Shown here: positions 1 through 31,838 of the stretch, piece by piece
How the letters are laid out: each line of letters opens with the position of its first letter
Numbering within the stretch: the stretch's first letter is position 1
Assembly: GCA_030753015.1 (NCBI GenBank)
Contig: JASMDC010000041.1
Span: 1 to 31,838 of the forward strand
Length of the DNA: 31,838 bases
DNA from: Candidatus Undinarchaeales archaeon
GTDB taxonomy: Archaea > SpSt-1190 > JASMDC01
Reading direction: 5' to 3'
Made by a program: the position numbers and the translations under genes
Notes under the pieces: model-generated
The model's database searches: none
Told to the model about the DNA's origin: nothing
Seen by the model: only the letters and a program-made list of their open reading frames with translations

Positions 1-1473
1 TCCCTTGAGCTCCAGTGAGATGCCGCCGTTCAGCTTGGCGAGAATGTTGTACGCGAGGGCCGATAGCATACCCATGAAGAAACCCACGAAAACGCCGCCG
101 ATGGACAGCATCGTGAGCACGAAAAGCACCTGTTGTACGACGACGGGGAGCATTGCCCGGACCGGGGCCGGTGCGTAACTCACTCCCGCGCCGATGATAC
201 CGAAGAGGAACATGACACTTGCGCACAGCTTCCCGGTCGATTTCACTCCGATACGTTTGAGCTTCCCCGACTCGACCTCAAGGCCGATACCGCCTGTCAC
301 GAACGCGACTATGTCGAACATGACGGCTCCGACCACGCCAAGGATGAACCCGGCAATGGCGAACCCGAGCGGGAACGCGACGATCCCGATGAAGCCGAGG
401 TCGGGCACGAATGCGGGCGCACCGAACGACGTACCGAGTATCCCACCGATAAGGCCGTACAATACCGCTGGCAGGATACCGAAAACACCCAGGATCACTG
501 CATACACGATCCCGAGCGGGATGATCCCCAGCCGTTTCATCTTGAAGACGTAGCGGACCGGTGCCTTCACGACCTCCTCGCCGGGACCGTGCGCGAACAC
601 GAAAGCGGCCACGGTCAGGAACAGCGCGATCGCGACACCGAGGAAGTAGATCCTGTCGAGCTCGTTTAGCCCGGAAAACCACCGCGTTAGGGGATTGGAC
701 GATGGCCGGCCTTTCCCGGTCCCCCAGATCGCCTCATCCTGCCGCGCGATGGCGTTCTCGATGACGAGGAGTGCTTCGAGACCATCCCCTGATTCATGAC
801 TCTTCCGGGCACGCTCTAAGAGCCCCTCGATCTCTTCACGCAGTTCCGGGTCAACGACCTGTGCCATCCGTCCGTCCACCTGCTTGATCTTTTTCTTCAC
901 CATGGCCTCGACAGCAGCCTCGTCCAAACCGGCGGCATCGGCACCTTTATCAGTAAGTCCATCGATATCAGCAAGCATTGCGTCGAAATCTTCCTCTGAT
1001 CCATCGCTATCCCGGGCACGTCCTAAGAGCCCCTTCATCTCTCTTTCCACCTTGGCCTCGAGGGCAGCCTTATCCACACCAATGGTATCGGCACCTTTAG
1101 CAACAAGAGTGTCGATATCGCCAAGCATCGCGTCGTAATCTTCCTCTGATCCATCGCTATTCTTGGCACGATCTAAGAGCTCCTTCATCTCTCCCAGCAC
1201 CGAGGCCTCGAGGGCATCCTTGTCCACACCGGTGGTTTCGGCACTTTTATCAACAAGTGCGTCGAGATCAGCGACAAGTGCGTCGTAATCTTCCTCTGAT
1301 CCATCGCTATCCCGGGCACGATCTAAGAGCTCCTCCATCTCGTCCTGCACAGTGGCCGCGTCAGCGTTATCGGTCGCTGCCAGGGCGAGCGGGAGAACGA
1401 CCACGAGGACCAGAAGGACTGCTGTGGCCATAGTGGTAGATCTTGGATTGCAGGAATCCTTGGTCCCTATCAT
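1..1473 (-). CDS. Membrane protein, 3'-truncated by the window edge: signal/anchor peptide, three 50-aa acidic helical repeats, then a duplicated DUF3566-like transmembrane region
   Basis: Hand translation of the minus strand is open from ATG 1473 (GGAGG upstream; alternative ATG 1431) to base 1. It reads MATAVLLVLVVVLPLALAA..., (EMxELLDRARDSDGSEEDYDA...)x3, then hydrophobic helices ending FDIVAFVTGGIGLEV and YNILAKLNGGISLEL. It is absent from the ORF track because the stop lies outside the window. Confidence 0.85.
   Translation of the reverse strand, partial: MIGTKDSCNPRSTTMATAVLLVLVVVLPLALAATDNADAATVQDEMEELLDRARDSDGSEEDYDALVADLDALVDKSAETTGVDKDALEASVLGEMKELLDRAKNSDGSEEDYDAMLGDIDTLVAKGADTIGVDKAALEAKVEREMKGLLGRARDSDGSEEDFDAMLADIDGLTDKGADAAGLDEAAVEAMVKKKIKQVDGRMAQVVDPELREEIEGLLERARKSHESGDGLEALLVIENAIARQDEAIWGTGKGRPSSNPLTRWFSGLNELDRIYFLGVAIALFLTVAAFVFAHGPGEEVVKAPVRYVFKMKRLGIIPLGIVYAVILGVFGILPAVLYGLIGGILGTSFGAPAFVPDLGFIGIVAFPLGFAIAGFILGVVGAVMFDIVAFVTGGIGLEVESGKLKRIGVKSTGKLCASVMFLFGIIGAGVSYAPAPVRAMLPVVVQQVLFVLTMLSIGGVFVGFFMGMLSALAYNILAKLNGGISLELKG
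892..1341. repeat. Three tandem 150-bp coding repeats, plus a degenerate partial fourth near 790-835
   Basis: TTCCTCTGATCCATCGCTAT recurs at 991, 1141 and 1291, an exact 150-bp period. Confidence 0.95.
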
Positions 1474-1502
1474 AAGCCGCCTCCCCATTTCAGTATATCG
1501 GG

Positions 1503-1516
1503 TCGAACAATTTAAG
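1503..1516 (+). promoter_or_regulatory. Putative archaeal BRE/TATA promoter for the aIF5A-like gene (near-leaderless)
   Basis: CGAACAA-TTTAAG about 25 nt upstream of ATG 1541. Confidence 0.5.
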
Positions 1517-1540
1517 CGTTGCCCCCCAACCCACGGACCC

Positions 1541-1933
1541 ATGGCAACGGTCACCGCGAAGGAGATCAAGAAGGGCTCCTACATCAAGGTCAATGACGTC
1601 GTATACCGCATCCTCCGCAAGGAGGTCGTCGTCTGCGGAACGCACTCGCACTCGAAGAACAAGATCATCTGCAAGCCCATACTGGGCGGCGGGGAGCGGT
1701 CGTTCAACTATGCTCACCAGGACCGTCTCGAGAAGATTGATGTCCAGCGCAAAGAGGGCCAGCTCATCTCGATCGGAGGCGGCACCTTCCAGGTCATGGA
1801 CTCGCGCTCCTACGAGATGGTGGACGCCGAGGTCCTCAACGACGATGTGGCCACCGGCATCGGCGAGGGTGACGTGATCATCTTCATGCAGGTCGAGGGC
1901 CGGAGCATCATCCTCGAGAAGAAACCGATGTGA
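1541..1933 (+). CDS. eif5a: Translation factor aIF5A/EF-P family homologue with an atypical loop (GTHSHSK instead of GKHGxAK)
   Basis: EIKKGSYIKVNDVVYRI, KEGQLISI, FQVMDSRSYE and GEGDVIIF match the two-domain aIF5A pattern. Start moved from 1352 to ATG 1541 (130 aa). Confidence 0.85.
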   Translation: MATVTAKEIKKGSYIKVNDVVYRILRKEVVVCGTHSHSKNKIICKPILGGGERSFNYAHQDRLEKIDVQRKEGQLISIGGGTFQVMDSRSYEMVDAEVLNDDVATGIGEGDVIIFMQVEGRSIILEKKPM

Positions 1934-2256
1934 TGGGTACCAATACGGTACGATTACAGAGCACGCTCAAGGGCGTGCTCGTCGTCGTCCTCTGCGCTGC
2001 CGCGCTCACGGACCTGCTCTCGGGGGACGAGTGGGTGCCGCAAGAGGACAGGGTATTGCGCTCGTTCATGGGCTCGAACATCCAGGTGATATCTGCCTAC
2101 AGCTGCGACAGTGACTGCACGTCGGCCGCGGCCGGGATAGCTAGCAACTGCACAGAAAAAGCGATGCCTACACCGACCGCCGCATACCGCAGCAGCCGAC
2201 CCACCGGGAGCCGCTCCTGCCGCTCGTCGGGTGTGTCGATGTCATCCTCAACATAG
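1930..2256 (+). CDS. Small hypothetical exported protein
   Basis: Start overlaps the aIF5A stop. N-terminal hydrophobic stretch GVLVVVLCAAAL, several Cys, Ser-rich tail. Confidence 0.45.
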   Translation: MMGTNTVRLQSTLKGVLVVVLCAAALTDLLSGDEWVPQEDRVLRSFMGSNIQVISAYSCDSDCTSAAAGIASNCTEKAMPTPTAAYRSSRPTGSRSCRSSGVSMSSST

Positions 2257-2496
2257 GTCCCCTGTCCCACTTTCATCCCCGGGAAACCTCGGCGGGAAGG
2301 TCCGGTTTATAAGCTTCGCTCCTCCGGAATCCGGAAAACGTGCTCATTGGCACCACGTGGCACGGTCGTCGTCCTTCAATGGCCAGGATGTACGAACGGT
2401 TATTAACCTGCATGGACATCGGTAACACGGATGGGATGTCCAGGGATCGGCCACGACCGGCGGGGAGACGGCCCACATCCTATTGGTAGGAGGGAC

Positions 2497-2817
2497 GTGT
2501 GGGACCGCTCGTACCTCATCGTCGTCTCTCTCATCCTGATGAGCGCCGTCCTTTCTGGGTGCACCTTCCAACGTGCGGCGGAGCCCGAGGAGGACGTGAC
2601 CGGAGAGCCGTTCGACGATTTCTATACCCATTCAGTGGAGAAGGTGTGCTGTGGTCATTGCCTGGAATACGGTCTGTATGACAGCTCTTCAGATTGCCTT
2701 GATATCCTTCAGGAGAACGAGGGATCAAAGCAGTGTATCTTCATCCTCACCGACCATCCACACACACACTTCCAGTGCGCCCTCGTATTGCAGGACCCTA
2801 CCCCCACACCCGAGTAG
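2497..2817 (+). CDS. Putative Cys-rich lipoprotein
   Basis: GTG 2497 follows GGAGG. Hydrophobic helix ends in lipobox LSGC; CCGHC and three more Cys follow. Confidence 0.65.
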   Translation: MWDRSYLIVVSLILMSAVLSGCTFQRAAEPEEDVTGEPFDDFYTHSVEKVCCGHCLEYGLYDSSSDCLDILQENEGSKQCIFILTDHPHTHFQCALVLQDPTPTPE

Positions 2818-2890
2818 ATCCCGAGCATGTAGGTCACTCTATCTTTGCACAGAAGGGTGATCCATAAAAGGGATCGCTGCCTATGAGGAC

Positions 2891-3400
2891 ATGCTCACAA
2901 TGTCTCTTGATACGGTCTACGAGGAGGACATCCCCTCGAAGTGGGTGACACGCATCCTGACGCTCGCCACCACTTTTTTCGTACTCCTGTTCATCCACCA
3001 GCTCATCGAGGGTTCCGAAGGTGACAATCCAACGGTGAGGGCAATCTTTCCCATCCTATCCCTCTTCTTCCTGGGCTTGTTACTGATCTTTCGCACACTG
3101 ACCGTACGGATGACGACCGACAACGTCACCGTCGCGTACGGTCCCATCTCGTACTCGGTCCCTCTCAAGGACATCACCGACGTCCGGGCCGATGAGACCT
3201 CCGCCCTGCGGTACGGGGGTGCGGGCATCAGGCTCGCTCCCGTCGGTGGGAAGCTTAGGCTGGTGTTCAGTGTCATCGGGGGCCAGCGCGTCATCATAGG
3301 GATGAGTGGCCGGCGGATCGGAGAGCTTGTGTTCTCCACGGATAGGCCGGACGAGATCGTGAAGCTGATCGAGGAGCGGACAGCAAAACATCGAAGGTAG
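2891..3400 (+). CDS. Membrane protein with two N-terminal TM helices and a bacterial PH-like domain
   Basis: Two hydrophobic helices, then VPLKDI...YGGAGIR...LVFSTDRPDEIVKLI. Stop abuts the rsgA start. Confidence 0.7.
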   Translation: MLTMSLDTVYEEDIPSKWVTRILTLATTFFVLLFIHQLIEGSEGDNPTVRAIFPILSLFFLGLLLIFRTLTVRMTTDNVTVAYGPISYSVPLKDITDVRADETSALRYGGAGIRLAPVGGKLRLVFSVIGGQRVIIGMSGRRIGELVFSTDRPDEIVKLIEERTAKHRR

Positions 3401-4491
3401 TGAACATGGATCTGTCCGACCTTGGCTGGAATGATGAACGCGAGGAACAGTTCACAGAACACTACAAATGCGGTCTATTTCCGGCCAGAGTTATCGAGTC
3501 GACGCGTCTTTTTTACAAATTGTTATCCGAAAAAGGCGAGATCACGGGAAAACTATCAGGAAAGTTACGCTATACATGCAGTTCCAAGAGTGATTTCCCC
3601 ACTGTCGGCGACTGGATAGGGTATAAACCGTCCAATAACAAGGGATTTGTGCCGATTCAGGTAAGAATGGAGAGGGAAAGTGCGTTCTCAAGGAAAGTCG
3701 CAGGAAAAGTGTCGGATGAACAGGTGATCGCGGCTAATATCGACACGATCCTCATCGTGAACGGTCTTGACCAGGACTTCAGCATTCGGAGGATCGAAAG
3801 ATACGTCACCCTTGCCGGAGAAAGCGGGGCCGGGTTCGTAATCGTCCTGAACAAGGCGGACCTGTGCAAGGACCTAGAGGGTGTGCTCTCCAGCCTCAGG
3901 GAACAGTTCGAGGGTGTGCCCGTGCACGCCATAAGTGCACTGGACGAAAGCGGTCTCGAGCCGATCAGGGAGCTGTTCGTCCCGGGAAGGACGTATGTGT
4001 TCCTGGGGTCCTCGGGGGTCGGGAAATCGACCATCATCAACCGCCTGCTGGGCGAGGACAGGATACGGACGTCCTCGGTGAGCGACCATGACGGTAGGGG
4101 GCGACATACGACGACTTCGAAGAACCTCATGCTCCTTCCCAACGGCGCGATCGTCATCGACACGCCAGGTCTGCGTGAAGTGCAGCTACTTGCATCGGGT
4201 GCAGGGCTGGCGCACGCCTTTGCGGACATCGAGATGCTGGCAGAGGGATGCAGGTTCACGGACTGTACGCATACTTCGGAACCCGGCTGTGCGGTCCTGG
4301 CGGCCGTGGAGAACGGTGCCATCCCCGGGGAGAGGCTCGACAGCTATCACAAGCTGAAGAGGGAGATCGAGCACAACCTCTCCAAGTCCGAGGCGAGGTT
4401 CAAGAACAAGCGGAGCCCGTTCTGGAAGAATATCAGCAAGCAGGCACGGATGATCAAGAAGAACAACCGCAAGAACGTCCGCGACCGATAA
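3400..4491 (+). CDS. rsgA: Ribosome small subunit-dependent GTPase A (circularly permuted GTPase)
   Basis: OB-fold PTVGDW; G4 NKAD, G5 SA, G1 GSSGVGKST, G2 GRHTTT and G3 DTPG in permuted order; Zn finger CRFTDCTHTSEPGC. Start may be ATG 3406. Confidence 0.95.
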   Translation: MNMDLSDLGWNDEREEQFTEHYKCGLFPARVIESTRLFYKLLSEKGEITGKLSGKLRYTCSSKSDFPTVGDWIGYKPSNNKGFVPIQVRMERESAFSRKVAGKVSDEQVIAANIDTILIVNGLDQDFSIRRIERYVTLAGESGAGFVIVLNKADLCKDLEGVLSSLREQFEGVPVHAISALDESGLEPIRELFVPGRTYVFLGSSGVGKSTIINRLLGEDRIRTSSVSDHDGRGRHTTTSKNLMLLPNGAIVIDTPGLREVQLLASGAGLAHAFADIEMLAEGCRFTDCTHTSEPGCAVLAAVENGAIPGERLDSYHKLKREIEHNLSKSEARFKNKRSPFWKNISKQARMIKKNNRKNVRDR

Positions 4492-4742
4492 CGGATAGCT
4501 TCATAATCGATTAGGGCATATTCCCTTACCAATGGGGATCGGACGGTTGATCAAGATACTCCTGTCCATTCTATTTCTAACAGCCTTCTGCTACTTCCTC
4601 GTAGTATACTTCCCTGACCTGTACGACGCGTTCAAGATGAAGTTCATGGACAAGACAGTTCCCGGGACGTGAGGAGCGCGCGGACCGTGACCTCCTACAT
4701 GCGGCCGGTCGGAAAGACATTTAGTGCTTAGAGCCCGGAGCG

Positions 4743-5798
4743 ATGGACATGCGCAGCACCGTCTACTTCTCACCTGTGACGGGAAAGGACCACGCTGCGG
4801 TCAGTTCAGCTGCGCGGCGTCTGCTCGAGACCCTCCTCGAACAGGAGGATGTCACCCTCGAGAACAAGGTCCCGCTCAAAGTCCATTTCGGTGAGAAGGG
4901 GAACGTCACGTACATCAAGCCCCAGATGTACGATGGTATAATCGATCTACTTGAGGAGAAAGGGACAGAGTGCTGTTTCATGGAGACGAACGTGCTCTAC
5001 ACGGGGGAGAGAACGACCCGAGAGCGCCACACGAAACTGGCCCGGGAGCACGGATTCACCAGACTGCCGGTGGTCATCGCTGATGGCGAGCGGGGCGAGG
5101 ACTATACCGAGGTCGAGATCAACAAGAAGCACTTCAGGACCTGCAAGATCGCGAAGGCCTATGGCGACTACGGACAATTGTTCATTCTCGCCCACTTCAA
5201 GGGCCATATGATGGCCGGTTACGGTGGCGTCATCAAGCAGATGGCCATGGGATGCGCCTCCCGGGGCGGGAAGCTCGCACAACACCTGAACTCCAAGCCG
5301 TTCATCATCCCGTTCTGGTGCAATCAGTGCAATTCCTGCGAGGAGAAATGTCCTGCAGGGGCGATCACGATCGGCAGATGGTCGAGCATAGACCGCTCCA
5401 AGTGCATCGGGTGCGCCGCATGCACTGCCGTCTGCCAGACCAAGGCGGTCCAGATAAACCTGCTCAGCATGATCGCTAGCCTCTTAGGGAACTCTTTCAC
5501 CGAAAGGGTGGCTGAGTACGCGTACGCTGCACAGAAGGGGAAAAAGAACATCTACATGAACTTCGCGATCGATATAACGTCACAATGCGACTGTGTGGGG
5601 AGCAAGATGGACCCGATCATCGGCGACATCGGCGTGTTCGCCTCCACCGATCCCGTGGCCATCGATCAGGCCTGCTGTGACAAGCTCAAGGAGGCCGGGA
5701 AGAAGTTCACTCACAAGAGGTTGCTGGAGTATGCCCAGAAGCTGGGTCTCGGCTCCAGGGACTACGAGCTCGTCGAGGTCCGTGGGGATACAGCGTAG
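4743..5798 (+). CDS. DUF362 domain protein with inserted 2x[4Fe-4S] ferredoxin
   Basis: KVHFGEKGN, ETNVLYTGER, AHFKGH..AGYGGVIK, CNQCNSCEEKCP, CIGCAACTAVC, CDC and ASTDPVAIDQA. Confidence 0.9.
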   Translation: MDMRSTVYFSPVTGKDHAAVSSAARRLLETLLEQEDVTLENKVPLKVHFGEKGNVTYIKPQMYDGIIDLLEEKGTECCFMETNVLYTGERTTRERHTKLAREHGFTRLPVVIADGERGEDYTEVEINKKHFRTCKIAKAYGDYGQLFILAHFKGHMMAGYGGVIKQMAMGCASRGGKLAQHLNSKPFIIPFWCNQCNSCEEKCPAGAITIGRWSSIDRSKCIGCAACTAVCQTKAVQINLLSMIASLLGNSFTERVAEYAYAAQKGKKNIYMNFAIDITSQCDCVGSKMDPIIGDIGVFASTDPVAIDQACCDKLKEAGKKFTHKRLLEYAQKLGLGSRDYELVEVRGDTA

Positions 5799-5874
5799 CA
5801 TACTCGTGTTTACGTACCACTGCCTTTTCCATCCATTTAATAAAAATTGGTGACGGACTCTATAAAGGCTAGGA

Positions 5875-6777
5875 GTGAAGGTGATGGAAGAACGGACCTA
5901 TACCATCCTCATCGTGGATGACGAAGTCGATATGCTGGACGCTCTCAAGCGTAAGCTGGAGCGGGCGCCGCAGTTCACATGCAAGATCGTCACGGCACAG
6001 AACCCCGAGGCAGCGATGGGCGAGCTCAAGAAGCAGCGGTTCGACATGGTGCTGTCCGACTACCAGATGCCGAAGATGAACGGCGTTGATCTCCTGGCGC
6101 TCGTCAAGGAGAACCATCCCGATACCAAACGGGTCCTCATCACCGGTCTGTCGGACATGGTCGTAGCACAGGACGCGATGAGGAAGGCCAAGGTGCATTT
6201 CTTCCTCGAGAAGCCCGTGGACAAGGACGTGCTGCGTGGCACGATCCACGAGCTGCTGAAGGCCTCCCGGGTCGAACCGACCTTGGATGATACCGGGGCG
6301 ACGCCAGCCACTGAGACACAGAGCACGATGGCGCCCGGGAACATGTACCTCATCGAGGAGAGGAAGGGCGCAAAGGCGTTCGAGGTGCTCACGGACCTGA
6401 TCGAGCGCGGTCATCAAGGGCTGGCCATCACGACACAATCCCCCGACATGATCAAGCAGCGGTACGGACTTGGGGGCACGTCCGTCAGATGGCTCAGCAA
6501 GCGCGAGGTCGACGGTGCTATGGACGCAAACAACCTCGTGGAGCTCGGCTTCCTCATCCGGGAGTTCCTCGAGCCCGCCGAGCGGGGCGTCGTGCTCCTG
6601 GACGGCTTCGACTATCTCACGAGCATCCACGGGTTCGACAAGACGATCAAGTTCCTCCAGGACCTCTCCGAATTCATCGTGTACAGCAATAAGAACGTCA
6701 TCATCCCGCTCAACCCACAGACCTTGAGTGCCCAGCAGTACGCGATCCTGGGAAGGTACCTCGAAAGCCTCGAGTGA
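5875..6777 (+). CDS. Response regulator receiver domain fused to DUF835 (degenerate KaiC-like ATPase)
   Basis: ILIVDDE, VLSDYQMPKMNG (phospho-acceptor Asp), ITG and EKP. The C-terminal half GNMYLIEE..GLAITT..VRWLS..VVLLDGFDYL..GFDKTIKFL..L.E fits DUF835. Start may be ATG 5884. Confidence 0.85.
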   Translation: MKVMEERTYTILIVDDEVDMLDALKRKLERAPQFTCKIVTAQNPEAAMGELKKQRFDMVLSDYQMPKMNGVDLLALVKENHPDTKRVLITGLSDMVVAQDAMRKAKVHFFLEKPVDKDVLRGTIHELLKASRVEPTLDDTGATPATETQSTMAPGNMYLIEERKGAKAFEVLTDLIERGHQGLAITTQSPDMIKQRYGLGGTSVRWLSKREVDGAMDANNLVELGFLIREFLEPAERGVVLLDGFDYLTSIHGFDKTIKFLQDLSEFIVYSNKNVIIPLNPQTLSAQQYAILGRYLESLE

Positions 6778-6864
6778 CTGGACCCGATCGCGGCCGGGTT
6801 CAAAGAAGTCCTTCATCGGCCCATCCATATCTCGTCCTCAAGGATACCGGGCATGTAGGCACTT

Positions 6865-7560
6865 CTACTCCGTTGCCGTCCCGAGCTGGTACAGGACGAG
6901 GGACGAGAAGCCGATGAGTATGAAGCCCACGAAGAACGAGCCCCGGATGAAGAGCCAGATGCCCAGACCGATGCAAAGCAGCATGAACACCCGGCCGACG
7001 TTCACATTGATCTTCACGACCTTCATCTTCTTGAACGCGCTGGTGCTGCCCTCCATATCGACGTAGCAGTGGGGGACGTAGCTGCCCATGGGTGTCGTGT
7101 ATATCTTACCGAAGGAACTGTCCAGGATAAATGTCGCCCTTCTGCCCTTTACTTCTACCCATGCATGCGGTTCATGCTCGTAGTTACCGACGACGACCCG
7201 GACGCCCTTGATCCCAGCCTCTATCAGGAGGGAGGCCAGCAGGAGGGCCATATCCTCGCAGTCACCTTTCCCCGACGCAAGCGTCTCGCGCGGGTACTGC
7301 CAGTAGTCCTTCTTCCCGAAGTTGTCAAGGTCGCTCACGTAGGCGATGCGGCGGTTCACGTACATCATCGCCCGCCCGATGTCCGCCTTGAGAGATGTCC
7401 GCTCGGGAAGTGCCTCGTTTAAGATACCAGCGGTCTCGTGAGGCTTCAGGAACACCTCATAGGGGCAGTCGACACCGCCCCGGGTCGTGGTGAACGGGCT
7501 GTCCTTCGACATGGGCCCGTCAGTGTTCGACATCAAAGGTAATATTGACGGTCGTCCCAT
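6865..7560 (-). CDS. Transglutaminase-like cysteine protease (BTLCP/C93-like) with a C-terminal TM hairpin
   Basis: DYWQYPRETL..GKGDCEDMALLLASLL, HAWVEV and ILDS give a Cys-His-Asp triad. The ORF-track N-terminus (7908) overlaps the next gene; likely starts are 7560, 7533 or 7512. Confidence 0.8.
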   Translation of the reverse strand: MGRPSILPLMSNTDGPMSKDSPFTTTRGGVDCPYEVFLKPHETAGILNEALPERTSLKADIGRAMMYVNRRIAYVSDLDNFGKKDYWQYPRETLASGKGDCEDMALLLASLLIEAGIKGVRVVVGNYEHEPHAWVEVKGRRATFILDSSFGKIYTTPMGSYVPHCYVDMEGSTSAFKKMKVVKINVNVGRVFMLLCIGLGIWLFIRGSFFVGFILIGFSSLVLYQLGTATE

Positions 7561-7570
7561 CACCAAAGGC

Positions 7571-8065
7571 CTACTCGTAGGTGATCGTGCGCAGGCGGGT
7601 GCCGTCCTTGAGGACCTCGTCCTTGGTATACTCCTCGATCTCGGCCTTGAGGCTGATGATCCCGTGCATGACATCGCCGAAGCCCCGGAAGCTTCTGACC
7701 GGGTGCCACCAGTTGGCGATGATGGACGCGTCGGAGGGCATGCCGTAACCGTCCAGGCCAACTGACTCCACGAACTCCTTGATCTGGTCGTGGGTGCCCA
7801 TGAGATCGACCGTGTACCCGTCGGTCTCGCCCTCACCAGTGAGCCGACTCGCACCCCACTGGTGATGGTAGTGATCCACATCGATCTCGGCGCCGGACGC
7901 GGCGGCAAGGTCCTCGATGTACTCGCCGAACCCGCTCTCCTCGCTGCGCTGTGGGAAGTCCACGACCTGCCGGTAGTCGCCGTTGATCTCGCGGACGACG
8001 TGCACGATGTCGGAGTGGACGTCGTACGTGATGTGTGCGTAGTGGATCTCCTCGAGTCCTTCCAT
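7571..8065 (-). CDS. Hypothetical acidic protein
   Basis: Typical codon usage; GAGAGG before the ATG cluster 8074/8071/8065; TTATAT box near 8108-8113. Confidence 0.65.
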   Translation of the reverse strand: MEGLEEIHYAHITYDVHSDIVHVVREINGDYRQVVDFPQRSEESGFGEYIEDLAAASGAEIDVDHYHHQWGASRLTGEGETDGYTVDLMGTHDQIKEFVESVGLDGYGMPSDASIIANWWHPVRSFRGFGDVMHGIISLKAEIEEYTKDEVLKDGTRLRTITYE

Positions 8066-8319
8066 GATCATCATCCTCTCTGTCGTGGCCTGGTGCGGGG
8101 GGACCGGCATATAAGGATTCGCCCGCTCGCTGCAGGATTCCCTCCGGCCGTGGGACAAAATTCATCTGATCTCCTGCCAGAACATGTTTTGCCGCACAAG
8201 CGTACAGAGATTCCCGGTGTCCATTCTGTCCTCTCTTTTCGGGATGAGGTACATGGATGACGTCACCGAGCGCGTCGTCGACGAGCTTGATCGTCCCCCG
8301 AGCATCGTGGTAGCGGTCT

Positions 8320-8411
8320 ATCCTGAGACTGTTGATGGAGATGCCCGTGACACCTTGGAGGAGGTCCGGAAGGACTCTGAAGGCACAGGACCGTGAATCC
8401 GATCGGTATAC
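8320..8411 (-). repeat. Degenerate attC-like site A (distal end of the array)
   Basis: Contains ATCCTGAGACTGTTGATGGAG, GTCCGGAAGGACTCTGAAGGC and CCGTGAATCCGATC, which resemble sites F, E and B. The core reads GGTATAC instead of GTTATAC; the other arm is not recognisable. Confidence 0.55.
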
Positions 8412-8434
8412 GGAGAACGGCTGATGAAAATAGA

Positions 8435-8770
8435 TCACTCCTTGTTCTTATATCGGTATTTCTGATCGAAATAGGTTATGTCGACATATCCGGCATATAT
8501 CTTCGCTGAGTGTTTTACACCCTTTGGTATGTAATACCGGTCTCCTTTCTGATATGTCCTTTTCTTACCAGAGATCGTTAGATCGCCCTTCCCTTCCAAT
8601 ACAACACTCCATTGACCTTCGTGTGAATGCTCGGGAACTTCAACATCCTTTTCAAATTGCATGAAGATGATCTGGTGATTATCCCCTTGTGATAGATAGG
8701 CTTTGAGACCATCAAATGGGATATCGGCTTGTGGTAATGCCATGATTGGTGGTGGAAAAGGATCCGTCAT
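8435..8770 (-). CDS. Cupin domain protein (cassette 6)
   Basis: VPEHSHEGQWSVVLEG and GDRYYIPKGVKHSA cupin motifs; start set at ATG 8770. Confidence 0.9.
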   Translation of the reverse strand: MTDPFPPPIMALPQADIPFDGLKAYLSQGDNHQIIFMQFEKDVEVPEHSHEGQWSVVLEGKGDLTISGKKRTYQKGDRYYIPKGVKHSAKIYAGYVDITYFDQKYRYKNKE

Positions 8771-8817
8771 GATAAAAGCTAGCATCATATTGTTTTAAAG
8801 CAATAAGGCTGTCTTTC

Positions 8818-8947
8818 GCCTAGCGGCCAAGGACTCACCAGACGCGGCCTCGCCAAGCGATTCTCAAACGACGTTAGGGTCACCAGGGTTCAGAAGATCC
8901 AGGGCCGTGTTGGTAGAGGCCCGCAACCGTGAATCCGGTCGTTAAGT
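8818..8947 (-). repeat. attC-like site B (130 bp)
   Basis: On the + strand GCCTAGC-GGCCAA-GGACTCAC ... GTGAATCC-GGTC-GTTAAGT; the arms pair imperfectly. The left core has AGC instead of AAC. Confidence 0.8.
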
Positions 8948-8972
8948 GACGGCCTGTGATAAGTTCGGGTCA

Positions 8973-8988
8973 CCAAAAAGTATATAAA
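8973..8988 (+). promoter_or_regulatory. BRE/TATA promoter inside cassette 5
   Basis: CCAAAAAG-TATATAAA about 28 nt upstream of ATG 9016. Confidence 0.65.
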
Positions 8989-9015
8989 CGGGATATCATG
9001 CGGGGCCATATCATA

Positions 9016-9483
9016 ATGGAAATCGACGTTGCGAGTTATGATGAGCTTCTTAGTGACTCATTCTATCAATCCCTTGAATCATCATACATGAATGCCGATA
9101 AGCGTGTAATTGTAAAACTACCATATGATGAGAGAGCTCCAGAAAAAGAACAGGAAATTATTGATACTGTTCAGGAGCATTTCAAGCAGGAATATGATGA
9201 ACTGTCTACTTTTCTTGATCAAGAAACAAAGTGGGAGGCAACAAAGAGATATCTATCGCCAGTGGTGAAGTCCCGTTATCATCAATCTCTTGGCGCAGTG
9301 TCACTCTTATCTGCACTAGCATTGCCCTTTACCACTGCACTTGCTCCAATCACTCTATTAGCGGGCGGTGCATATGCGCTCAGTTATCTTGACACATACG
9401 CTAATTGTCAGATCGAGGATAGGAAGAGGGTAAATGCACGTAATGACCTTTCGGACCTTGAAATCGAGTTCTTCTACTCATAA
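9016..9483 (+). CDS. Hypothetical membrane protein (cassette 5, inverted relative to the array)
   Basis: AT-rich ORF filling the space between sites B and C; C-terminal hydrophobic hairpin LGAVSLLSALALPF...ITLLAGGAYAL; start moved to ATG 9016. Confidence 0.75.
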   Translation: MEIDVASYDELLSDSFYQSLESSYMNADKRVIVKLPYDERAPEKEQEIIDTVQEHFKQEYDELSTFLDQETKWEATKRYLSPVVKSRYHQSLGAVSLLSALALPFTTALAPITLLAGGAYALSYLDTYANCQIEDRKRVNARNDLSDLEIEFFYS

Positions 9484-9503
9484 GTAATAGCTCGTAGACC
9501 GTC

Positions 9504-9637
9504 GCTTAACGCAAAAGGGCTTCCGACGTGCCTCCACAAGAGAATCTTCAGCGAAGTTCAGGCCAGCTAGGTCCCAGCTACTGGAGGCGTGTTGGTGGAG
9601 CGTTGAAGGCGCGGAGGCGGAAAGCCGGCTGTTATGT
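9504..9637 (-). repeat. attC-like site C (134 bp)
   Basis: GCTTAAC-GCAAAA-GGGCTTCCG ... CGGAAAGCC-GGCT-GTTATGT; shares GCGTGTTGGTGGAG with the other sites. Confidence 0.85.
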
Positions 9638-9701
9638 ACAGTACTCCACGGCTTTTAGTATTCGATGTAGAAGCTGAGGGAAACAGGAAACCTTTTGAAG
9701 C

Positions 9702-10286
9702 ATGCAAACAACTCCCGATACCACGGTGGAGTCATTGACCAAGATCGAGATCACTGTAGAGAACATCGTCGCCTCCATCAACCTACATTGTAGGATACCA
9801 CTTGAAAGAGTGGCGGCATTGTCTGATAACGCCGAGTACAATCCCGAGCAGTTCCCGGGTCTCGTGTTTCGGATTCAGGAACCAAAGACGGCGAACCTGC
9901 TCTTCGGCACGGGTAAAGCGGTGTGCACGGGTGGAAAGAGTCTTGATGACGTGAAAGCGGCGGTCGGGAAGGTGAAGGAGAGCCTCGCTGGATTCAACGT
10001 GAAGTTTGAGGGTGAGCCAGATATCGAGGTCGTGAACCTGGTGGCTTCTGTGAAGACTGACCTCGAGCTCAACTTGGACAGGCTCGCATACAAGATGGAA
10101 GGAGTGGAGTATGAGCCAGAGCAGTTCCCCGGAATGGTATTCCGGACGGTGAAACCTAAGGCGGCCATCCTCATCTTCAGCACAGGCCGGTTCGTGGTGG
10201 CGGGAACGAGAAACATAGAGGACGCGCGGGTAGTATTTGATATGTTACTGGAAAAACTGCGGGATATAGGCGAAATAAATCCATAA
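9702..10286 (+). CDS. tbp: TATA-box-binding protein (cassette 4, inverted relative to the array)
   Basis: Two direct repeats: ENIVAS..EYNPEQFPGLVFR..PK..LLFGTGKAVCTG and VNLVAS..EYEPEQFPGMVFR..PK..LIFSTGRFVVAG. The true start may be TTG 9735 (GGTGGAG upstream; GAAACC-TTTTGAAG at 9687-9700). Confidence 0.97.
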   Translation: MQTTPDTTVESLTKIEITVENIVASINLHCRIPLERVAALSDNAEYNPEQFPGLVFRIQEPKTANLLFGTGKAVCTGGKSLDDVKAAVGKVKESLAGFNVKFEGEPDIEVVNLVASVKTDLELNLDRLAYKMEGVEYEPEQFPGMVFRTVKPKAAILIFSTGRFVVAGTRNIEDARVVFDMLLEKLRDIGEINP

Positions 10287-10390
10287 AAAGAAGATTCATC
10301 CCTTATACGTCAAAACAGGAAAAAGGAACCGATCCACCAGCATTGCCTTGAATCGACATGGTCAATGATGATCGTTGGTAGGGGCATTGC

Positions 10391-10540
10391 ATATAACGGA
10401 CAAGGCATTCCTTGATGCGGCCCCGCCTGGCGATTCTCGAGCGACGTTGGGATCACTATGGTCTCAGGATGATCGGAGCCGTGTTGGTGGAGGGCCGGAA
10501 GGGCTCTGACGGCCCGGACCCGGGAGGGCGAATGTTAGGC
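10391..10540 (-). repeat. attC-like site D (150 bp)
   Basis: ATATAAC-GGACAA-GGCATTCCTTG ... CGGGAGGGC-GAAT-GTTAGGC; inner hairpin GGGCCG-N12-CGGCCC; interior similar to site B (GCGATTCTC..CGACGTT.GG.TCAC). Confidence 0.85.
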
Positions 10541-10562
10541 GTCGTTTCACGAATGATGAGTT

Positions 10563-10811
10563 CTATTGTTCATCTTTGTGATAAAGGTCAAGGAAGATTA
10601 TCTTATCCTCGTTCTCATTATACATGTATGATAATCGATAAGGAGCGATATAGACTTCTCGCGTTCCTTTTCTTGAGAACCTCATCGGCTTTCCAATCGT
10701 GGGAGAATTCAAGATCTTCCTGATCTTCTTCTTGACCTTGGTCTTGATTAATTCATCCCTGATCCCCTTGACCTTCTTCTTGAAGAGAGGGTCATATGCT
10801 ACCGTTACCAT
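10563..10811 (-). CDS. relE: RelE/StbE-family toxin (cassette 3)
   Basis: 82 aa, very basic; FKKKVK..KILNSPTIGKPMR..RKGTREVYIAPYRLSY..IIFLDLYHKD; overlaps the antitoxin stop. Confidence 0.85.
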   Translation of the reverse strand: MVTVAYDPLFKKKVKGIRDELIKTKVKKKIRKILNSPTIGKPMRFSRKGTREVYIAPYRLSYMYNENEDKIIFLDLYHKDEQ

Positions 10812-11083
10812 TCTTCCAGTTCTTTCTCGAATTCTTCCTTGGTCATCTCCTTGAATTCTCCCGTCTCATATCGAGCTAGAGCTTCCTCGGTTCTCCGTGC
10901 AAATTCAAGATCCTCAGTGAACTGCTTCTCCATTTCCGAAGCTTTCTTCAGGATGAATTGAACTCCATTCTTGATAATGATCAGTTTATCTCCTTCATGC
11001 AGGTCTTCCCGCATTTCAGCGGGGATTACGACCTGTCCTTTGGAACTCATCTTCGTGATAGCAACATCCATGCGATTACCCAT
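10805..11083 (-). CDS. AbrB/MazE/SpoVT-family antitoxin (cassette 3)
   Basis: ITKMSSKGQVVIPAEMR..LHEGDKL with an acidic C-terminus; start may be ATG 11071. Confidence 0.9.
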   Translation of the reverse strand: MGNRMDVAITKMSSKGQVVIPAEMREDLHEGDKLIIIKNGVQFILKKASEMEKQFTEDLEFARRTEEALARYETGEFKEMTKEEFEKELEEW

Positions 11084-11115
11084 GTAAGACTAATCTTACT
11101 AAGTATAAATACTTT
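11084..11115 (-). promoter_or_regulatory. TATA promoter and palindromic operator of the AbrB-RelE pair
   Basis: Minus strand AAAG-TATTTATA, followed by the inverted repeat GTAAGA-N4-TCTTAC (11084-11099). Confidence 0.6.
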
Positions 11116-11144
11116 ATGGAAATCAGTCGTAATCGTGAAATGGC

Positions 11145-11292
11145 GTCTAACGGCAAAGGCCTTCTATCGCGCCTCCGTAACACGAATCTGTATCGAAGCT
11201 CAAACCAGCATAGCTCGAGGATCGACGGGGGCGTGTGGGCAGAGGGCCGGAAGGACTCTGACGGCCCGGAGCTAGAAGGTCGGGGGTTATAC
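11145..11292 (-). repeat. attC-like site E (148 bp)
   Basis: GTCTAAC-GGCAAA-GGCCTTCTA ... TAGAAGGTC-GGGG-GTTATAC; shares GAGGGCCGGAAGGRCTCTGACGGCCCGGA with site D. Confidence 0.9.
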
Positions 11293-11428
11293 GCAATAAA
11301 ATTTAGTTTTCTATCAATCCTGCAATAGCAGACCATATTGTAAGGGAATTATTTTTCATGTTTGCAGTGCTTTCGAGTTAGGTTTGCTATTATTTTATAT
11401 CAATAATTATTATTTTTAAGGTATATTA

Positions 11429-11797
11429 TTATTCGACATAGATAGTAAGCTCATCTGTTCCTACGGCACCATCATCATCTATTACTTTTAATTTAGCAGT
11501 GTATGTACCCGGTTTTTCAAATGTGTATGCATCCCTTCCACAGTTTTTACAGAATGTATCATACTTACCATCCCCATCTGCATCCCATTCATAAGAGACT
11601 ATATTGCCGTCGGGATCAGATGCTGATCCAGCAAAATTAAACTTTTCCCCGACAGATACATGAATATCTTCACCTGCAATAACATTTGGAGCTTTATTTG
11701 ATTGTACTTCCTTGCTTGTGCAACCTGTATTAAGGACCATCAAAAACGTAATAATAAGGATTCCTAAGGGGTAGTTATTTGATTTTATCTGTAACAC
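11429..11797 (-). CDS. PKD-domain lipoprotein (cassette 2)
   Basis: Hydrophobic leader ending NTGC; NKAPNVIAG..SDPDGNIVSYEWDADGDG..YTFEKPGTYTAKLKVIDDDGA. Strongly AT-rich; start codon uncertain. Confidence 0.85.
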   Translation of the reverse strand: MLQIKSNNYPLGILIITFLMVLNTGCTSKEVQSNKAPNVIAGEDIHVSVGEKFNFAGSASDPDGNIVSYEWDADGDGKYDTFCKNCGRDAYTFEKPGTYTAKLKVIDDDGAVGTDELTIYVE

Positions 11798-11894
11798 CTC
11801 ATTTAGATTATCACAGTAAAACTAATCCTAGATGATGTTTATAAAACTATCTGAAAAATGAAAAATGAGTTTTTTGAAAATTAAATTTTATGGT

Positions 11895-12030
11895 ACAGAA
11901 CGGTAGAGCCCCCCCCCGACGCGGCTCAGTATAGCGAATTTGTGCGAAGTTTAGACAATCGAGGCTCCAACAATCCTGAGCCGTGTTGGGTGACCGCGGG
12001 GGCGCGAACCCGGGAGGGTGGATGTTAGAC
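11895..12030 (-). repeat. attC-like site F (136 bp)
   Basis: ACAGAAC-GGTAGA-GCCCCCCCCCG ... CGGGAGGGT-GGAT-GTTAGAC; shares GACGCGGC and GAGCCGTGTTGG with the other sites. Confidence 0.85.
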
Positions 12031-12044
12031 GCAGTTCCAATTGA

Positions 12045-12350
12045 TCATAGTAAGAAAGAAAATTTCCTCTTTCCGTGAATGATCCTTCGGATTTCAATAA
12101 TCTGATCCTTGATCACGTAGAAGGCCAAATAATTATCAATAACAAGCATCCGATATCCGAGTAATCCGAGTCTATCATCTTTCGGGACCACTCCCAGTTC
12201 AGGGAAGGATTCCAACTTGAGAATGCTCTTGTCAATCTTGTTAACGAATTGTTCGGCCGCGGAGGGATTATCCAGGAAGATGTACTCGAAGATATTTAGA
12301 AGATCGTTCTGCGCGATAGGCAGATATTCGATCGTGAATTTCTTACGCAT
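12045..12350 (-). CDS. RelE/ParE-family toxin (cassette 1)
   Basis: AQNDLLNIFEYI..DNPSAA..LESFPELG..GYRMLVIDNYLAFY..IEIRRIIHGKR. Confidence 0.9.
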   Translation of the reverse strand: MRKKFTIEYLPIAQNDLLNIFEYIFLDNPSAAEQFVNKIDKSILKLESFPELGVVPKDDRLGLLGYRMLVIDNYLAFYVIKDQIIEIRRIIHGKRKFSFLL

Positions 12351-12609
12351 TCAATCTCTTCCTAAGAAGGGCCATCATTTCCTTATGAGTCTTTCTTCCT
12401 TCCTTTGAGGAGCTCTGTTCCTCAGCGATGCTGAGTTTCTGATAGAGTTCCAGTAATGCTTCATGTTCTTCATATCGAGCGAGGCTCATCACGACGAGAT
12501 CCCCCTTACCATTCTTGGTAATGTAGACGGGTTCTCCTTCTTTGTGACACAGCTCCGAGATCTCATTGAAATGATTGCGGAGATCGGATATCGGTTTGAT
12601 GATCACCAT
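12343..12609 (-). CDS. Phd/YefM-family antitoxin (cassette 1)
   Basis: IKPISDLRNHFNEISELCH..EPVYITKNGKGDLVVMSLARYE; overlaps the toxin start. Confidence 0.92.
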   Translation of the reverse strand: MVIIKPISDLRNHFNEISELCHKEGEPVYITKNGKGDLVVMSLARYEEHEALLELYQKLSIAEEQSSSKEGRKTHKEMMALLRKRLNA

Positions 12610-12639
12610 CTTGGATCATGTATTCTATGGAACTTGGAG

Positions 12640-12687
12640 TTTATATCTTTTATGATAATATTTTATCTCATAAATGATAATATTATC
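12640..12687 (-). promoter_or_regulatory. Promoter/operator of the Phd-RelE pair
   Basis: ATGATAATATT at 12652 and 12674 (22-bp spacing); perfect palindrome GATAATATTATC at 12676-12687; minus-strand AAAAG-ATATAAA. Confidence 0.55.
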
Positions 12688-12701
12688 GGAATTGGAATTG
12701 C

Positions 12702-12839
12702 GTCTAACTAGTGCATATCCGACATGCGGCATTACGTGTGTGCCCCTAAAGCCGAGTGATATCCGAAAGGGATGTCGTATACACCACCTCACGGGGAAGA
12801 TATTCGACATTCGGATACCATGTCGGGATGCTGTTATAT
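12702..12839 (-). other. Candidate attI site (alternatively a divergent attC)
   Basis: Minus strand ends ATGTCGGATATGCACTA-GTTAGAC. It lacks the attC-family interior and holds six variants of TATCCGACAT in both orientations. It is the site closest to the integrase. Confidence 0.6.
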
Positions 12840-12864
12840 CCGGAACCGACCTTTCTTCCTACCA

Positions 12865-13197
12865 TCACTGCCGTAGGACCTCGACGCACCGATCGATGAC
12901 CTTATTGACCGTCGAACGTGTGAGACGGCCTACCGTATACAGAACTGCCTTGCGATCAATGGTCATGAACTGGTTCGGGCGAACGTTGCTAGGCCTCTTG
13001 AGGGAGCCCGACTCAAAGTCCCCCTGGTCGATCTGTACGGCGTATCGGTCCCTCACAGACCGGCTCGTGACCTTGCATATGATGAGGTCGTCCCCGCCGC
13101 CGCTAGCGACTACAAGGGCTGGCCGTCGCTTACACCCAGAGAGGTCCGTGAAGATGACCGGGGCAACAATGACGTCACCCTTCACAAATCCTTCCAC
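12865..13197 (-). CDS. mazF: PemK/MazF-family toxin
   Basis: GTG 13197 after GGAGG; FVKGDVIVAP.IFTDLSGCKRRPALVV..DLIICKVTS..GSLKRPSNVRPNQFMTID. Confidence 0.9.
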   Translation of the reverse strand: MEGFVKGDVIVAPVIFTDLSGCKRRPALVVASGGGDDLIICKVTSRSVRDRYAVQIDQGDFESGSLKRPSNVRPNQFMTIDRKAVLYTVGRLTRSTVNKVIDRCVEVLRQ

Positions 13198-13475
13198 GCC
13201 TCGTCCTCCTCCGGCCCGTACCAGACATCCGTCATAGAGGACCGGATTGCTATGGTAAGGCACAAGACCTCCATCGCCTCATCGTCCAGCCCGAACCTCC
13301 TCTTGAGCTCTTCTAAGGTGGGGATGGCATTCTTCAGGGCAGCATCGTGATTCCTTGCGATGAGCACGAGCTTGCGGACGATCTCGTCATAGCTCTCGCT
13401 CCGGTGCTCGCGGAAGGCATCGAGCTCTTTCTTCGTGTTCTTGTGGAGCTTGATGGTTGTGACGTCGGTCGGCAT
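13182..13475 (-). CDS. Putative antitoxin: RHH-like N-terminus with a DUF2281-like W..PEEDEAWKDL tail
   Basis: ATG 13475, 97 aa; TTIKLHKNTKKELD..SESYDEIVRKL; the acidic tail overlaps the mazF start. The longer 256-aa ORF-track call is a spurious extension. Confidence 0.8.
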   Translation of the reverse strand: MPTDVTTIKLHKNTKKELDAFREHRSESYDEIVRKLVLIARNHDAALKNAIPTLEELKRRFGLDDEAMEVLCLTIAIRSSMTDVWYGPEEDEAWKDL

Positions 13476-13488
13476 GGTGGTACACCCG

Positions 13489-13525
13489 GGTATACCTAGG
13501 TATACCTCGGGATATAAACCTTCCG
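13489..13525 (-). promoter_or_regulatory. BRE/TATA and perfect 18-bp palindromic operator of the MazF pair
   Basis: Minus strand CGGAAGG-TTTATAT (13525-13512), then GGTATACCTAGGTATACC (13489-13506) just before ATG 13475. Confidence 0.7.
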
Positions 13526-13555
13526 CCTCGACACCCGTCCCGTACTCATCCACGC

Positions 13556-13933
13556 TCATACATCCTCCCCTCCTTCGAACCTGTCCAGCGGGCTGACGAT
13601 CCGCACCAGGTCCCGCCTCGTCACGTGAGTGTAGATCTGTGTCGTCCTGCAGCTCGCGTGGCCCAGGAGCTCCTGGATGTACCGCAGGTCCACACCGTCC
13701 TCGAGGAGGTGGGTGGCGAAGCTGTGACGCAGGCTGTGGACGGTCGCGCCCGGCCTGACCTCGGCCCTCCGCGCCGCCCGCCCGAACACGTGCTGGACGG
13801 TCCACACCCTCTCCTCCCAGAGCCACTCCCGGCCCGTCACGGTCCTGATCCTGCAGATGAGCTCTTGGTCGTAGGGTATGGACACCCCGATGGTGCCGTC
13901 CCCGCGTCCGTGCAGCCTTATCGTGCGTCCCAT
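13556..13933 (-). pseudogene. Integron-integrase-like tyrosine recombinase with a large in-frame internal deletion (125 aa)
   Basis: The C-terminal box II is intact: [44 protein letters not shown]. It is fused directly to an N-terminal segment ([28 protein letters not shown]). The core-binding domain and box I Arg are absent. Confidence 0.85.
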
Positions 13934-14132
13934 TGTTCGCACCACCAAGCACATACGCGGTCCGCGCCTAAATGCGCTTGCCCCTCCCCGCGGGGGGGAC
14001 CTGCGCCCGCACCCCGGCGGAGGAGTGCGTCCACCACGGCCGGTCATGCACACGTCCCGCATCGCTTATAAGGTCACAGCGGCTCTTAGTTCGTAAAGAG
14101 ATGGTCACCAACTACCGCAAGAGCGTGATACC

Positions 14133-14462
14133 ATGGCGATAATCGATCTGACATCCAAGAACTTCGAGCAGGTTGCACTGAAGAGCGAGGTCCCGGTGCT
14201 CATCGACTTCTGGGCAGATTGGTGCAAGCCGTGCAAAATGATGCATCCCGTGTTCGAGCAGCTGTCGGCCGAGTACGGTGAGAAGGTCAAGTTCGTCCGG
14301 GTGGACATCGACGAGGAGAATCAGCTGGCCATGCAGTACGGCATCCGCAGCATCCCCACCCTCCTCGCCATGCGCGAGGGCATGGTGGTGGGACAGTTCA
14401 TCGGCTTCGGTGACAAGGACGCGGTCATGGCGAAGCTGGACGTCGTCCTCTCGATCCGATAG
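14133..14462 (+). CDS. trxA: Thioredoxin
   Basis: PVLIDFWADWCKPCKM..FVRVDIDE..YGIRSIPTL. Confidence 0.95.
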   Translation: MAIIDLTSKNFEQVALKSEVPVLIDFWADWCKPCKMMHPVFEQLSAEYGEKVKFVRVDIDEENQLAMQYGIRSIPTLLAMREGMVVGQFIGFGDKDAVMAKLDVVLSIR

Positions 14463-14501
14463 GGGCTTGCACCGTCCGCAGCGGTCGAAAGGTTGAAATG
14501 G

Positions 14502-14867
14502 ATGAGGTGTCGACCCCGCCCCATAGCGACCTTCGCCTGCCGCAGCGTCTCGTTCAAGGGTATCGTTACCTGTGGGTTCGAGCTCTCAAGGACCGAGTAC
14601 ACCGTGATGATGCACCTTCTCTCCGACGCCGAGGAGCTCACGGCGAGCGAGATAGCCAAGGACCTGGCAAAGGACCGCACCACCGTCCAGCGCGCCGTGA
14701 TGTCGCTCACCGGAAAGAACATCCTACGCCGCCGACAGTCCAACAATCCCCGGGGCGGGTATACCTTCTTCTACTCCATCAAGGACAAGGACCAGCTCAA
14801 GCAGCGGATCCTCGACATCATCGAGCAGTGGACCGCAGAGATACGCCGTGAGATGACCGCTTGGTAG
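14502..14867 (+). CDS. Archaeal TrmB/MarR-like winged-helix transcription regulator
   Basis: FAC..IVTCGFELSRTEY..LTASEIAKDLAKDRTTVQRAV..RRQ.N..GGY.F.Y..W; start uncertain. Confidence 0.85.
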   Translation: MRCRPRPIATFACRSVSFKGIVTCGFELSRTEYTVMMHLLSDAEELTASEIAKDLAKDRTTVQRAVMSLTGKNILRRRQSNNPRGGYTFFYSIKDKDQLKQRILDIIEQWTAEIRREMTAW

Positions 14868-14874
14868 GACGCCC

Positions 14875-17800
14875 TTACAGTGGCAGGGAGGTGCACTCGC
14901 AGGCACAGAAGCGCTTGGACATCGTGCATCGCTCCCGGTCCACCCGCAGCTCGCACCCCACCAGACAGTCTGCGCAGTAGATGCTCACGCTGCACGGGTC
15001 CTGGGACACGGTCGTGTAGATGTCCGTCCGCTCGCCCTCGGTAGCGGTCGGGTCCAGCACCCCCAGCGCCGCGTACACAAATACGTTGGACGGGACCAGG
15101 GCGTCGGTCCACACCGTCCCGTCCTGGTGCTCGGCGACCACCCACAGGCGGTAGCTCTCGCCCATGGTCGTCGGGAACATCTGGCCGGTAAGCTCGGACG
15201 TGTCGCCGCGGCCCAGGGCCACCGTGCGCCGCTCCTCGCTCCCGCCCACCACAAGGCCTTCCTTGCTTACGGCACGGACGAGCACCGTGCCCACAAAGGA
15301 CTTGGGGACCGTGTTGCGCACCGTCAGCGTGGCCCGCGCCTCGCCGGCGGTGTACATCTCGTCCAGAGGGTTGTTGGCAGCGTCGGTGAAGGCGGCTTCC
15401 GTGATCTCGAGCTCAAGGGGCCTTACCTCCAGGCTGGCGTCCGGGTAGCCTAGGCGGACCCGGGCCCGTTCGCCCTCGCACCACGTGTTCATCACACGGC
15501 CCTTGCACCGGCTGGTTGCGTACCCCTGGCCGGGGAGCACCTGGCGCTCGACCACCGCACCGTCCGCGTCGCGCACCTCCACGCCGATGGAGAACACCGC
15601 GTTGGCCATCTCTGCGCTCAGAACCAGCTCCTCGGTCGCGATCCCGAGCTCCTGTACCGGCCCGGTGACCTCGTGGACCCTGGCCGATCCCTCCACCACC
15701 CTGTTCTGCGCGTCGGCGAGGAACACCTCGACCGTCACCGGGTAGGTGTGTGCCGTCACGGCCACCGCACCTGTGACCTGCTCGCCGGTGTAGCCCTCGG
15801 AGGTCCTTTCCCCGTCGCGGAGGAAGTAGGCGTCGGCCACGGTGAGCATGTCGGGCACCACCATGAACGAGATGGGACCGCGCGCGTCGAGCACCACCTC
15901 GCCCCCGGCGCGGCGCAGGACAGCGCCCGGCTGGACCGCCGTCACCGTCAGGTCGCCGTTGAGGGCGATCTCGCCTGTGAGCGCCCGGTAGTCGGCGCCC
16001 GGTGGGAGCACGATGCTCGAGAGGGAGCCTGCGAACCGCCGGTCCTCGGTGCACGAGCACGGGCACACGAAGCCCTTGGGGCACTCCGGGCAGGAGCAGG
16101 AGGGCAGGAGATGTAGGGAGAGGTCGGCAGCACCCGCAAAGCTGCGGAACCCGGAGTTGCGCACCTCCAGCGAGAGGCGGACACGCTCGCCGTGGTAGAA
16201 GGTCCGCTGCTCGGCCAGTCCCCGGAGGATGGCCAATCGGACGTCGACGCGGGGCATGGACAGCTTGCACTCGCGCAGGCAGCTTTCGGCGTCGTCCCCG
16301 TTCAGGCACCCGCGCTGGCAGGTCACCAGGGACGGCGGCACGCTCTCGCCCGCACCGTCCTCGTCCATCCTTCCGTCGCCGTCGTTGTCCCGGCCGTCGA
16401 CGGGGTCCTCGTCGACACGGTCGTCACCGTCCTCGTCGGCGCCGTTACCGCACTTGCGCAGGCACGGTCCCGGGTCGGGGAACACGCCGCACTCCAGCTC
16501 GCAGGACACGTCCATCTCCACGCACGCACTAGTGCACGCGGACACCTGGTCGATCGCCACGAGCGCCTGGCACATCTCGTTGCACGTGCCCAGGCTTCCG
16601 CAGTCCGTGGCGTCCAGGGCGCACGAGCCTCCGCAGCATACGCCCACTGCGCTGGTGCAGGCCTCGCCGTCACCGCTCCCGGCACAGCCCACGTCGGAGC
16701 CGGTGTCGCAGCCCGAGGCGCCGGCCACGCACGAGCCGCCGCAGCACTTCCCTTCGCTGGCGCCCAACACGCAGCTATCGCCGTCCCGGTCCGCGCACCC
16801 CACTGCCGATGAGCAGGTACCCACGCACGCGATGCGTGCGTCCTCATCGCCGGGATGGACCAGAGCGCACATGGGACCGCATTCCAGAGTGCAGCTGTCA
16901 TCGGCCCGTTCCTCCGCCTCGAGCCCGCCTGGCAGGCAGCACAGGTAACCCGACTCGTCTCCGCAGATGTCGAAGGTCAGCCCCGGCACGTCCGGTCCCG
17001 AGCATGAGCCCCCCTCGCCTAGTGTAGGGGGGACCGCAGCGATGCCGCCGAGGTCGTCGAGGCAGCAGGCGATGATGCGCTTGGCGTCCTCCTCGACGAT
17101 GGGCCCGGTGCAGGAGTAGGTGGTCGTCGTCCGTGTGCCGTCCGGATTGTGGCACACGCACATGCCCAGGTGGCGCTGGCAGTGGCCCACCTCGGCGCCG
17201 CACTCCTCGCGACAGATGCGGGAGCAGCCCGCCTCCGAGCGCGACGCGTACTCGAAGCACTCCTCGGCCGAGATGAACATGTCCTCCGCCTCGATGGCGG
17301 CCAGCGCCTGGACGGCTTGCTGTTGGCGCGCGGACCACTCGTCGGTGTTGCCGTCGGTGATGTCGCCCTCTCCCGGGCCGCACCGGTCCGCGAGCATGAG
17401 CCCGGGGTATACGTGGCCTAGGGTGGACACGTCCTCGACCGTGGCCGATGTCCGCAGCATCCGGATGAGGTCGGCGAGCATGGCCTTGAACTCCTCAGCG
17501 TCGGTGTCGGTGTCAGGATCGCGGGACATCTCGATAAGGATGTCGGACAGGCGCTCCACCAGGGGGACGGCGTCGTACGGGGGCTCCTCGCCGCTGAGCG
17601 AGATCTCGGTGAGCTCGGTGTCGACCAGGGCGCTGATCGTGGTACGTAGGTCGGGGTAGGTGGCCAGGAAGTGGTCCACGAAGCTACGCAGGACCGTCAC
17701 CTTCTCTGCTACGAGCGCGGGACCGTGGGTGGCCTCGTCGCCCAGGAGCGTGCCCGAGCCGTCGAGGGTGCACACGTCCTTGACGTCGACGACGCGCTGG

Positions 17801-19371
17801 TAGGAGGTGGAGTAGTAGGTCCGCCGTTGGGCGGGGCTGGGGAGGTGGCACTCCTCGGGGACCATGGACGTCGCCACGGTCTCCTCGTCCCACGGTGCGA
17901 CATCGCAGGCATCGCTCAGGTCCACGTCCTCCAACGCGGGGTTCTGGAACGTACCCAGGGTGCCCAGGGCCACAGCACAGTGGTCCTTCTGCTGATCGAG
18001 GGCGTCCTCGAGCGCTTCCAGGTGGGCTGCGAGCACCTCGTACAGGTCGCGGAGGTTGTCGAGCGTGGTGAGCACATCGGTGCGGAAGTCGACCGTGTTG
18101 TCGAACCAGCCCTCGGGACAGGCGATCAGCCCCGTGTCGAGCACGCTCAACGGTGTCGGGTCCGTATCGGTGTGGGTCCAGTCGACCGTCGGCGAGTAGT
18201 CGTGGACCTCGCCCGCCTCGCCCTCCGCCCGCTCGCGGCAGAACCGGTCGCCGATGGCCTGACCACCGTCGTCCACCTTCACGGGTTCGGGCCGACCGCT
18301 GCCCTTCAGCAGGCCGTACACGGTGGACCGGAACGCAGGCTCGCAAAGGTTCTTCTGGAACTCTCCGGCGGCGTTGGCGGTACCGGCCTGGTCGTTGCCC
18401 GCAAGCGCCACGATGTACCGTCCGCCCTGCTCCTCGAAGGCCACGATGAAGGGCGCGTCGTACCGCAGGGCCAGCTCGCCCGCGGTGAAGTCCAGCTCCT
18501 CGCTGCCCACGTACACCTTGTTGGCGGCCTGGTCGTACCGCACCCGCATCCCGTCCTCCACGCCGTCGAGCACCGAGTTGGACGTGCTCGAGCCCAGGAG
18601 CACGAGGTTGCCGCCGGGGACCGCGCCTGTGTGCTCGACCACCGCCATACCGAGCTCGGCGCCCAGCACGAGGGCCTTGGCCCGGTCATGGCTCCCTACC
18701 CCGGAGCCGTACACGACCGTGCCATCGCCGCCTGTGCACTTCCCGTCGCTGCAGCCCTCGTAGCACGGGTAAGCGTCGCCGTTCACGACCAGCGGCACAA
18801 GACCGTCGTTGGACCTGATCGACGCGTCGTACTGGCGGACGTTGTCGGGGGAGAACAATCGGTCGTACGCGTCACAGTAGCGCTCGTGGTCGGGCTCGAT
18901 GCATCCCTCGGGGAGAGGGCCTGAGGGACCGGAGGGACCGCCGGGGCCTCCCGGACCACCGGGACCGCCCGGACCGGGTGTCGGGGTCACCGCTCCAACG
19001 GGCACGGTGACGGAGATATAGGTACGACAGCCGGGGCCCATGTCGTAGGCGCCGCAGTCGACCCGGCCCTGGCACCGCAGTGAGTAGGTGCCCTCCACGT
19101 CGTAGGTGACGTCCACGACGCTGTTCCACGCGTCGCCCCAGATGAACTGGCCCGAGGAGTAGTCATCGATGTACATGTCGATGTGGTTCTCCTGGGAGTC
19201 GGTCCCGGTGCACTTCACCGTGACGGGCGCCTCAGCGCTGGCGGCAGCGACGCTCCCGTCGTTGGAGGATGAGTGGATCTGGGCACCGTTGACGAACACG
19301 TTCACCGTGGGCCGGGCCAGCGCAAGGGCCAGCGCGAGCACGCACAGGACCGCGAGCATCCTCGACCTCAT
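14875..19371 (-). CDS. Giant secreted Cys-rich protein C (1498 aa): signal peptide, Pro/Gly linker, S-layer-like domain, helical scaffold, Cys repeats, DxDGD Ca-binding motifs, Ig-like domains, 8-Cys C-terminus
   Basis: ATG 19371 overlaps the upstream stop as ATGA; leader MRSRMLAVLCVLALALALA; shares KDVCTLDGSG, ITDGNTD.W, WCEG..YP.A.LEV and the terminal Cys motif with genes A and B. Confidence 0.92.
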   Translation of the reverse strand: MRSRMLAVLCVLALALALARPTVNVFVNGAQIHSSSNDGSVAAASAEAPVTVKCTGTDSQENHIDMYIDDYSSGQFIWGDAWNSVVDVTYDVEGTYSLRCQGRVDCGAYDMGPGCRTYISVTVPVGAVTPTPGPGGPGGPGGPGGPSGPSGPLPEGCIEPDHERYCDAYDRLFSPDNVRQYDASIRSNDGLVPLVVNGDAYPCYEGCSDGKCTGGDGTVVYGSGVGSHDRAKALVLGAELGMAVVEHTGAVPGGNLVLLGSSTSNSVLDGVEDGMRVRYDQAANKVYVGSEELDFTAGELALRYDAPFIVAFEEQGGRYIVALAGNDQAGTANAAGEFQKNLCEPAFRSTVYGLLKGSGRPEPVKVDDGGQAIGDRFCRERAEGEAGEVHDYSPTVDWTHTDTDPTPLSVLDTGLIACPEGWFDNTVDFRTDVLTTLDNLRDLYEVLAAHLEALEDALDQQKDHCAVALGTLGTFQNPALEDVDLSDACDVAPWDEETVATSMVPEECHLPSPAQRRTYYSTSYQRVVDVKDVCTLDGSGTLLGDEATHGPALVAEKVTVLRSFVDHFLATYPDLRTTISALVDTELTEISLSGEEPPYDAVPLVERLSDILIEMSRDPDTDTDAEEFKAMLADLIRMLRTSATVEDVSTLGHVYPGLMLADRCGPGEGDITDGNTDEWSARQQQAVQALAAIEAEDMFISAEECFEYASRSEAGCSRICREECGAEVGHCQRHLGMCVCHNPDGTRTTTTYSCTGPIVEEDAKRIIACCLDDLGGIAAVPPTLGEGGSCSGPDVPGLTFDICGDESGYLCCLPGGLEAEERADDSCTLECGPMCALVHPGDEDARIACVGTCSSAVGCADRDGDSCVLGASEGKCCGGSCVAGASGCDTGSDVGCAGSGDGEACTSAVGVCCGGSCALDATDCGSLGTCNEMCQALVAIDQVSACTSACVEMDVSCELECGVFPDPGPCLRKCGNGADEDGDDRVDEDPVDGRDNDGDGRMDEDGAGESVPPSLVTCQRGCLNGDDAESCLRECKLSMPRVDVRLAILRGLAEQRTFYHGERVRLSLEVRNSGFRSFAGAADLSLHLLPSCSCPECPKGFVCPCSCTEDRRFAGSLSSIVLPPGADYRALTGEIALNGDLTVTAVQPGAVLRRAGGEVVLDARGPISFMVVPDMLTVADAYFLRDGERTSEGYTGEQVTGAVAVTAHTYPVTVEVFLADAQNRVVEGSARVHEVTGPVQELGIATEELVLSAEMANAVFSIGVEVRDADGAVVERQVLPGQGYATSRCKGRVMNTWCEGERARVRLGYPDASLEVRPLELEITEAAFTDAANNPLDEMYTAGEARATLTVRNTVPKSFVGTVLVRAVSKEGLVVGGSEERRTVALGRGDTSELTGQMFPTTMGESYRLWVVAEHQDGTVWTDALVPSNVFVYAALGVLDPTATEGERTDIYTTVSQDPCSVSIYCADCLVGCELRVDRERCTMSKRFCACECTSLPL

Positions 19372-22300
19372 GCAATCGCCTCCAGGATGCAATCGCAGTC
19401 ACAATTATAAGGAGTGACGGTGCAGCGCCCCCGCTCGATACGCAGCTCGCAGGTCGAGAGACATTGCACGCACGCGACCCGTGCCCGGCAGCCCTCGTGG
19501 TCCATGGATGTGAACACGTCGTTGCGGGCGATGCCACCGGTAGCGCTCTGGGGGATGTTGAGCCCGGCCATGGGGAAGAGGACCGTCGGGACGACCTCGT
19601 CGAGCCATACTGCGCCGTCGCGGGCATGTGCCGTTACCCGGACCCGCAGCGTCATCCCGGGGGTCGCGTCGACGGGGGCCGACTCCGCCGTCATCGTGGA
19701 GCCCCTGTCATCGAGCCCGCGGTCGACGGCGACCTCGCGCTCCGATTCGGTGATGGCGAGACCGTCGTCGCCGATTATGGCGATCGTGACCGTGCCCGTG
19801 AACCCCGAGGACGCCTGGTTGGCCAGCTCCACGCGCACCCGCACCGTGCGGGCAGCGGACCGCCCGCCGACCACAGATCCGCCGTCGTCCACGAAGGCCG
19901 CATCGGTCACCACAAGGGCAGGCCGACGTACCTCGAGGAACGCACGCGGGTACGAGAGGCGCACACGCTCGTGGAGGCCCTCGCACCAGGTCAGGAGAGC
20001 AGGTCCCGTGCACAGGTCCGCGGCCCGTCCCTGTTCGAGGAGGATACCCTCGGCGAGAGTGGTACCGCCGCCCTCGACGCGGTAGCCGATCCGGAACAGG
20101 AGGTCGGCCTGGGTGCCGGTGATGTCGAGCGGGGCCGAGGTGAAGGTGCTCTCCTTGACGGGCCATGCGATCTCGTGTGTGCGCTCGGTACCGATTACCG
20201 GCGTACCGTCCCAACCGACGAGGTATATTGTGAGGGAGACGGGGACCAGCTGCGTGGTGAACGACACCGCACCGAACGCCTCCTCTCCCGGATGCCCGGT
20301 GGTGGCACGCTCGCGCCCGCCCACCGTGAACCACGCGTCGGCCACCGTGAGCTTGCCCGGCGCACCTATCCCGTAGAAGGGGCCGTGCGGTTCGCCGACG
20401 ATCTTGCCCGCAGCGTCTCGGACGGTGGCGACCGGGCGGACGGTCGTGCCCGCCAGGGAGGCGCCGAGCTCAACGGGGTCCGTGAGGACGCCCTGCTTCT
20501 GTCCCGGGCCGACCACGAGCTGTGTGGTGGTGAGGATGACGAGCTCTTCTACCGAGCAATCGCACGGGCAGTCGTCGCCGACGGGGCACACGGAGCACGC
20601 GCAGTCGCGGTTGATCTCAAGGACCACGTCGACCTTCCCGGTGAAGCCCGTGCCGCCCCGGTTCTCGACGGTGAGATGCAGCCGGGGGCGTTCACCGGTG
20701 TGGAACGACTCGGCCTCCTGCCCGTCGCGCACGAGGGCGAGGGACGCGTGGATCCGGGGGTGGACGGCGCGGCACATCTGGAGGCAGAGGGTGATCTCGG
20801 GCAGGTCGTCCGAGCTGGTCAGGCAGCCCAACTCGCAGTGCCGCAGTCCTTCCGGCATGGAGGGCGAGGCGACGCCCGGACAGCCCTCAAAGCACATCGA
20901 GCGTGCCCCGGACAGCGGGAACTGGTCGATGCATCGCAGCTCGCAGGCGATGTCGGCACCCTCGCAGCGCTGTCGGCATGCCTGGGCGAGGGCCGGGCGC
21001 TCGGGATAAGCGTTCTGGCACTCTGTGAGGCAGCTGGCGGCAAGGCACGGCGGCCAGCCGCGGGGCCGGTCGCACGACGAGGCGAAACGCACGCACGCGC
21101 CCGAGCCCGGGTTCAGGGCGAAGGTGACGACCTCAGGGCATGCACCGCACGACTTCCCGCCGGTCGCGCAGGAGCCGCCGCAGCAGACGCCTGTCGGTCC
21201 GTCCACCTCGCACACGCCGCCCTCGACCGTGTCCGCACAGAGCGATGGTACGTCCTCGCAACCGTTGGCGCCGGCAACGCACCCCCCTCCGCAGCATAGC
21301 CCGGACGCACCGTCGATGCTGCATTCGGCGCCGTCATCGGCGCTGACGCAGCCGTGACCGGGGCAGGCCGACCATCCGTACGGTGCATCGCACGGCGAGG
21401 GGAAGCGCACGCACTTGCCCGATAAGGGATCCTTTGCATAGGTGTCGACCTGCTCGCACGTCATGCACGAACTGGCGCCCACGGCACAATTACCGCCACA
21501 GCAGGTGCCGACACCCTGTCCGACGAGGCAGGGCAAGCCCTTCCCATCGTCACCGCACGCGGTGTCCGGGACGCACCCCGTGGCACCTACTGCACACGAG
21601 CCTCCGCAGCACTGGCCCTGGGCGCCCGCGACGGTGCAGGCGGTGCCGTCCTCCTGACCCGTGCAGCCGAAGCCGTCGCAGTCGGTCCAGCCTGCGGGGA
21701 CGTCGCACGTGGACTCGAACCGCGTGCACCCGCCCGCGTTGGGATCCCGGACCCACACCGGCGAGCGCGGGCAGGCGGTGCACTCCTCGCCGCCCGTGAG
21801 GCAGCGGCCGCCGCAGCACACACCATTCTTATTGTCAAAGGAGCAGGATGCCAGCTCGTCACGGCCCACACAGGCATCGACACGACCCGCGCACATGAGC
21901 GCGTGGACCATGCACTGGTCATCGCAGCAGAGGCCCTGTACACCGTCTACCTCGCACGCGCTCTCATCACCCTTCCCGGCGCACTGCTCGTCCTGCAGCC
22001 CGCAGGCATGCCGGCAGACGAGGCGTCTTGTGGAGTGGCGTGCATACTTGCCGTCGCACAGCTCCTCGCAGGAGAGACCGCACCCTTCCTCGGTGATGGG
22101 CAGCTCGGGCTCGAGGCCCGGTCCCCGGCAGCAGAGCTCGTCGACGGTCTCGGTGCACCAGCTCACGGATATACCCGTCGACGCCCGCGCCCCCGGGCCA
22201 AGGCGACATGCACCACCCCACCGGTCCTTGTAGGCCGGGTCGGATAACCGGGATACGGTCACGATCCCGTCGGGCTGTGAGGCATGGACGAGCGAGTCAT

Positions 22301-25262
22301 CACCAGTGAATATGCCCGCGTGGACGACTCCTTCACCATCCTCACCCCTGAGGAACACCACGTCGCCCGGGCGAAGCTTGCGCCATCCGACGCGACCGCC
22401 GCCGTTGGCCTCGCATGCTTCGTGCTGCGCTGCCGGCGTGCGGGGGAGCTCGACGGCGACCTCGCGCATGACGGCGAGCACGAGACCTGCCCCGTCGACA
22501 CCGTCACGCGATGTTCCACCGTTCACGTAGGGTACTCCGAGCCAGGTACCCGCAGCGTACGCGATGGCACCGCCGCTCCATGTGGTCCCCTCGACATCGT
22601 AGATCCGCTGGCAGCATGTGGTGAGCGAGTCGGACCCGCCGTCCGTGCCGTCCTCTCCGGGGATGGGAGCGTCCGGGCCCGGGACATCCTCTCCCGGGGG
22701 TATCTCTCCAGCCGCCCCGTCGGGCGTCGCGCCCGGTGTCGAGCCGGAGCTCGAGCCTGGTGAGGACGATCCGGGGTAGGAGTTACCGCCACCGCTGGTC
22801 GTGTCGTAGCCGAAGCACATGCCGTCGGTGAGGAACAGTCCTTCCGGATCCCACGCAGCGAGCGCCAGGAGGTTGGCGAGGCCGTCACCGGACCAGGCGT
22901 CCGTGTTGCCGTCGCTGATGGACGTTGATGTCACGGTGGCGTAGCAGCCGCCGCGCTTGCCCTGGGGCGGGCAGTCGTCGAGGTGCGAGGGCGGGCCTTG
23001 GTCGGACGTGTCATCGTCGGGCTTCTGCTCCTCCTCGGGCTCCTCAGCGTCCTCGTCCCCGGTCCCGTCCTCCTCTCCATCCTCCTCGCCCAGCTCCGTG
23101 CACTCCTCGCCCTCGAACAGGGCCGGGAAGCTCGCGTCGCAGTCCTCCGCGTTGGACCAACCCTCCGAGGACTGGACTAGGAAGGCCTGCGCCGTCGCGC
23201 TCATCCCCCCCGCCGCACCGATGTCGCCGACGTACTCCTTGAGGAAGAGGACAAGGGCCTTGAGCCCCTCCTGGGTGGGCTCTACCTTGTCGGCGTTCTT
23301 GGACATGGCGGTGAAGAGCTCGGCCTCGTGGAAAAGGAGGAATATATTGCTCGAGCCTTCCAGCACGGGCTTGGGATCGGTGGCCACGCCGTTCACCCTG
23401 ATCTCGAAGTGCAGGTGCTGGCCCGTGGAGCAACCCGTCGTCCCCATCAGTCCGATGCGCTCGCCCTGCTCGACGACCTGGCTCATGGTCACGTCGATGT
23501 GCCTGAGGTGGGCGTACCGCGTCTGGAGGCTGTTGCTGTGGTCGATGAACACCGCGTTCCCATAGCAGCCTCCCGAGGAGGCGAGGAGGATCGACGCGAC
23601 CTTGCCGGCGGCTGCAGCGACGACGGGGACCGTACCGGACTCGGCAATGTCGTACCCCTTGTGGACGTGGGGCTTGCACAGTCTGGTGTCCGCGCACAGA
23701 GCGTCCCGTTGCCCGAAGGGCGACGTCTCGTGCCCCTCGGTGGGCCAGATTATGGCGTCCTTGTCGTCCAGCTTCTTGCGCGTTTCTTCCGCCATCTTGT
23801 GGACCTCGTCGGTCAGCTCCTTGAGCGTGTGGACGAAGTCCTGCATGTCACTGATGACCACGTCGAGCCTTGCTATGACCTCGGTAGGTCCGTGCGCCCC
23901 GTCGTCGCCCAGGAAGGTCCCCGAGCCGTCGAGGGTGCACACGTCCTTGACGTCCACGGCGTCCTGCTGGCACTGCTGGAGCGCGATGCGGTCCACGTTG
24001 GCATGTTTGCCCTTCTCGGTGGCGAGGTAGGTCTTCCTGCCGTCGTCGAGGTCCTTGGGCTCGCACCCCTTGACACCGAACGGGTCCGAGGTCTCTGTCA
24101 GACCTCCGTCCTCGGGGACCGGGTAGGTGGTATCGGCGCCCCAGCCCGCGTCGGTGGTGATCTCTGTGATCGTCGGCTCCGGCCCATCGCTCTCCTCCTC
24201 ATCGTCGTCCTTCTCTCCGCAGGTGCCGCACCCGGTGCCGGTCTCGCAGTCCTCGGCCACGCACATGCTGCACGTCCTGACGGCCGCAGGGAGGTGGCCT
24301 GAGCCCTTCTTGCACTTCCAGGCCTCGTCCGCCAGGCAGGTCTCGGCGACCGCCTGGTAGCACAGTTCCGGACCGAAGCCGTCGCCGATGACAAGGGCCT
24401 CTAGCGGGTGGGCCTCCGTGACATCGGGCTCGTACACGGGCGCCGGCTCCTTTTCCTCGGGCATGAGGTCGCCCTCGATACCCTCGCTCGGCGTGTAGGG
24501 CTCCTCTTCCTCCGCGGTCGTCGTCACGGGCTCCTCCTCGGGGACCTCCTCATCACCCTCGTCCCCGGCGTCATCGCTCGGTGCGAAGGGTTCCATCTCG
24601 CACGGTACACCGTACCGTGATGCGAACCTGTTGATCCTCCCGTGGCACTTCGCCTGCTGTGCGTAGAACGAGTCGCGCAGCGCCTTCAGTTCGTCGACGA
24701 AGGGCTCGTAGAACTCGATGAGGTCATCGAACAGCGTCTCGACCTCGGTGAGGTAGTCCACGACGTTGTTGTAGTTCTCGACCTCGGGGCACTCGGGCAG
24801 CTTGCGTTGTTCTCCTGCCCCGGACGTATCGTCCTGGCCGCCGTCGGTGCTCACATCGCCGGTCCCTTCCTCGGTACCTGCACCCGTGCCCGTCCCGGTC
24901 CCTTCCTCTGCGTCCGTCACTTCCTCTTCCGTGCCGAGGGAGGTCAGGTCGAGCTCCTCCTCGCCGGTATAGAGCAGCTGGTTGCCGGCCTCGTCCGCGT
25001 CCTCGGCACCGAAGCGCTCCTGTATATAGGCCTTGCAGGGGCTCACGCTCTCCTGTCCTCCGGGGAAGCAGAACGCCATGTGATGGGTCTGGGCATCGCC
25101 TGCTGCGGGCAGGTCCATGGGCGCGGTCTCGTACTTGACGTCGGCGCAGGGATCCACGAACTCCTCGGGTCCCTCGCCCAGGACGGGCGTCAGCACCAGG
25201 AGCGCGACCGCTAATGCAATAGCTGCGGCCATCCTCCCGATGCAAAGGGACCTTCGTACCAT
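19368..25262 (-). CDS. Giant secreted Cys-rich protein B (1964 aa) with an M23 peptidase and a catalytically dead NlpC/P60 domain
   Basis: Signal peptide MVRRSLCIGRMAAAIALAVALLVLTPVLG; GAGGT upstream; colinear with gene A over most of its length. Confidence 0.93.
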   Translation of the reverse strand: MVRRSLCIGRMAAAIALAVALLVLTPVLGEGPEEFVDPCADVKYETAPMDLPAAGDAQTHHMAFCFPGGQESVSPCKAYIQERFGAEDADEAGNQLLYTGEEELDLTSLGTEEEVTDAEEGTGTGTGAGTEEGTGDVSTDGGQDDTSGAGEQRKLPECPEVENYNNVVDYLTEVETLFDDLIEFYEPFVDELKALRDSFYAQQAKCHGRINRFASRYGVPCEMEPFAPSDDAGDEGDEEVPEEEPVTTTAEEEEPYTPSEGIEGDLMPEEKEPAPVYEPDVTEAHPLEALVIGDGFGPELCYQAVAETCLADEAWKCKKGSGHLPAAVRTCSMCVAEDCETGTGCGTCGEKDDDEEESDGPEPTITEITTDAGWGADTTYPVPEDGGLTETSDPFGVKGCEPKDLDDGRKTYLATEKGKHANVDRIALQQCQQDAVDVKDVCTLDGSGTFLGDDGAHGPTEVIARLDVVISDMQDFVHTLKELTDEVHKMAEETRKKLDDKDAIIWPTEGHETSPFGQRDALCADTRLCKPHVHKGYDIAESGTVPVVAAAAGKVASILLASSGGCYGNAVFIDHSNSLQTRYAHLRHIDVTMSQVVEQGERIGLMGTTGCSTGQHLHFEIRVNGVATDPKPVLEGSSNIFLLFHEAELFTAMSKNADKVEPTQEGLKALVLFLKEYVGDIGAAGGMSATAQAFLVQSSEGWSNAEDCDASFPALFEGEECTELGEEDGEEDGTGDEDAEEPEEEQKPDDDTSDQGPPSHLDDCPPQGKRGGCYATVTSTSISDGNTDAWSGDGLANLLALAAWDPEGLFLTDGMCFGYDTTSGGGNSYPGSSSPGSSSGSTPGATPDGAAGEIPPGEDVPGPDAPIPGEDGTDGGSDSLTTCCQRIYDVEGTTWSGGAIAYAAGTWLGVPYVNGGTSRDGVDGAGLVLAVMREVAVELPRTPAAQHEACEANGGGRVGWRKLRPGDVVFLRGEDGEGVVHAGIFTGDDSLVHASQPDGIVTVSRLSDPAYKDRWGGACRLGPGARASTGISVSWCTETVDELCCRGPGLEPELPITEEGCGLSCEELCDGKYARHSTRRLVCRHACGLQDEQCAGKGDESACEVDGVQGLCCDDQCMVHALMCAGRVDACVGRDELASCSFDNKNGVCCGGRCLTGGEECTACPRSPVWVRDPNAGGCTRFESTCDVPAGWTDCDGFGCTGQEDGTACTVAGAQGQCCGGSCAVGATGCVPDTACGDDGKGLPCLVGQGVGTCCGGNCAVGASSCMTCEQVDTYAKDPLSGKCVRFPSPCDAPYGWSACPGHGCVSADDGAECSIDGASGLCCGGGCVAGANGCEDVPSLCADTVEGGVCEVDGPTGVCCGGSCATGGKSCGACPEVVTFALNPGSGACVRFASSCDRPRGWPPCLAASCLTECQNAYPERPALAQACRQRCEGADIACELRCIDQFPLSGARSMCFEGCPGVASPSMPEGLRHCELGCLTSSDDLPEITLCLQMCRAVHPRIHASLALVRDGQEAESFHTGERPRLHLTVENRGGTGFTGKVDVVLEINRDCACSVCPVGDDCPCDCSVEELVILTTTQLVVGPGQKQGVLTDPVELGASLAGTTVRPVATVRDAAGKIVGEPHGPFYGIGAPGKLTVADAWFTVGGRERATTGHPGEEAFGAVSFTTQLVPVSLTIYLVGWDGTPVIGTERTHEIAWPVKESTFTSAPLDITGTQADLLFRIGYRVEGGGTTLAEGILLEQGRAADLCTGPALLTWCEGLHERVRLSYPRAFLEVRRPALVVTDAAFVDDGGSVVGGRSAARTVRVRVELANQASSGFTGTVTIAIIGDDGLAITESEREVAVDRGLDDRGSTMTAESAPVDATPGMTLRVRVTAHARDGAVWLDEVVPTVLFPMAGLNIPQSATGGIARNDVFTSMDHEGCRARVACVQCLSTCELRIERGRCTVTPYNCDCDCILEAIA
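22200..22570 (-). other. NlpC/P60 domain in protein B, catalytic Cys replaced by Gly
   Basis: WLGVPYVNGGTSRDGVD-G-AGLV (GGG codon at 22493-22491, Gly924), LPRT, LRPGDVVF, HAGIF and LVHAS. Confidence 0.9.
23360..23755 (-). other. M23-family zinc endopeptidase domain in protein B
   Basis: WP..G..TSPFG.R, HKGYD (HxxxD; H534/D538), V.AAAAGKV, YGNAVFIDH, TRYAHL, IG.MGTTG.STGQHLHFEIR (HxH; H616/H618) and DP..L. Confidence 0.95.
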
Positions 25263-25292
25263 GTCTCATTGACCTCTCATATGTTCTCTGTC

Positions 25293-28200
25293 CTATATTG
25301 CTCCCATGATGCACTCGCAGTCGCACTGGTCGCGGGTGACCGTGCACCTCGTCCGGTCCACACGCAGCTCGCAGGTGGTAAGGCATTCGTCGCACCTGAT
25401 GCTGGCCTGGCATCCCTCGTGGATTATCGTTGTGAAGATCGTGTTCCGCACCAGTCCCTCGGTCGTGTCCTGGGTCACGGTCAGCTCGGCGAACGGGAAG
25501 AGCGCGGCGGGTACGATCTGGTCGAGCCAGGTCCTCCCGTCAATGTCCGTGGCCTGGACCCAGATGCGGAAGGACGCGCCCGGCTTGGGCCACACGAAAC
25601 CTGACTCTACCTCGATGGACGAGCCTGCGCCCTCCAGGCCACGGTCGACGCCCAGCGCCACGACCGACTCGGGGACCGCCATGCCGTCGGTTCCAACGAC
25701 CTTCACGACCACGGTCCCCTCGAACCCCTGCGCGGCCAGGTTGGTCAGCTCGATCTTCGCCCGGACCGAGTCGCTCCCGGATAGCCGGTTCACGGCGAAT
25801 CCATCGTTGTCGACGAATGCCGCGTCGGCCACGTCGAGCATGGGTCGCTTCACTTCCAGGTAGGCGTCAGGGTAGGAGAGCTTCACGCGCTCGTGCAGCC
25901 CCTCGCACCACGTGGTGAGGTCGCGTCCCTCGCACAGACCGGGTGGTCTGCCCTGTTCGTCTAGCGTGCCCTCGGCCAGGACCGCGCCGGATGCATCCGT
26001 CACCTTGTACCCGAGCCGGATGACGAAGTCCACGTGGGCGGTATCGACCTCGAGCTCGCCCGTGGTGAACGTCTCCATCCTCGTCGGCCAGGTAATGGTG
26101 TGGGCCCAATCGGTGCCCTCGATGGGTTCCCCGTCCCACCCGACCATGAACAGGTCGAGCGTCACGGGCACCTGGTCGGTGGAGAACACAACGAACCCAA
26201 CCGCGTCCTCACCGGGGTAGGCGGCGGTAGCGCGCTCACGGTCGTTGACCAGGAACGACGCGTCGTTCACCGCAAGCTTCTCGGCCTCACTGATACCATA
26301 GAAACTGCCCAGGGGCTTGCCTATGACCTGGTCGTAGGTATCGCTGACGATGGCGACTGGCTGGACGGTTGTGCCAGCAAGCTCGCTCTGCAGGGTGACC
26401 GGGTCGGTGAGGTACCGCGCCTTCTCGCCGGGGGCGAGCATGATGTTGTCGAGCGAGAACACCTGGCGTTCATCCTCCTCGCAGTCGCAGCTGCACATGT
26501 AGTCGTCCGGACAGGGCTCGCACTCGCAGGCGTCGAGCACCCGCAGTGAGACGTCCATGTCGCCCGCGAACCCGGCGCTGCCGCGGTTCTCCACCTCCAC
26601 CCGCATGCGCGGGCTCTCGCCGGTGAAGAACGACTCGGCCTCCTGGCCGCCGCGGAGCAGGGCGAAGGTCACGTGGACGCGCGGGTGGATGGCCCGGCAC
26701 AGCCTGAAGCACAGCAGGGTGGGCGCGGGCTCGCCATTGTTGAAGTCGATGCAGTCCTCCTCGCACCACCGGAGGCTCTCGGGCATCAGTTCGGTGATCA
26801 CACCCGGACAGCGCTCGATGCACGCAAGTCGCTCGTCGCGTCCTGCGAAGTCCATGATGCAGCGCTCCTCGCAGGATATGTCCATCGTCTCGCACAGCTC
26901 CCTGCAGTTGCGCGCCAGGGACGGGTTCTCAGGGTACTCGTTCTGGCACTCGGAGAGGCAGCTCTCCACGATGCACGGTGGCCATCCCTTTGGCACGTCG
27001 CATGGTGTCGAGTACTGCTTGCACTCCTGGGTCACCGGATTGAGGGCGAACGTGACCACCTGGGGGCAGCCACCGCAGATGGTGCCACCCAGCACGCAGT
27101 GGCCACCGCAGCACACTCCGTCCTGGTCATCGGACTCGCACGCTCCACCCTCGGCCTTCCCCTCGCAGGGAACGGTATCGAGGACACATTGCGTACCGCC
27201 GACGACGCACCCATTGCCGCAGCAGATGCCGCGGTCCTCGTCCTTGGTGCACGCGGCACCGTTGATGAGACCAGCACAACCGTACCCTTCGCAGGCGGTG
27301 AACCCGTACGGGACGTCGCAGGGGGTAGAGAACTCCTTGCACGCATCCGTTACCGGGTCCTTGGCATGGGTGATCGCCTGCACGCACTCGCCGCACCGTG
27401 TGCCGCCCACCGCGCACTTCTCGCCGCAGCACACGCCGGGCACGTCCCTGGCATAGCACGGGACGCCGTTGCCCATGCCCTGACAGGTGTCGTCGGGCAC
27501 GCAGTCCTCAGCGTTGAGTGCGCAGGTGAAACCGCAGCATACGCCCAGTTCGCCTTCTTTGGAGCACTCGTACGTCTCGTCCGCTTCGGTGTCGCACCCG
27601 AAGTTCTCGCAGTCGACCCAGCCATCGGGCACATCGCAGGTGTTGGTGAACTTATCGCAGGCACCAGTATCGGGATTCTGAGCGTAGACTGTCATGTCCT
27701 TGCAGGAGCTGCAGTCACTCTCGCCGGTGAGGCACCGGCCTCCGCAGCACACGCCGGACTCGCCGTCGAAGGAGCAGGCGTCCAGGCTCATCAAGCCCAC
27801 ACAGACCTCCACCCGGCCAGCGCACATCAGAGCATGGACCATGCACTGCTCATCGCAGCACAGGCCCTTCATCCCGTCCACCTCGCAACCGGTCTCCTCC
27901 GGCTTGCTAGCGCACTGCTCGTCACGGGCACCGCACTTGTGCCGACAGACGAGGTACTTGAACGAGTGGCGCTCGTACTTGCCCTCGCACAGCTCCTCGC
28001 ACGTGAGACCACACTCCTCCTCGGTGATCTTCTTCTCGAGCTCGAGGCCGGGGCCCTGGCAGCATAGCTCCTCGGTGTCGTCCCCGCACCAGTCGATATC
28101 GAGCGCCTCGTAGCTGGCGCCGCCCTCCACGTACCGGCACCCGCCGGTCCAGTGCTCGCGGAAGTAGGAGTTGGAGAGCTGGACGATCTTGACCACATCG

Positions 28201-31200
28201 CCCGGCTTGGGCGCGTGGATCATCCGGTCGTTGCCCGTGTAGACGCCAACATGCGAGACACCGGGCTTATAGGTGTTCTCGAAGAACACGATGTCACCCG
28301 CCTGCAGATCGCCCCAGTCGACGTACGTCCCGCCGTTGCTCTCGCAGGCGAAGTACTGCTGCGAGGCGGTCCGGGGCACGTTGATGCCGTTCTCTCTGAG
28401 CACGTTCAGGGTGAGCCCCGAGCAGTCAACGCCCGAGCGGCTGGTGCCGCCGAACACGTAGGGCACGCCCAGCCAGCTCCGTGTAGTGTCCACGATGCCT
28501 CCGCCGGCCCAGGAGGAGTCCTCTATACCGAAGATGCGCTGGCAGCACTGCACGAACGGGTCCTTCTCGCTCTCGGGGATATCCTCTCCTGGTGTGATAG
28601 TGCCGTACCATGAGCCACCACCATCGATGGCGAGCGGTACCTCACTGCTATCGCCGTCGTCGACGGCCATCCCGCCACCCTCCTCGGTGTCGTAGTTAAA
28701 GCAGTCGGCGTCGTTGATGAAGAGCTTTTCCGGATCGATTTCCTTCATGAGGTCCAGCAGACGCGTGTCCGTCCACGCATCCGGGTTGGTATCGGTCACG
28801 GTGATGAGCGCCTCGGTCGCGTTGCACCCGCCCCGCTTCTTCTTCTCCGCGCAGATGGGTACAGGACGCCTCTCGGTAACGTTGCAGTCAACGGACCCGT
28901 CGATGGTGAAACCAGTGACATTTTCCACGAGCTGGTCGAGCCCGGTCTCAGTGTCGTTGAGCGGCTCGCACGTCTCCTTGTCGAAACGGGGACGCAGGTG
29001 CGGTGAGCATTTTTGCTCGTACTCCCAGTCCTTTGACGACCGGACGATGAACGAGGTGACGTTCTCGAAGAAGTCGGTGGTGGTGACATCGTTGGTAAGG
29101 TTACCTTTAACGAAGTTGACGAGGTTCTTGAGATCGTTCTGAGTGGCATTGACCTTCTCCATCCCGTCGGTGATGGTCTTCTCGAACTCGGCCAACGTCC
29201 CGGGATCGAGCGCGCTCGAGTTCACGTCCTCTAGGCTATCGGAGTTCTGCCCCATCAGCTCCTTCGACAGAGTGGCCGAGCGCTGCATGTTCTCCACGTA
29301 CGTCTCCATGATGGCGATGAGCGAGTCGAGCTTCTCGAGCACCTCCGTGGGGCCGTGCCCCTTGTCATCGCCGATGAAGAGGCCGGAGCCATCGAGGGTA
29401 CAGACGTCCTTTAGGTCGGCAGCCTCACGCTGGCAGCCCTCGAGCTCGAGCGGTTTGGCGACCGCATTGTAGCCCTTGACCGAACGGATGATGCCCTGTG
29501 CGCCGGACCCGAGGTCCTGGTACTGGTTCTTCTTGCACTCGGCGATGCCGAACGGCTCGGTCGCGAGGGTGGTGTTCATATCCTCGGTCCACTCCTTGAT
29601 GGTAGAGCTCTTCCCCGGGAGCTCCCGCCCCTCACGGTCCAGCTCGACCCATACCATATCGAACTTCTTCACGTTGCAGTTCATGGTGTCGTAATCGTAC
29701 TCAGTGATGACACCCTCATCATTGGTCTCGTAGCCGATCAAGCACGCGCACTCGGCACTGGTGAGGAGGAAATCGTTCCGACATTTCTCTTCCATCTCCA
29801 GGCGCTCGGGCTGTGAGAACACGTCCATGCAACCAGATGTGGTGCTCTTGCACTGCCAGGCACGCACGAATGCCTTCTCCTCAAGGTCTTCGATGTAGGA
29901 CTTCTTACAACAGACATAGGTCTCCTCGCAAAGAACCCCCTGCCCGGGGATGCCCCCTGCCATGCAGGGCGGGAGCGTGAGCTTACCGTTCGCGGCGTTC
30001 CCGCAGGTGGTGCAGTTTTGTCCGTAGCAGCACGGTTCGATCGTGCACATGGGGCACGACATGATCTCGGTGACGTTCCGGGTCCCGTTAACACCAGGAT
30101 CTATGTTGCACGCCCACCCTCTATTGGCGAGGCATCGGTCGGCAACCGCCTTTCCGCATACGCTGGGATCGAAGGAATCGTCAACGATAGCAGACTCGAT
30201 AGTGGCGTTGTTCTTGTCCGTGAGCTCCTTCATCCCGCATCCGTTGGCGTACGCCTCGATGAAGTCGTTGATGTCCGCATGACAAGCGGCCTGTTGGGAC
30301 GCGACCGCGGAGCGGAGCACTTTAACGTAACCGATGAGACGGGTGTAGAAGCCGGAGAGGTCCTCCACGAGCTTGATGTACTCGTCGCCGAAATCGGCCT
30401 TGTTGTCGTAGGAGGTACGCTCCGGGCACTTGAGGGCGCCGAAGTCGAGGGGCTGCAGTACAACGTCCTGGGCCTTGGCCGCGGCGTTCTCAGCAGCATT
30501 GCCCGCTGCATTCTCTGCAGCGCTGGGATCACTTTCACCCGCATTGGCGAACTTCCACTCCTCGGAGACGGGGACGGTGGTCGCCGTCTGATCAGCACCC
30601 TCGGGGGGGGTGTCCGGTGCGGAGTAGCTAATCCGCACATCGGGGATGAATCCCTTCACTGACGGATCGAGGGACTCGATAACGTTTACATGTCCTCCCT
30701 CGCCGTAGATATCACGTCCGAGGCGCGAGGTGTAGAACATCTGCCCGGGTTCCTCATAGGTGAAGGTGAGGCGTCCCGCGTCACTCTCCGACCCGATGGC
30801 GATCTTCTTGCCCTGCCCGTCCCGTAGTCCGTGCTTCTCGATGTAATCGATGCAGGCGGCCCGGTCGTACCCGGGTGACGAGTCCGTCTGTTTATCGGTC
30901 CCGTTCTTCTGCACGACGCAGAACTCCACGTGATATCGGCGGTCGCTCCCTGCAGCAGGCTCACCGGTTACCTGCAGCTTGACATCGGCGAAGAGACAGG
31001 GATTCTCAGCAAGCTGGCCAGAGGTGAGGTCCGTGAACGCTGTCTTATCCCCGTCACCCTTGTACTGGGTGACCTCGGTGCCGTTGTGGACCTTGAGAGA
31101 GTCTTTTGAGAAGAAGCCCTGGTCCCCCTTCATAGACTTCCAGAGGACATCCATACCATTTTCGAAGGTATTGTTGATGAGATCCTGGGGGAGCTTGTTG

Positions 31201-31805
31201 TCCACCCCGCAGGTGGCACGCTTACTGATATCCAGGTCGTCGGTGATGATGGACCAGTTATCATATCCGTCCCCTTTCACCTGCCACTTTCCCTCGTGAT
31301 ACCTGTACCGCCGGTTGCCGCAGAACATGTTCCCATCGGTGTACTCGATCTCCAGGGACGTGCCCCAGAGCTCCTGACCGGTGATATTGAGGGTAGTCAT
31401 GGTCTCTGCGGGTGGTTTTGAGTAGGGTTCGGGTGTGGGCTCGGGCGTGGGTTCGGGCGTGGACGTCGGTGGAGTTTCCTCTGGCTGTTGTGCGACAACT
31501 TCCTCGCACTTCCCGTCCATGCCGCAATTGAGGCCGTCATAACACAGAGAGCCGCAGCACTCCTTGTCTTTCTCGCCGCAGTGCTGCCTGCACACGTCCT
31601 CGGTCATTTGATCGTAGATATCGTCCTTCGTGCTGTCGACGGGGTCGCACTGCTCGTTGACAACGTCCCCCACCGAGTTGACGATCTCGTACTTATCCGT
31701 GTCCTTGTTCAAGCAACAGAACACCTTGTTGTCGGCCGCCATCGCGATGAGCATGACGACGACCGCTAGCGATACTGCGAATCTGAGTCCATTTCCCCTT
31801 TCCAT
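25293..31805 (-). CDS. Giant secreted Cys-rich protein A (2170 aa) with an intact NlpC/P60 domain
   Basis: Signal peptide MERGNGLRFAVSLAVVVMLIAMAA; PEPT linker; shared scaffold motifs; 30-bp gap to gene B. Confidence 0.93.
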   Translation of the reverse strand: MERGNGLRFAVSLAVVVMLIAMAADNKVFCCLNKDTDKYEIVNSVGDVVNEQCDPVDSTKDDIYDQMTEDVCRQHCGEKDKECCGSLCYDGLNCGMDGKCEEVVAQQPEETPPTSTPEPTPEPTPEPYSKPPAETMTTLNITGQELWGTSLEIEYTDGNMFCGNRRYRYHEGKWQVKGDGYDNWSIITDDLDISKRATCGVDNKLPQDLINNTFENGMDVLWKSMKGDQGFFSKDSLKVHNGTEVTQYKGDGDKTAFTDLTSGQLAENPCLFADVKLQVTGEPAAGSDRRYHVEFCVVQKNGTDKQTDSSPGYDRAACIDYIEKHGLRDGQGKKIAIGSESDAGRLTFTYEEPGQMFYTSRLGRDIYGEGGHVNVIESLDPSVKGFIPDVRISYSAPDTPPEGADQTATTVPVSEEWKFANAGESDPSAAENAAGNAAENAAAKAQDVVLQPLDFGALKCPERTSYDNKADFGDEYIKLVEDLSGFYTRLIGYVKVLRSAVASQQAACHADINDFIEAYANGCGMKELTDKNNATIESAIVDDSFDPSVCGKAVADRCLANRGWACNIDPGVNGTRNVTEIMSCPMCTIEPCCYGQNCTTCGNAANGKLTLPPCMAGGIPGQGVLCEETYVCCKKSYIEDLEEKAFVRAWQCKSTTSGCMDVFSQPERLEMEEKCRNDFLLTSAECACLIGYETNDEGVITEYDYDTMNCNVKKFDMVWVELDREGRELPGKSSTIKEWTEDMNTTLATEPFGIAECKKNQYQDLGSGAQGIIRSVKGYNAVAKPLELEGCQREAADLKDVCTLDGSGLFIGDDKGHGPTEVLEKLDSLIAIMETYVENMQRSATLSKELMGQNSDSLEDVNSSALDPGTLAEFEKTITDGMEKVNATQNDLKNLVNFVKGNLTNDVTTTDFFENVTSFIVRSSKDWEYEQKCSPHLRPRFDKETCEPLNDTETGLDQLVENVTGFTIDGSVDCNVTERRPVPICAEKKKRGGCNATEALITVTDTNPDAWTDTRLLDLMKEIDPEKLFINDADCFNYDTEEGGGMAVDDGDSSEVPLAIDGGGSWYGTITPGEDIPESEKDPFVQCCQRIFGIEDSSWAGGGIVDTTRSWLGVPYVFGGTSRSGVDCSGLTLNVLRENGINVPRTASQQYFACESNGGTYVDWGDLQAGDIVFFENTYKPGVSHVGVYTGNDRMIHAPKPGDVVKIVQLSNSYFREHWTGGCRYVEGGASYEALDIDWCGDDTEELCCQGPGLELEKKITEEECGLTCEELCEGKYERHSFKYLVCRHKCGARDEQCASKPEETGCEVDGMKGLCCDEQCMVHALMCAGRVEVCVGLMSLDACSFDGESGVCCGGRCLTGESDCSSCKDMTVYAQNPDTGACDKFTNTCDVPDGWVDCENFGCDTEADETYECSKEGELGVCCGFTCALNAEDCVPDDTCQGMGNGVPCYARDVPGVCCGEKCAVGGTRCGECVQAITHAKDPVTDACKEFSTPCDVPYGFTACEGYGCAGLINGAACTKDEDRGICCGNGCVVGGTQCVLDTVPCEGKAEGGACESDDQDGVCCGGHCVLGGTICGGCPQVVTFALNPVTQECKQYSTPCDVPKGWPPCIVESCLSECQNEYPENPSLARNCRELCETMDISCEERCIMDFAGRDERLACIERCPGVITELMPESLRWCEEDCIDFNNGEPAPTLLCFRLCRAIHPRVHVTFALLRGGQEAESFFTGESPRMRVEVENRGSAGFAGDMDVSLRVLDACECEPCPDDYMCSCDCEEDERQVFSLDNIMLAPGEKARYLTDPVTLQSELAGTTVQPVAIVSDTYDQVIGKPLGSFYGISEAEKLAVNDASFLVNDRERATAAYPGEDAVGFVVFSTDQVPVTLDLFMVGWDGEPIEGTDWAHTITWPTRMETFTTGELEVDTAHVDFVIRLGYKVTDASGAVLAEGTLDEQGRPPGLCEGRDLTTWCEGLHERVKLSYPDAYLEVKRPMLDVADAAFVDNDGFAVNRLSGSDSVRAKIELTNLAAQGFEGTVVVKVVGTDGMAVPESVVALGVDRGLEGAGSSIEVESGFVWPKPGASFRIWVQATDIDGRTWLDQIVPAALFPFAELTVTQDTTEGLVRNTIFTTIIHEGCQASIRCDECLTTCELRVDRTRCTVTRDQCDCECIMGAI
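28131..28500 (-). other. NlpC/P60 (C40) cysteine hydrolase domain in protein A, Cys-His-His triad intact
   Basis: WLGVPYVFGGTSRSGVDCSGL (TGC at 28424-28422, Cys1128), VPRTASQQY, LQAGDIVFF, SHVGVY and MIHAP. Confidence 0.95.
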
Positions 31806-31838
31806 GTGCTTTGTTGCATAACTAACCTTTTCTCGGCT

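Follow-up and report, generated by a model that had tools for sequence, protein, structure and literature searches.

Integrons were reported from 75 archaeal MAGs by Ghaly et al. 2022 (Sci Adv, PMC9668308), according to the cited passages of which the archaeal attI site lies immediately downstream of intI, so that co-orientation of integrase and array, taken by the first-pass annotation as a minority arrangement, is not unusual for Archaea; the view in that annotation that archaeal integrons are known mainly from a few MAGs is likewise too low a count. The six archaeal IntIs described in these passages have the IntI-specific domain. This I2 domain, which holds the bulged attC bases and forces replicative resolution, is taken as defining integron integrases in the relevant part of PMC4792948. 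The attC bottom strands of Vibrio VCRs carry T12'' and G20'' as extrahelical bases, which IntI reads, as described in passages of PMC3053210, from which the criterion of two extrahelical bases on the R''-L'' arm (typically T-N6-G) is taken here. Among individual sites, the attC of aadA1 (R100) measures 60 nt and has a single additional G in L''. VCRs have a length of about 129 nt.

Here we describe positions 8320-13933 of the window, the whole stretch of 31,838 nt that was analysed. In our judgement this segment is probably a sedentary chromosomal cassette array of the integron type in a marine archaeon, with the enzyme family of the neighbouring gene as its cognate; the array part of this explanation, taken alone, is highly probable, and the chances of the cognate-enzyme part alone are about even. 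Of the archaeal integron originally proposed, an attC-like, strand-specifically folding array in an archaeal genome stands, and the integron integrase does not. The features are as follows.

8320-8411, plus strand: degenerate terminal site at the host-side array end (local repeats D5 and D10; alignment to a site in the sister species G001)
8435-8788, minus strand: cupin, 117 aa, cassette gene (Cupin_2, E 4.6e-11; 83% nt identity to a cassette in a different G001 array)
8815-8950, plus strand: site A, attC-like (covariance model R1, 108.6 bits)
8956-9483, plus strand: 175-aa protein, cassette gene (from the ORF list)
9501-9640, plus strand: site B, attC-like (R1, 109.2 bits)
9702-10286, plus strand: TATA-box-binding protein (TBP), 194 aa, cassette gene (TBP, E 1.6e-53)
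10388-10543, plus strand: site C, attC-like (R1, 124.5 bits)
10563-11083, minus strand: cassette of ParE-family toxin (10563-10811) and MazE/AbrB-type antitoxin (10805-11083) (Pfam)
11142-11295, plus strand: site D, attC-like (R1, 118.9 bits)
11429-11797, minus strand: PKD-domain protein, 122 aa, hydrophobic N-terminus, cassette gene (PKD_4, E 8.4e-16)
11892-12033, plus strand: site E, attC-like (R1, 109.8 bits)
12045-12609, minus strand: cassette of ParE toxin (12045-12350) and Phd/YefM antitoxin (12343-12609) (Pfam, E 4.4e-17 and 7.3e-13)
12699-12842, plus strand: F element, imperfectly palindromic and having TAAC and GTTA cores of its own, at the array head (fold, flank complementarity, homologues)
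12865-13478, minus strand: PemK/MazF toxin (12865-13263) and DUF7557 antitoxin (13182-13478), between F and the recombinase (Pfam)
13479-13555, minus strand: spacer past the recombinase stop codon (conserved in G001)
13556-13933, minus strand: remnant recombinase gene, 125 aa (comparison with intact orthologue)

The attC-like sites and their cassettes

Sites A to E are homologous, 136-156 nt long and spaced by 686-887 nt, with E-values of 1e-27 to 1e-31 under the single covariance model R1; a search of the whole 31,838-base window with filters off gave no further R1 match better than E 0.27. Inverse core sites RYYYAAC/GTTRRRY, one of the criteria for attC, are found at both ends, the left cores reading RNATAAC and the right ones GTTATRY. 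When 21 genome copies were aligned, 20 being scorable for each core, 18/20 left cores were within two mismatches of RYYYAAC and 18/20 right cores within two of GTTRRRY, and the triplets AAC and GTT were each retained in 18/20, core positions 3 and 5 being systematically A and T, as opposed to Y and R in the canonical 7-mers. The AAC/GTT triplets, the R and L boxes and the unequal spacers are shared with the aadA1 attC, in which the spacers are 6 and 5 nt, compared to 6 and 4 here; provided that plus is the bottom strand, the arm holding the longer spacer is the same in both. Six sites with such cores, and a constant 6-nt/4-nt spacer asymmetry in B to F, had been annotated at these places. Both descriptions hold for A to E, the asymmetry corresponding to an internal loop of 5x3 together with one closing pair, G.T or G:C. 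F was rejected as a member of the family given that it has no R1 match and spacers of 4 and 1 nt.

The sites are imperfect palindromes with R and L boxes kept through compensatory change, as demanded of attC. Their shared fold comprises an R box TAAC(G)/(N)GTTA, the asymmetric 5x3 loop, an L box of 8-10 bp and a three-way junction. Over the 21 genome copies, 90.7% of cells are paired, compared to 79.8 +/- 0.9 in shuffled alignments (0/500 shuffles reach 90.7%) and only 37-43% once the partners are slid, and changes on both sides occur in 17/32 pairs against 10.7 +/- 1.8 in shuffles, including 7/8 pairs of the L box. The predicted excess of G:T on the plus strand was borne out by 102 G.T versus 14 A.C cells (32 pairs x 21 copies), and folding of both strands in RNAalifold gave attC-like hairpins of -32.4 kcal/mol on plus and -24.6 on minus. 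The conserved fold is that of the plus strand.

Mini-hairpin folds of 19 copies (20/21 have both arms, one is without a stem) revealed a mostly unbulged L box, the surplus bases being those of the 5x3 loop on the 5' arm of the better-folding strand; two extrahelical bases on the R''-L'' arm were not found in these folds. In this the sites differ from the VCRs, with their T12'' and G20'', and from the aadA1 attC, with its extra G, compared to which they are also longer (131-157 nt) and carry a three-way junction. On the plus strand, the two bases left unpaired in surplus are on the 5' arm, and the extrahelical bases of canonical bottom strands are on the 3' arm, a conflict of geometry.

Each site has a right flank that pairs with the left flank of its right-hand neighbour rather than with the opposite flank of the same site. 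In the window, 11, 8, 12, 12 and 14 of 16 positions pair between adjacent sites, compared to 5-7 between the own flanks of a site. A mean of 8.8 paired positions was obtained for 11 junctions from 6 contigs, against 5.1 for own-site flanks (n = 19) and 4.8 +/- 2.0 for 370 other pairs, and at least 11 positions are paired at 5/11 junctions versus 0.5% of other pairs; the same neighbour pairing was observed in a two-site mini-array in another archaeal class. Pairing between neighbours is the outcome expected when cassettes in circular form are opened and joined again within the TAAC/GTTA core. R'' pairs with the start of the same cassette, as in attC. This swapped flank pairing is the integron cassette signature.

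Together with F, the five sites divide a low-GC island (GC 0.40-0.53 versus 0.58-0.70 in the flanks) into six cassettes of one or two genes, or seven if the MazF pair is counted. With toxin-antitoxin pairs and proteins whose function is unknown, their content is of the kind usual for chromosomal integrons; the 175-aa protein has no Pfam or NCBIfam match. The many homologous long sites of about 130 nt, the stable array and the mostly unknown-function cassettes with toxin-antitoxin genes resemble Vibrio VCR arrays, unlike which the enzyme here is without I2 and the host is an archaeon. The cassette TBP is one of four TBP loci in the genome, being 74% identical to two TBPs on host-GC contigs and present in a second copy at C44:311-998. 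As first annotated, the minus strand carries the recombinase as well as four of the six cassettes, and the proposed reading of the array on minus is upheld, since the tyrosine recombinase at the right head points into the array and plus is the folding strand; cassette ORFs are weakly co-oriented with this direction (11 with, 7 against, by a hand tally of mechanical ORF lists).

At the host-side end, the site remnant annotated near 8320-8411 was partly substantiated. It has no match with R1, but local matches of 23-28 nt (D5, D10; 79-100% identity) support it, and it aligns to a full site adjoining the same cupin cassette in G001. Only the 3' half is retained (second hairpin, L and R arms), with the core GGTATAC instead of GTTATAC.

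About 27-30 sites of the A-E type are present in the genome, on 9 contigs. Comparison of cassette order with the congeneric G001, as suggested at the outset, showed that gene content between the sites is not invariant: the cupin, ParE/MazE and DUF7557 cassettes occur there in different arrays and in a different order, with nt identities of 83-86%, for instance ParE/MazE at 83% in another array at C8:976-1532. The two flanks of the window map to two separate G001 contigs. Site bodies match no particular cassette across species, the similarity being diffuse (76-88%). Contig pieces identical to the array were found in four other marine runs (DNA runs).

The array head and its recombinase

In the remnant at 13556-13933, an in-frame junction links the N-terminal domain to the final 80 residues of the catalytic domain. 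The deletion, between GGACCGT and GGACGGT, took 687 nt (229 aa) out of the gene for a 354-aa enzyme, including two catalytic residues, the first catalytic Arg and the Lys. The window copy is therefore not a functional recombinase gene. At the equivalent place in G001 the gene is intact (orthologue P0001). The enzyme family it represents has an additional N-terminal domain (about 50 aa) and no IntI-specific I2 insertion (patch III region). P0001 scores 237 against the integron integrase profile TIGR02249 (cut-off 265), in two stretches that skip profile positions 169-240, and is short of 31+10 residues relative to IntI1. Among solved structures it is matched best by the integron integrase VchIntIA (2a3v), with 151 bits over two stretches that leave out residues 170-238, slightly better than the 140 bits to solved XerA structures. 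The initial assignment as an integron integrase thus fails, with no I2 and a score below the cut-off, and the grouping with XerA, named beforehand as evidence against the integron, was observed (NCBIfam XerA_Arch, NF040815: 232 bits, cut-off 220).

Although P0001 shares the fold and catalytic motifs of XerA/XerCD resolvases, the family differs from them in the extra N-terminal domain, in its patchy distribution, in its place at the heads of cassette arrays and, XerA being a single-copy housekeeping resolvase, in having four copies in this genome (three full-length, two of the copies in tandem, and the remnant). The N-terminal-domain recombinase was found in 1/16 other genomes of the phylum. 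Broken relatives are a C76 copy with a TAG, and those of G067 (frameshift), G074 (frameshift and deletion) and G051 (truncated). Among 78 genomes, R1 sites occur in 5/6 with this recombinase versus 3/72 without (Fisher p = 1.5e-5), and after collapsing to genera in 4/5 versus 2/52 (p = 1.8e-4); the second genome set was picked because G017 had both recombinase and sites, and leaving G017 out gives 2/3 versus 3/34 (p = 0.04, hand arithmetic).

Between recombinase and array lie the MazF/DUF7557 pair, kept at 80% nt adjoining the intact recombinase in G001, and the F-type palindrome, a platform by which the locus differs from the archaeal integrons in the cited passages of PMC9668308, which it resembles in that toxin-antitoxin and signal-peptide cassettes are frequent in those integrons and CALINs and the recombinase points into the array. 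F belongs to a separate F/F' family and folds with z of -2.6 on plus and -4.0 on minus; its left flank is complementary to the right flank of site E over 19 nt (95%). Homologues of F occupy the corresponding position in C23 and in G001; C76, C11 and G001 C17 have F' elements. The window, C76 and the end of G001 C14 all show the order recombinase, toxin-antitoxin pair, F or F', array, and F or F' stands at the same array end on C23 and G001 C17. F is a candidate attI equivalent or first attC. The other attI candidate is GGTTTATATCC at 13511-13520, 36 nt past the recombinase stop codon and conserved in G001, which may be either a TATA box in the toxin-antitoxin promoter or a simple attI-like site; in the surrounding spacer (13479-13555), 8 nt are complementary to F's right flank in a gapped match, as read by eye rather than computed by a tool. 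Both F, which recurs at 5-6 loci, and GGTTTATATCC are putative as crossover sites.

Alternative explanations and proposed mechanism

Two alternatives deny that the sites are cassette recombination sites, and both are very improbable. Selfish MITE- or REP-like repeats could have spread between genes, the cassettes being whatever lies between insertions, as would suit the dispersed copies, some solitary (C29, C70), the inverted ends TAAC...GTTA and a mean column identity of 64% among site copies, high for attC. Transposition of a unit, however, would not give flank complementarity between neighbours rather than within a site; own-flank pairing (5.1/16) is no better than that of unrelated pairs (4.8), and pairing between neighbours is 8.8, unlike what a unit moving as one piece with its own inverted ends would show. 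Moreover, the intervening genes form the low-GC island and recur as units elsewhere in the sister species, and the arrays keep a fixed polarity toward the F element and recombinase. Still slighter is the chance of a structured RNA transcribed from the plus strand (a small RNA, a terminator/insulator or a processing signal), with which the one-strand excess of G.U-compatible pairs, the kept three-way junction and the unpaired stretches GGCGGAG and CGGAGCC, kept in two archaeal classes, would agree; yet no Rfam family matches the sites, the plus strand is antisense to 4/6 cassettes, and swapped flank complementarity and cassette shuffling would be left unexplained.

A third alternative, which we regard as unlikely, accepts true attC sites but ascribes their movement to a lost, unassembled or foreign canonical IntI, the recombinase, toxin-antitoxin pair and F being an unrelated module, an integrative element or Xer-type, beside or targeting the arrays. 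The locus falls under the definition of a CALIN (two or more attC sites, separated by less than 4 kb and without an IntI close by) if its sites count as attC. The recombinase profile scores given above agree with this, as do G017, in which recombinase and R1 sites lie on different contigs with no array downstream of the gene, and statements in the passages cited that most archaeal integrons are CALINs and that bacterial IntI1 recombines archaeal attC (PMC9668308), and that bacterial elements inserting specifically into attC exist, namely group IIC-attC introns (PMC3001079). Against it, neither of two 99%-complete genomes (G000, G001) holds an IntI above the TIGR02249 cut-off, the head architecture is repeated at several loci of both, two archaeal classes have the recombinase together with the site family, and the bulged bases read by canonical IntI are missing from the sites.

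The conserved fold, the neighbour flank pairing and the cassettes shuffled in the sister species therefore argue for an integron-type cassette array in an archaeon. In the proposed mechanism, a tyrosine recombinase would excise and insert cassettes by acting on the folded plus strand as the 'bottom' strand, so that the array would read on minus, from the head (recombinase, MazF pair and F; 12699-13933) to the decayed last site at the host junction (8320-8411). Less surely, the cognate enzyme would belong to the family of the neighbouring gene, IntI-like with the extra N-terminal domain; we infer that this family may move the cassettes, and an enzyme without I2 would suit sites without bulged L-box bases. 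To our knowledge, no activity of an I2-less enzyme of such a kind on folded DNA has been described. With the window gene dead from the in-frame loss, the array would be either frozen or served in trans by the C31 paralogues.

As a tentative reading, less probable than not, the locus may represent a separate integron lineage, combining an IntI-like recombinase that lost I2 or never had it and has an extra N-terminal domain, attC-type sites with a three-way junction and no extrahelical bases, a platform of toxin-antitoxin pair and folded F-type entry site, presence in at least two archaeal classes and host-type genes such as TBP as cassettes, which could be a pre-I2 stage or an independent solution to single-strand recombination. 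If the recombinase is unrelated, the locus is an ordinary archaeal CALIN. If the only partner of these unbulged sites is the I2-less IntI relative, the system is a testable candidate for cassette recombination before or without I2, and surveys demanding the IntI-specific domain would miss a class of archaeal integrons. The presence of TBP, a general transcription factor, as a cassette means that archaeal core-type genes enter the cassette pool.

Structure and boundaries of the attC-like sites

The window comprises the whole of the 31.8-kb contig C53 in a genome (G000) of 3.85 Mb, 117 contigs and 60% GC. Its GC content drops to 0.40-0.53 over ~8.4-12.9 kb, compared with 0.58-0.60 in the left flank and 0.62-0.70 in the right flank, and a 23-nt motif (repeat D1) occurs five times in this low-GC island at a spacing of 682-892 nt. 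The five full repeats align across 136-156 nt, with cores RNATAAC on the left and GTTATRY on the right, near RYYYAAC and GTTRRRY. A covariance model of the site family, R1, was made from 21 copies in the genome, and its matches in the window are sites A-E only (8815-12033, + strand; 108.6-124.5 bits; next-best match with filters off, E 0.27), the same five full repeats; the first-pass annotation had claimed these as sites. No Rfam family was found for the sites in a search with window sites and compact relatives. The sixth site proposed, F (12699-12842), is indeed an imperfect palindrome with TAAC/GTTA ends (fold z of -2.6 and -4.0), but it gives no R1 match and its spacers measure 4 and 1 nt. 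The remnant site proposed at 8320-8411 shows local similarity (repeats D5 and D10; alignment) and nothing beyond it. The segment just left of this degenerate last site (8241-8298) recurs at the start of C27 (~210-300), and contigs from other runs branch at 8298 into the C27 copy.

The sites fold into a 32-pair structure composed of an R box (TAACG/NGTTA), a 5x3 internal loop, an 8-bp L box and two hairpins on a three-way junction. Across the 21 copies 90.7% of cells are paired, a value reached in none of 500 column shuffles (79.8 +/- 0.9%), and slid partners gave 37-43%. Two-sided changes were observed in 17 pairs, against 10.7 +/- 1.8 expected, including seven of the eight L-box pairs. The fold is strand-specific, as RNAalifold gave -32.4 kcal/mol on + and -24.6 kcal/mol on minus for the five window sites. 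The excess of G:T mismatches on the + strand, noticed in the first-pass annotation, was recovered as 102 G.T against 14 A.C cells over the 32 pairs; 48 of the 102 come from three almost invariant G.T columns, and 54 against 14 are left when these are set aside.

The flanks of neighbouring sites carry a further signature. Crossover in an integron takes place inside the R' core and so divides the outer part of each R box between adjacent sites, and such a split is what we observed. The 16 nt past GTTA of one site pair with the 16 nt preceding TAAC of the next, with 11 (A-B), 8 (B-C), 12 (C-D), 12 (D-E) and 14 (E-F) Watson-Crick pairs, while the two flanks of one and the same site pair at 5-7 positions only. 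Averaged across 11 junctions from six contigs, neighbouring flanks form 8.8 pairs, compared with 5.1 for own-site flanks (n=19) and 4.8 +/- 2.0 for 370 other flank pairs; at least 11 pairs were found in 5/11 junctions and in 0.5% of the other flank pairs. Such pairing across neighbouring sites would not be expected of a unit transposing with its own ends. Assigning the site bodies to the left or the right cassette, using cassettes shared by G000 and its sister species of the same genus (G001), gave a diffuse similarity of 76-88% and no decision.

Cassette genes and polarity of the array

The cassettes and the genes at the array head are as follows.

Minus strand: cupin, cassette gene
+ strand: 175-aa protein with no family, cassette gene
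9702-10286, + strand: TATA-box-binding protein (TBP), cassette gene
Minus strand: ParE/MazE-type toxin-antitoxin pair, cassette
Minus strand: PKD-domain protein, cassette gene
Minus strand: ParE/Phd pair, cassette
Right of F, minus strand: MazF/DUF7557 pair
13556-13933, minus strand: 125-aa ORF, C-terminal end of a tyrosine recombinase, beyond the MazF/DUF7557 pair

The host is an archaeon: the genome holds four TBP loci, and the TBP family was positive only in archaeal control genomes. SSU rRNA is absent from the assembled genome. The cassette TBP shares 74% identity with two TBPs on contigs of host GC. A second copy of its cassette (88% nt) lies near the start of C44 (311-998), starting exactly at a GTTATGT core. 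Before it, a mini-palindrome, GCATAAC-CCACT-GTTATGTGC, takes the place of a full site, and after it comes a ~360-nt element with perfect 20-nt terminal inverted repeats (998-1017 / 1337-1356). Ordinary flank on the island's host side includes a gene for a fusion of a response-regulator receiver with DUF835 (5875-6777) and, beside it, one for a transglutaminase-like protein (6865-7908). Just past the thioredoxin and TrmB/MarR-like genes that also flank the island, a very GC-rich 1505-aa ORF (14875-19392, minus) has a signal-like N-terminus, Gly-Pro repeats and many Cys-rich stretches.

The same head architecture recurs elsewhere. In G001 the intact recombinase is followed, all in its own direction, by the same spacer and the same DUF7557/MazF pair (80% nt), then by another toxin-antitoxin pair; the contig stops at an F-like element that comes next. 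The additional RelE-like pair, between MazF and the F-like element (L014 12803-13254), is found at 86% nt on G000 C73:52499-53068, where the models found no site. Contig C76 carries a recombinase, an antitoxin/RelE-like pair and an F-related element (F'), the C23 array has an F-like element and a fragment of MazF at its end, and C17 of G001 has two sites followed by F'. F and F' share an array-side start, TAAC-TAGTGCATAT(C/G)CGA, and in every case occupy the same array end relative to site orientation, while the other end abuts host genes, where C23 keeps a full site and the window and C26 have half a site. The array polarity is therefore fixed as recombinase, toxin-antitoxin pair, F, repeated units of cassette plus site, and host DNA, which runs in the minus direction in the window and makes the better-folding + strand the 'bottom' strand; both had been anticipated in the first-pass annotation. 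Archaeal attI is likewise placed immediately downstream of intI according to Ghaly et al. (2022, PMC9668308). ORF orientation (11 with, 7 against) and stop-to-site distances, which are short whichever side the gene ends, gave no decision on direction. The right flank of F is complementary over 8 nt to the spacer that follows the recombinase stop. This match was considered as an attI mark and given little weight because it coincides with a likely TATA box and is not conserved at the F-like site of G001.

Distribution and mobility

Searches with nhmmer and R1 found ~27-30 site copies on nine G000 contigs, with arrays also on C82, C87, C26, C23, C115 and C24, besides single copies. G001, the sole other species of the genus examined, has 6 copies by genome search and 8-9 by direct locus search. 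The genes of the other arrays include nucleotidyltransferase, RHH, ParE and DUF7557 modules, a second cupin and a MerR/GyrI-like regulator, besides many whose products match no family. Cassettes common to the two species share 83-86% nt identity (75% for ParE/Phd) but sit in different arrays and in different orders. The cupin cassette of the window lies in a G001 array adjoining the host gene that borders the G000 C23 array. Its ParE/MazE cassette and the DUF7557 cassette of C26 are found together in one G001 array, whose neighbouring host gene is the one bordering the C82 array of G000. The left and right flanks of the window map to two separate G001 contigs, both without an array.

The window array is stable in nature: parts of it are present in 20 run rows from 11 studies (marine or seawater metagenomes), and contigs from four runs (four studies) contain pieces that match the window exactly. 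No cassette-removing joint was found over 7800-14300 in the contigs of four public marine runs, which, as contigs drop rare variants, does not allow excision to be judged; the sole joint is in run X13, where one contig steps back by 47 nt (13741/13695). Among six loose-end strings checked, four are paralogous copies in the genome (C27, C31 twice, C87) and two were not found.

The recombinase family and its link to the sites

The 125-aa ORF matches Pfam Phage_integrase at profile positions 109-169 of 172 only. Its closest full-length relative, P0001 (354 aa), is intact in G001 and 92% identical over the parts present; compared with it, the window gene has lost 229 aa (687 nt) in frame between GGACCGT and GGACGGT, including the core-binding domain and the first catalytic Arg and Lys. 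In this family an N-terminal domain of ~50 aa (PYD...IRTVTGR.W...K.WTVP), outside Pfam coverage, precedes SAM_4 and the catalytic domain. An integron integrase, as the gene had been labelled, would be expected to carry the IntI-specific insertion (I2). For P0001 the NCBIfam integron-integrase model gave 237 bits, below its cut-off of 265, with profile positions 169-240 left out between two aligned stretches; the XerA_Arch cut-off was passed (232 against 220). Alignment with IntI1 of R100 places 31+10 missing residues exactly at the IntI1-specific insertion, and the best solved relative, VchIntIA (151 bits), also aligns in two stretches, skipping residues 170-238, with XerA close behind (140 bits). 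In neither G000 nor G001 does any gene pass the IntI cut-off. The label is thus not supported: the window's recombinase is a dead copy, and the IntI-like, XerA-scoring family to which it belongs lacks the defining domain.

G000 has three further copies, two in tandem at the extreme end of C31 and one on C76 with a TAG stop. The C31 copies (23-2514) are full-length, same-strand paralogues with 65% and 51% identity to P0001; the contig ends 22 nt past the stop codon of the first, and C26 begins with sites oriented as expected if C31 and C26 join. Broken copies are also frequent in a second archaeal class. Scanning genome_contigs with P0001 gave almost only generic Firmicutes Xer genes, the sole close locus being L036 (55% identity, <1 kb downstream), and scanning metagenome_contigs with the N-terminal domain gave three short contigs (1.5-5 kb), none with usable DNA downstream.

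In a first set of 41 genomes, a recombinase matching from the N-terminus was found in G000, G001 and G017, a genome from the second class; the same three have R1 sites, and the other 38 have none. In 38 genomes of G017's class, the N-terminal domain is present in four, R1 sites in six and both in three. Pooled over 78 genomes, R1 sites occur in 5/6 genomes with the N-terminal-domain recombinase and 3/72 without (p = 1.5e-5), or 4/5 and 2/52 when collapsed by genus (p = 1.8e-4). These figures count related genomes that are not mutually independent, and the presence of both features in G017 was the reason for choosing the second set; without G017 our own arithmetic gives 2/3 and 3/34 (p = 0.04). 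G017 carries the gene and the sites on separate contigs. The sites of this class are compact (88-100 nt); they share the architecture of the window sites, their L boxes covary, and one pair 1 kb apart has flanks complementary across the pair (GTTATACGCC / GGCGTATAAC). Compact sites, seen at L173 (G017:C22, 1501-1588 and 2525-2618), L124 and L168-L175, occur in 6/38 genomes at 1-2 copies each, with R box, loop, L box and second hairpin as in the window sites and a short first hairpin.

Compared with aadA1 attC of R100 (R'' GTCTAAC, spacer 5, L'' 8 with one extra base, L' 7, spacer 6, R' GTTAGAT), the window-type sites have the longer spacer on the same arm if + is the bottom strand, whereas their L box is unbulged in most copies. 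Canonical bottom strands are described with two extrahelical bases on one arm, usually T-N6-G (PMC3053210). The sole asymmetry here is two surplus loop bases on the 5' arm of the + strand, which goes against the rule placing extrahelical bases on the 3' arm, and this conflict stands. Archaeal integrons have been reported from 75 MAGs, mostly as clusters of attC sites lacking an integron integrase (CALINs), and six archaeal IntIs are described as carrying the IntI-specific domain (PMC9668308). A literature search on integrons, attC and archaea returned no title or abstract start describing cassette arrays with an I2-less recombinase, which is not proof of absence.

The first-pass observation was largely right, and the reading as an integron-type cassette array in an archaeon, running on minus, is supported, the array itself well so. 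Recurrent architecture and co-occurrence suggest that the enzyme family is linked to these sites, and an I2-less enzyme and sites without L-box bulges would make a coherent pairing.

Follow-up and report, generated by a model that had tools for sequence, protein, structure and literature searches.

A gene for a TATA-binding protein (tbp) lies as a single unit in a cassette array of an archaeal contig of the Undinarchaeales; by the window we mean the whole stretch of 31,838 nt that was analysed. This observation is confirmed, and the interpretation attached to it in the original prediction, that of a mobile TBP or a captured gene, is partly supported as a whole. Our preferred reading, to which we give a probability of about 0.72, is that tbp is a working paralogue of the host TBP, packaged with its own promoter as a unit of an integron-like array. 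Judged from its sequences, the system is integron-like and not a textbook integron, because its recombinase does not carry the IntI-specific domain.

Repeats, unit ends and cargo of the array

The array is punctuated by a repeat family (fam1) that is ~140 nt long (130–150 nt) and has the ends RYYYAAC and GTTRRRY. We found 28 nhmmer matches on nine contigs of this genome and eight matches in a congener, where they occur in three of the nine loci examined. The left end of the window array is a truncated fam1 member that consists of the right half only (site A, 8347–8411) and abuts chromosomal DNA of 58–60% GC. It is followed by the attC-like sites B (8818–8947), C (9504–9637), D (10391–10540), E (11145–11292), and F (11895–12030), and by site G (12702–12839), a hairpin referred to as fam3, which always lies on the side of an array nearest the recombinase and is a candidate for attI or for a terminal attC. 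Sites B to G have end boxes of the attC type, and the alignment of the 28 sites shows little or no variation in the AAC and GTT columns. As originally predicted, the full-length tbp is the sole gene of its unit between sites C and D. Both flanks are fam1 members, each with one departure in an end box: site C runs from GCTTAAC (9504–9510) to GTTATGT (9631–9637), and site D from ATATAAC (10391–10397) to GTTAGGC (10534–10540). Site C would be the attC of tbp if crossover occurs at TAA|C (cassette 9510–10396), and site D would be if it occurs at G|TT (cassette 9632–10534).

The fam1 repeats share a predicted fold. In a model of 32 base pairs, site C forms 27 and site D 26, within a range of 19–31 over the 28 aligned sites. 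Overall, 83.9% of cells are paired, compared with 34–42% when the partners are slid by one to three columns, and in 21 of the 32 pairs both partners have changed. Covariation scores 0.347 versus 0.188 for shuffled alignments, and none of 500 shuffles reaches the observed value. Pairing is similar in the R box (77.6% of cells) and the L-like stem (77.7%), and a long-range stem is 89–95% paired, with compensatory changes in eight of its ten pairs. The fold is branched, with a three-way junction and an extra hairpin on one arm, whereas attC is a simple hairpin. Sequence is conserved in addition to structure (mean column identity 63%). An Rfam scan of the window gave no match, Rfam having no attC family, and a tRNA scan was empty. 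Most likely, the fam1 repeats serve an Xer/IntI-like tyrosine recombinase as folded single-strand sites of recombination. Their RYYYAAC and GTTRRRY ends would be mutual partners, and each would pair with the adjoining unit-specific sequence as well.

Such unit-specific pairing is seen at the ends of several cassettes: 18 of 19 positions for 12024–12042 and 12690–12708, 16 of 19 for 10534–10552 and 11133–11151, and 15 of 16 for 11296–11311 and 11876–11891. The left end box of the tbp unit (9631–9647, GTTATGTACAGTACTCC) is complementary to the right end box (10381–10397, GGGGCATTGCATATAAC) at 12 of 17 positions, and the five mismatches are all transitions, exactly as had been claimed. This is the weakest end complementarity in the array; outside the 7-nt consensus boxes only six of ten positions pair, which is weak on its own.

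Besides tbp, the array carries a cupin, a PKD protein, one ORF without a family, and three toxin-antitoxin (TA) pairs. The cupin ORF (8435–8788, minus strand, 117 aa; Pfam Cupin_2, 4.6e-11) is followed by an ORF of 175 aa from a GTG start (8956–9483, plus strand), which matches no Pfam family and has possible shorter ATG starts. Beyond tbp lie a ParE-like toxin with a MazE/AbrB-like antitoxin (TA1, 10563–11083), the PKD-domain cassette (11429–11797; Pfam PKD_4, 8.4e-16), a ParE toxin with a Phd/YefM antitoxin (TA2, 12045–12609), and a MazF-like toxin with a DUF7557 antitoxin (12865–13475), all on the minus strand and assigned with Pfam. The last pair is linked to the recombinase in the window and in the congener. 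Homologues of the cupin, TA1, and TA2 cassettes (83, 82, and 69% nt) sit in other arrays of the congener. The GC content of the units is 0.37–0.53 compared with 0.603 for the genome, and the window passes through three regimes (~0.58, then 0.40–0.53, then 0.62–0.70).

Recombinase, array boundaries and a second tbp unit

The tyrosine recombinase gene next to the array (13556–14062, minus strand) is internally deleted, with an N-terminal part of ~45 aa fused to a C-terminal part of ~80 aa; the congener gene is intact (354 aa). Intact genes are also present on two other contigs of the genome (C31 and C76), and recombinases of this array type occur at four loci, where they are coupled to TA modules and cassette arrays. 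A search with TIGR02249 revealed no further Xer-type gene in the genome. The best structural match of the intact congener protein is VchIntIA (PDB: 2a3v, E 4.5e-43), with residues 82–239 aligned to 10–169 and 267–347 to 239–319. Between the two blocks this copy has 27 residues and VchIntIA has 69; the IntI-specific extra domain is absent. Scores of 232.0 and 237.7 bits pass the cut-off of 220 for NF040815 (site-specific tyrosine recombinase/integron integrase), and the TIGR02249 scores of 237 and 234 bits fall under the cut-off of 265. The array recombinase resembles the XerA/dif type in that it aligns end to end with XerA (PDB: 5hxy, 4a8e) without the IntI insertion, but differs in its N-terminal extension of ~75 aa and in having VchIntIA as its top match.

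Arrays are bounded by two elements, fam2 and fam3, which are candidate attI boundaries facing each other across the arrays. On the recombinase side, the fam3 copies (in the window, on contigs C23 and C76, and on contig C14 of the congener) agree to the right of TAA|C and vary to its left, and a TA operon lies between fam3 and the recombinase. We also considered GGTTTATAT, 3' of the recombinase, as an attI box; a TATA box that serves the antitoxin operon is the more likely identity, and operator-like palindromes (GGTATACC) come after it. At the opposite boundary, the nine fam2 copies all agree as far as GTT and diverge after it, and in the seven copies with upstream sequence fam2 divides DNA of 60–65% GC from DNA of 42–54% GC. 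The first ORF past fam2 is on the plus strand in five of the nine copies.

One of these boundaries holds a second tbp unit. Positions 9629–10317 of the window match positions 311–998 of contig C44 (88.3% over 691 nt), and the homology begins at CTGTT|ATGT, that is, at the left end box. The left neighbour of the C44 copy is the attI-like fam2 and not fam1, and the GTT|ATGT junction is thus identical beside two different repeat families. The start of the C44 copy matches the end box of the window unit at 14 of 17 positions.

Cues to the polarity of the system conflict. Passages of PMC5027507 define the recombinogenic bottom strand of attC by its extrahelical bases and by strand asymmetry. In the plus strand of the window, 106 G.T cells stand against 47 A.C cells; this strand is also purine-rich and the more stable of the two in 23 of the 28 sites, and it is therefore bottom-strand-like. 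Strand asymmetry and the recombinase end point to crossover at TAA|C, whereas the junction of the C44 copy with fam2 points to G|TT. The orientation of ORFs is mixed across 22 inter-repeat intervals, and paralogous cassettes in the congener have just their 5' regions in common. The tbp itself is oriented opposite to five of the seven gene sets of the array, and whether it counts as inverted, as originally proposed, depends on the polarity that is assumed.

A tentative alternative is that the system is a strand-symmetric relative of integrons, with an Xer-like recombinase that lacks the strand-selecting domain of IntI, and that the host has used it to make one of its own tbp genes movable together with the promoter. 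The branched sites of ~140 nt would then be recombined at either end box, so that a unit could enter in either orientation, exchange its repeat body, and insert at fam2 as well as fam3, and the dosage and type of TBP would be shuffled among arrays and strains, rewiring promoter choice. We regard this as possible but well short of probable.

The array-borne TBP and its paralogues

The longest ORF of tbp spans 9702–10286 on the plus strand (194 aa, from ATG), but gene callers and the paralogues favour a TTG start at 9735 (183 aa, MTKIE...; 9735–10286), which is preceded by GGTGGAG at 9725–9731. The product belongs to a set of paralogues that we call group III. It matches Pfam TBP (PF00352) with two repeats (E 1.6e-53; 178.9 bits, cut-off 22.9), and the tandem repeats are still visible in the DNA, where 9834–9913 and 10107–10186 are 71% identical. 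The archaeal TBP models of NCBIfam are missed: the top match is NF001594 (196 bits, cut-off 278), and NF001593 comes closest to its own cut-off (178.2 versus 181).

Read from its sequence, the protein contains QFPGL...LLFGTGK and QFPGM...LIFSTGR as well as NIV and NLV. These include what we take, from the yeast and Pyrococcus structures, to be the DNA-kinking Phe pairs and the central Asn, Val, and Thr contact positions. They are present in both repeats with a single departure, GRFVVAG, which has Ala where the main copy on contig C48 has Thr (GRFVVTG). The motifs singled out earlier as departures of the second repeat, VVNLVAS and GRFVVAG, are indeed there, but they are a trait of the paralogue clade and not of the array. 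Both recur in the C44 copy, and the non-array copy on contig C65 and the congener copies have them in closely similar forms: GRFVVAG is also found in a copy on contig C29 of the congener, and the same Ala occurs as the variant GNFVVAG in the C65 copy and in a copy on contig C3 of the congener.

The gene plausibly has its own BRE/TATA-like element. A promoter-like sequence at 9682–9700 on the plus strand (GGAAACC TTTTGAAG) is common to the C44, C65, and C29 copies, and CCTTTTGAAG at 9691–9700 is conserved together with its surroundings 5' of the C44 and C65 genes and of the congener's copy.

The genome encodes four TBPs, the window copy and three others, and four TFBs. The 18 close TBPs all fall in a single, divergent clade (100/100) with three paralogue groups, and the window copy groups with the paralogues of its own genome. 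The four copies are lineage-specific, and the tree indicates that the TBP expansion arose independently inside one marine lineage. The closest tbp of the congener (80–83% aa) is in a non-array context, and the relatives P0003–P0006 are at 78–86%. TBPs outside the clade are at most ~48% identical, the nearest named ones being from Aenigmatarchaeota (41–45%). Two related tbp loci on genome contigs are at 42–43% identity, and the best 80 of 526 relatives on metagenome contigs are all at most 49% identical. Class-level relatives of the host have small genomes (0.6–1.2 Mb). Group III TBPs are not confined to short contigs, one member being on a contig of 345,955 nt, and an in-frame TAG in the closest tbp of the congener lies upstream of the real start, leaving that gene intact.

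The C48 copy is the canonical main TBP, with high GC3 and TATA boxes upstream, and its orthologue pair has a dN/dS of 0.044. With this gene and two further TBPs in the genome, the suggestion that the array had captured an essential gene that stabilises it is not supported. Between the window tbp and the C44 copy, dN/dS is 0.19 at a dS of 0.42, comparable to the dS of 0.48–0.52 for orthologues separated by the species split. The window tbp is thus under purifying selection, over a time comparable to that split. Taken together with the placement in the array and the second junction on C44, this makes an alternative, potentially mobile TBP a fair reading. A search for a precise excision joint or a circular junction found none in the assembled contigs of four runs, and such contigs drop rare variants.

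The cassette might be real and yet now be a fixed, redundant passenger, the fossil of one capture, without a regulatory role and drifting towards loss. The internal deletion of the local recombinase would fit, as would the three other TBPs, an arrangement that is identical in contigs from three studies, and end complementarity that has decayed to 12 of 17 while the start of the C44 copy still gives 14. Compared with the main TBP orthologues, tbp has a fourfold higher dN/dS, which still indicates purifying selection. Its reading frame is intact, as are its promoter-like element and DNA-contact motifs, recombinase genes remain intact in trans, and one metatranscriptome contig spans 10204–10430, a weak indication of RNA given that DNA carry-over is possible. 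On balance, we consider such a passenger doubtful.

Genomic setting and known systems

The position of the array is a reciprocal synteny breakpoint. Both window flanks have congener homologues at 84–88%, and the congener has ordinary genes and no array at both junctions. This bears on the possibility that tbp is an ordinary chromosomal paralogue that was never a mobile cassette, and that structured repeats of the MITE or REP kind were inserted between pre-existing genes. The recombinase without an IntI domain would be compatible with it, as would the closest congener tbp being outside arrays and the lack of excision joints in the contigs of the four runs. So would the behaviour of the repeats: junctions without a repeat body and orphan end boxes occur, and in the only shared cassette with both boundaries readable (the cupin, n = 1) the ORF is conserved between the two species but the repeat bodies on its two sides are not. 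Repeat insertion would not, however, make the inverted end boxes that are the units' own and extend RYYYAAC and GTTRRRY. Nor does it sit well with units of 37–53% GC in a genome of 60% GC, with the richness of the array in TA pairs, with the absence of the array from both syntenic junctions of the congener, other arrays of which contain three of the units, or with the identical GTT|ATGT junction of tbp beside two repeat families. We therefore judge such an invasion unlikely.

A chimeric contig or contaminant DNA, which would make tbp and the array foreign to this archaeon, is suggested by the 117-contig assembly with 5.01% contamination and by the three GC regimes, but is very improbable and already largely refuted, since contigs assembled from three DNA runs, which belong to three other studies, span the passage from site C to tbp and that from tbp to site D and beyond with zero differences, both flanks have congener homologues, tbp clusters with the genome's own paralogues, and fam1 is on nine contigs and in the congener. 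Runs from 12 studies contain the stretch, and this marine archaeon is widespread.

The cargo of integrons is almost always accessory (resistance, toxin-antitoxin, defence, and surface proteins), and we know of no general transcription factor that is carried as an integron cassette. The Vibrio superintegron is similar to the system described here in its long arrays, its long (~120–130 nt) and mutually similar attC sites, its several TA cassettes, which carry promoters of their own and are believed to keep the array stable, and some cassettes oriented against the majority. It differs in its bacterial host and in a bona fide IntIA with the extra domain; it has a single attI beside intI, strict strand selectivity, and accessory cargo. 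Expanded sets of TBPs and TFBs, here four and four, are also known from haloarchaea such as Halobacterium NRC-1, where several paralogues are on megaplasmids and TBP-TFB pairs are thought to partition promoters. Both have some copies on mobile or variable DNA, but in haloarchaea such copies reside on plasmids and in IS-rich regions and not in cassettes of a site-specific recombination system.

Archaeal integrons and CALINs, as described in passages of Ghaly et al. 2022 (PMC9668308), have tandem short ORFs between attC-type sites with common TA cassettes, a recombinase gene that points towards the array, mostly no working integrase nearby, and IntIs that carry the extra domain. As far as that account goes, the window array is alike in its short tandem ORFs, RYYYAAC/GTTRRRY ends, TA cassettes, and recombinase facing the array, and unlike in its recombinases without the extra domain, its branched repeats of 130–150 nt, and its boundaries formed by two more conserved elements, fam2 and fam3. 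The main text of PMC9668308 contains no TBP, TATA, or transcription term, and its supplementary cassette tables may list PF00352. A literature search of main texts, that of PMC10661359 among them, found no report of a TBP cassette in the papers listed.

If the preferred reading of a working paralogue in an integron-like array is correct, the recombinase, deleted locally but intact in trans, could excise units and re-insert them. The tbp unit would have been placed at least twice, once inside the window array and once beside the attI-like boundary repeat on C44. It is now probably fixed, and its own promoter probably drives its expression. The four TBPs would be alternatives to one another, used with the four TFBs, and the presumed role of the window copy would be to shift promoter choice. 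Should the system instead be strand-symmetric, the tbp unit would be a rare cassette whose chromosomal source is still visible. The clear chromosomal paralogues with the same promoter-like element point to capture of genomic DNA and not of a transcript. The array also bears on the reach of the integron principle, as an array that would be run by a recombinase without the IntI-defining domain and that has two kinds of boundary site. A general transcription factor in a cassette would show that core transcription machinery, too, can be cargo of site-specific cassette systems, and strains could gain or lose an alternative TBP in one recombination step.

A tbp gene between conserved repeats

The window is an entire contig (C53, 31,838 nt) of a Candidatus Undinarchaeales genome of 3.85 Mb (117 contigs, 60.3% GC). 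It encodes a complete TATA-binding protein (TBP) in an ORF at 9702-10286 (+), with two repeats and a match to Pfam PF00352 (E 1.6e-53). Public gene-caller collections place the start at TTG 9735, which gives 183 aa with the N-terminus MTKIE and agrees with the paralogues and with GGTGGAG at 9725-9731. The protein falls under all NCBIfam archaeal TBP cut-offs (top score 196 bits vs 278), a consequence of its membership of a divergent, lineage-specific clade. A promoter-like element, GGAAACC-TTTTGAAG (9682-9700), lies within the tbp unit and is kept upstream of tbp on contigs C44 and C65 of the same genome and at the congener's non-array copy; tbp is thus packaged with its predicted promoter.

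A repeat search of the window returned six motif copies spaced 555-892 nt apart. Sequence reading delimited five complete repeats of an attC-like family (fam1), all on the + strand: sites B (8818-8947), C (9504-9637), D (10391-10540), E (11145-11292), and F (11895-12030). These are 130-150 nt long, open with a RYYYAAC-type box (AAC box), and close with a GTTRRRY-type box (GTT box). Site A (8347-8411), found by repeat search and reading, is truncated, and site G (12702-12839) has the same end boxes as fam1 around a different body (fam3). The units between the repeats carry a cupin gene (-), an unknown ORF (+), tbp (+), a ParE/MazE toxin-antitoxin (TA) pair (-), a PKD protein gene (-), and a ParE/Phd TA pair (-), with a MazF/DUF7557 pair (-) beyond site G; all except the unknown ORF were assigned by Pfam. 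GC content across the seven gene sets of this cassette array is 37-59%, compared with 60.3% genome-wide. Three ORFs on the minus strand of 14875-31838 are very long, at 1505, 1964, and no fewer than 2170 aa; they lie in DNA of 63-71% GC, well over the genome mean, with 86% nt conservation in the congener over the part compared.

A fam1 profile had 28 matches across nine contigs of the genome and eight in the only congener, in three of the nine loci examined. We tested a fold model of 32 pairs (R box, L-like stem, long-range stem, junction helix, and side hairpin) on the 28 aligned sites, in which 83.9% of cells were paired, compared with 34-42% when partners were slid by 1-3 columns. Two-sided changes occur at 21 of the 32 pairs, and none of 500 shuffles attained the covariation score. 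Site C forms 27 of the 32 pairs and site D 26, values typical of the family, so tbp is flanked on both sides by good members of a conserved-fold family. Together with the PF00352 match, this confirms the original prediction that tbp stands alone between two attC-like sites.

In three units, the unit start past the GTT box is complementary to the sequence preceding the next AAC box (18/19, 16/19, and 15/16 positions), and in the tbp unit at 12/17. Such ends are the trace that would be expected of a circularisable cassette with a junction-spanning recombination site. On C23 (1577-3700), a small array is complete, with its two ends visible, but its recombinase is gone. It runs from the stop of a chromosomal gene through fam1, a membrane-ORF unit fused to a cupin unit (the cupin stop codon falls inside the following AAC box), a second fam1, and a TA pair to fam3 and the remaining C-terminal part of MazF.

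An integron-like system with a linked recombinase and boundary repeats

To the right of the array, 13556-14062 (-) carries what is left of a tyrosine recombinase, with ~45 N-terminal aa fused to ~80 aa of the catalytic C-terminus. The congener has an intact recombinase, ~680 nt longer (4931-5992 of locus L049, on its contig C14), and after it come the same MazF module and a fam3 site. The best PDB match of the intact protein is the integron integrase VchIntIA (E 4.5e-43), aligned in two blocks that are separated by 27 residues in the recombinase and by 69 in IntIA, the latter including the IntI-specific domain. It scores under the TIGR02249 cut-off and over that of NF040815 ("site-specific tyrosine recombinase/integron integrase"). 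Its N-terminus is extended by ~75 aa, and its relatives at 45-55% number in the thousands in archaea and bacteria. A TIGR02249 search of the genome found no other Xer-type genes. Further members of this array-linked family are on C31 (2-1072 and 1438-2583) and C76 (~930-2021) of this genome; the C31 copies are in tandem at the contig start, and the one on C76 contains an in-frame TAG. The family as a whole lacks the IntI extra domain, shares the N-terminal extension, and is coupled to a TA operon with GGTATACC palindromes in its promoter region.

In anatomy the system is integron-like, but a defining feature, the IntI-specific domain, is missing. The archaeal integrons described by Ghaly et al. 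(PMC9668308) have IntIs with this domain and an attI directly downstream of intI, neither of which is clearly true of this array. The cassette interpretation of tbp is nevertheless well supported by the array, the unit ends, and a second placement of the gene; the part of the original prediction that falls short is the integron itself, the system being an integron-like variant and not a demonstrated integron. The main texts searched yielded no report of a TBP cassette, and the supplementary cassette tables of PMC9668308, outside that search, may bear on this.

The second placement is on C44, where tbp encodes a protein 85% identical to that of the window (88.3% over 691 nt; C53 9629-10317 = C44 311-998). 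The homology starts precisely at CTGTT|ATGT, the GTT box of site C, and left of the junction C44 has a different, ~370-nt repeat (fam2). Nine fam2 copies (C44 46-354; C11 64334-64695; C29 62675-63050 and 178810-179171; C62 12568-12944; C73 53057-53397 and 98877-99236; C95 116185-116558; C87 7250-7444) are all conserved through ...GCATAACCCACTGTT and diverge beyond it. Their palindromic box reads GCCGTATAAC-TTCC-ATTATTGCGGC, and divergence begins past another box, GCCGCATAAC-CCACT-GTT; the seven copies with upstream sequence border 60-65% GC chromosome on one side and 42-54% GC inserts on the other. From this layout fam2 looks like a putative attI-type insertion site; no recombinase gene is adjacent to it. 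After the C11 copy come one unit and a fam3-like site, and for one C29 copy the end box of the next unit pairs with its start, which indicates arrays framed by fam2 on one side and by fam3 (plus TA and recombinase, if present) on the other. The right end of the C44 homology is interrupted by a ~360-nt element (999-1357) with perfect 20-nt terminal inverted repeats (CCCATCGTCGGCACCCTTTA), 30 nt past the tbp stop, and then by an IS-type transposase gene (1751-3562; 90% identical to one on C61); jointly they destroy the right end of the tbp unit.

Locus history and crossover polarity

Homologues of the cupin, ParE/MazE, and ParE/Phd units in the congener (83, 82, and 69% nt identity) are in other arrays and in a different order, which is evidence of unit movement; both repeat bodies adjacent to the cupin unit are unconserved between the two species. 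The array occupies a reciprocal synteny breakpoint: flank segments are arranged A-array-B and C-D in this genome, and A-y-D and C-x-B in the congener, where junctions x and y consist of ordinary genes without repeats. This tbp is therefore absent from this locus in the relative, contrary to the case, raised as a refutation, of a relative carrying it there without repeats. The breakpoint lies at window 8093/14019 against the congener's C16 and C10 and this genome's C24 (~28880-28929); each array flank is joined in the congener to one half of a region contiguous on C24. Junctions that lack a repeat body, with the form AAC-N5-(G)TT, are also present: at ~1560-1600 and ~4046-4090 on the congener's C8 (L050) and at ~2377-2396 on C23, two units are fused and only the AAC box is left, in one case with a TT box 5 nt later. 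Their structure suggests that repeat bodies may be lost precisely and recurrently.

Under the strand and polarity rules of PMC5027507, two crossovers can be considered. A TAA|C crossover gives the originally proposed cassette, 9510-10396, with site C as attC and tbp antisense. It is favoured by the bottom-strand-like character of the + strand (106 G.T vs 47 A.C cells; stabler in 23 of 28 sites; GC skew +0.14), by the constant right-end position of recombinase, TA, and fam3, by fam3 being conserved right of TAA|C and variable left of it, and by the C23 order fam1, units, fam1, TA, fam3. A G|TT crossover gives a cassette at 9632-10534 with site D as attC and tbp in sense, and is favoured by the sole directly observed tbp-unit boundary (C44), the point up to which all nine fam2 copies are conserved, and the cupin stop codon on C23. 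ORF orientations in the arrays are mixed. Speculatively, a recombinase without a strand-selecting domain that uses either strand would reconcile these facts.

The window stretch occurs in at least 20 runs from 12 studies among the matches listed, mostly labelled marine or seawater metagenomes. Contigs from three DNA runs (three studies) span cupin-B-ORF-C-tbp and tbp-D-TA-E-PKD-F-TA-G with zero differences; no excision joint was reported in assembled contigs, which are blind to rare excision. Contigs of a seawater metatranscriptome run (X20) match 10204-10430 (tbp 3' end into site D) and 11377-11580 (3' part of the PKD gene) without differences, where DNA carry-over is possible; the former hints weakly at transcription through the tbp 3' end.

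A lineage-specific TBP paralogue

TBP is encoded by four genes in this genome (on C48, C65, C44, and C53), and TFB likewise by four. In a maximum-likelihood tree of 48 TBPs, 18 close sequences form one clade (support 100/100) with three paralogue groups. The main group unites C48 with the congener's C39 copy, and a TFB-adjacent group unites C65 with its C3 copy; group III comprises the C53 cassette copy together with C44, the C29 copy of the congener, and four clusters from metagenomes. Identity outside the clade is at most about 48%, and the cassette TBP is thus a home-grown paralogue and no import. The C48 gene has the highest GC3 (0.83 vs 0.66) and textbook TTTATAAA boxes upstream. On C65 (3802-5108 and ~3560-3800), a TFB gene is immediately upstream of tbp, and two tandem ~125-nt repeats, each with CTGTCTAAC, lie downstream of tbp.

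The second-repeat motifs VVNLVAS and GRFVVAG, originally singled out as departures from the usual consensus, are common to C53, C44, and the congener's C29 copy, with close variants in the C65 group, and hence are a trait of the clade. The one notable change in this repeat replaces the Thr of ...VVTG with Ala, at a central DNA contact in solved TBP-DNA complexes. The idea of a captured essential gene that stabilises the array is unsupported. The dN/dS between C53 and C44 is 0.19 (dS 0.42), against 0.044 (dS 0.52) for the main-group orthologues C48 and C39 and 0.094 (dS 0.48) for the TFB-adjacent orthologues C65 and C3, and the divergence of C53 from C44 is comparable in age to the species split. 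The cassette-type TBP is under constraint yet faster-evolving, and an alternative TBP that could retune promoter recognition is a plausible reading of it.

Follow-up and report, generated by a model that had tools for sequence, protein, structure and literature searches.

Three giant proteins encoded side by side in the window, a 31,838-nucleotide stretch of archaeal DNA, belong to a genus-specific family, predicted to be secreted and built on an undescribed chassis, into which an uncultured marine archaeon puts all of its recognizable wall-cutting domains. The reading that we favor, with moderate confidence, is that this genus-restricted, modular family displays hydrolases against bacterial peptidoglycan. 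The proteins, here called A, B, and C, would then be tandem members of an expanded family of Sec-exported, disulfide-stabilized, elongated proteins with a common order of parts (signal sequence, variable head, long helical bundle, Cys-rich repeats, three Ig-like domains, and an 8-Cys knob) and with exchangeable modules at what appear to be fixed insertion points; those carried by this operon would be bacterial-type peptidoglycan endopeptidases.

All three ORFs lie co-directionally on the minus strand. Gene A (25293..31805, 2170 aa) encodes a signal-like N terminus, a hypervariable N-terminal half, a helical core, an NlpC/P60 domain, Cys-rich repeats, three Ig-like domains, and an 8-Cys tail. 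Gene B (19368..25262, 1964 aa) encodes the same scaffold, its helical core containing an M23 insertion and its NlpC/P60 domain lacking the catalytic Cys, and gene C (14875..19392, 1505 aa when read from a TTG) encodes no catalytic domain. Begun at the ATG at 19371, which overlaps the TGA stop of B as ATGA, C is 1498 aa long, and the protein atlas entry for C likewise begins at residue 8. With a gap of 30 bp between A and B, the coordinates match the layout, lengths, and overlap given in the initial annotation. On the plus strand, a winged-helix (TrmB/MarR-like) regulator (14493..14867) converges on C, with a thioredoxin gene (14133..14462) as a further neighbor; in a sister species, A, B, and C keep their order, and both neighbors come after them as well (regulator 85%, thioredoxin 71%). 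Scans of the whole window for tRNA genes and Rfam families gave no matches. A low-GC island with an integrase fragment adjoins the cluster in this genome. We rejected the idea that the cluster is cargo of this island because the sister species retains the cluster without it.

The NlpC/P60 domain of A (C40; PF00877; 28143..28469, minus strand; residues 1113–1221) scored 89 bits against a Pfam cut-off of 23 (95.4 bits in the genome scan), and its catalytic Cys, His, and His are present: the DCSG, SHVG, and MIHAP motifs align with the catalytic residues of 3h41, the best match among solved DL-endopeptidases (E 2.3e-21), and are conserved in the orthologue. Its nearest relatives, mostly about 38–53% identical, are bacterial (Bacillota, Actinomycetota, Chloroflexota) where a source is named, although most rows carry no source name. 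The M23 domain of B (PF01551; 23373..23666, minus strand; residues 533–630) scored 95.2 bits against a Pfam cut-off of 28.7, and its HxxxD (HKGYD) and HxH (HLHFE) motifs align with 6muk (the best structure match, E 2.6e-17) and with 3slu and are likewise conserved in the orthologue. The second domain of B (22209..22538, minus strand; residues 909–1018) matched NlpC/P60 above the Pfam cut-off (57.6 bits), yet its catalytic Cys is missing: where A has DCSG, B reads DGAG and its sister-species orthologue DGPG; we thus regard it as a degenerate member. C gave no Pfam domain match, and searches of Pfam and NCBIfam at E ≤ 0.01 assigned no LysM, SH3, PG_binding, or similar domain to any of the three proteins. 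The earlier statement that two of the proteins carry NlpC/P60 and/or M23 domains therefore stands as to the domains, which exceed their cut-offs, but had overlooked the loss of the Cys in B. On our reading, A would contribute an active-looking NlpC/P60 DL-endopeptidase and B an active-looking M23 endopeptidase, the Cys-less domain of B would most likely only bind stem peptides, and C would be a noncatalytic paralog.

Across the genome, every NlpC/P60 (four of four), M23 (four of four), and SLT (one of one) domain falls inside a family member, and these wall-hydrolase domains are confined to six of the 21 family proteins. Single members combine them (C20 carries M23 and NlpC/P60, and C21 carries M23 and SLT), while Lectin_C, FG-GAP, and Kazal domains occur in one member each, which fits a chassis with swappable modules. 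The remaining 15 of 21 members have no recognizable wall hydrolase, so that the family as a whole may have another purpose, for example in adhesion or in the architecture of the surface, and lysis may be secondary to it. It also counts against our reading that NlpC/P60 enzymes can cut other gamma-glutamyl or acyl bonds; some NlpC/P60 members hydrolyze poly-gamma-glutamate or act as acyltransferases. We considered whether the modules cut something other than peptidoglycan, such as the archaeon's own envelope proteins or a gamma-glutamyl polymer, or are inactive structural relics. The nucleophile of the B NlpC/P60 domain is lost in both species, indicating that such modules can persist in noncatalytic roles, and C41 and C21 have only weak M23 matches (44.9 and 43.2 bits). 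However, the triad of A and the zinc ligands of B are intact and conserved in the orthologues, and M23, NlpC/P60, and SLT, pairs of which co-occur in C20 and C21, are the classic set for cutting murein peptides and glycan strands. We consider this alternative very unlikely.

The genome (3.85 Mb, 98.9% complete, 117 contigs, 5% estimated contamination) is archaeal at this locus: a TBP gene lies on the same contig as A, B, and C, and the orthologous cluster of the sister species adjoins MCM, aIF1A, RIO1, and both TopoVI subunits, A and B. Contigs from four runs tile positions 8000–27900, including the junctions, at even depth and with no differences in the pieces listed, and one run contig covers 10258–17782. 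The archaeal neighbors in both species, together with this tiling, led us to reject a chimeric or bacterial contig, and the archaeal taxonomy and even coverage that the initial annotation had asked to be confirmed were borne out. The stretch is nearly complete (at least 95% of sampled words) in runs from six marine or seawater studies, some of which may be the source of the assembly itself; no RNA run was among those listed as containing it. Searches of the genome for Mur_ligase_M, Amidase_2, and Amidase_3 gave no match, which agrees with the earlier statement that archaea do not make bacterial peptidoglycan, although with 5% estimated contamination and 117 contigs the absence of Mur ligases means "not found" rather than proven. 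Because no Mur ligase domain was matched, the organism appears to have hydrolases but no murein-type or pseudomurein-type wall of its own to cut, and we rejected a role as own-wall autolysins on the same basis. For an organism without a Mur-ligase pathway, the substrate would be foreign, bacterial peptidoglycan, and the proteins would serve to lyse bacteria nearby, to break through their walls, or to collect fragments of those walls.

Outside the catalytic modules, A, B, and C share one scaffold. Sequence identity is 45% between A and B (1403 columns) and 34% between B and C (666 columns). The motif KDVCTLDGSG..GD...HGP is present in all three, as previously claimed, whereas a second proposed signature, I(T/S)D.N.D.W, holds in B (ISDGNTDAW) and C (ITDGNTDEW) but not strictly in A (VTDTNPDAW, with V for I). 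The paralogy and the ordered scaffold with three Ig-like domains and an 8-Cys tail were confirmed for all three proteins. These parts, all on the minus strand, comprise the Cys-rich repeat region of A (26706..28088, about residues 1240–1700), which had no Pfam match; the long helices of the core of C (17113..18150, residues 415–760, with KDVCTLDGSG and ITDGNTDEW); and the C-terminal scaffolds of A (25296..26753, Ig-like domains and 8-Cys tail), B (19371..20825), and C (14878..16305). An AlphaFold2 model of the last 485 aa of B (pLDDT 85.7) shows consecutive beta-sandwich domains followed by a Cys-rich beta tail with 8 Cys. Foldseek found 0 matches for the helical core in the PDB at E ≤ 0.001 (the best match, a trypanosome three-helix-bundle receptor at E 0.1, was treated as no match) and only generic Ig/MG strings for the C-terminal part (probability 1.0, TM about 0.2, identity 7–13%). 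No Pfam or NCBIfam family matched the noncatalytic scaffold, and this, with the absence of a significant PDB match for the helical core, supports the original impression that the scaffold is not a described family.

Export and disulfide formation are suggested by several features of the proteins. By a hydropathy heuristic, the sole means by which signal peptides were assessed, A, B, and C each have a single hydrophobic segment at the N terminus and none at the C terminus. All 21 family members have such a segment inside the first 70 residues and none at the very C terminus, C51_36709 having one at 1606–1624 of 1678. Cys residues are kept far better than others, both between A and B (109 of 135, 81%, versus 33% for non-Cys residues) and between B and its orthologue (102 of 115, 89%, versus 50%). 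The genome has seven strong matches to DsbA-like Thioredoxin_4 domains (nine in total); VKOR was looked for and not found.

The family is large and narrowly distributed. A, B, and C are three of 21 paralogs in the genome, defined by a C-terminal part of ~480 aa with invariant Cys columns and the 8-Cys tail; 12 lie in tandem arrays of two or three members and nine are solitary. A profile of the A/B/C C-terminal part gave 25 matches in genome G000 and 26 in G001, and none in any of the other 39 archaeal genomes that the search covered. Among 1.84 billion proteins, the chassis has 29 representatives, all in this genus. C searched against the protein atlas gave no usable match. We found no paper on the chassis family in the literature on Undinarchaeota, and the main text of PMC7414124 has 0 mentions of M23, murein, or peptidoglycan. 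Beyond the chassis, the genome has two further families of putative giant exoproteins, of 19 and 16 members.

A rival reading, which builds on the hetero-oligomeric extracellular appendage for attaching to, feeding on, or killing bacteria proposed in the initial annotation, is that A, B, and C assemble into a single appendage of this kind in which each of the three subunits is required. The operon is tight, with the ATGA overlap suggesting translational coupling; gene order, regulator, and thioredoxin are the same in the sister species; the noncatalytic C is closer to its orthologue (90% identity) than A or B is to theirs, as a structural core subunit might be; and the long core helices could in principle mediate oligomerization. 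However, these helices were modeled as an intramolecular bundle (pLDDT about 85–96), and the solitary members and the arrays of two as well as three do not point to an obligate triad. In a tree of the C-terminal parts, tandem neighbors are closest relatives (A with B at 100/100, the C27 pair at 100/100, and the C36 pair at 100/99), and the C39 trio groups with C30, indicating that the arrays arose by independent local duplications and are not copies of a triad. The conserved three-gene synteny that the initial annotation had proposed as a check holds in the one available sister species, in which the order is kept, but neither the tree nor the neighborhoods show an A/B/C triad family-wide. A defined three-subunit appendage is unsupported by these data, and we regard it as quite unlikely.

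The hypervariable head of A (28806..31733, minus strand; residues about 25–1000) is only 25–47% identical to that of its orthologue, whereas A from residue 1100 onward is 74–95% identical and the flanking proteins have a median identity of 88% (n = 33 with coverage above 0.7, from 35 with a match). The head evolves at a pace well beyond that of the genome as a whole, a pattern that would be expected of a target-recognition part. A swap of the head from another paralog is unsupported because, in the sister genome, nothing matches it better than its own orthologue (37–46%).

We also weighed the possibility that the family consists mainly of adhesins or contact proteins that tether the archaeon to bacterial partners or particles, with hydrolases opening the wall only locally, as in an episymbiont. 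The 15 other searched genomes of the class are 0.6–1.2 Mb, and the sister contig bears the name of Candidatus Undinarchaeota, DPANN archaea whose genomes PMC7414124 describes as small. In addition, M23 occurs in four of four genomes of one small-genome family of the class (in three, within open frames of 1203–2297 aa), the Lectin_C and FG-GAP modules of other members fit adhesion, and the C-terminal part resembles the Ig/MG strings of adhesins and TEP/C3, at a generic level (TM about 0.2). Yet a 3.85-Mb genome that is 98.9% complete is unlike that of a reduced symbiont, the scaffold was not found in the 15 small-genome relatives, and we found no anchor that would retain the proteins at the archaeon's own surface. 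We judge this alternative unlikely. A bolder version of our own reading, in which the large-genome archaeon is a marine bacterivore or contact-dependent killer with a private arsenal of giant disulfide-rich exoproteins, and A, B, and C together make up a single lytic structure at the surface whose target-recognition head evolves rapidly, seems to us no more probable than that.

Archaeal antagonism toward bacteria was shown only recently, with small haloarchaeal enzymes. If the family described here is active on murein, it would represent a second, structurally very different way for archaea to attack or feed on bacteria, and would offer a way to learn how an unusual relative of the DPANN archaea, with its large genome, lives. 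Among the closest known systems are Woldo and Danwoldo of Halogranum salarium, secreted peptidoglycan hydrolases of a haloarchaeon that were shown by experiment to kill bacteria (PMC12352652). As there, an apparently murein-less archaeon encodes a bacterial-type M23 or other wall hydrolase of bacterial ancestry, with evident domain shuffling; where those enzymes have an export signal, A, B, and C each have an N-terminal hydrophobic segment. In contrast to those enzymes, which pair catalytic with recognized PG_binding_1 domains behind a Tat signal, the modules of our family sit within Cys-rich proteins of 1500–2200 aa on a chassis that matches no known family, with 21 paralogs and no recognized wall-binding domain. 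A, B, and C do not fit the modular archaeal peptidoglycan hydrolases as defined for the survey in PMC12352652, which required both a catalytic and a binding Pfam domain. The domains also resemble bacterial NlpC/P60 DL-endopeptidases (LytE/LytF/CwlS/RipA) and M23 endopeptidases (ShyA, MepM, and the lysostaphin type), scoring above cut-off with aligned catalytic residues. In bacteria, such enzymes act as autolysins or weapons, their catalytic domains being joined to LysM, SH3, or coiled-coil parts, and only the domain is common to them and our proteins because NCBIfam whole-protein scores fell far below the equivalog cut-offs. The consecutive beta-sandwich domains recall the Ig-like/MG strings of bacterial adhesins and of thioester-containing proteins (TEP1, C3, and alpha-2-macroglobulin; Foldseek probability 1.0), a generic fold likeness that gives no indication of a thioester or of shared ancestry. 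Finally, the "Archaeovorins" of predatory Omnitrophota (bioRxiv 10.1101/2023.11.21.568195) are likewise very large proteins; they are secreted, join binding repeats to wall-degrading modules, including SLT, and are proposed to fasten onto prey belonging to the other domain of life and to break down its wall. Unlike the chassis family, they are bacterial, far larger, built from other domain sets, present in one or a few copies per genome, and, going by that text ("cysteine" has 0 occurrences), not Cys-rich; the likeness is one of description, with no sequence relation seen.

The window is one entire contig (C53) of its genome. Three long open reading frames (ORFs) on the minus strand fill positions 14875–31805: gene A (25293–31805, 2170 aa), gene B (19368–25262, 1964 aa), and gene C (14875–19392), which encodes 1505 aa if read from a TTG and 1498 aa if read from the ATG at 19371, the start also given in its protein atlas record. 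A and B are separated by 30 bp, and the ATG of C overlaps the TGA of B in an ATGA. Identity is 45% between A and B over 1403 columns and 34% between B and C over the last 666, and the ORFs and pairwise identities thus confirm the co-directional cluster of large paralogues described in the initial annotation. The two motifs quoted there are present in all three proteins, except that the second has V for I in A. Pfam placed NlpC/P60 in A (residues 1113–1221) and both M23 (residues 533–630) and NlpC/P60 (residues 909–1018) in B, in agreement with the claim that two of the three proteins carry such domains; protein C had no Pfam match. NCBIfam matches to A, B, and C were at domain level only, far under the equivalog cut-offs. 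Judged by hydropathy only, each protein has one hydrophobic segment at its N terminus and lacks one at its C terminus. Cysteines are numerous (135 in A, 115 in B, and 78 in C) and conserved far over background, both between A and B (81% versus 33%) and between B and its orthologue in the congeneric sister species (89% versus 50%). An AlphaFold2 model of the last 485 residues of B (mean pLDDT 85.7, from a 32-row alignment) contains a series of beta-sandwich domains together with a Cys-rich beta tail.

We rejected the possibility that the contig is chimeric or bacterial on three grounds: the other genes of the window, synteny in the sister species, and contig tiling across metagenome runs. The window also encodes TBP (9702–10286), a response regulator fused to DUF835, and a DUF7557 protein. 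In the sister genome the order is identical (A′-B′-C′, then the same winged-helix regulator and thioredoxin), and upstream of A′ on its 136 kb contig lie an arginase-family gene, TopoVI A and B, RIO1, aIF1A, and MCM. In the genome that contains the window, the counterparts of these genes sit at the edge of contig C35, where the arginase-family gene (233–1108) is followed by TopoVI and MCM. C35 and the window's contig are therefore neighbours, with only a break in the assembly parting them immediately upstream of A. By synteny, C35 (1–1108) abuts window end 31838, and the operon's promoter region falls in the break. Positions 14875–24800 were present at at least 95% of sampled words in runs of six marine or seawater metagenome studies, and contigs of four runs tiled 8000–27900 at similar depth, the listed pieces being free of differences; a single contig covered 10258–17782 from the flank into gene C. 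The assembly may derive from some of these runs, but run X11 is not marked as a source. The archaeal taxonomy of the contig, and even coverage over 8000–27900, are thus borne out.

The chassis, by which we mean the shared noncatalytic scaffold (signal-like N terminus, variable head, helical core, Cys-rich repeats, Ig-like domains, and 8-Cys tail), is narrowly distributed. Among 41 archaeal genomes, a profile of its C-terminal part matched this genome and its sister only, with 0 of the 15 other genomes of the class and 0 of 24 others matching; 29 representatives were found among 1.84 billion proteins. The helical core of C was likewise confined to the two genomes among 17 of the class, and a 5.8-billion-protein collection held three proteins with it. 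When species genomes were scanned, two loci matched, both on the congener's contig, titled Candidatus Undinarchaeota archaeon; a 94%-identical partial homologue is labelled Methanopyri archaeon, so that the public labels conflict. The genome (3.85 Mb in 117 contigs, with estimates of 98.9% completeness and 5% contamination) is, like its 3.6 Mb congener, placed in a class whose 15 other searched genomes measure 0.6–1.2 Mb; the two are large-genome relatives of a DPANN group. Pfam gave no match for the chassis itself, and a model of the helical core (pLDDT 72.9, helices of 40–48 residues) matched nothing in the PDB at E ≤ 0.001, consistent with the initial view that the scaffold is not a described system. 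The model of the C-terminal part resembled generic Ig/MG strings only.

The C-terminal 485 aa of B have 22 matching places in the genome, and clustering all 157 ORFs of at least 900 aa gave a chassis family of 21: three at the window's locus, three on C39, pairs on C27, C36, and C51, and nine solitary members. A maximum-likelihood tree was built from the last 480 aa (24 rows, comprising the 21 members and the three sister-species orthologues); in it, A and B were sisters (100/100), the C27 and C36 pairs each grouped as sisters, and the C39 trio clustered with the C30 member; the placement of protein C beside A and B was not resolved, nor were the deep nodes, and several rows had long branches. 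Because tandem neighbours group together, the arrays are local duplications and not copies of a conserved triad. Although the A-B-C order is kept in the sister species, A, B, and C do not make up a unique system. The further proposal that they might form a hetero-oligomeric extracellular appendage, for which the evidence is the operon structure and its conservation in one sister species, is weakened by this organization.

Aligned to solved DL-endopeptidases, the NlpC/P60 domain of A has the Cys (DCSG), His, and second His all in place, and the M23 domain of B has HxxxD and HxH. The NlpC/P60 domain of B lacks the nucleophile (DGAG here, DGPG in the sister species); since it is missing in both species, this is a conserved degenerate domain, most likely a binding module. 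The named relatives of the A domain are bacterial, mostly at about 38–53% identity. Flanking proteins have a median identity of 88% between the two species (33 proteins with coverage >0.7, of 35 with a match). C is 90% identical to its orthologue along its entire length, B about 50% throughout, and A 74–95% from residue 1100 on and 25–47% over the first 1000 residues. Searched against the sister genome, the head of A matches its own orthologue best (37–46%), indicating that the head diverged in place.

Across the 21 members, Pfam found M23 in four, NlpC/P60 in four, and SLT, Lectin_C, FG-GAP, and Kazal_2 in one each. Genome-wide, every NlpC/P60 (4/4), M23 (4/4), and SLT (1/1) domain lies inside a family member, in 6 of the 21 proteins. 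The C21 paralogue (806–7132) carries M23 (2006–2320) and the sole SLT (5831–6139), the latter splitting the C-terminal Ig-like scaffold in two. Searches of the genome for Mur_ligase_M, Amidase_2, and Amidase_3, in which positive controls matched, gave no match. As no Mur-ligase domain was found, nothing points to the organism itself having a murein-type or pseudomurein-type wall, and the substrate of the A and B hydrolase modules is therefore most likely bacterial peptidoglycan, their purpose most likely being lysis, wall breaching, or scavenging. M23 also occurs in all four genomes of one small-genome family of the class (loci G005:C6:88049–88390, G009:C17:57457–57798, and G007:C3:1148–2260 among them), with three of the domains in open frames of 1203–2297 aa; searches with the C-terminal part and helical core found no chassis there. 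The main text of the Undinarchaeota paper (PMC7414124) mentions neither M23 nor peptidoglycan.

Long ORFs in the genome reach 8347 aa (examples are C40:16585–41628 and C51:104057–116449), and one of 4130 aa is 15.4% Cys. A second paralogue family has 19 members of about 930 aa, with a signal-like N terminus and a C-terminal GNPGNW..C motif; neither of the two members scanned has a Pfam match. A third, Cys-rich family has 16. The 930-aa proteins lie within about 2 kb of chassis genes at seven loci (C117, C21, C41, C29, C30, C36, and C39), directly downstream at three and never beside the window's cluster, and may be partners of chassis proteins. Contigs C82, C92, C63, and C59 hold seven strong DsbA-like (Thioredoxin_4) matches, several in tandem within frames of 655–772 aa, and VKOR was not found in the genome; the DsbA-like proteins may carry out oxidative folding of the genome's many Cys-rich exoproteins. 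Within the window, 8900–14100 is a low-GC island (43–49% versus 60% for the genome) containing the TBP gene, three toxin–antitoxin pairs (ParE/MazE-type, ParE/Phd, and PemK with DUF7557), a tyrosine-recombinase fragment (13556–14062), and a gene for a small PKD protein; the sister species lacks the island at this location. Several runs have contigs with loose ends at 9978, 10317, 13695, and 13729, and variants cluster at 10103–10251, which suggests strain-variable borders. The minus strand also encodes a transglutaminase-like cysteine protease (Peptidase_C93/Transglut_core, 6865–7908) and a membrane protein (1–1569) that has no Pfam match and whose N-terminal part is acidic and repeated.

The simplest explanation is that the lineage has its own chassis for exported proteins braced by disulfides, on which interchangeable modules are displayed. 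A, B, and C would be secreted and held by disulfides, and we infer that the operon's modules would act as two complementary murein endopeptidases alongside one degenerate domain. Archaeal wall hydrolases that kill bacteria are already known (PMC12352652) and differ in joining the catalytic domain to recognised binding domains. Giant wall-degrading proteins have been proposed as weapons of predatory Omnitrophota, but these are bacterial, and their make-up is unrelated to that of A, B, and C (10.1101/2023.11.21.568195). Thus, the catalytic idea is known; the novelty lies in the chassis, in its 21-copy expansion, and in its sole possession of this genome's wall hydrolases.

Follow-up and report, generated by a model that had tools for sequence, protein, structure and literature searches.

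Two neighbouring giant proteins encoded by a marine archaeon carry the same NlpC/P60 peptidase domain in two different states: in gene A the domain is live by its motifs, and in gene B it has lost its catalytic cysteine and is almost certainly both dead and conserved, in a protein that also carries a predicted live M23 metallopeptidase domain. The two genes and a third paralogue, C, lie in a window of 31,838 nucleotides, the whole stretch of DNA analysed here, and we would put at about even the chances of the reading taken as a whole, in which this tandem triplet of giant proteins acts on bacterial peptidoglycan and the dead domain serves as a recognition module.

All three genes are read from the minus strand, A at 25293..31805 (2170 aa), B at 19368..25262 (1964 aa) and C at 14875..19371 (about 1498 aa), and from their open reading frames and translations A and B are Cys-rich giants that are predicted to be secreted, while the translation of C is that of a paralogue without NlpC/P60 or M23. 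Only 30 nt separate the stop codon of A from B, whose ATG is preceded by a GAGG-like stretch, and the ATG of C overlaps the TGA stop of B in the junction sequence (ATGA). From this tight packing we infer that A, B and C form a tandem triplet that is probably co-transcribed; the stretch was matched in no RNA run. Convergent with C, on the plus strand, Pfam identifies a thioredoxin gene (14133..14462) and a TrmB/MarR-like HTH gene (14493..14867), and both also adjoin the C counterpart in the sister species (tblastn, 71% and 85% identity). The same contig carries a TBP gene (E 1.6e-53), so the host of A, B and C, a marine organism, is an archaeon; the gene also argues against the contig being a bacterial mis-bin. 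The orthologous contig of the sister species (G001) encodes MCM, TFIIE-alpha, Topo VI A/B, eIF-1A, NMD3 and RIO1.

Protein A has an N-terminal hydrophobic leader, judged by eye, and a Cys content of 6.2%. Its NlpC/P60 domain (28140..28469, minus strand; residues 1113-1221; Pfam NLPC_P60 E 2.4e-25, and recovered in the whole-genome family scan) scores 89 bits against a gathering cut-off of 23 and thus belongs to PF00877 (C40). The motif GVDCSGL occupies residues 1125-1131, with the TGC codon of Cys1128 at 28422-28424, and the triad columns are filled by Cys1128, His1185 and His1197, with Tyr1116 also present. Compared with its counterpart in the sister species the domain is 96% identical with a dN/dS of 0.03, and on these sequence comparisons it is strongly constrained. 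In our reading A would act as a live NlpC/P60 endopeptidase with gamma-D-Glu-diamino-acid specificity.

The corresponding domain of B (22209..22538, minus strand; residues 909-1018; Pfam NLPC_P60 E 1.4e-15) is likewise a member of PF00877, with 57.6 bits against the cut-off of 23 and a match to model positions 1-103 of 105, and it has Gly924 in place of the cysteine. Here the motif reads GVDGAGL (residues 921-927), the Gly924 codon being GGG at 22491-22493, and when A, B and C are aligned it shares its columns with GVDCSGL of A. The substitution at one scaffold position, TGC to GGG, that an earlier note on this DNA had reported is thus exact in motifs, codons and alignment columns. When B is aligned by phmmer with Spr/MepS of E. 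coli (2k1g), Gly924 comes to lie opposite the Cys of GIDCSGF, the established nucleophile of that enzyme, and His981 and His993 opposite both Spr histidines. Tyr912 (PYVNGG) is retained too, so that the B of this window keeps the tyrosine and both histidines as had been claimed, but the third triad position is Asn rather than His in two of the four B-type proteins, a residue that is also common there among Cys-bearing domains (21 of 128 surveyed). No extra Cys has appeared in the domain of B relative to A, each non-catalytic Cys of A's domain being matched in B. B therefore lacks what marks an active C40 peptidase, since the nucleophilic Cys of the D-C-S/T-G motif is replaced by Gly. Across the 128 surveyed domains the nucleophile column holds 121 Cys, 5 Gly and 2 Ala, and in the host and sister genomes together six of eight NlpC/P60 domains have Cys, with Gly in the two B copies only.

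It is exceedingly improbable that the GGG codon arose in sequencing or assembly and that B truly encodes Cys. Contigs of three runs from three studies (X2, X8 and X12) show no differences at 22491-22493, the check having been made on Logan contigs (assembled sequence, not raw reads) for the three of four runs that cover the codon. A change from TGC to GGG takes two base changes, the sister species (G001) has the Gly codon GGT, and all four B-type proteins found have Gly, including the orthologues at 86% and at 54-55% identity. Orthologues of B thus do keep a non-Cys residue, and these sequences place the loss of the nucleophile before the split of the two known species.

The M23 metallopeptidase domain of B (23373..23666, minus strand; residues 533-630; Pfam Peptidase_M23 E 2.9e-27, and recovered in the family scan) reaches 95.2 bits against a cut-off of 28.7 and so belongs to PF01551. 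Its motifs, H534-x3-D538, H585 (YAHL) and H616-x-H618, align to the solved M23 peptidases 6muk and 3slu, and the metal and catalytic motifs are intact in all four B-type proteins. Following the lysostaphin/LytM literature, we take HxxxD and HxH to be the Zn ligands, with a further catalytic His. The AF2 model has a pLDDT of 75-95 across the domain and is poor elsewhere in residues 430-1040 (mean pLDDT 53). EnvC, NlpD and ActS are among the matches of B's M23 domain. B would then display a live M23 metallo-endopeptidase, with a bond specificity that, from family knowledge, is plausibly complementary to that of A. The intact HxxxD and HxH motifs bear out one half of the claim that B had gained an M23 domain; as to the gain, the scaffold tree is ((A,B),C) and B alone of the three has M23, which by parsimony weakly favours it.

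C has no Pfam match even at E<=1, in agreement with the report that it has neither domain, and is 90% identical to its sister-species copy. The three genes belong to one family of giant Cys-rich paralogues, at least 17 in number and predicted to be secreted, among which the payloads have been shuffled: all four PF00877 and all four PF01551 matches of the host genome fall within giant-family ORFs, other members carry C-type lectin, FG-GAP, Kazal or SLT domains (the last at 21.8 bits, cut-off 21.3), and the B of G001 has an additional sub-threshold glucosaminidase-like domain. Common to the whole family is a C-terminal scaffold (in B, 19371..21065, minus strand; 24-row alignment A2), modelled in B (AF2, pLDDT 82) as a helical region rich in Cys, followed by some four beta-sandwich domains and, at the terminus, a Cys-rich knot. 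Foldseek likens this model to tandem Ig/macroglobulin-like sandwiches at TM values of 0.24 or below. The scaffold family is lineage-restricted: of 1.84 billion representatives, no more than 34 have it. One way to view this architecture is as a conserved C-terminal beta-sandwich stalk that would carry variable enzyme or binding modules. A payload swap between A and B, as originally proposed, is a loose description, given that NlpC/P60 is present in both and B has an additional M23 insert. Nor do these genes form a polymorphic toxin system, in which a conserved N-terminal part precedes a variable C-terminal toxin and an immunity gene is adjacent; here it is the C-terminal part that is conserved, variation is found in N-terminal or central positions, and the ORF list and Pfam give no small immunity-like gene within the triplet or behind it.

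The dead domain has kept its length, with 145/145 and 142/145 positions aligning between orthologues. In the close pair it is the best-conserved segment of B, at 93% identity against 88% for the whole protein, and in the distant pair the values are 52% and 55%. Its dN/dS of about 0.35 is close to the average of B (range across B 0.17-0.55) and equals that of B's other, non-enzymatic parts, compared with 0.03 for the live domain of A, although the synonymous divergence of B is near saturation (pS 0.61-0.64) and these values are therefore rough. The same contrast is seen in pN, at 0.33-0.37 for the dead domain and 0.02 for A's live one, and in the distance that separates orthologues in the tree of the domain, at 1.43 against 0.08 (about 17-fold). 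On the scaffold tree the B orthologues are the fastest pair in the family (path 0.91; A, 0.08; C, 0.11). Since the dead domain evolves faster than its live counterpart, with a dN/dS like that of the rest of B, it is not singled out as specially constrained.

The earlier reading of these domains as wall-directed had overlooked the archaeal host and the matter of murein synthesis, and the wall in question is most likely that of bacteria. In the host genome, which is 98.9% complete, we found no match to the Mur ligase (PF08245) or transpeptidase (PF00905) families, and by this measure no genes for murein or pseudomurein synthesis. This, together with the confinement of wall-hydrolase domains to the giant family, points to bacterial murein as the probable target, and the most likely substrate would be the peptidoglycan of bacteria that serve the archaeon as targets of attack, as food or as a surface for adhesion. 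The closest named relatives of the NlpC/P60 domains, at 40-53% identity, are for the most part wall hydrolases from Bacillota, which their sources annotate as C40/NlpC/P60 or CwlO. M23 and NlpC/P60 folds are able to cut non-murein substrates, and at E<=1 none of the three proteins has a Pfam match to a recognised peptidoglycan-binding domain (LysM, SH3b, PG_binding or similar). Both points would suit enzymes directed at the archaeon's own envelope, at other archaea or at peptides (poly-gamma-glutamate, proteins), as does the remark, in the available part of PMC12352652, that bonds outside peptidoglycan are in principle open to some catalytic domains. We consider such a target improbable, as one family unites NlpC/P60, M23 and SLT domains above their Pfam cut-offs with a sub-threshold glucosaminidase-like domain, the nearest relatives are bacterial wall hydrolases, and the genome is without a Mur-ligase-type gene able to build a murein-like polymer.

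For the dead domain itself, we propose that it would be kept as a folded non-catalytic module and would serve B, which is without a canonical wall-binding domain, in the recognition of stem peptides or peptidoglycan. This is a tentative reading, somewhat short of an even chance, and it leans on analogy with RipD (Rv1566c) of Mycobacterium tuberculosis, whose NlpC/P60 domain is reported to have become one that binds peptidoglycan without cutting it (Both et al. 2014, via PMC12067865) and which, according to the portion of PMC12067865 available to us, is proposed to recruit other hydrolases. Both proteins retain in evolution an NlpC/P60 fold that has lost its nucleophile. As described there, however, RipD is small and bacterial and acts on the wall of its own cell, with Cys changed to Ala and His to Ser, whereas B is a 1964-aa archaeal protein with Gly at the nucleophile, both His kept (in this copy) and a fused M23 domain. 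Against the RipD family model (NF033743, NCBIfam) B scores 16.6 bits, far below the cut-off of 215, so B is RipD-like in function at best and lies outside the RipD family.

A regulatory, dimerising or purely structural role fits the data equally well as peptidoglycan binding. A module that restrains, activates or dimerises M23, or that mediates contacts among A, B and C, has a precedent in PrgK of Enterococcus pCF10, in which, in the available text of the preprint (10.1101/2024.02.15.580431), a degenerate LytM and an inactive CHAP domain modulate the single live domain, the inactive domains down-regulating it and CHAP mediating dimers. PrgK and B alike hold several wall-hydrolase domains in one polypeptide and retain degenerate ones, only one being active in PrgK; PrgK, as portrayed there, is a bacterial conjugation protein with LytM (M23) and CHAP dead and SLT live, while in B it is M23 that looks live and NlpC/P60 that is dead. 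Dead M23 proteins also figure in NCBIfam as activators of hydrolases, and the dead domain of B accompanies M23 in 4/4 orthologues. Some 280 residues nevertheless separate the two domains, the AF2 inter-domain regions, with pLDDT below 50, yield no predicted contact, and the retention of Tyr912 and the catalytic His in this window's B fits ligand binding at least as well, so that we regard a regulatory or assembly role as unlikely. Equally doubtful is a relic without a function of its own, a folded spacer in a fast-evolving protein, as the average rate, the roughly 17-fold faster evolution than A's domain and the altered third triad residue in half of the B-type proteins would suggest. Against it, there are 0 deletions or frameshifts across a divergence of dS ~1 or more, the segment ranks first in conservation in the close pair, the Pfam match still spans nearly the full model here and positions 1-89 and 1-91 in the P0005 and P0006 copies, and C shows that clean deletion of the domain is feasible in this family when it is not needed.

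The experimental demonstration that archaea attack bacteria with peptidoglycan hydrolases dates only from 2025, with bactericidal activity for two modular enzymes (Strock et al. 2025, PMC12352652), in a screen that, as the available part of that paper describes it, required a known wall-binding domain. The paper also reports M23 homologues in Halobacteriales and Nanoarchaeia. Its proteins and A/B share murein-less archaeal hosts, hydrolase domains of bacterial origin and secretion (predicted for A/B), and the present host is a murein-less archaeon in the sense of that study (TBP present; 0 matches to PF08245 and PF00905). A and B do not, however, combine a catalytic with a recognised cell-wall-binding domain and so would fail its screen. 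The term NlpC is absent from its main text, and the sections available make no mention of a giant Cys-rich scaffold or a conserved dead domain. What is added here is an archaeal lineage with its entire murein-active domain set on a private giant scaffold, without a known wall-binding domain, in which a nucleophile-less NlpC/P60 is retained next to a predicted live M23 across species; proteins of this kind have been recognised in archaea only recently, and the conserved dead domain gives them a new twist. Should the dead domain be a targeting module, the number of archaeal weapons would be underestimated by any screen that insists on a canonical binding domain, and A and B would be a natural live/dead pair for the passage from peptidase fold to ligand reader. 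A fuller picture, to which we give little credence at present, is that A, B and C form one wall-breaching assembly in a polymorphic arsenal of giant stalked exoproteins, at least 17 strong, with which a large-genome member of an otherwise tiny-genome (DPANN-like) class would attack or graze on bacteria. The dead domain would then read stem peptides and so direct the M23 cutter, and would be a type of binding module uncounted in current archaeal-hydrolase screens.

Bacterial-type NlpC/P60 in a non-bacterial host is also found in Trichomonas vaginalis, which according to the title of PMC6299479 uses laterally acquired hydrolases against bacteria; that host is a eukaryote and its enzymes are small, with no mention of a dead paralogue in the available part of the paper. 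A further comparison is with the large murein-hydrolase proteins of 'vampiristic' Woesearchaeota MAGs (DPANN; PMC9723730), which like A and B are very large extracellular archaeal proteins with stacked murein-cutting domains, read as anti-bacterial. In the accessible text, the Woesearchaeota proteins are centred on GH23 transglycosylases and belong to small-genome, symbiont-type archaea, whereas here the host genome is 3.85 Mb, the scaffold family is rare and a pseudo-enzyme has been conserved among the stacked domains. A size of 3.6-3.8 Mb stands out in a class of 0.6-1.2 Mb genomes, which raises the ecological question of what use at least 17 such proteins are to a large-genome marine archaeon in a small-genome class.

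The three giant cysteine-rich paralogues A, B and C are long open reading frames lying head to tail on the minus strand of the window: A at 25293-31805 (2170 aa), B at 19368-25262 (1964 aa) and C at 14875-19392 in the ORF listing, with a likely ATG at 19371 that overlaps the TGA stop of B (ATGA). The gap between A and B is 30 nt. Judged by eye, each of the three starts with a basic-then-hydrophobic leader, and no C-terminal membrane anchor is seen. Cysteine accounts for 5-6% and Asp plus Glu for 16-17% of each protein. B and C are 45% and 29% identical to A, respectively, and in the alignment invariant cysteines are abundant in the C-terminal third common to all three.

Pfam placed an NLPC_P60 domain in A (residues 1113-1221, E 2.4e-25), and in B both a Peptidase_M23 domain (residues 533-630, E 2.9e-27) and an NLPC_P60 domain (residues 909-1018, E 1.4e-15), while C gave zero matches even at E<=1. 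The earlier note had claimed that A and B carry GVDCSGL and GVDGAGL at the same position (TGC to GGG), that B keeps the Tyr and both His residues alongside an M23 domain with intact HxxxD and HxH motifs, and that C has neither domain; this observation is confirmed in every detail. The two motifs occupy the same columns of the A/B/C alignment, with the Cys codon TGC at 28422-28424 and the Gly codon GGG at 22491-22493. Gly924 of B falls opposite the Cys of GIDCSGF in E. coli Spr/MepS (2k1g), His981 and His993 fall opposite both Spr histidines, and the Tyr is kept. Each of the five non-nucleophile cysteines of A's NlpC/P60 region is matched in B, where the nucleophile is the sole cysteine missing relative to A and no new one appears. 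In the M23 domain H534xxxD538, H585 and H616xH618 are in place, as judged from alignment to solved M23 peptidases.

A sequencing error at 22491-22493 would have produced the same motif, but independent copies do not bear this out. The stretch is present in 20 listed metagenome runs (marine, seawater or vent) from 13 studies, with no RNA run listed as containing it. We checked the codon in assembled contigs, not raw reads, from four runs: contigs from X2 and X8, which may include the source sample, cover 22300-22700 and one from X12 covers 22403-22585, each with 0 differing letters, and the X15 contig ends at 22489, short of the Gly codon. Using B residues 480-1040 as query against 5.8 billion proteins gave 15 matches at E<=0.001, four of them B-type: B itself (P0001), P0004 (86% identical), P0005 (55%) and P0006 (54%), the last being the copy of B in G001, the sister-species genome. 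All four read G-V-D-G, as expected if B orthologues keep a non-Cys residue. The Gly codon in G001's B is GGT; TGC to GGG takes two base changes, and an old change via GGC followed by synonymous drift fits. Across the two genomes of the genus, Cys is found in 6/8 NlpC/P60 domains (those of A and of the members typified on contigs C46 and C20, two each) and Gly in both B copies. In a survey of 128 domains, comprising the 8 from the lineage and the best-scoring domain from each of 120 database matches, 121 had Cys, 5 had Gly (the four B copies and P0052, a multi-domain match) and 2 had Ala. The dead domain of B is genuine, old and retained.

We then considered how strongly this domain is constrained. 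It aligns without loss at 145/145 positions against P0004 and 142/145 against P0006. For the close pair (P0004) it is the best-conserved segment (93%, versus 88% overall and 86% for M23), and for the distant pair (P0006) it is average (52%, versus 55% overall and 69% for M23). Ratios of dN/dS between the window genes and their G001 counterparts were obtained by the Nei-Gojobori method with a purpose-written script, in 100-codon windows. A's NlpC/P60 window was 96% identical with a dN/dS of 0.03, and C as a whole was 90% identical at ~0.13. The ratios for B, namely ~0.35 in its two NlpC/P60 windows (48-50% identity), 0.17-0.29 in its M23 windows (63-65%) and 0.25-0.55 in the rest, come from one saturated pair and are rough, since pS is 0.61-0.64. 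A metagenome-contig search for closer B alleles at the DNA level returned 224 pattern matches and no relative, and a protein search with B residues 875-1040 returned zero matches at E<=1e-20.

In a quick IQ-TREE phylogeny of 125 domains, with the multi-domain rows P0051-P0053 left out, A and B cluster (aLRT 92), and the B domains, all four in one clade (100), are set off by a stem of 1.11 changes per site; the path from B to its G001 copy B' is 1.43, versus 0.08 between A and A'. The scaffold tree gives ((A,A'),(B,B')) with support 100 and C,C' as sister (96), and there too the B pair is fastest (0.91, versus 0.08 for the A pair and 0.11 for the C pair). P0005 and P0006 have Asn as their third triad residue, as do 21/128 surveyed domains. 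The domain is thus kept as a folded unit under some constraint, which does not exceed that on the rest of fast-evolving B and lies far below that on the live paralogue in A.

A itself is a mosaic. Residues 1-1050 (window 28566-31805, compared with L036:754-3900 of G001) are 27-48% identical between species, with pS 0.51-0.74, and the C-terminal half including NlpC/P60 is 77-96% identical. The N-terminal half has no Pfam match, and A 130-1080 gave no usable ESM Atlas match; this half may be a hypervariable recognition region.

The C-terminal 660 residues of B match 17 ORFs of the genome, each at least 500 aa long, including tandem members on C53 (the window contig; three), C39 (three) and C27 (two). 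All 4 PF00877 and all 4 PF01551 matches of the genome lie inside this one family; the host's entire set of murein-active domains is found in these secretory-looking, disulfide-rich stalk proteins. A Pfam run on the 14 members beyond A, B and C found NlpC/P60 in the C46 member, M23 in the C41 member, M23 plus SLT in the C21 member (SLT scoring 21.8 bits, with the cut-off at 21.3) and M23 plus an NlpC/P60 with Cys in the C20 member; others carry FG-GAP, three C-type lectin domains or Kazal, and seven of the 14 have no Pfam domain. Explaining the wall-hydrolase label on the scaffold tree takes at least 3-4 gains or losses, and thus payloads have undergone repeated shuffling. In (A,B),C, only B has M23, for which one gain would be weakly favoured over two losses on parsimony. 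In the C21 member (L027), the marginal SLT (aa 1703-1805) sits where other members have the conserved stalk start, and alignment to the scaffold is limited to the last ~250 residues. G001's B (L036:7418-13462) has an extra N-terminal glucosaminidase-like stretch (P0005/P0006 residues ~163-264; PF01832 at 22 bits, under the 30.2 cut-off), which the window's B lacks, and hence payload differs even between orthologues. We rejected a polymorphic-toxin reading of the family, as its conserved part is C-terminal and its variable part N-terminal or central, with no small immunity-like gene between these three genes or following them.

An AF2 model of the last 565 residues of B, built on a 24-row family alignment (mean pLDDT 82), comprises a Cys-rich helical region, some four beta-sandwich domains and, at the end, a small Cys-rich unit. 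Foldseek against the PDB returned tandem Ig/macroglobulin-like sandwiches (complement C3, TEP1, bacterial adhesin stalks) at TM <=0.24, which is a generic stalk resemblance and not family membership. HMMER with the scaffold against 1.84 billion representative proteins gave 34 matches at E<=0.001 and 23 at 1e-10. Among 22 of these (P0018-P0039), 6 share at least 99.8% identity with the genome and the rest 23-85%; the scaffold is a narrow, lineage-restricted family. The model of B 430-1040 (11-row alignment, mean pLDDT 53) was usable only for M23 and part of NlpC/P60.

A gene for a TATA-binding protein (9702-10286, PF00352, E 1.6e-53) is present on the window contig. In G001, where the A'-B'-C' block is part of a 136-kb contig, genes for MCM, TFIIE-alpha, topoisomerase VI A and B, eIF-1A, NMD3 and RIO1 are found no more than 20 kb from that block. 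Thus, the host is an archaeon; this domain assignment rests on protein markers, and no SSU rRNA was found with archaeal or bacterial models. The window is an entire contig (31,838 bases) of an assembly of 3.85 Mb in 117 contigs (G+C 60.3%, completeness 98.9%, contamination 5%). This assembly is one of two from the host genus (3.6-3.85 Mb, ~99% complete, 5% contamination) among the 17 species genomes of the class, of which the remaining 15 span 0.6-1.2 Mb; the genus is a large-genome lineage within a tiny-genome, DPANN-like class. A six-frame scan of the whole genome found neither the Mur-ligase domain PF08245 nor the transpeptidase PF00905, which matched in 12/14 and 10/14 reference genomes, respectively. 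Among the small-genome relatives, family f4 has M23 domains in 4/4 genomes (G007:C3 (L014), G009:C17 and G005:C6 among them); some of the frames are very long (2073, 2297 and 1203 aa), and in L014 several M23-like stretches follow one another.

The earlier note had interpreted the pair as a division of labour, with complementary cutting activities and a pseudo-enzyme retained as a wall-binding module. This reading is partly supported: the retained dead domain stands, and with no murein synthesis genes found in the host the wall in question is probably bacterial. By sequence, A's NlpC/P60 is intact and strongly constrained, and B combines an intact M23 with the long-dead but retained NlpC/P60. 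We propose that A, B and C, probably co-transcribed given the ATGA overlap and the 30-nt gap, would be exported and then act on bacterial peptidoglycan. NlpC/P60 enzymes usually cut within the stem peptide and M23 enzymes usually cut cross-links; on these family properties A would cut the stem peptide and B's M23 the cross-links or bridges. Named nearest relatives of A's NlpC/P60 are mostly Bacillota wall hydrolases (source labels C40/NlpC/P60 or CwlO, 40-53% identity), which fits acquisition of the domain from bacteria.

With its Tyr and both His, the dead domain would be an obvious candidate wall-binding module in B, which is without a recognised one, and RipD is described as a precedent for NlpC/P60 adapted to non-catalytic binding (PMC12067865). 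Equally valid would be a role in regulating the live hydrolase domain instead of binding the wall, as described for PrgK, in which dead hydrolase domains regulate the live one (10.1101/2024.02.15.580431). The three top-scoring matches, P0051, P0052 and P0053 (657-1183 aa; the last a Dehalobacterium sp. MAG protein by source name), have 5-9 tandem NlpC/P60-like domains each. P0051 and P0052 largely lack the canonical nucleophile motif, with only 1 and 2 D-x-S-G-type motifs, respectively, none with Cys, and each looks like a putative repeat binding array.

Bacteria-killing peptidoglycan hydrolases of archaea were described in 2025, with modular homologues in ~5% (175/3,706) of archaeal genomes and M23 domains noted in Halobacteriales and Nanoarchaeia (PMC12352652), and large murein-hydrolase proteins of DPANN have been interpreted as 'vampiristic' tools (PMC9723730). 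In contrast to known archaeal hydrolases, those described here belong to a private stalk family of 17 members, their host being a large-genome relative of archaea with tiny genomes, A and B are without canonical binding domains, and live and dead NlpC/P60 paralogues are adjacent, with the dead copy beside a live M23 and conserved across species. In the open-access literature searched, we found no account of an archaeal protein with a conserved pseudo-NlpC/P60.

Just outside the cluster are a ParE toxin gene (12045-12350, minus), a DUF7557 ORF (13182-13952) and a truncated phage-integrase-family ORF (13556-14062), for which tblastn found no counterpart in ~51 kb around the G001 cluster. A mobile-element reading, prompted by the integrase fragment and ParE, was rejected, since in G001 the A-B-C-HTH-thioredoxin block recurs in a chromosomal setting that lacks both. 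The thioredoxin and TrmB/MarR-like HTH genes of this block (14133-14867, plus) are convergent with the 3' end of C and are kept at the same site in G001 (71% and 85% identity, respectively); the placement of a thioredoxin next to proteins that each contain over 100 Cys may be more than chance. Elsewhere on the contig are an RsgA-type GTPase (3400-4491, plus, E 7e-49), of a kind that is mostly bacterial, and a transglutaminase-like cysteine protease that looks secreted (6865-7908, minus, PF06035/PF01841).
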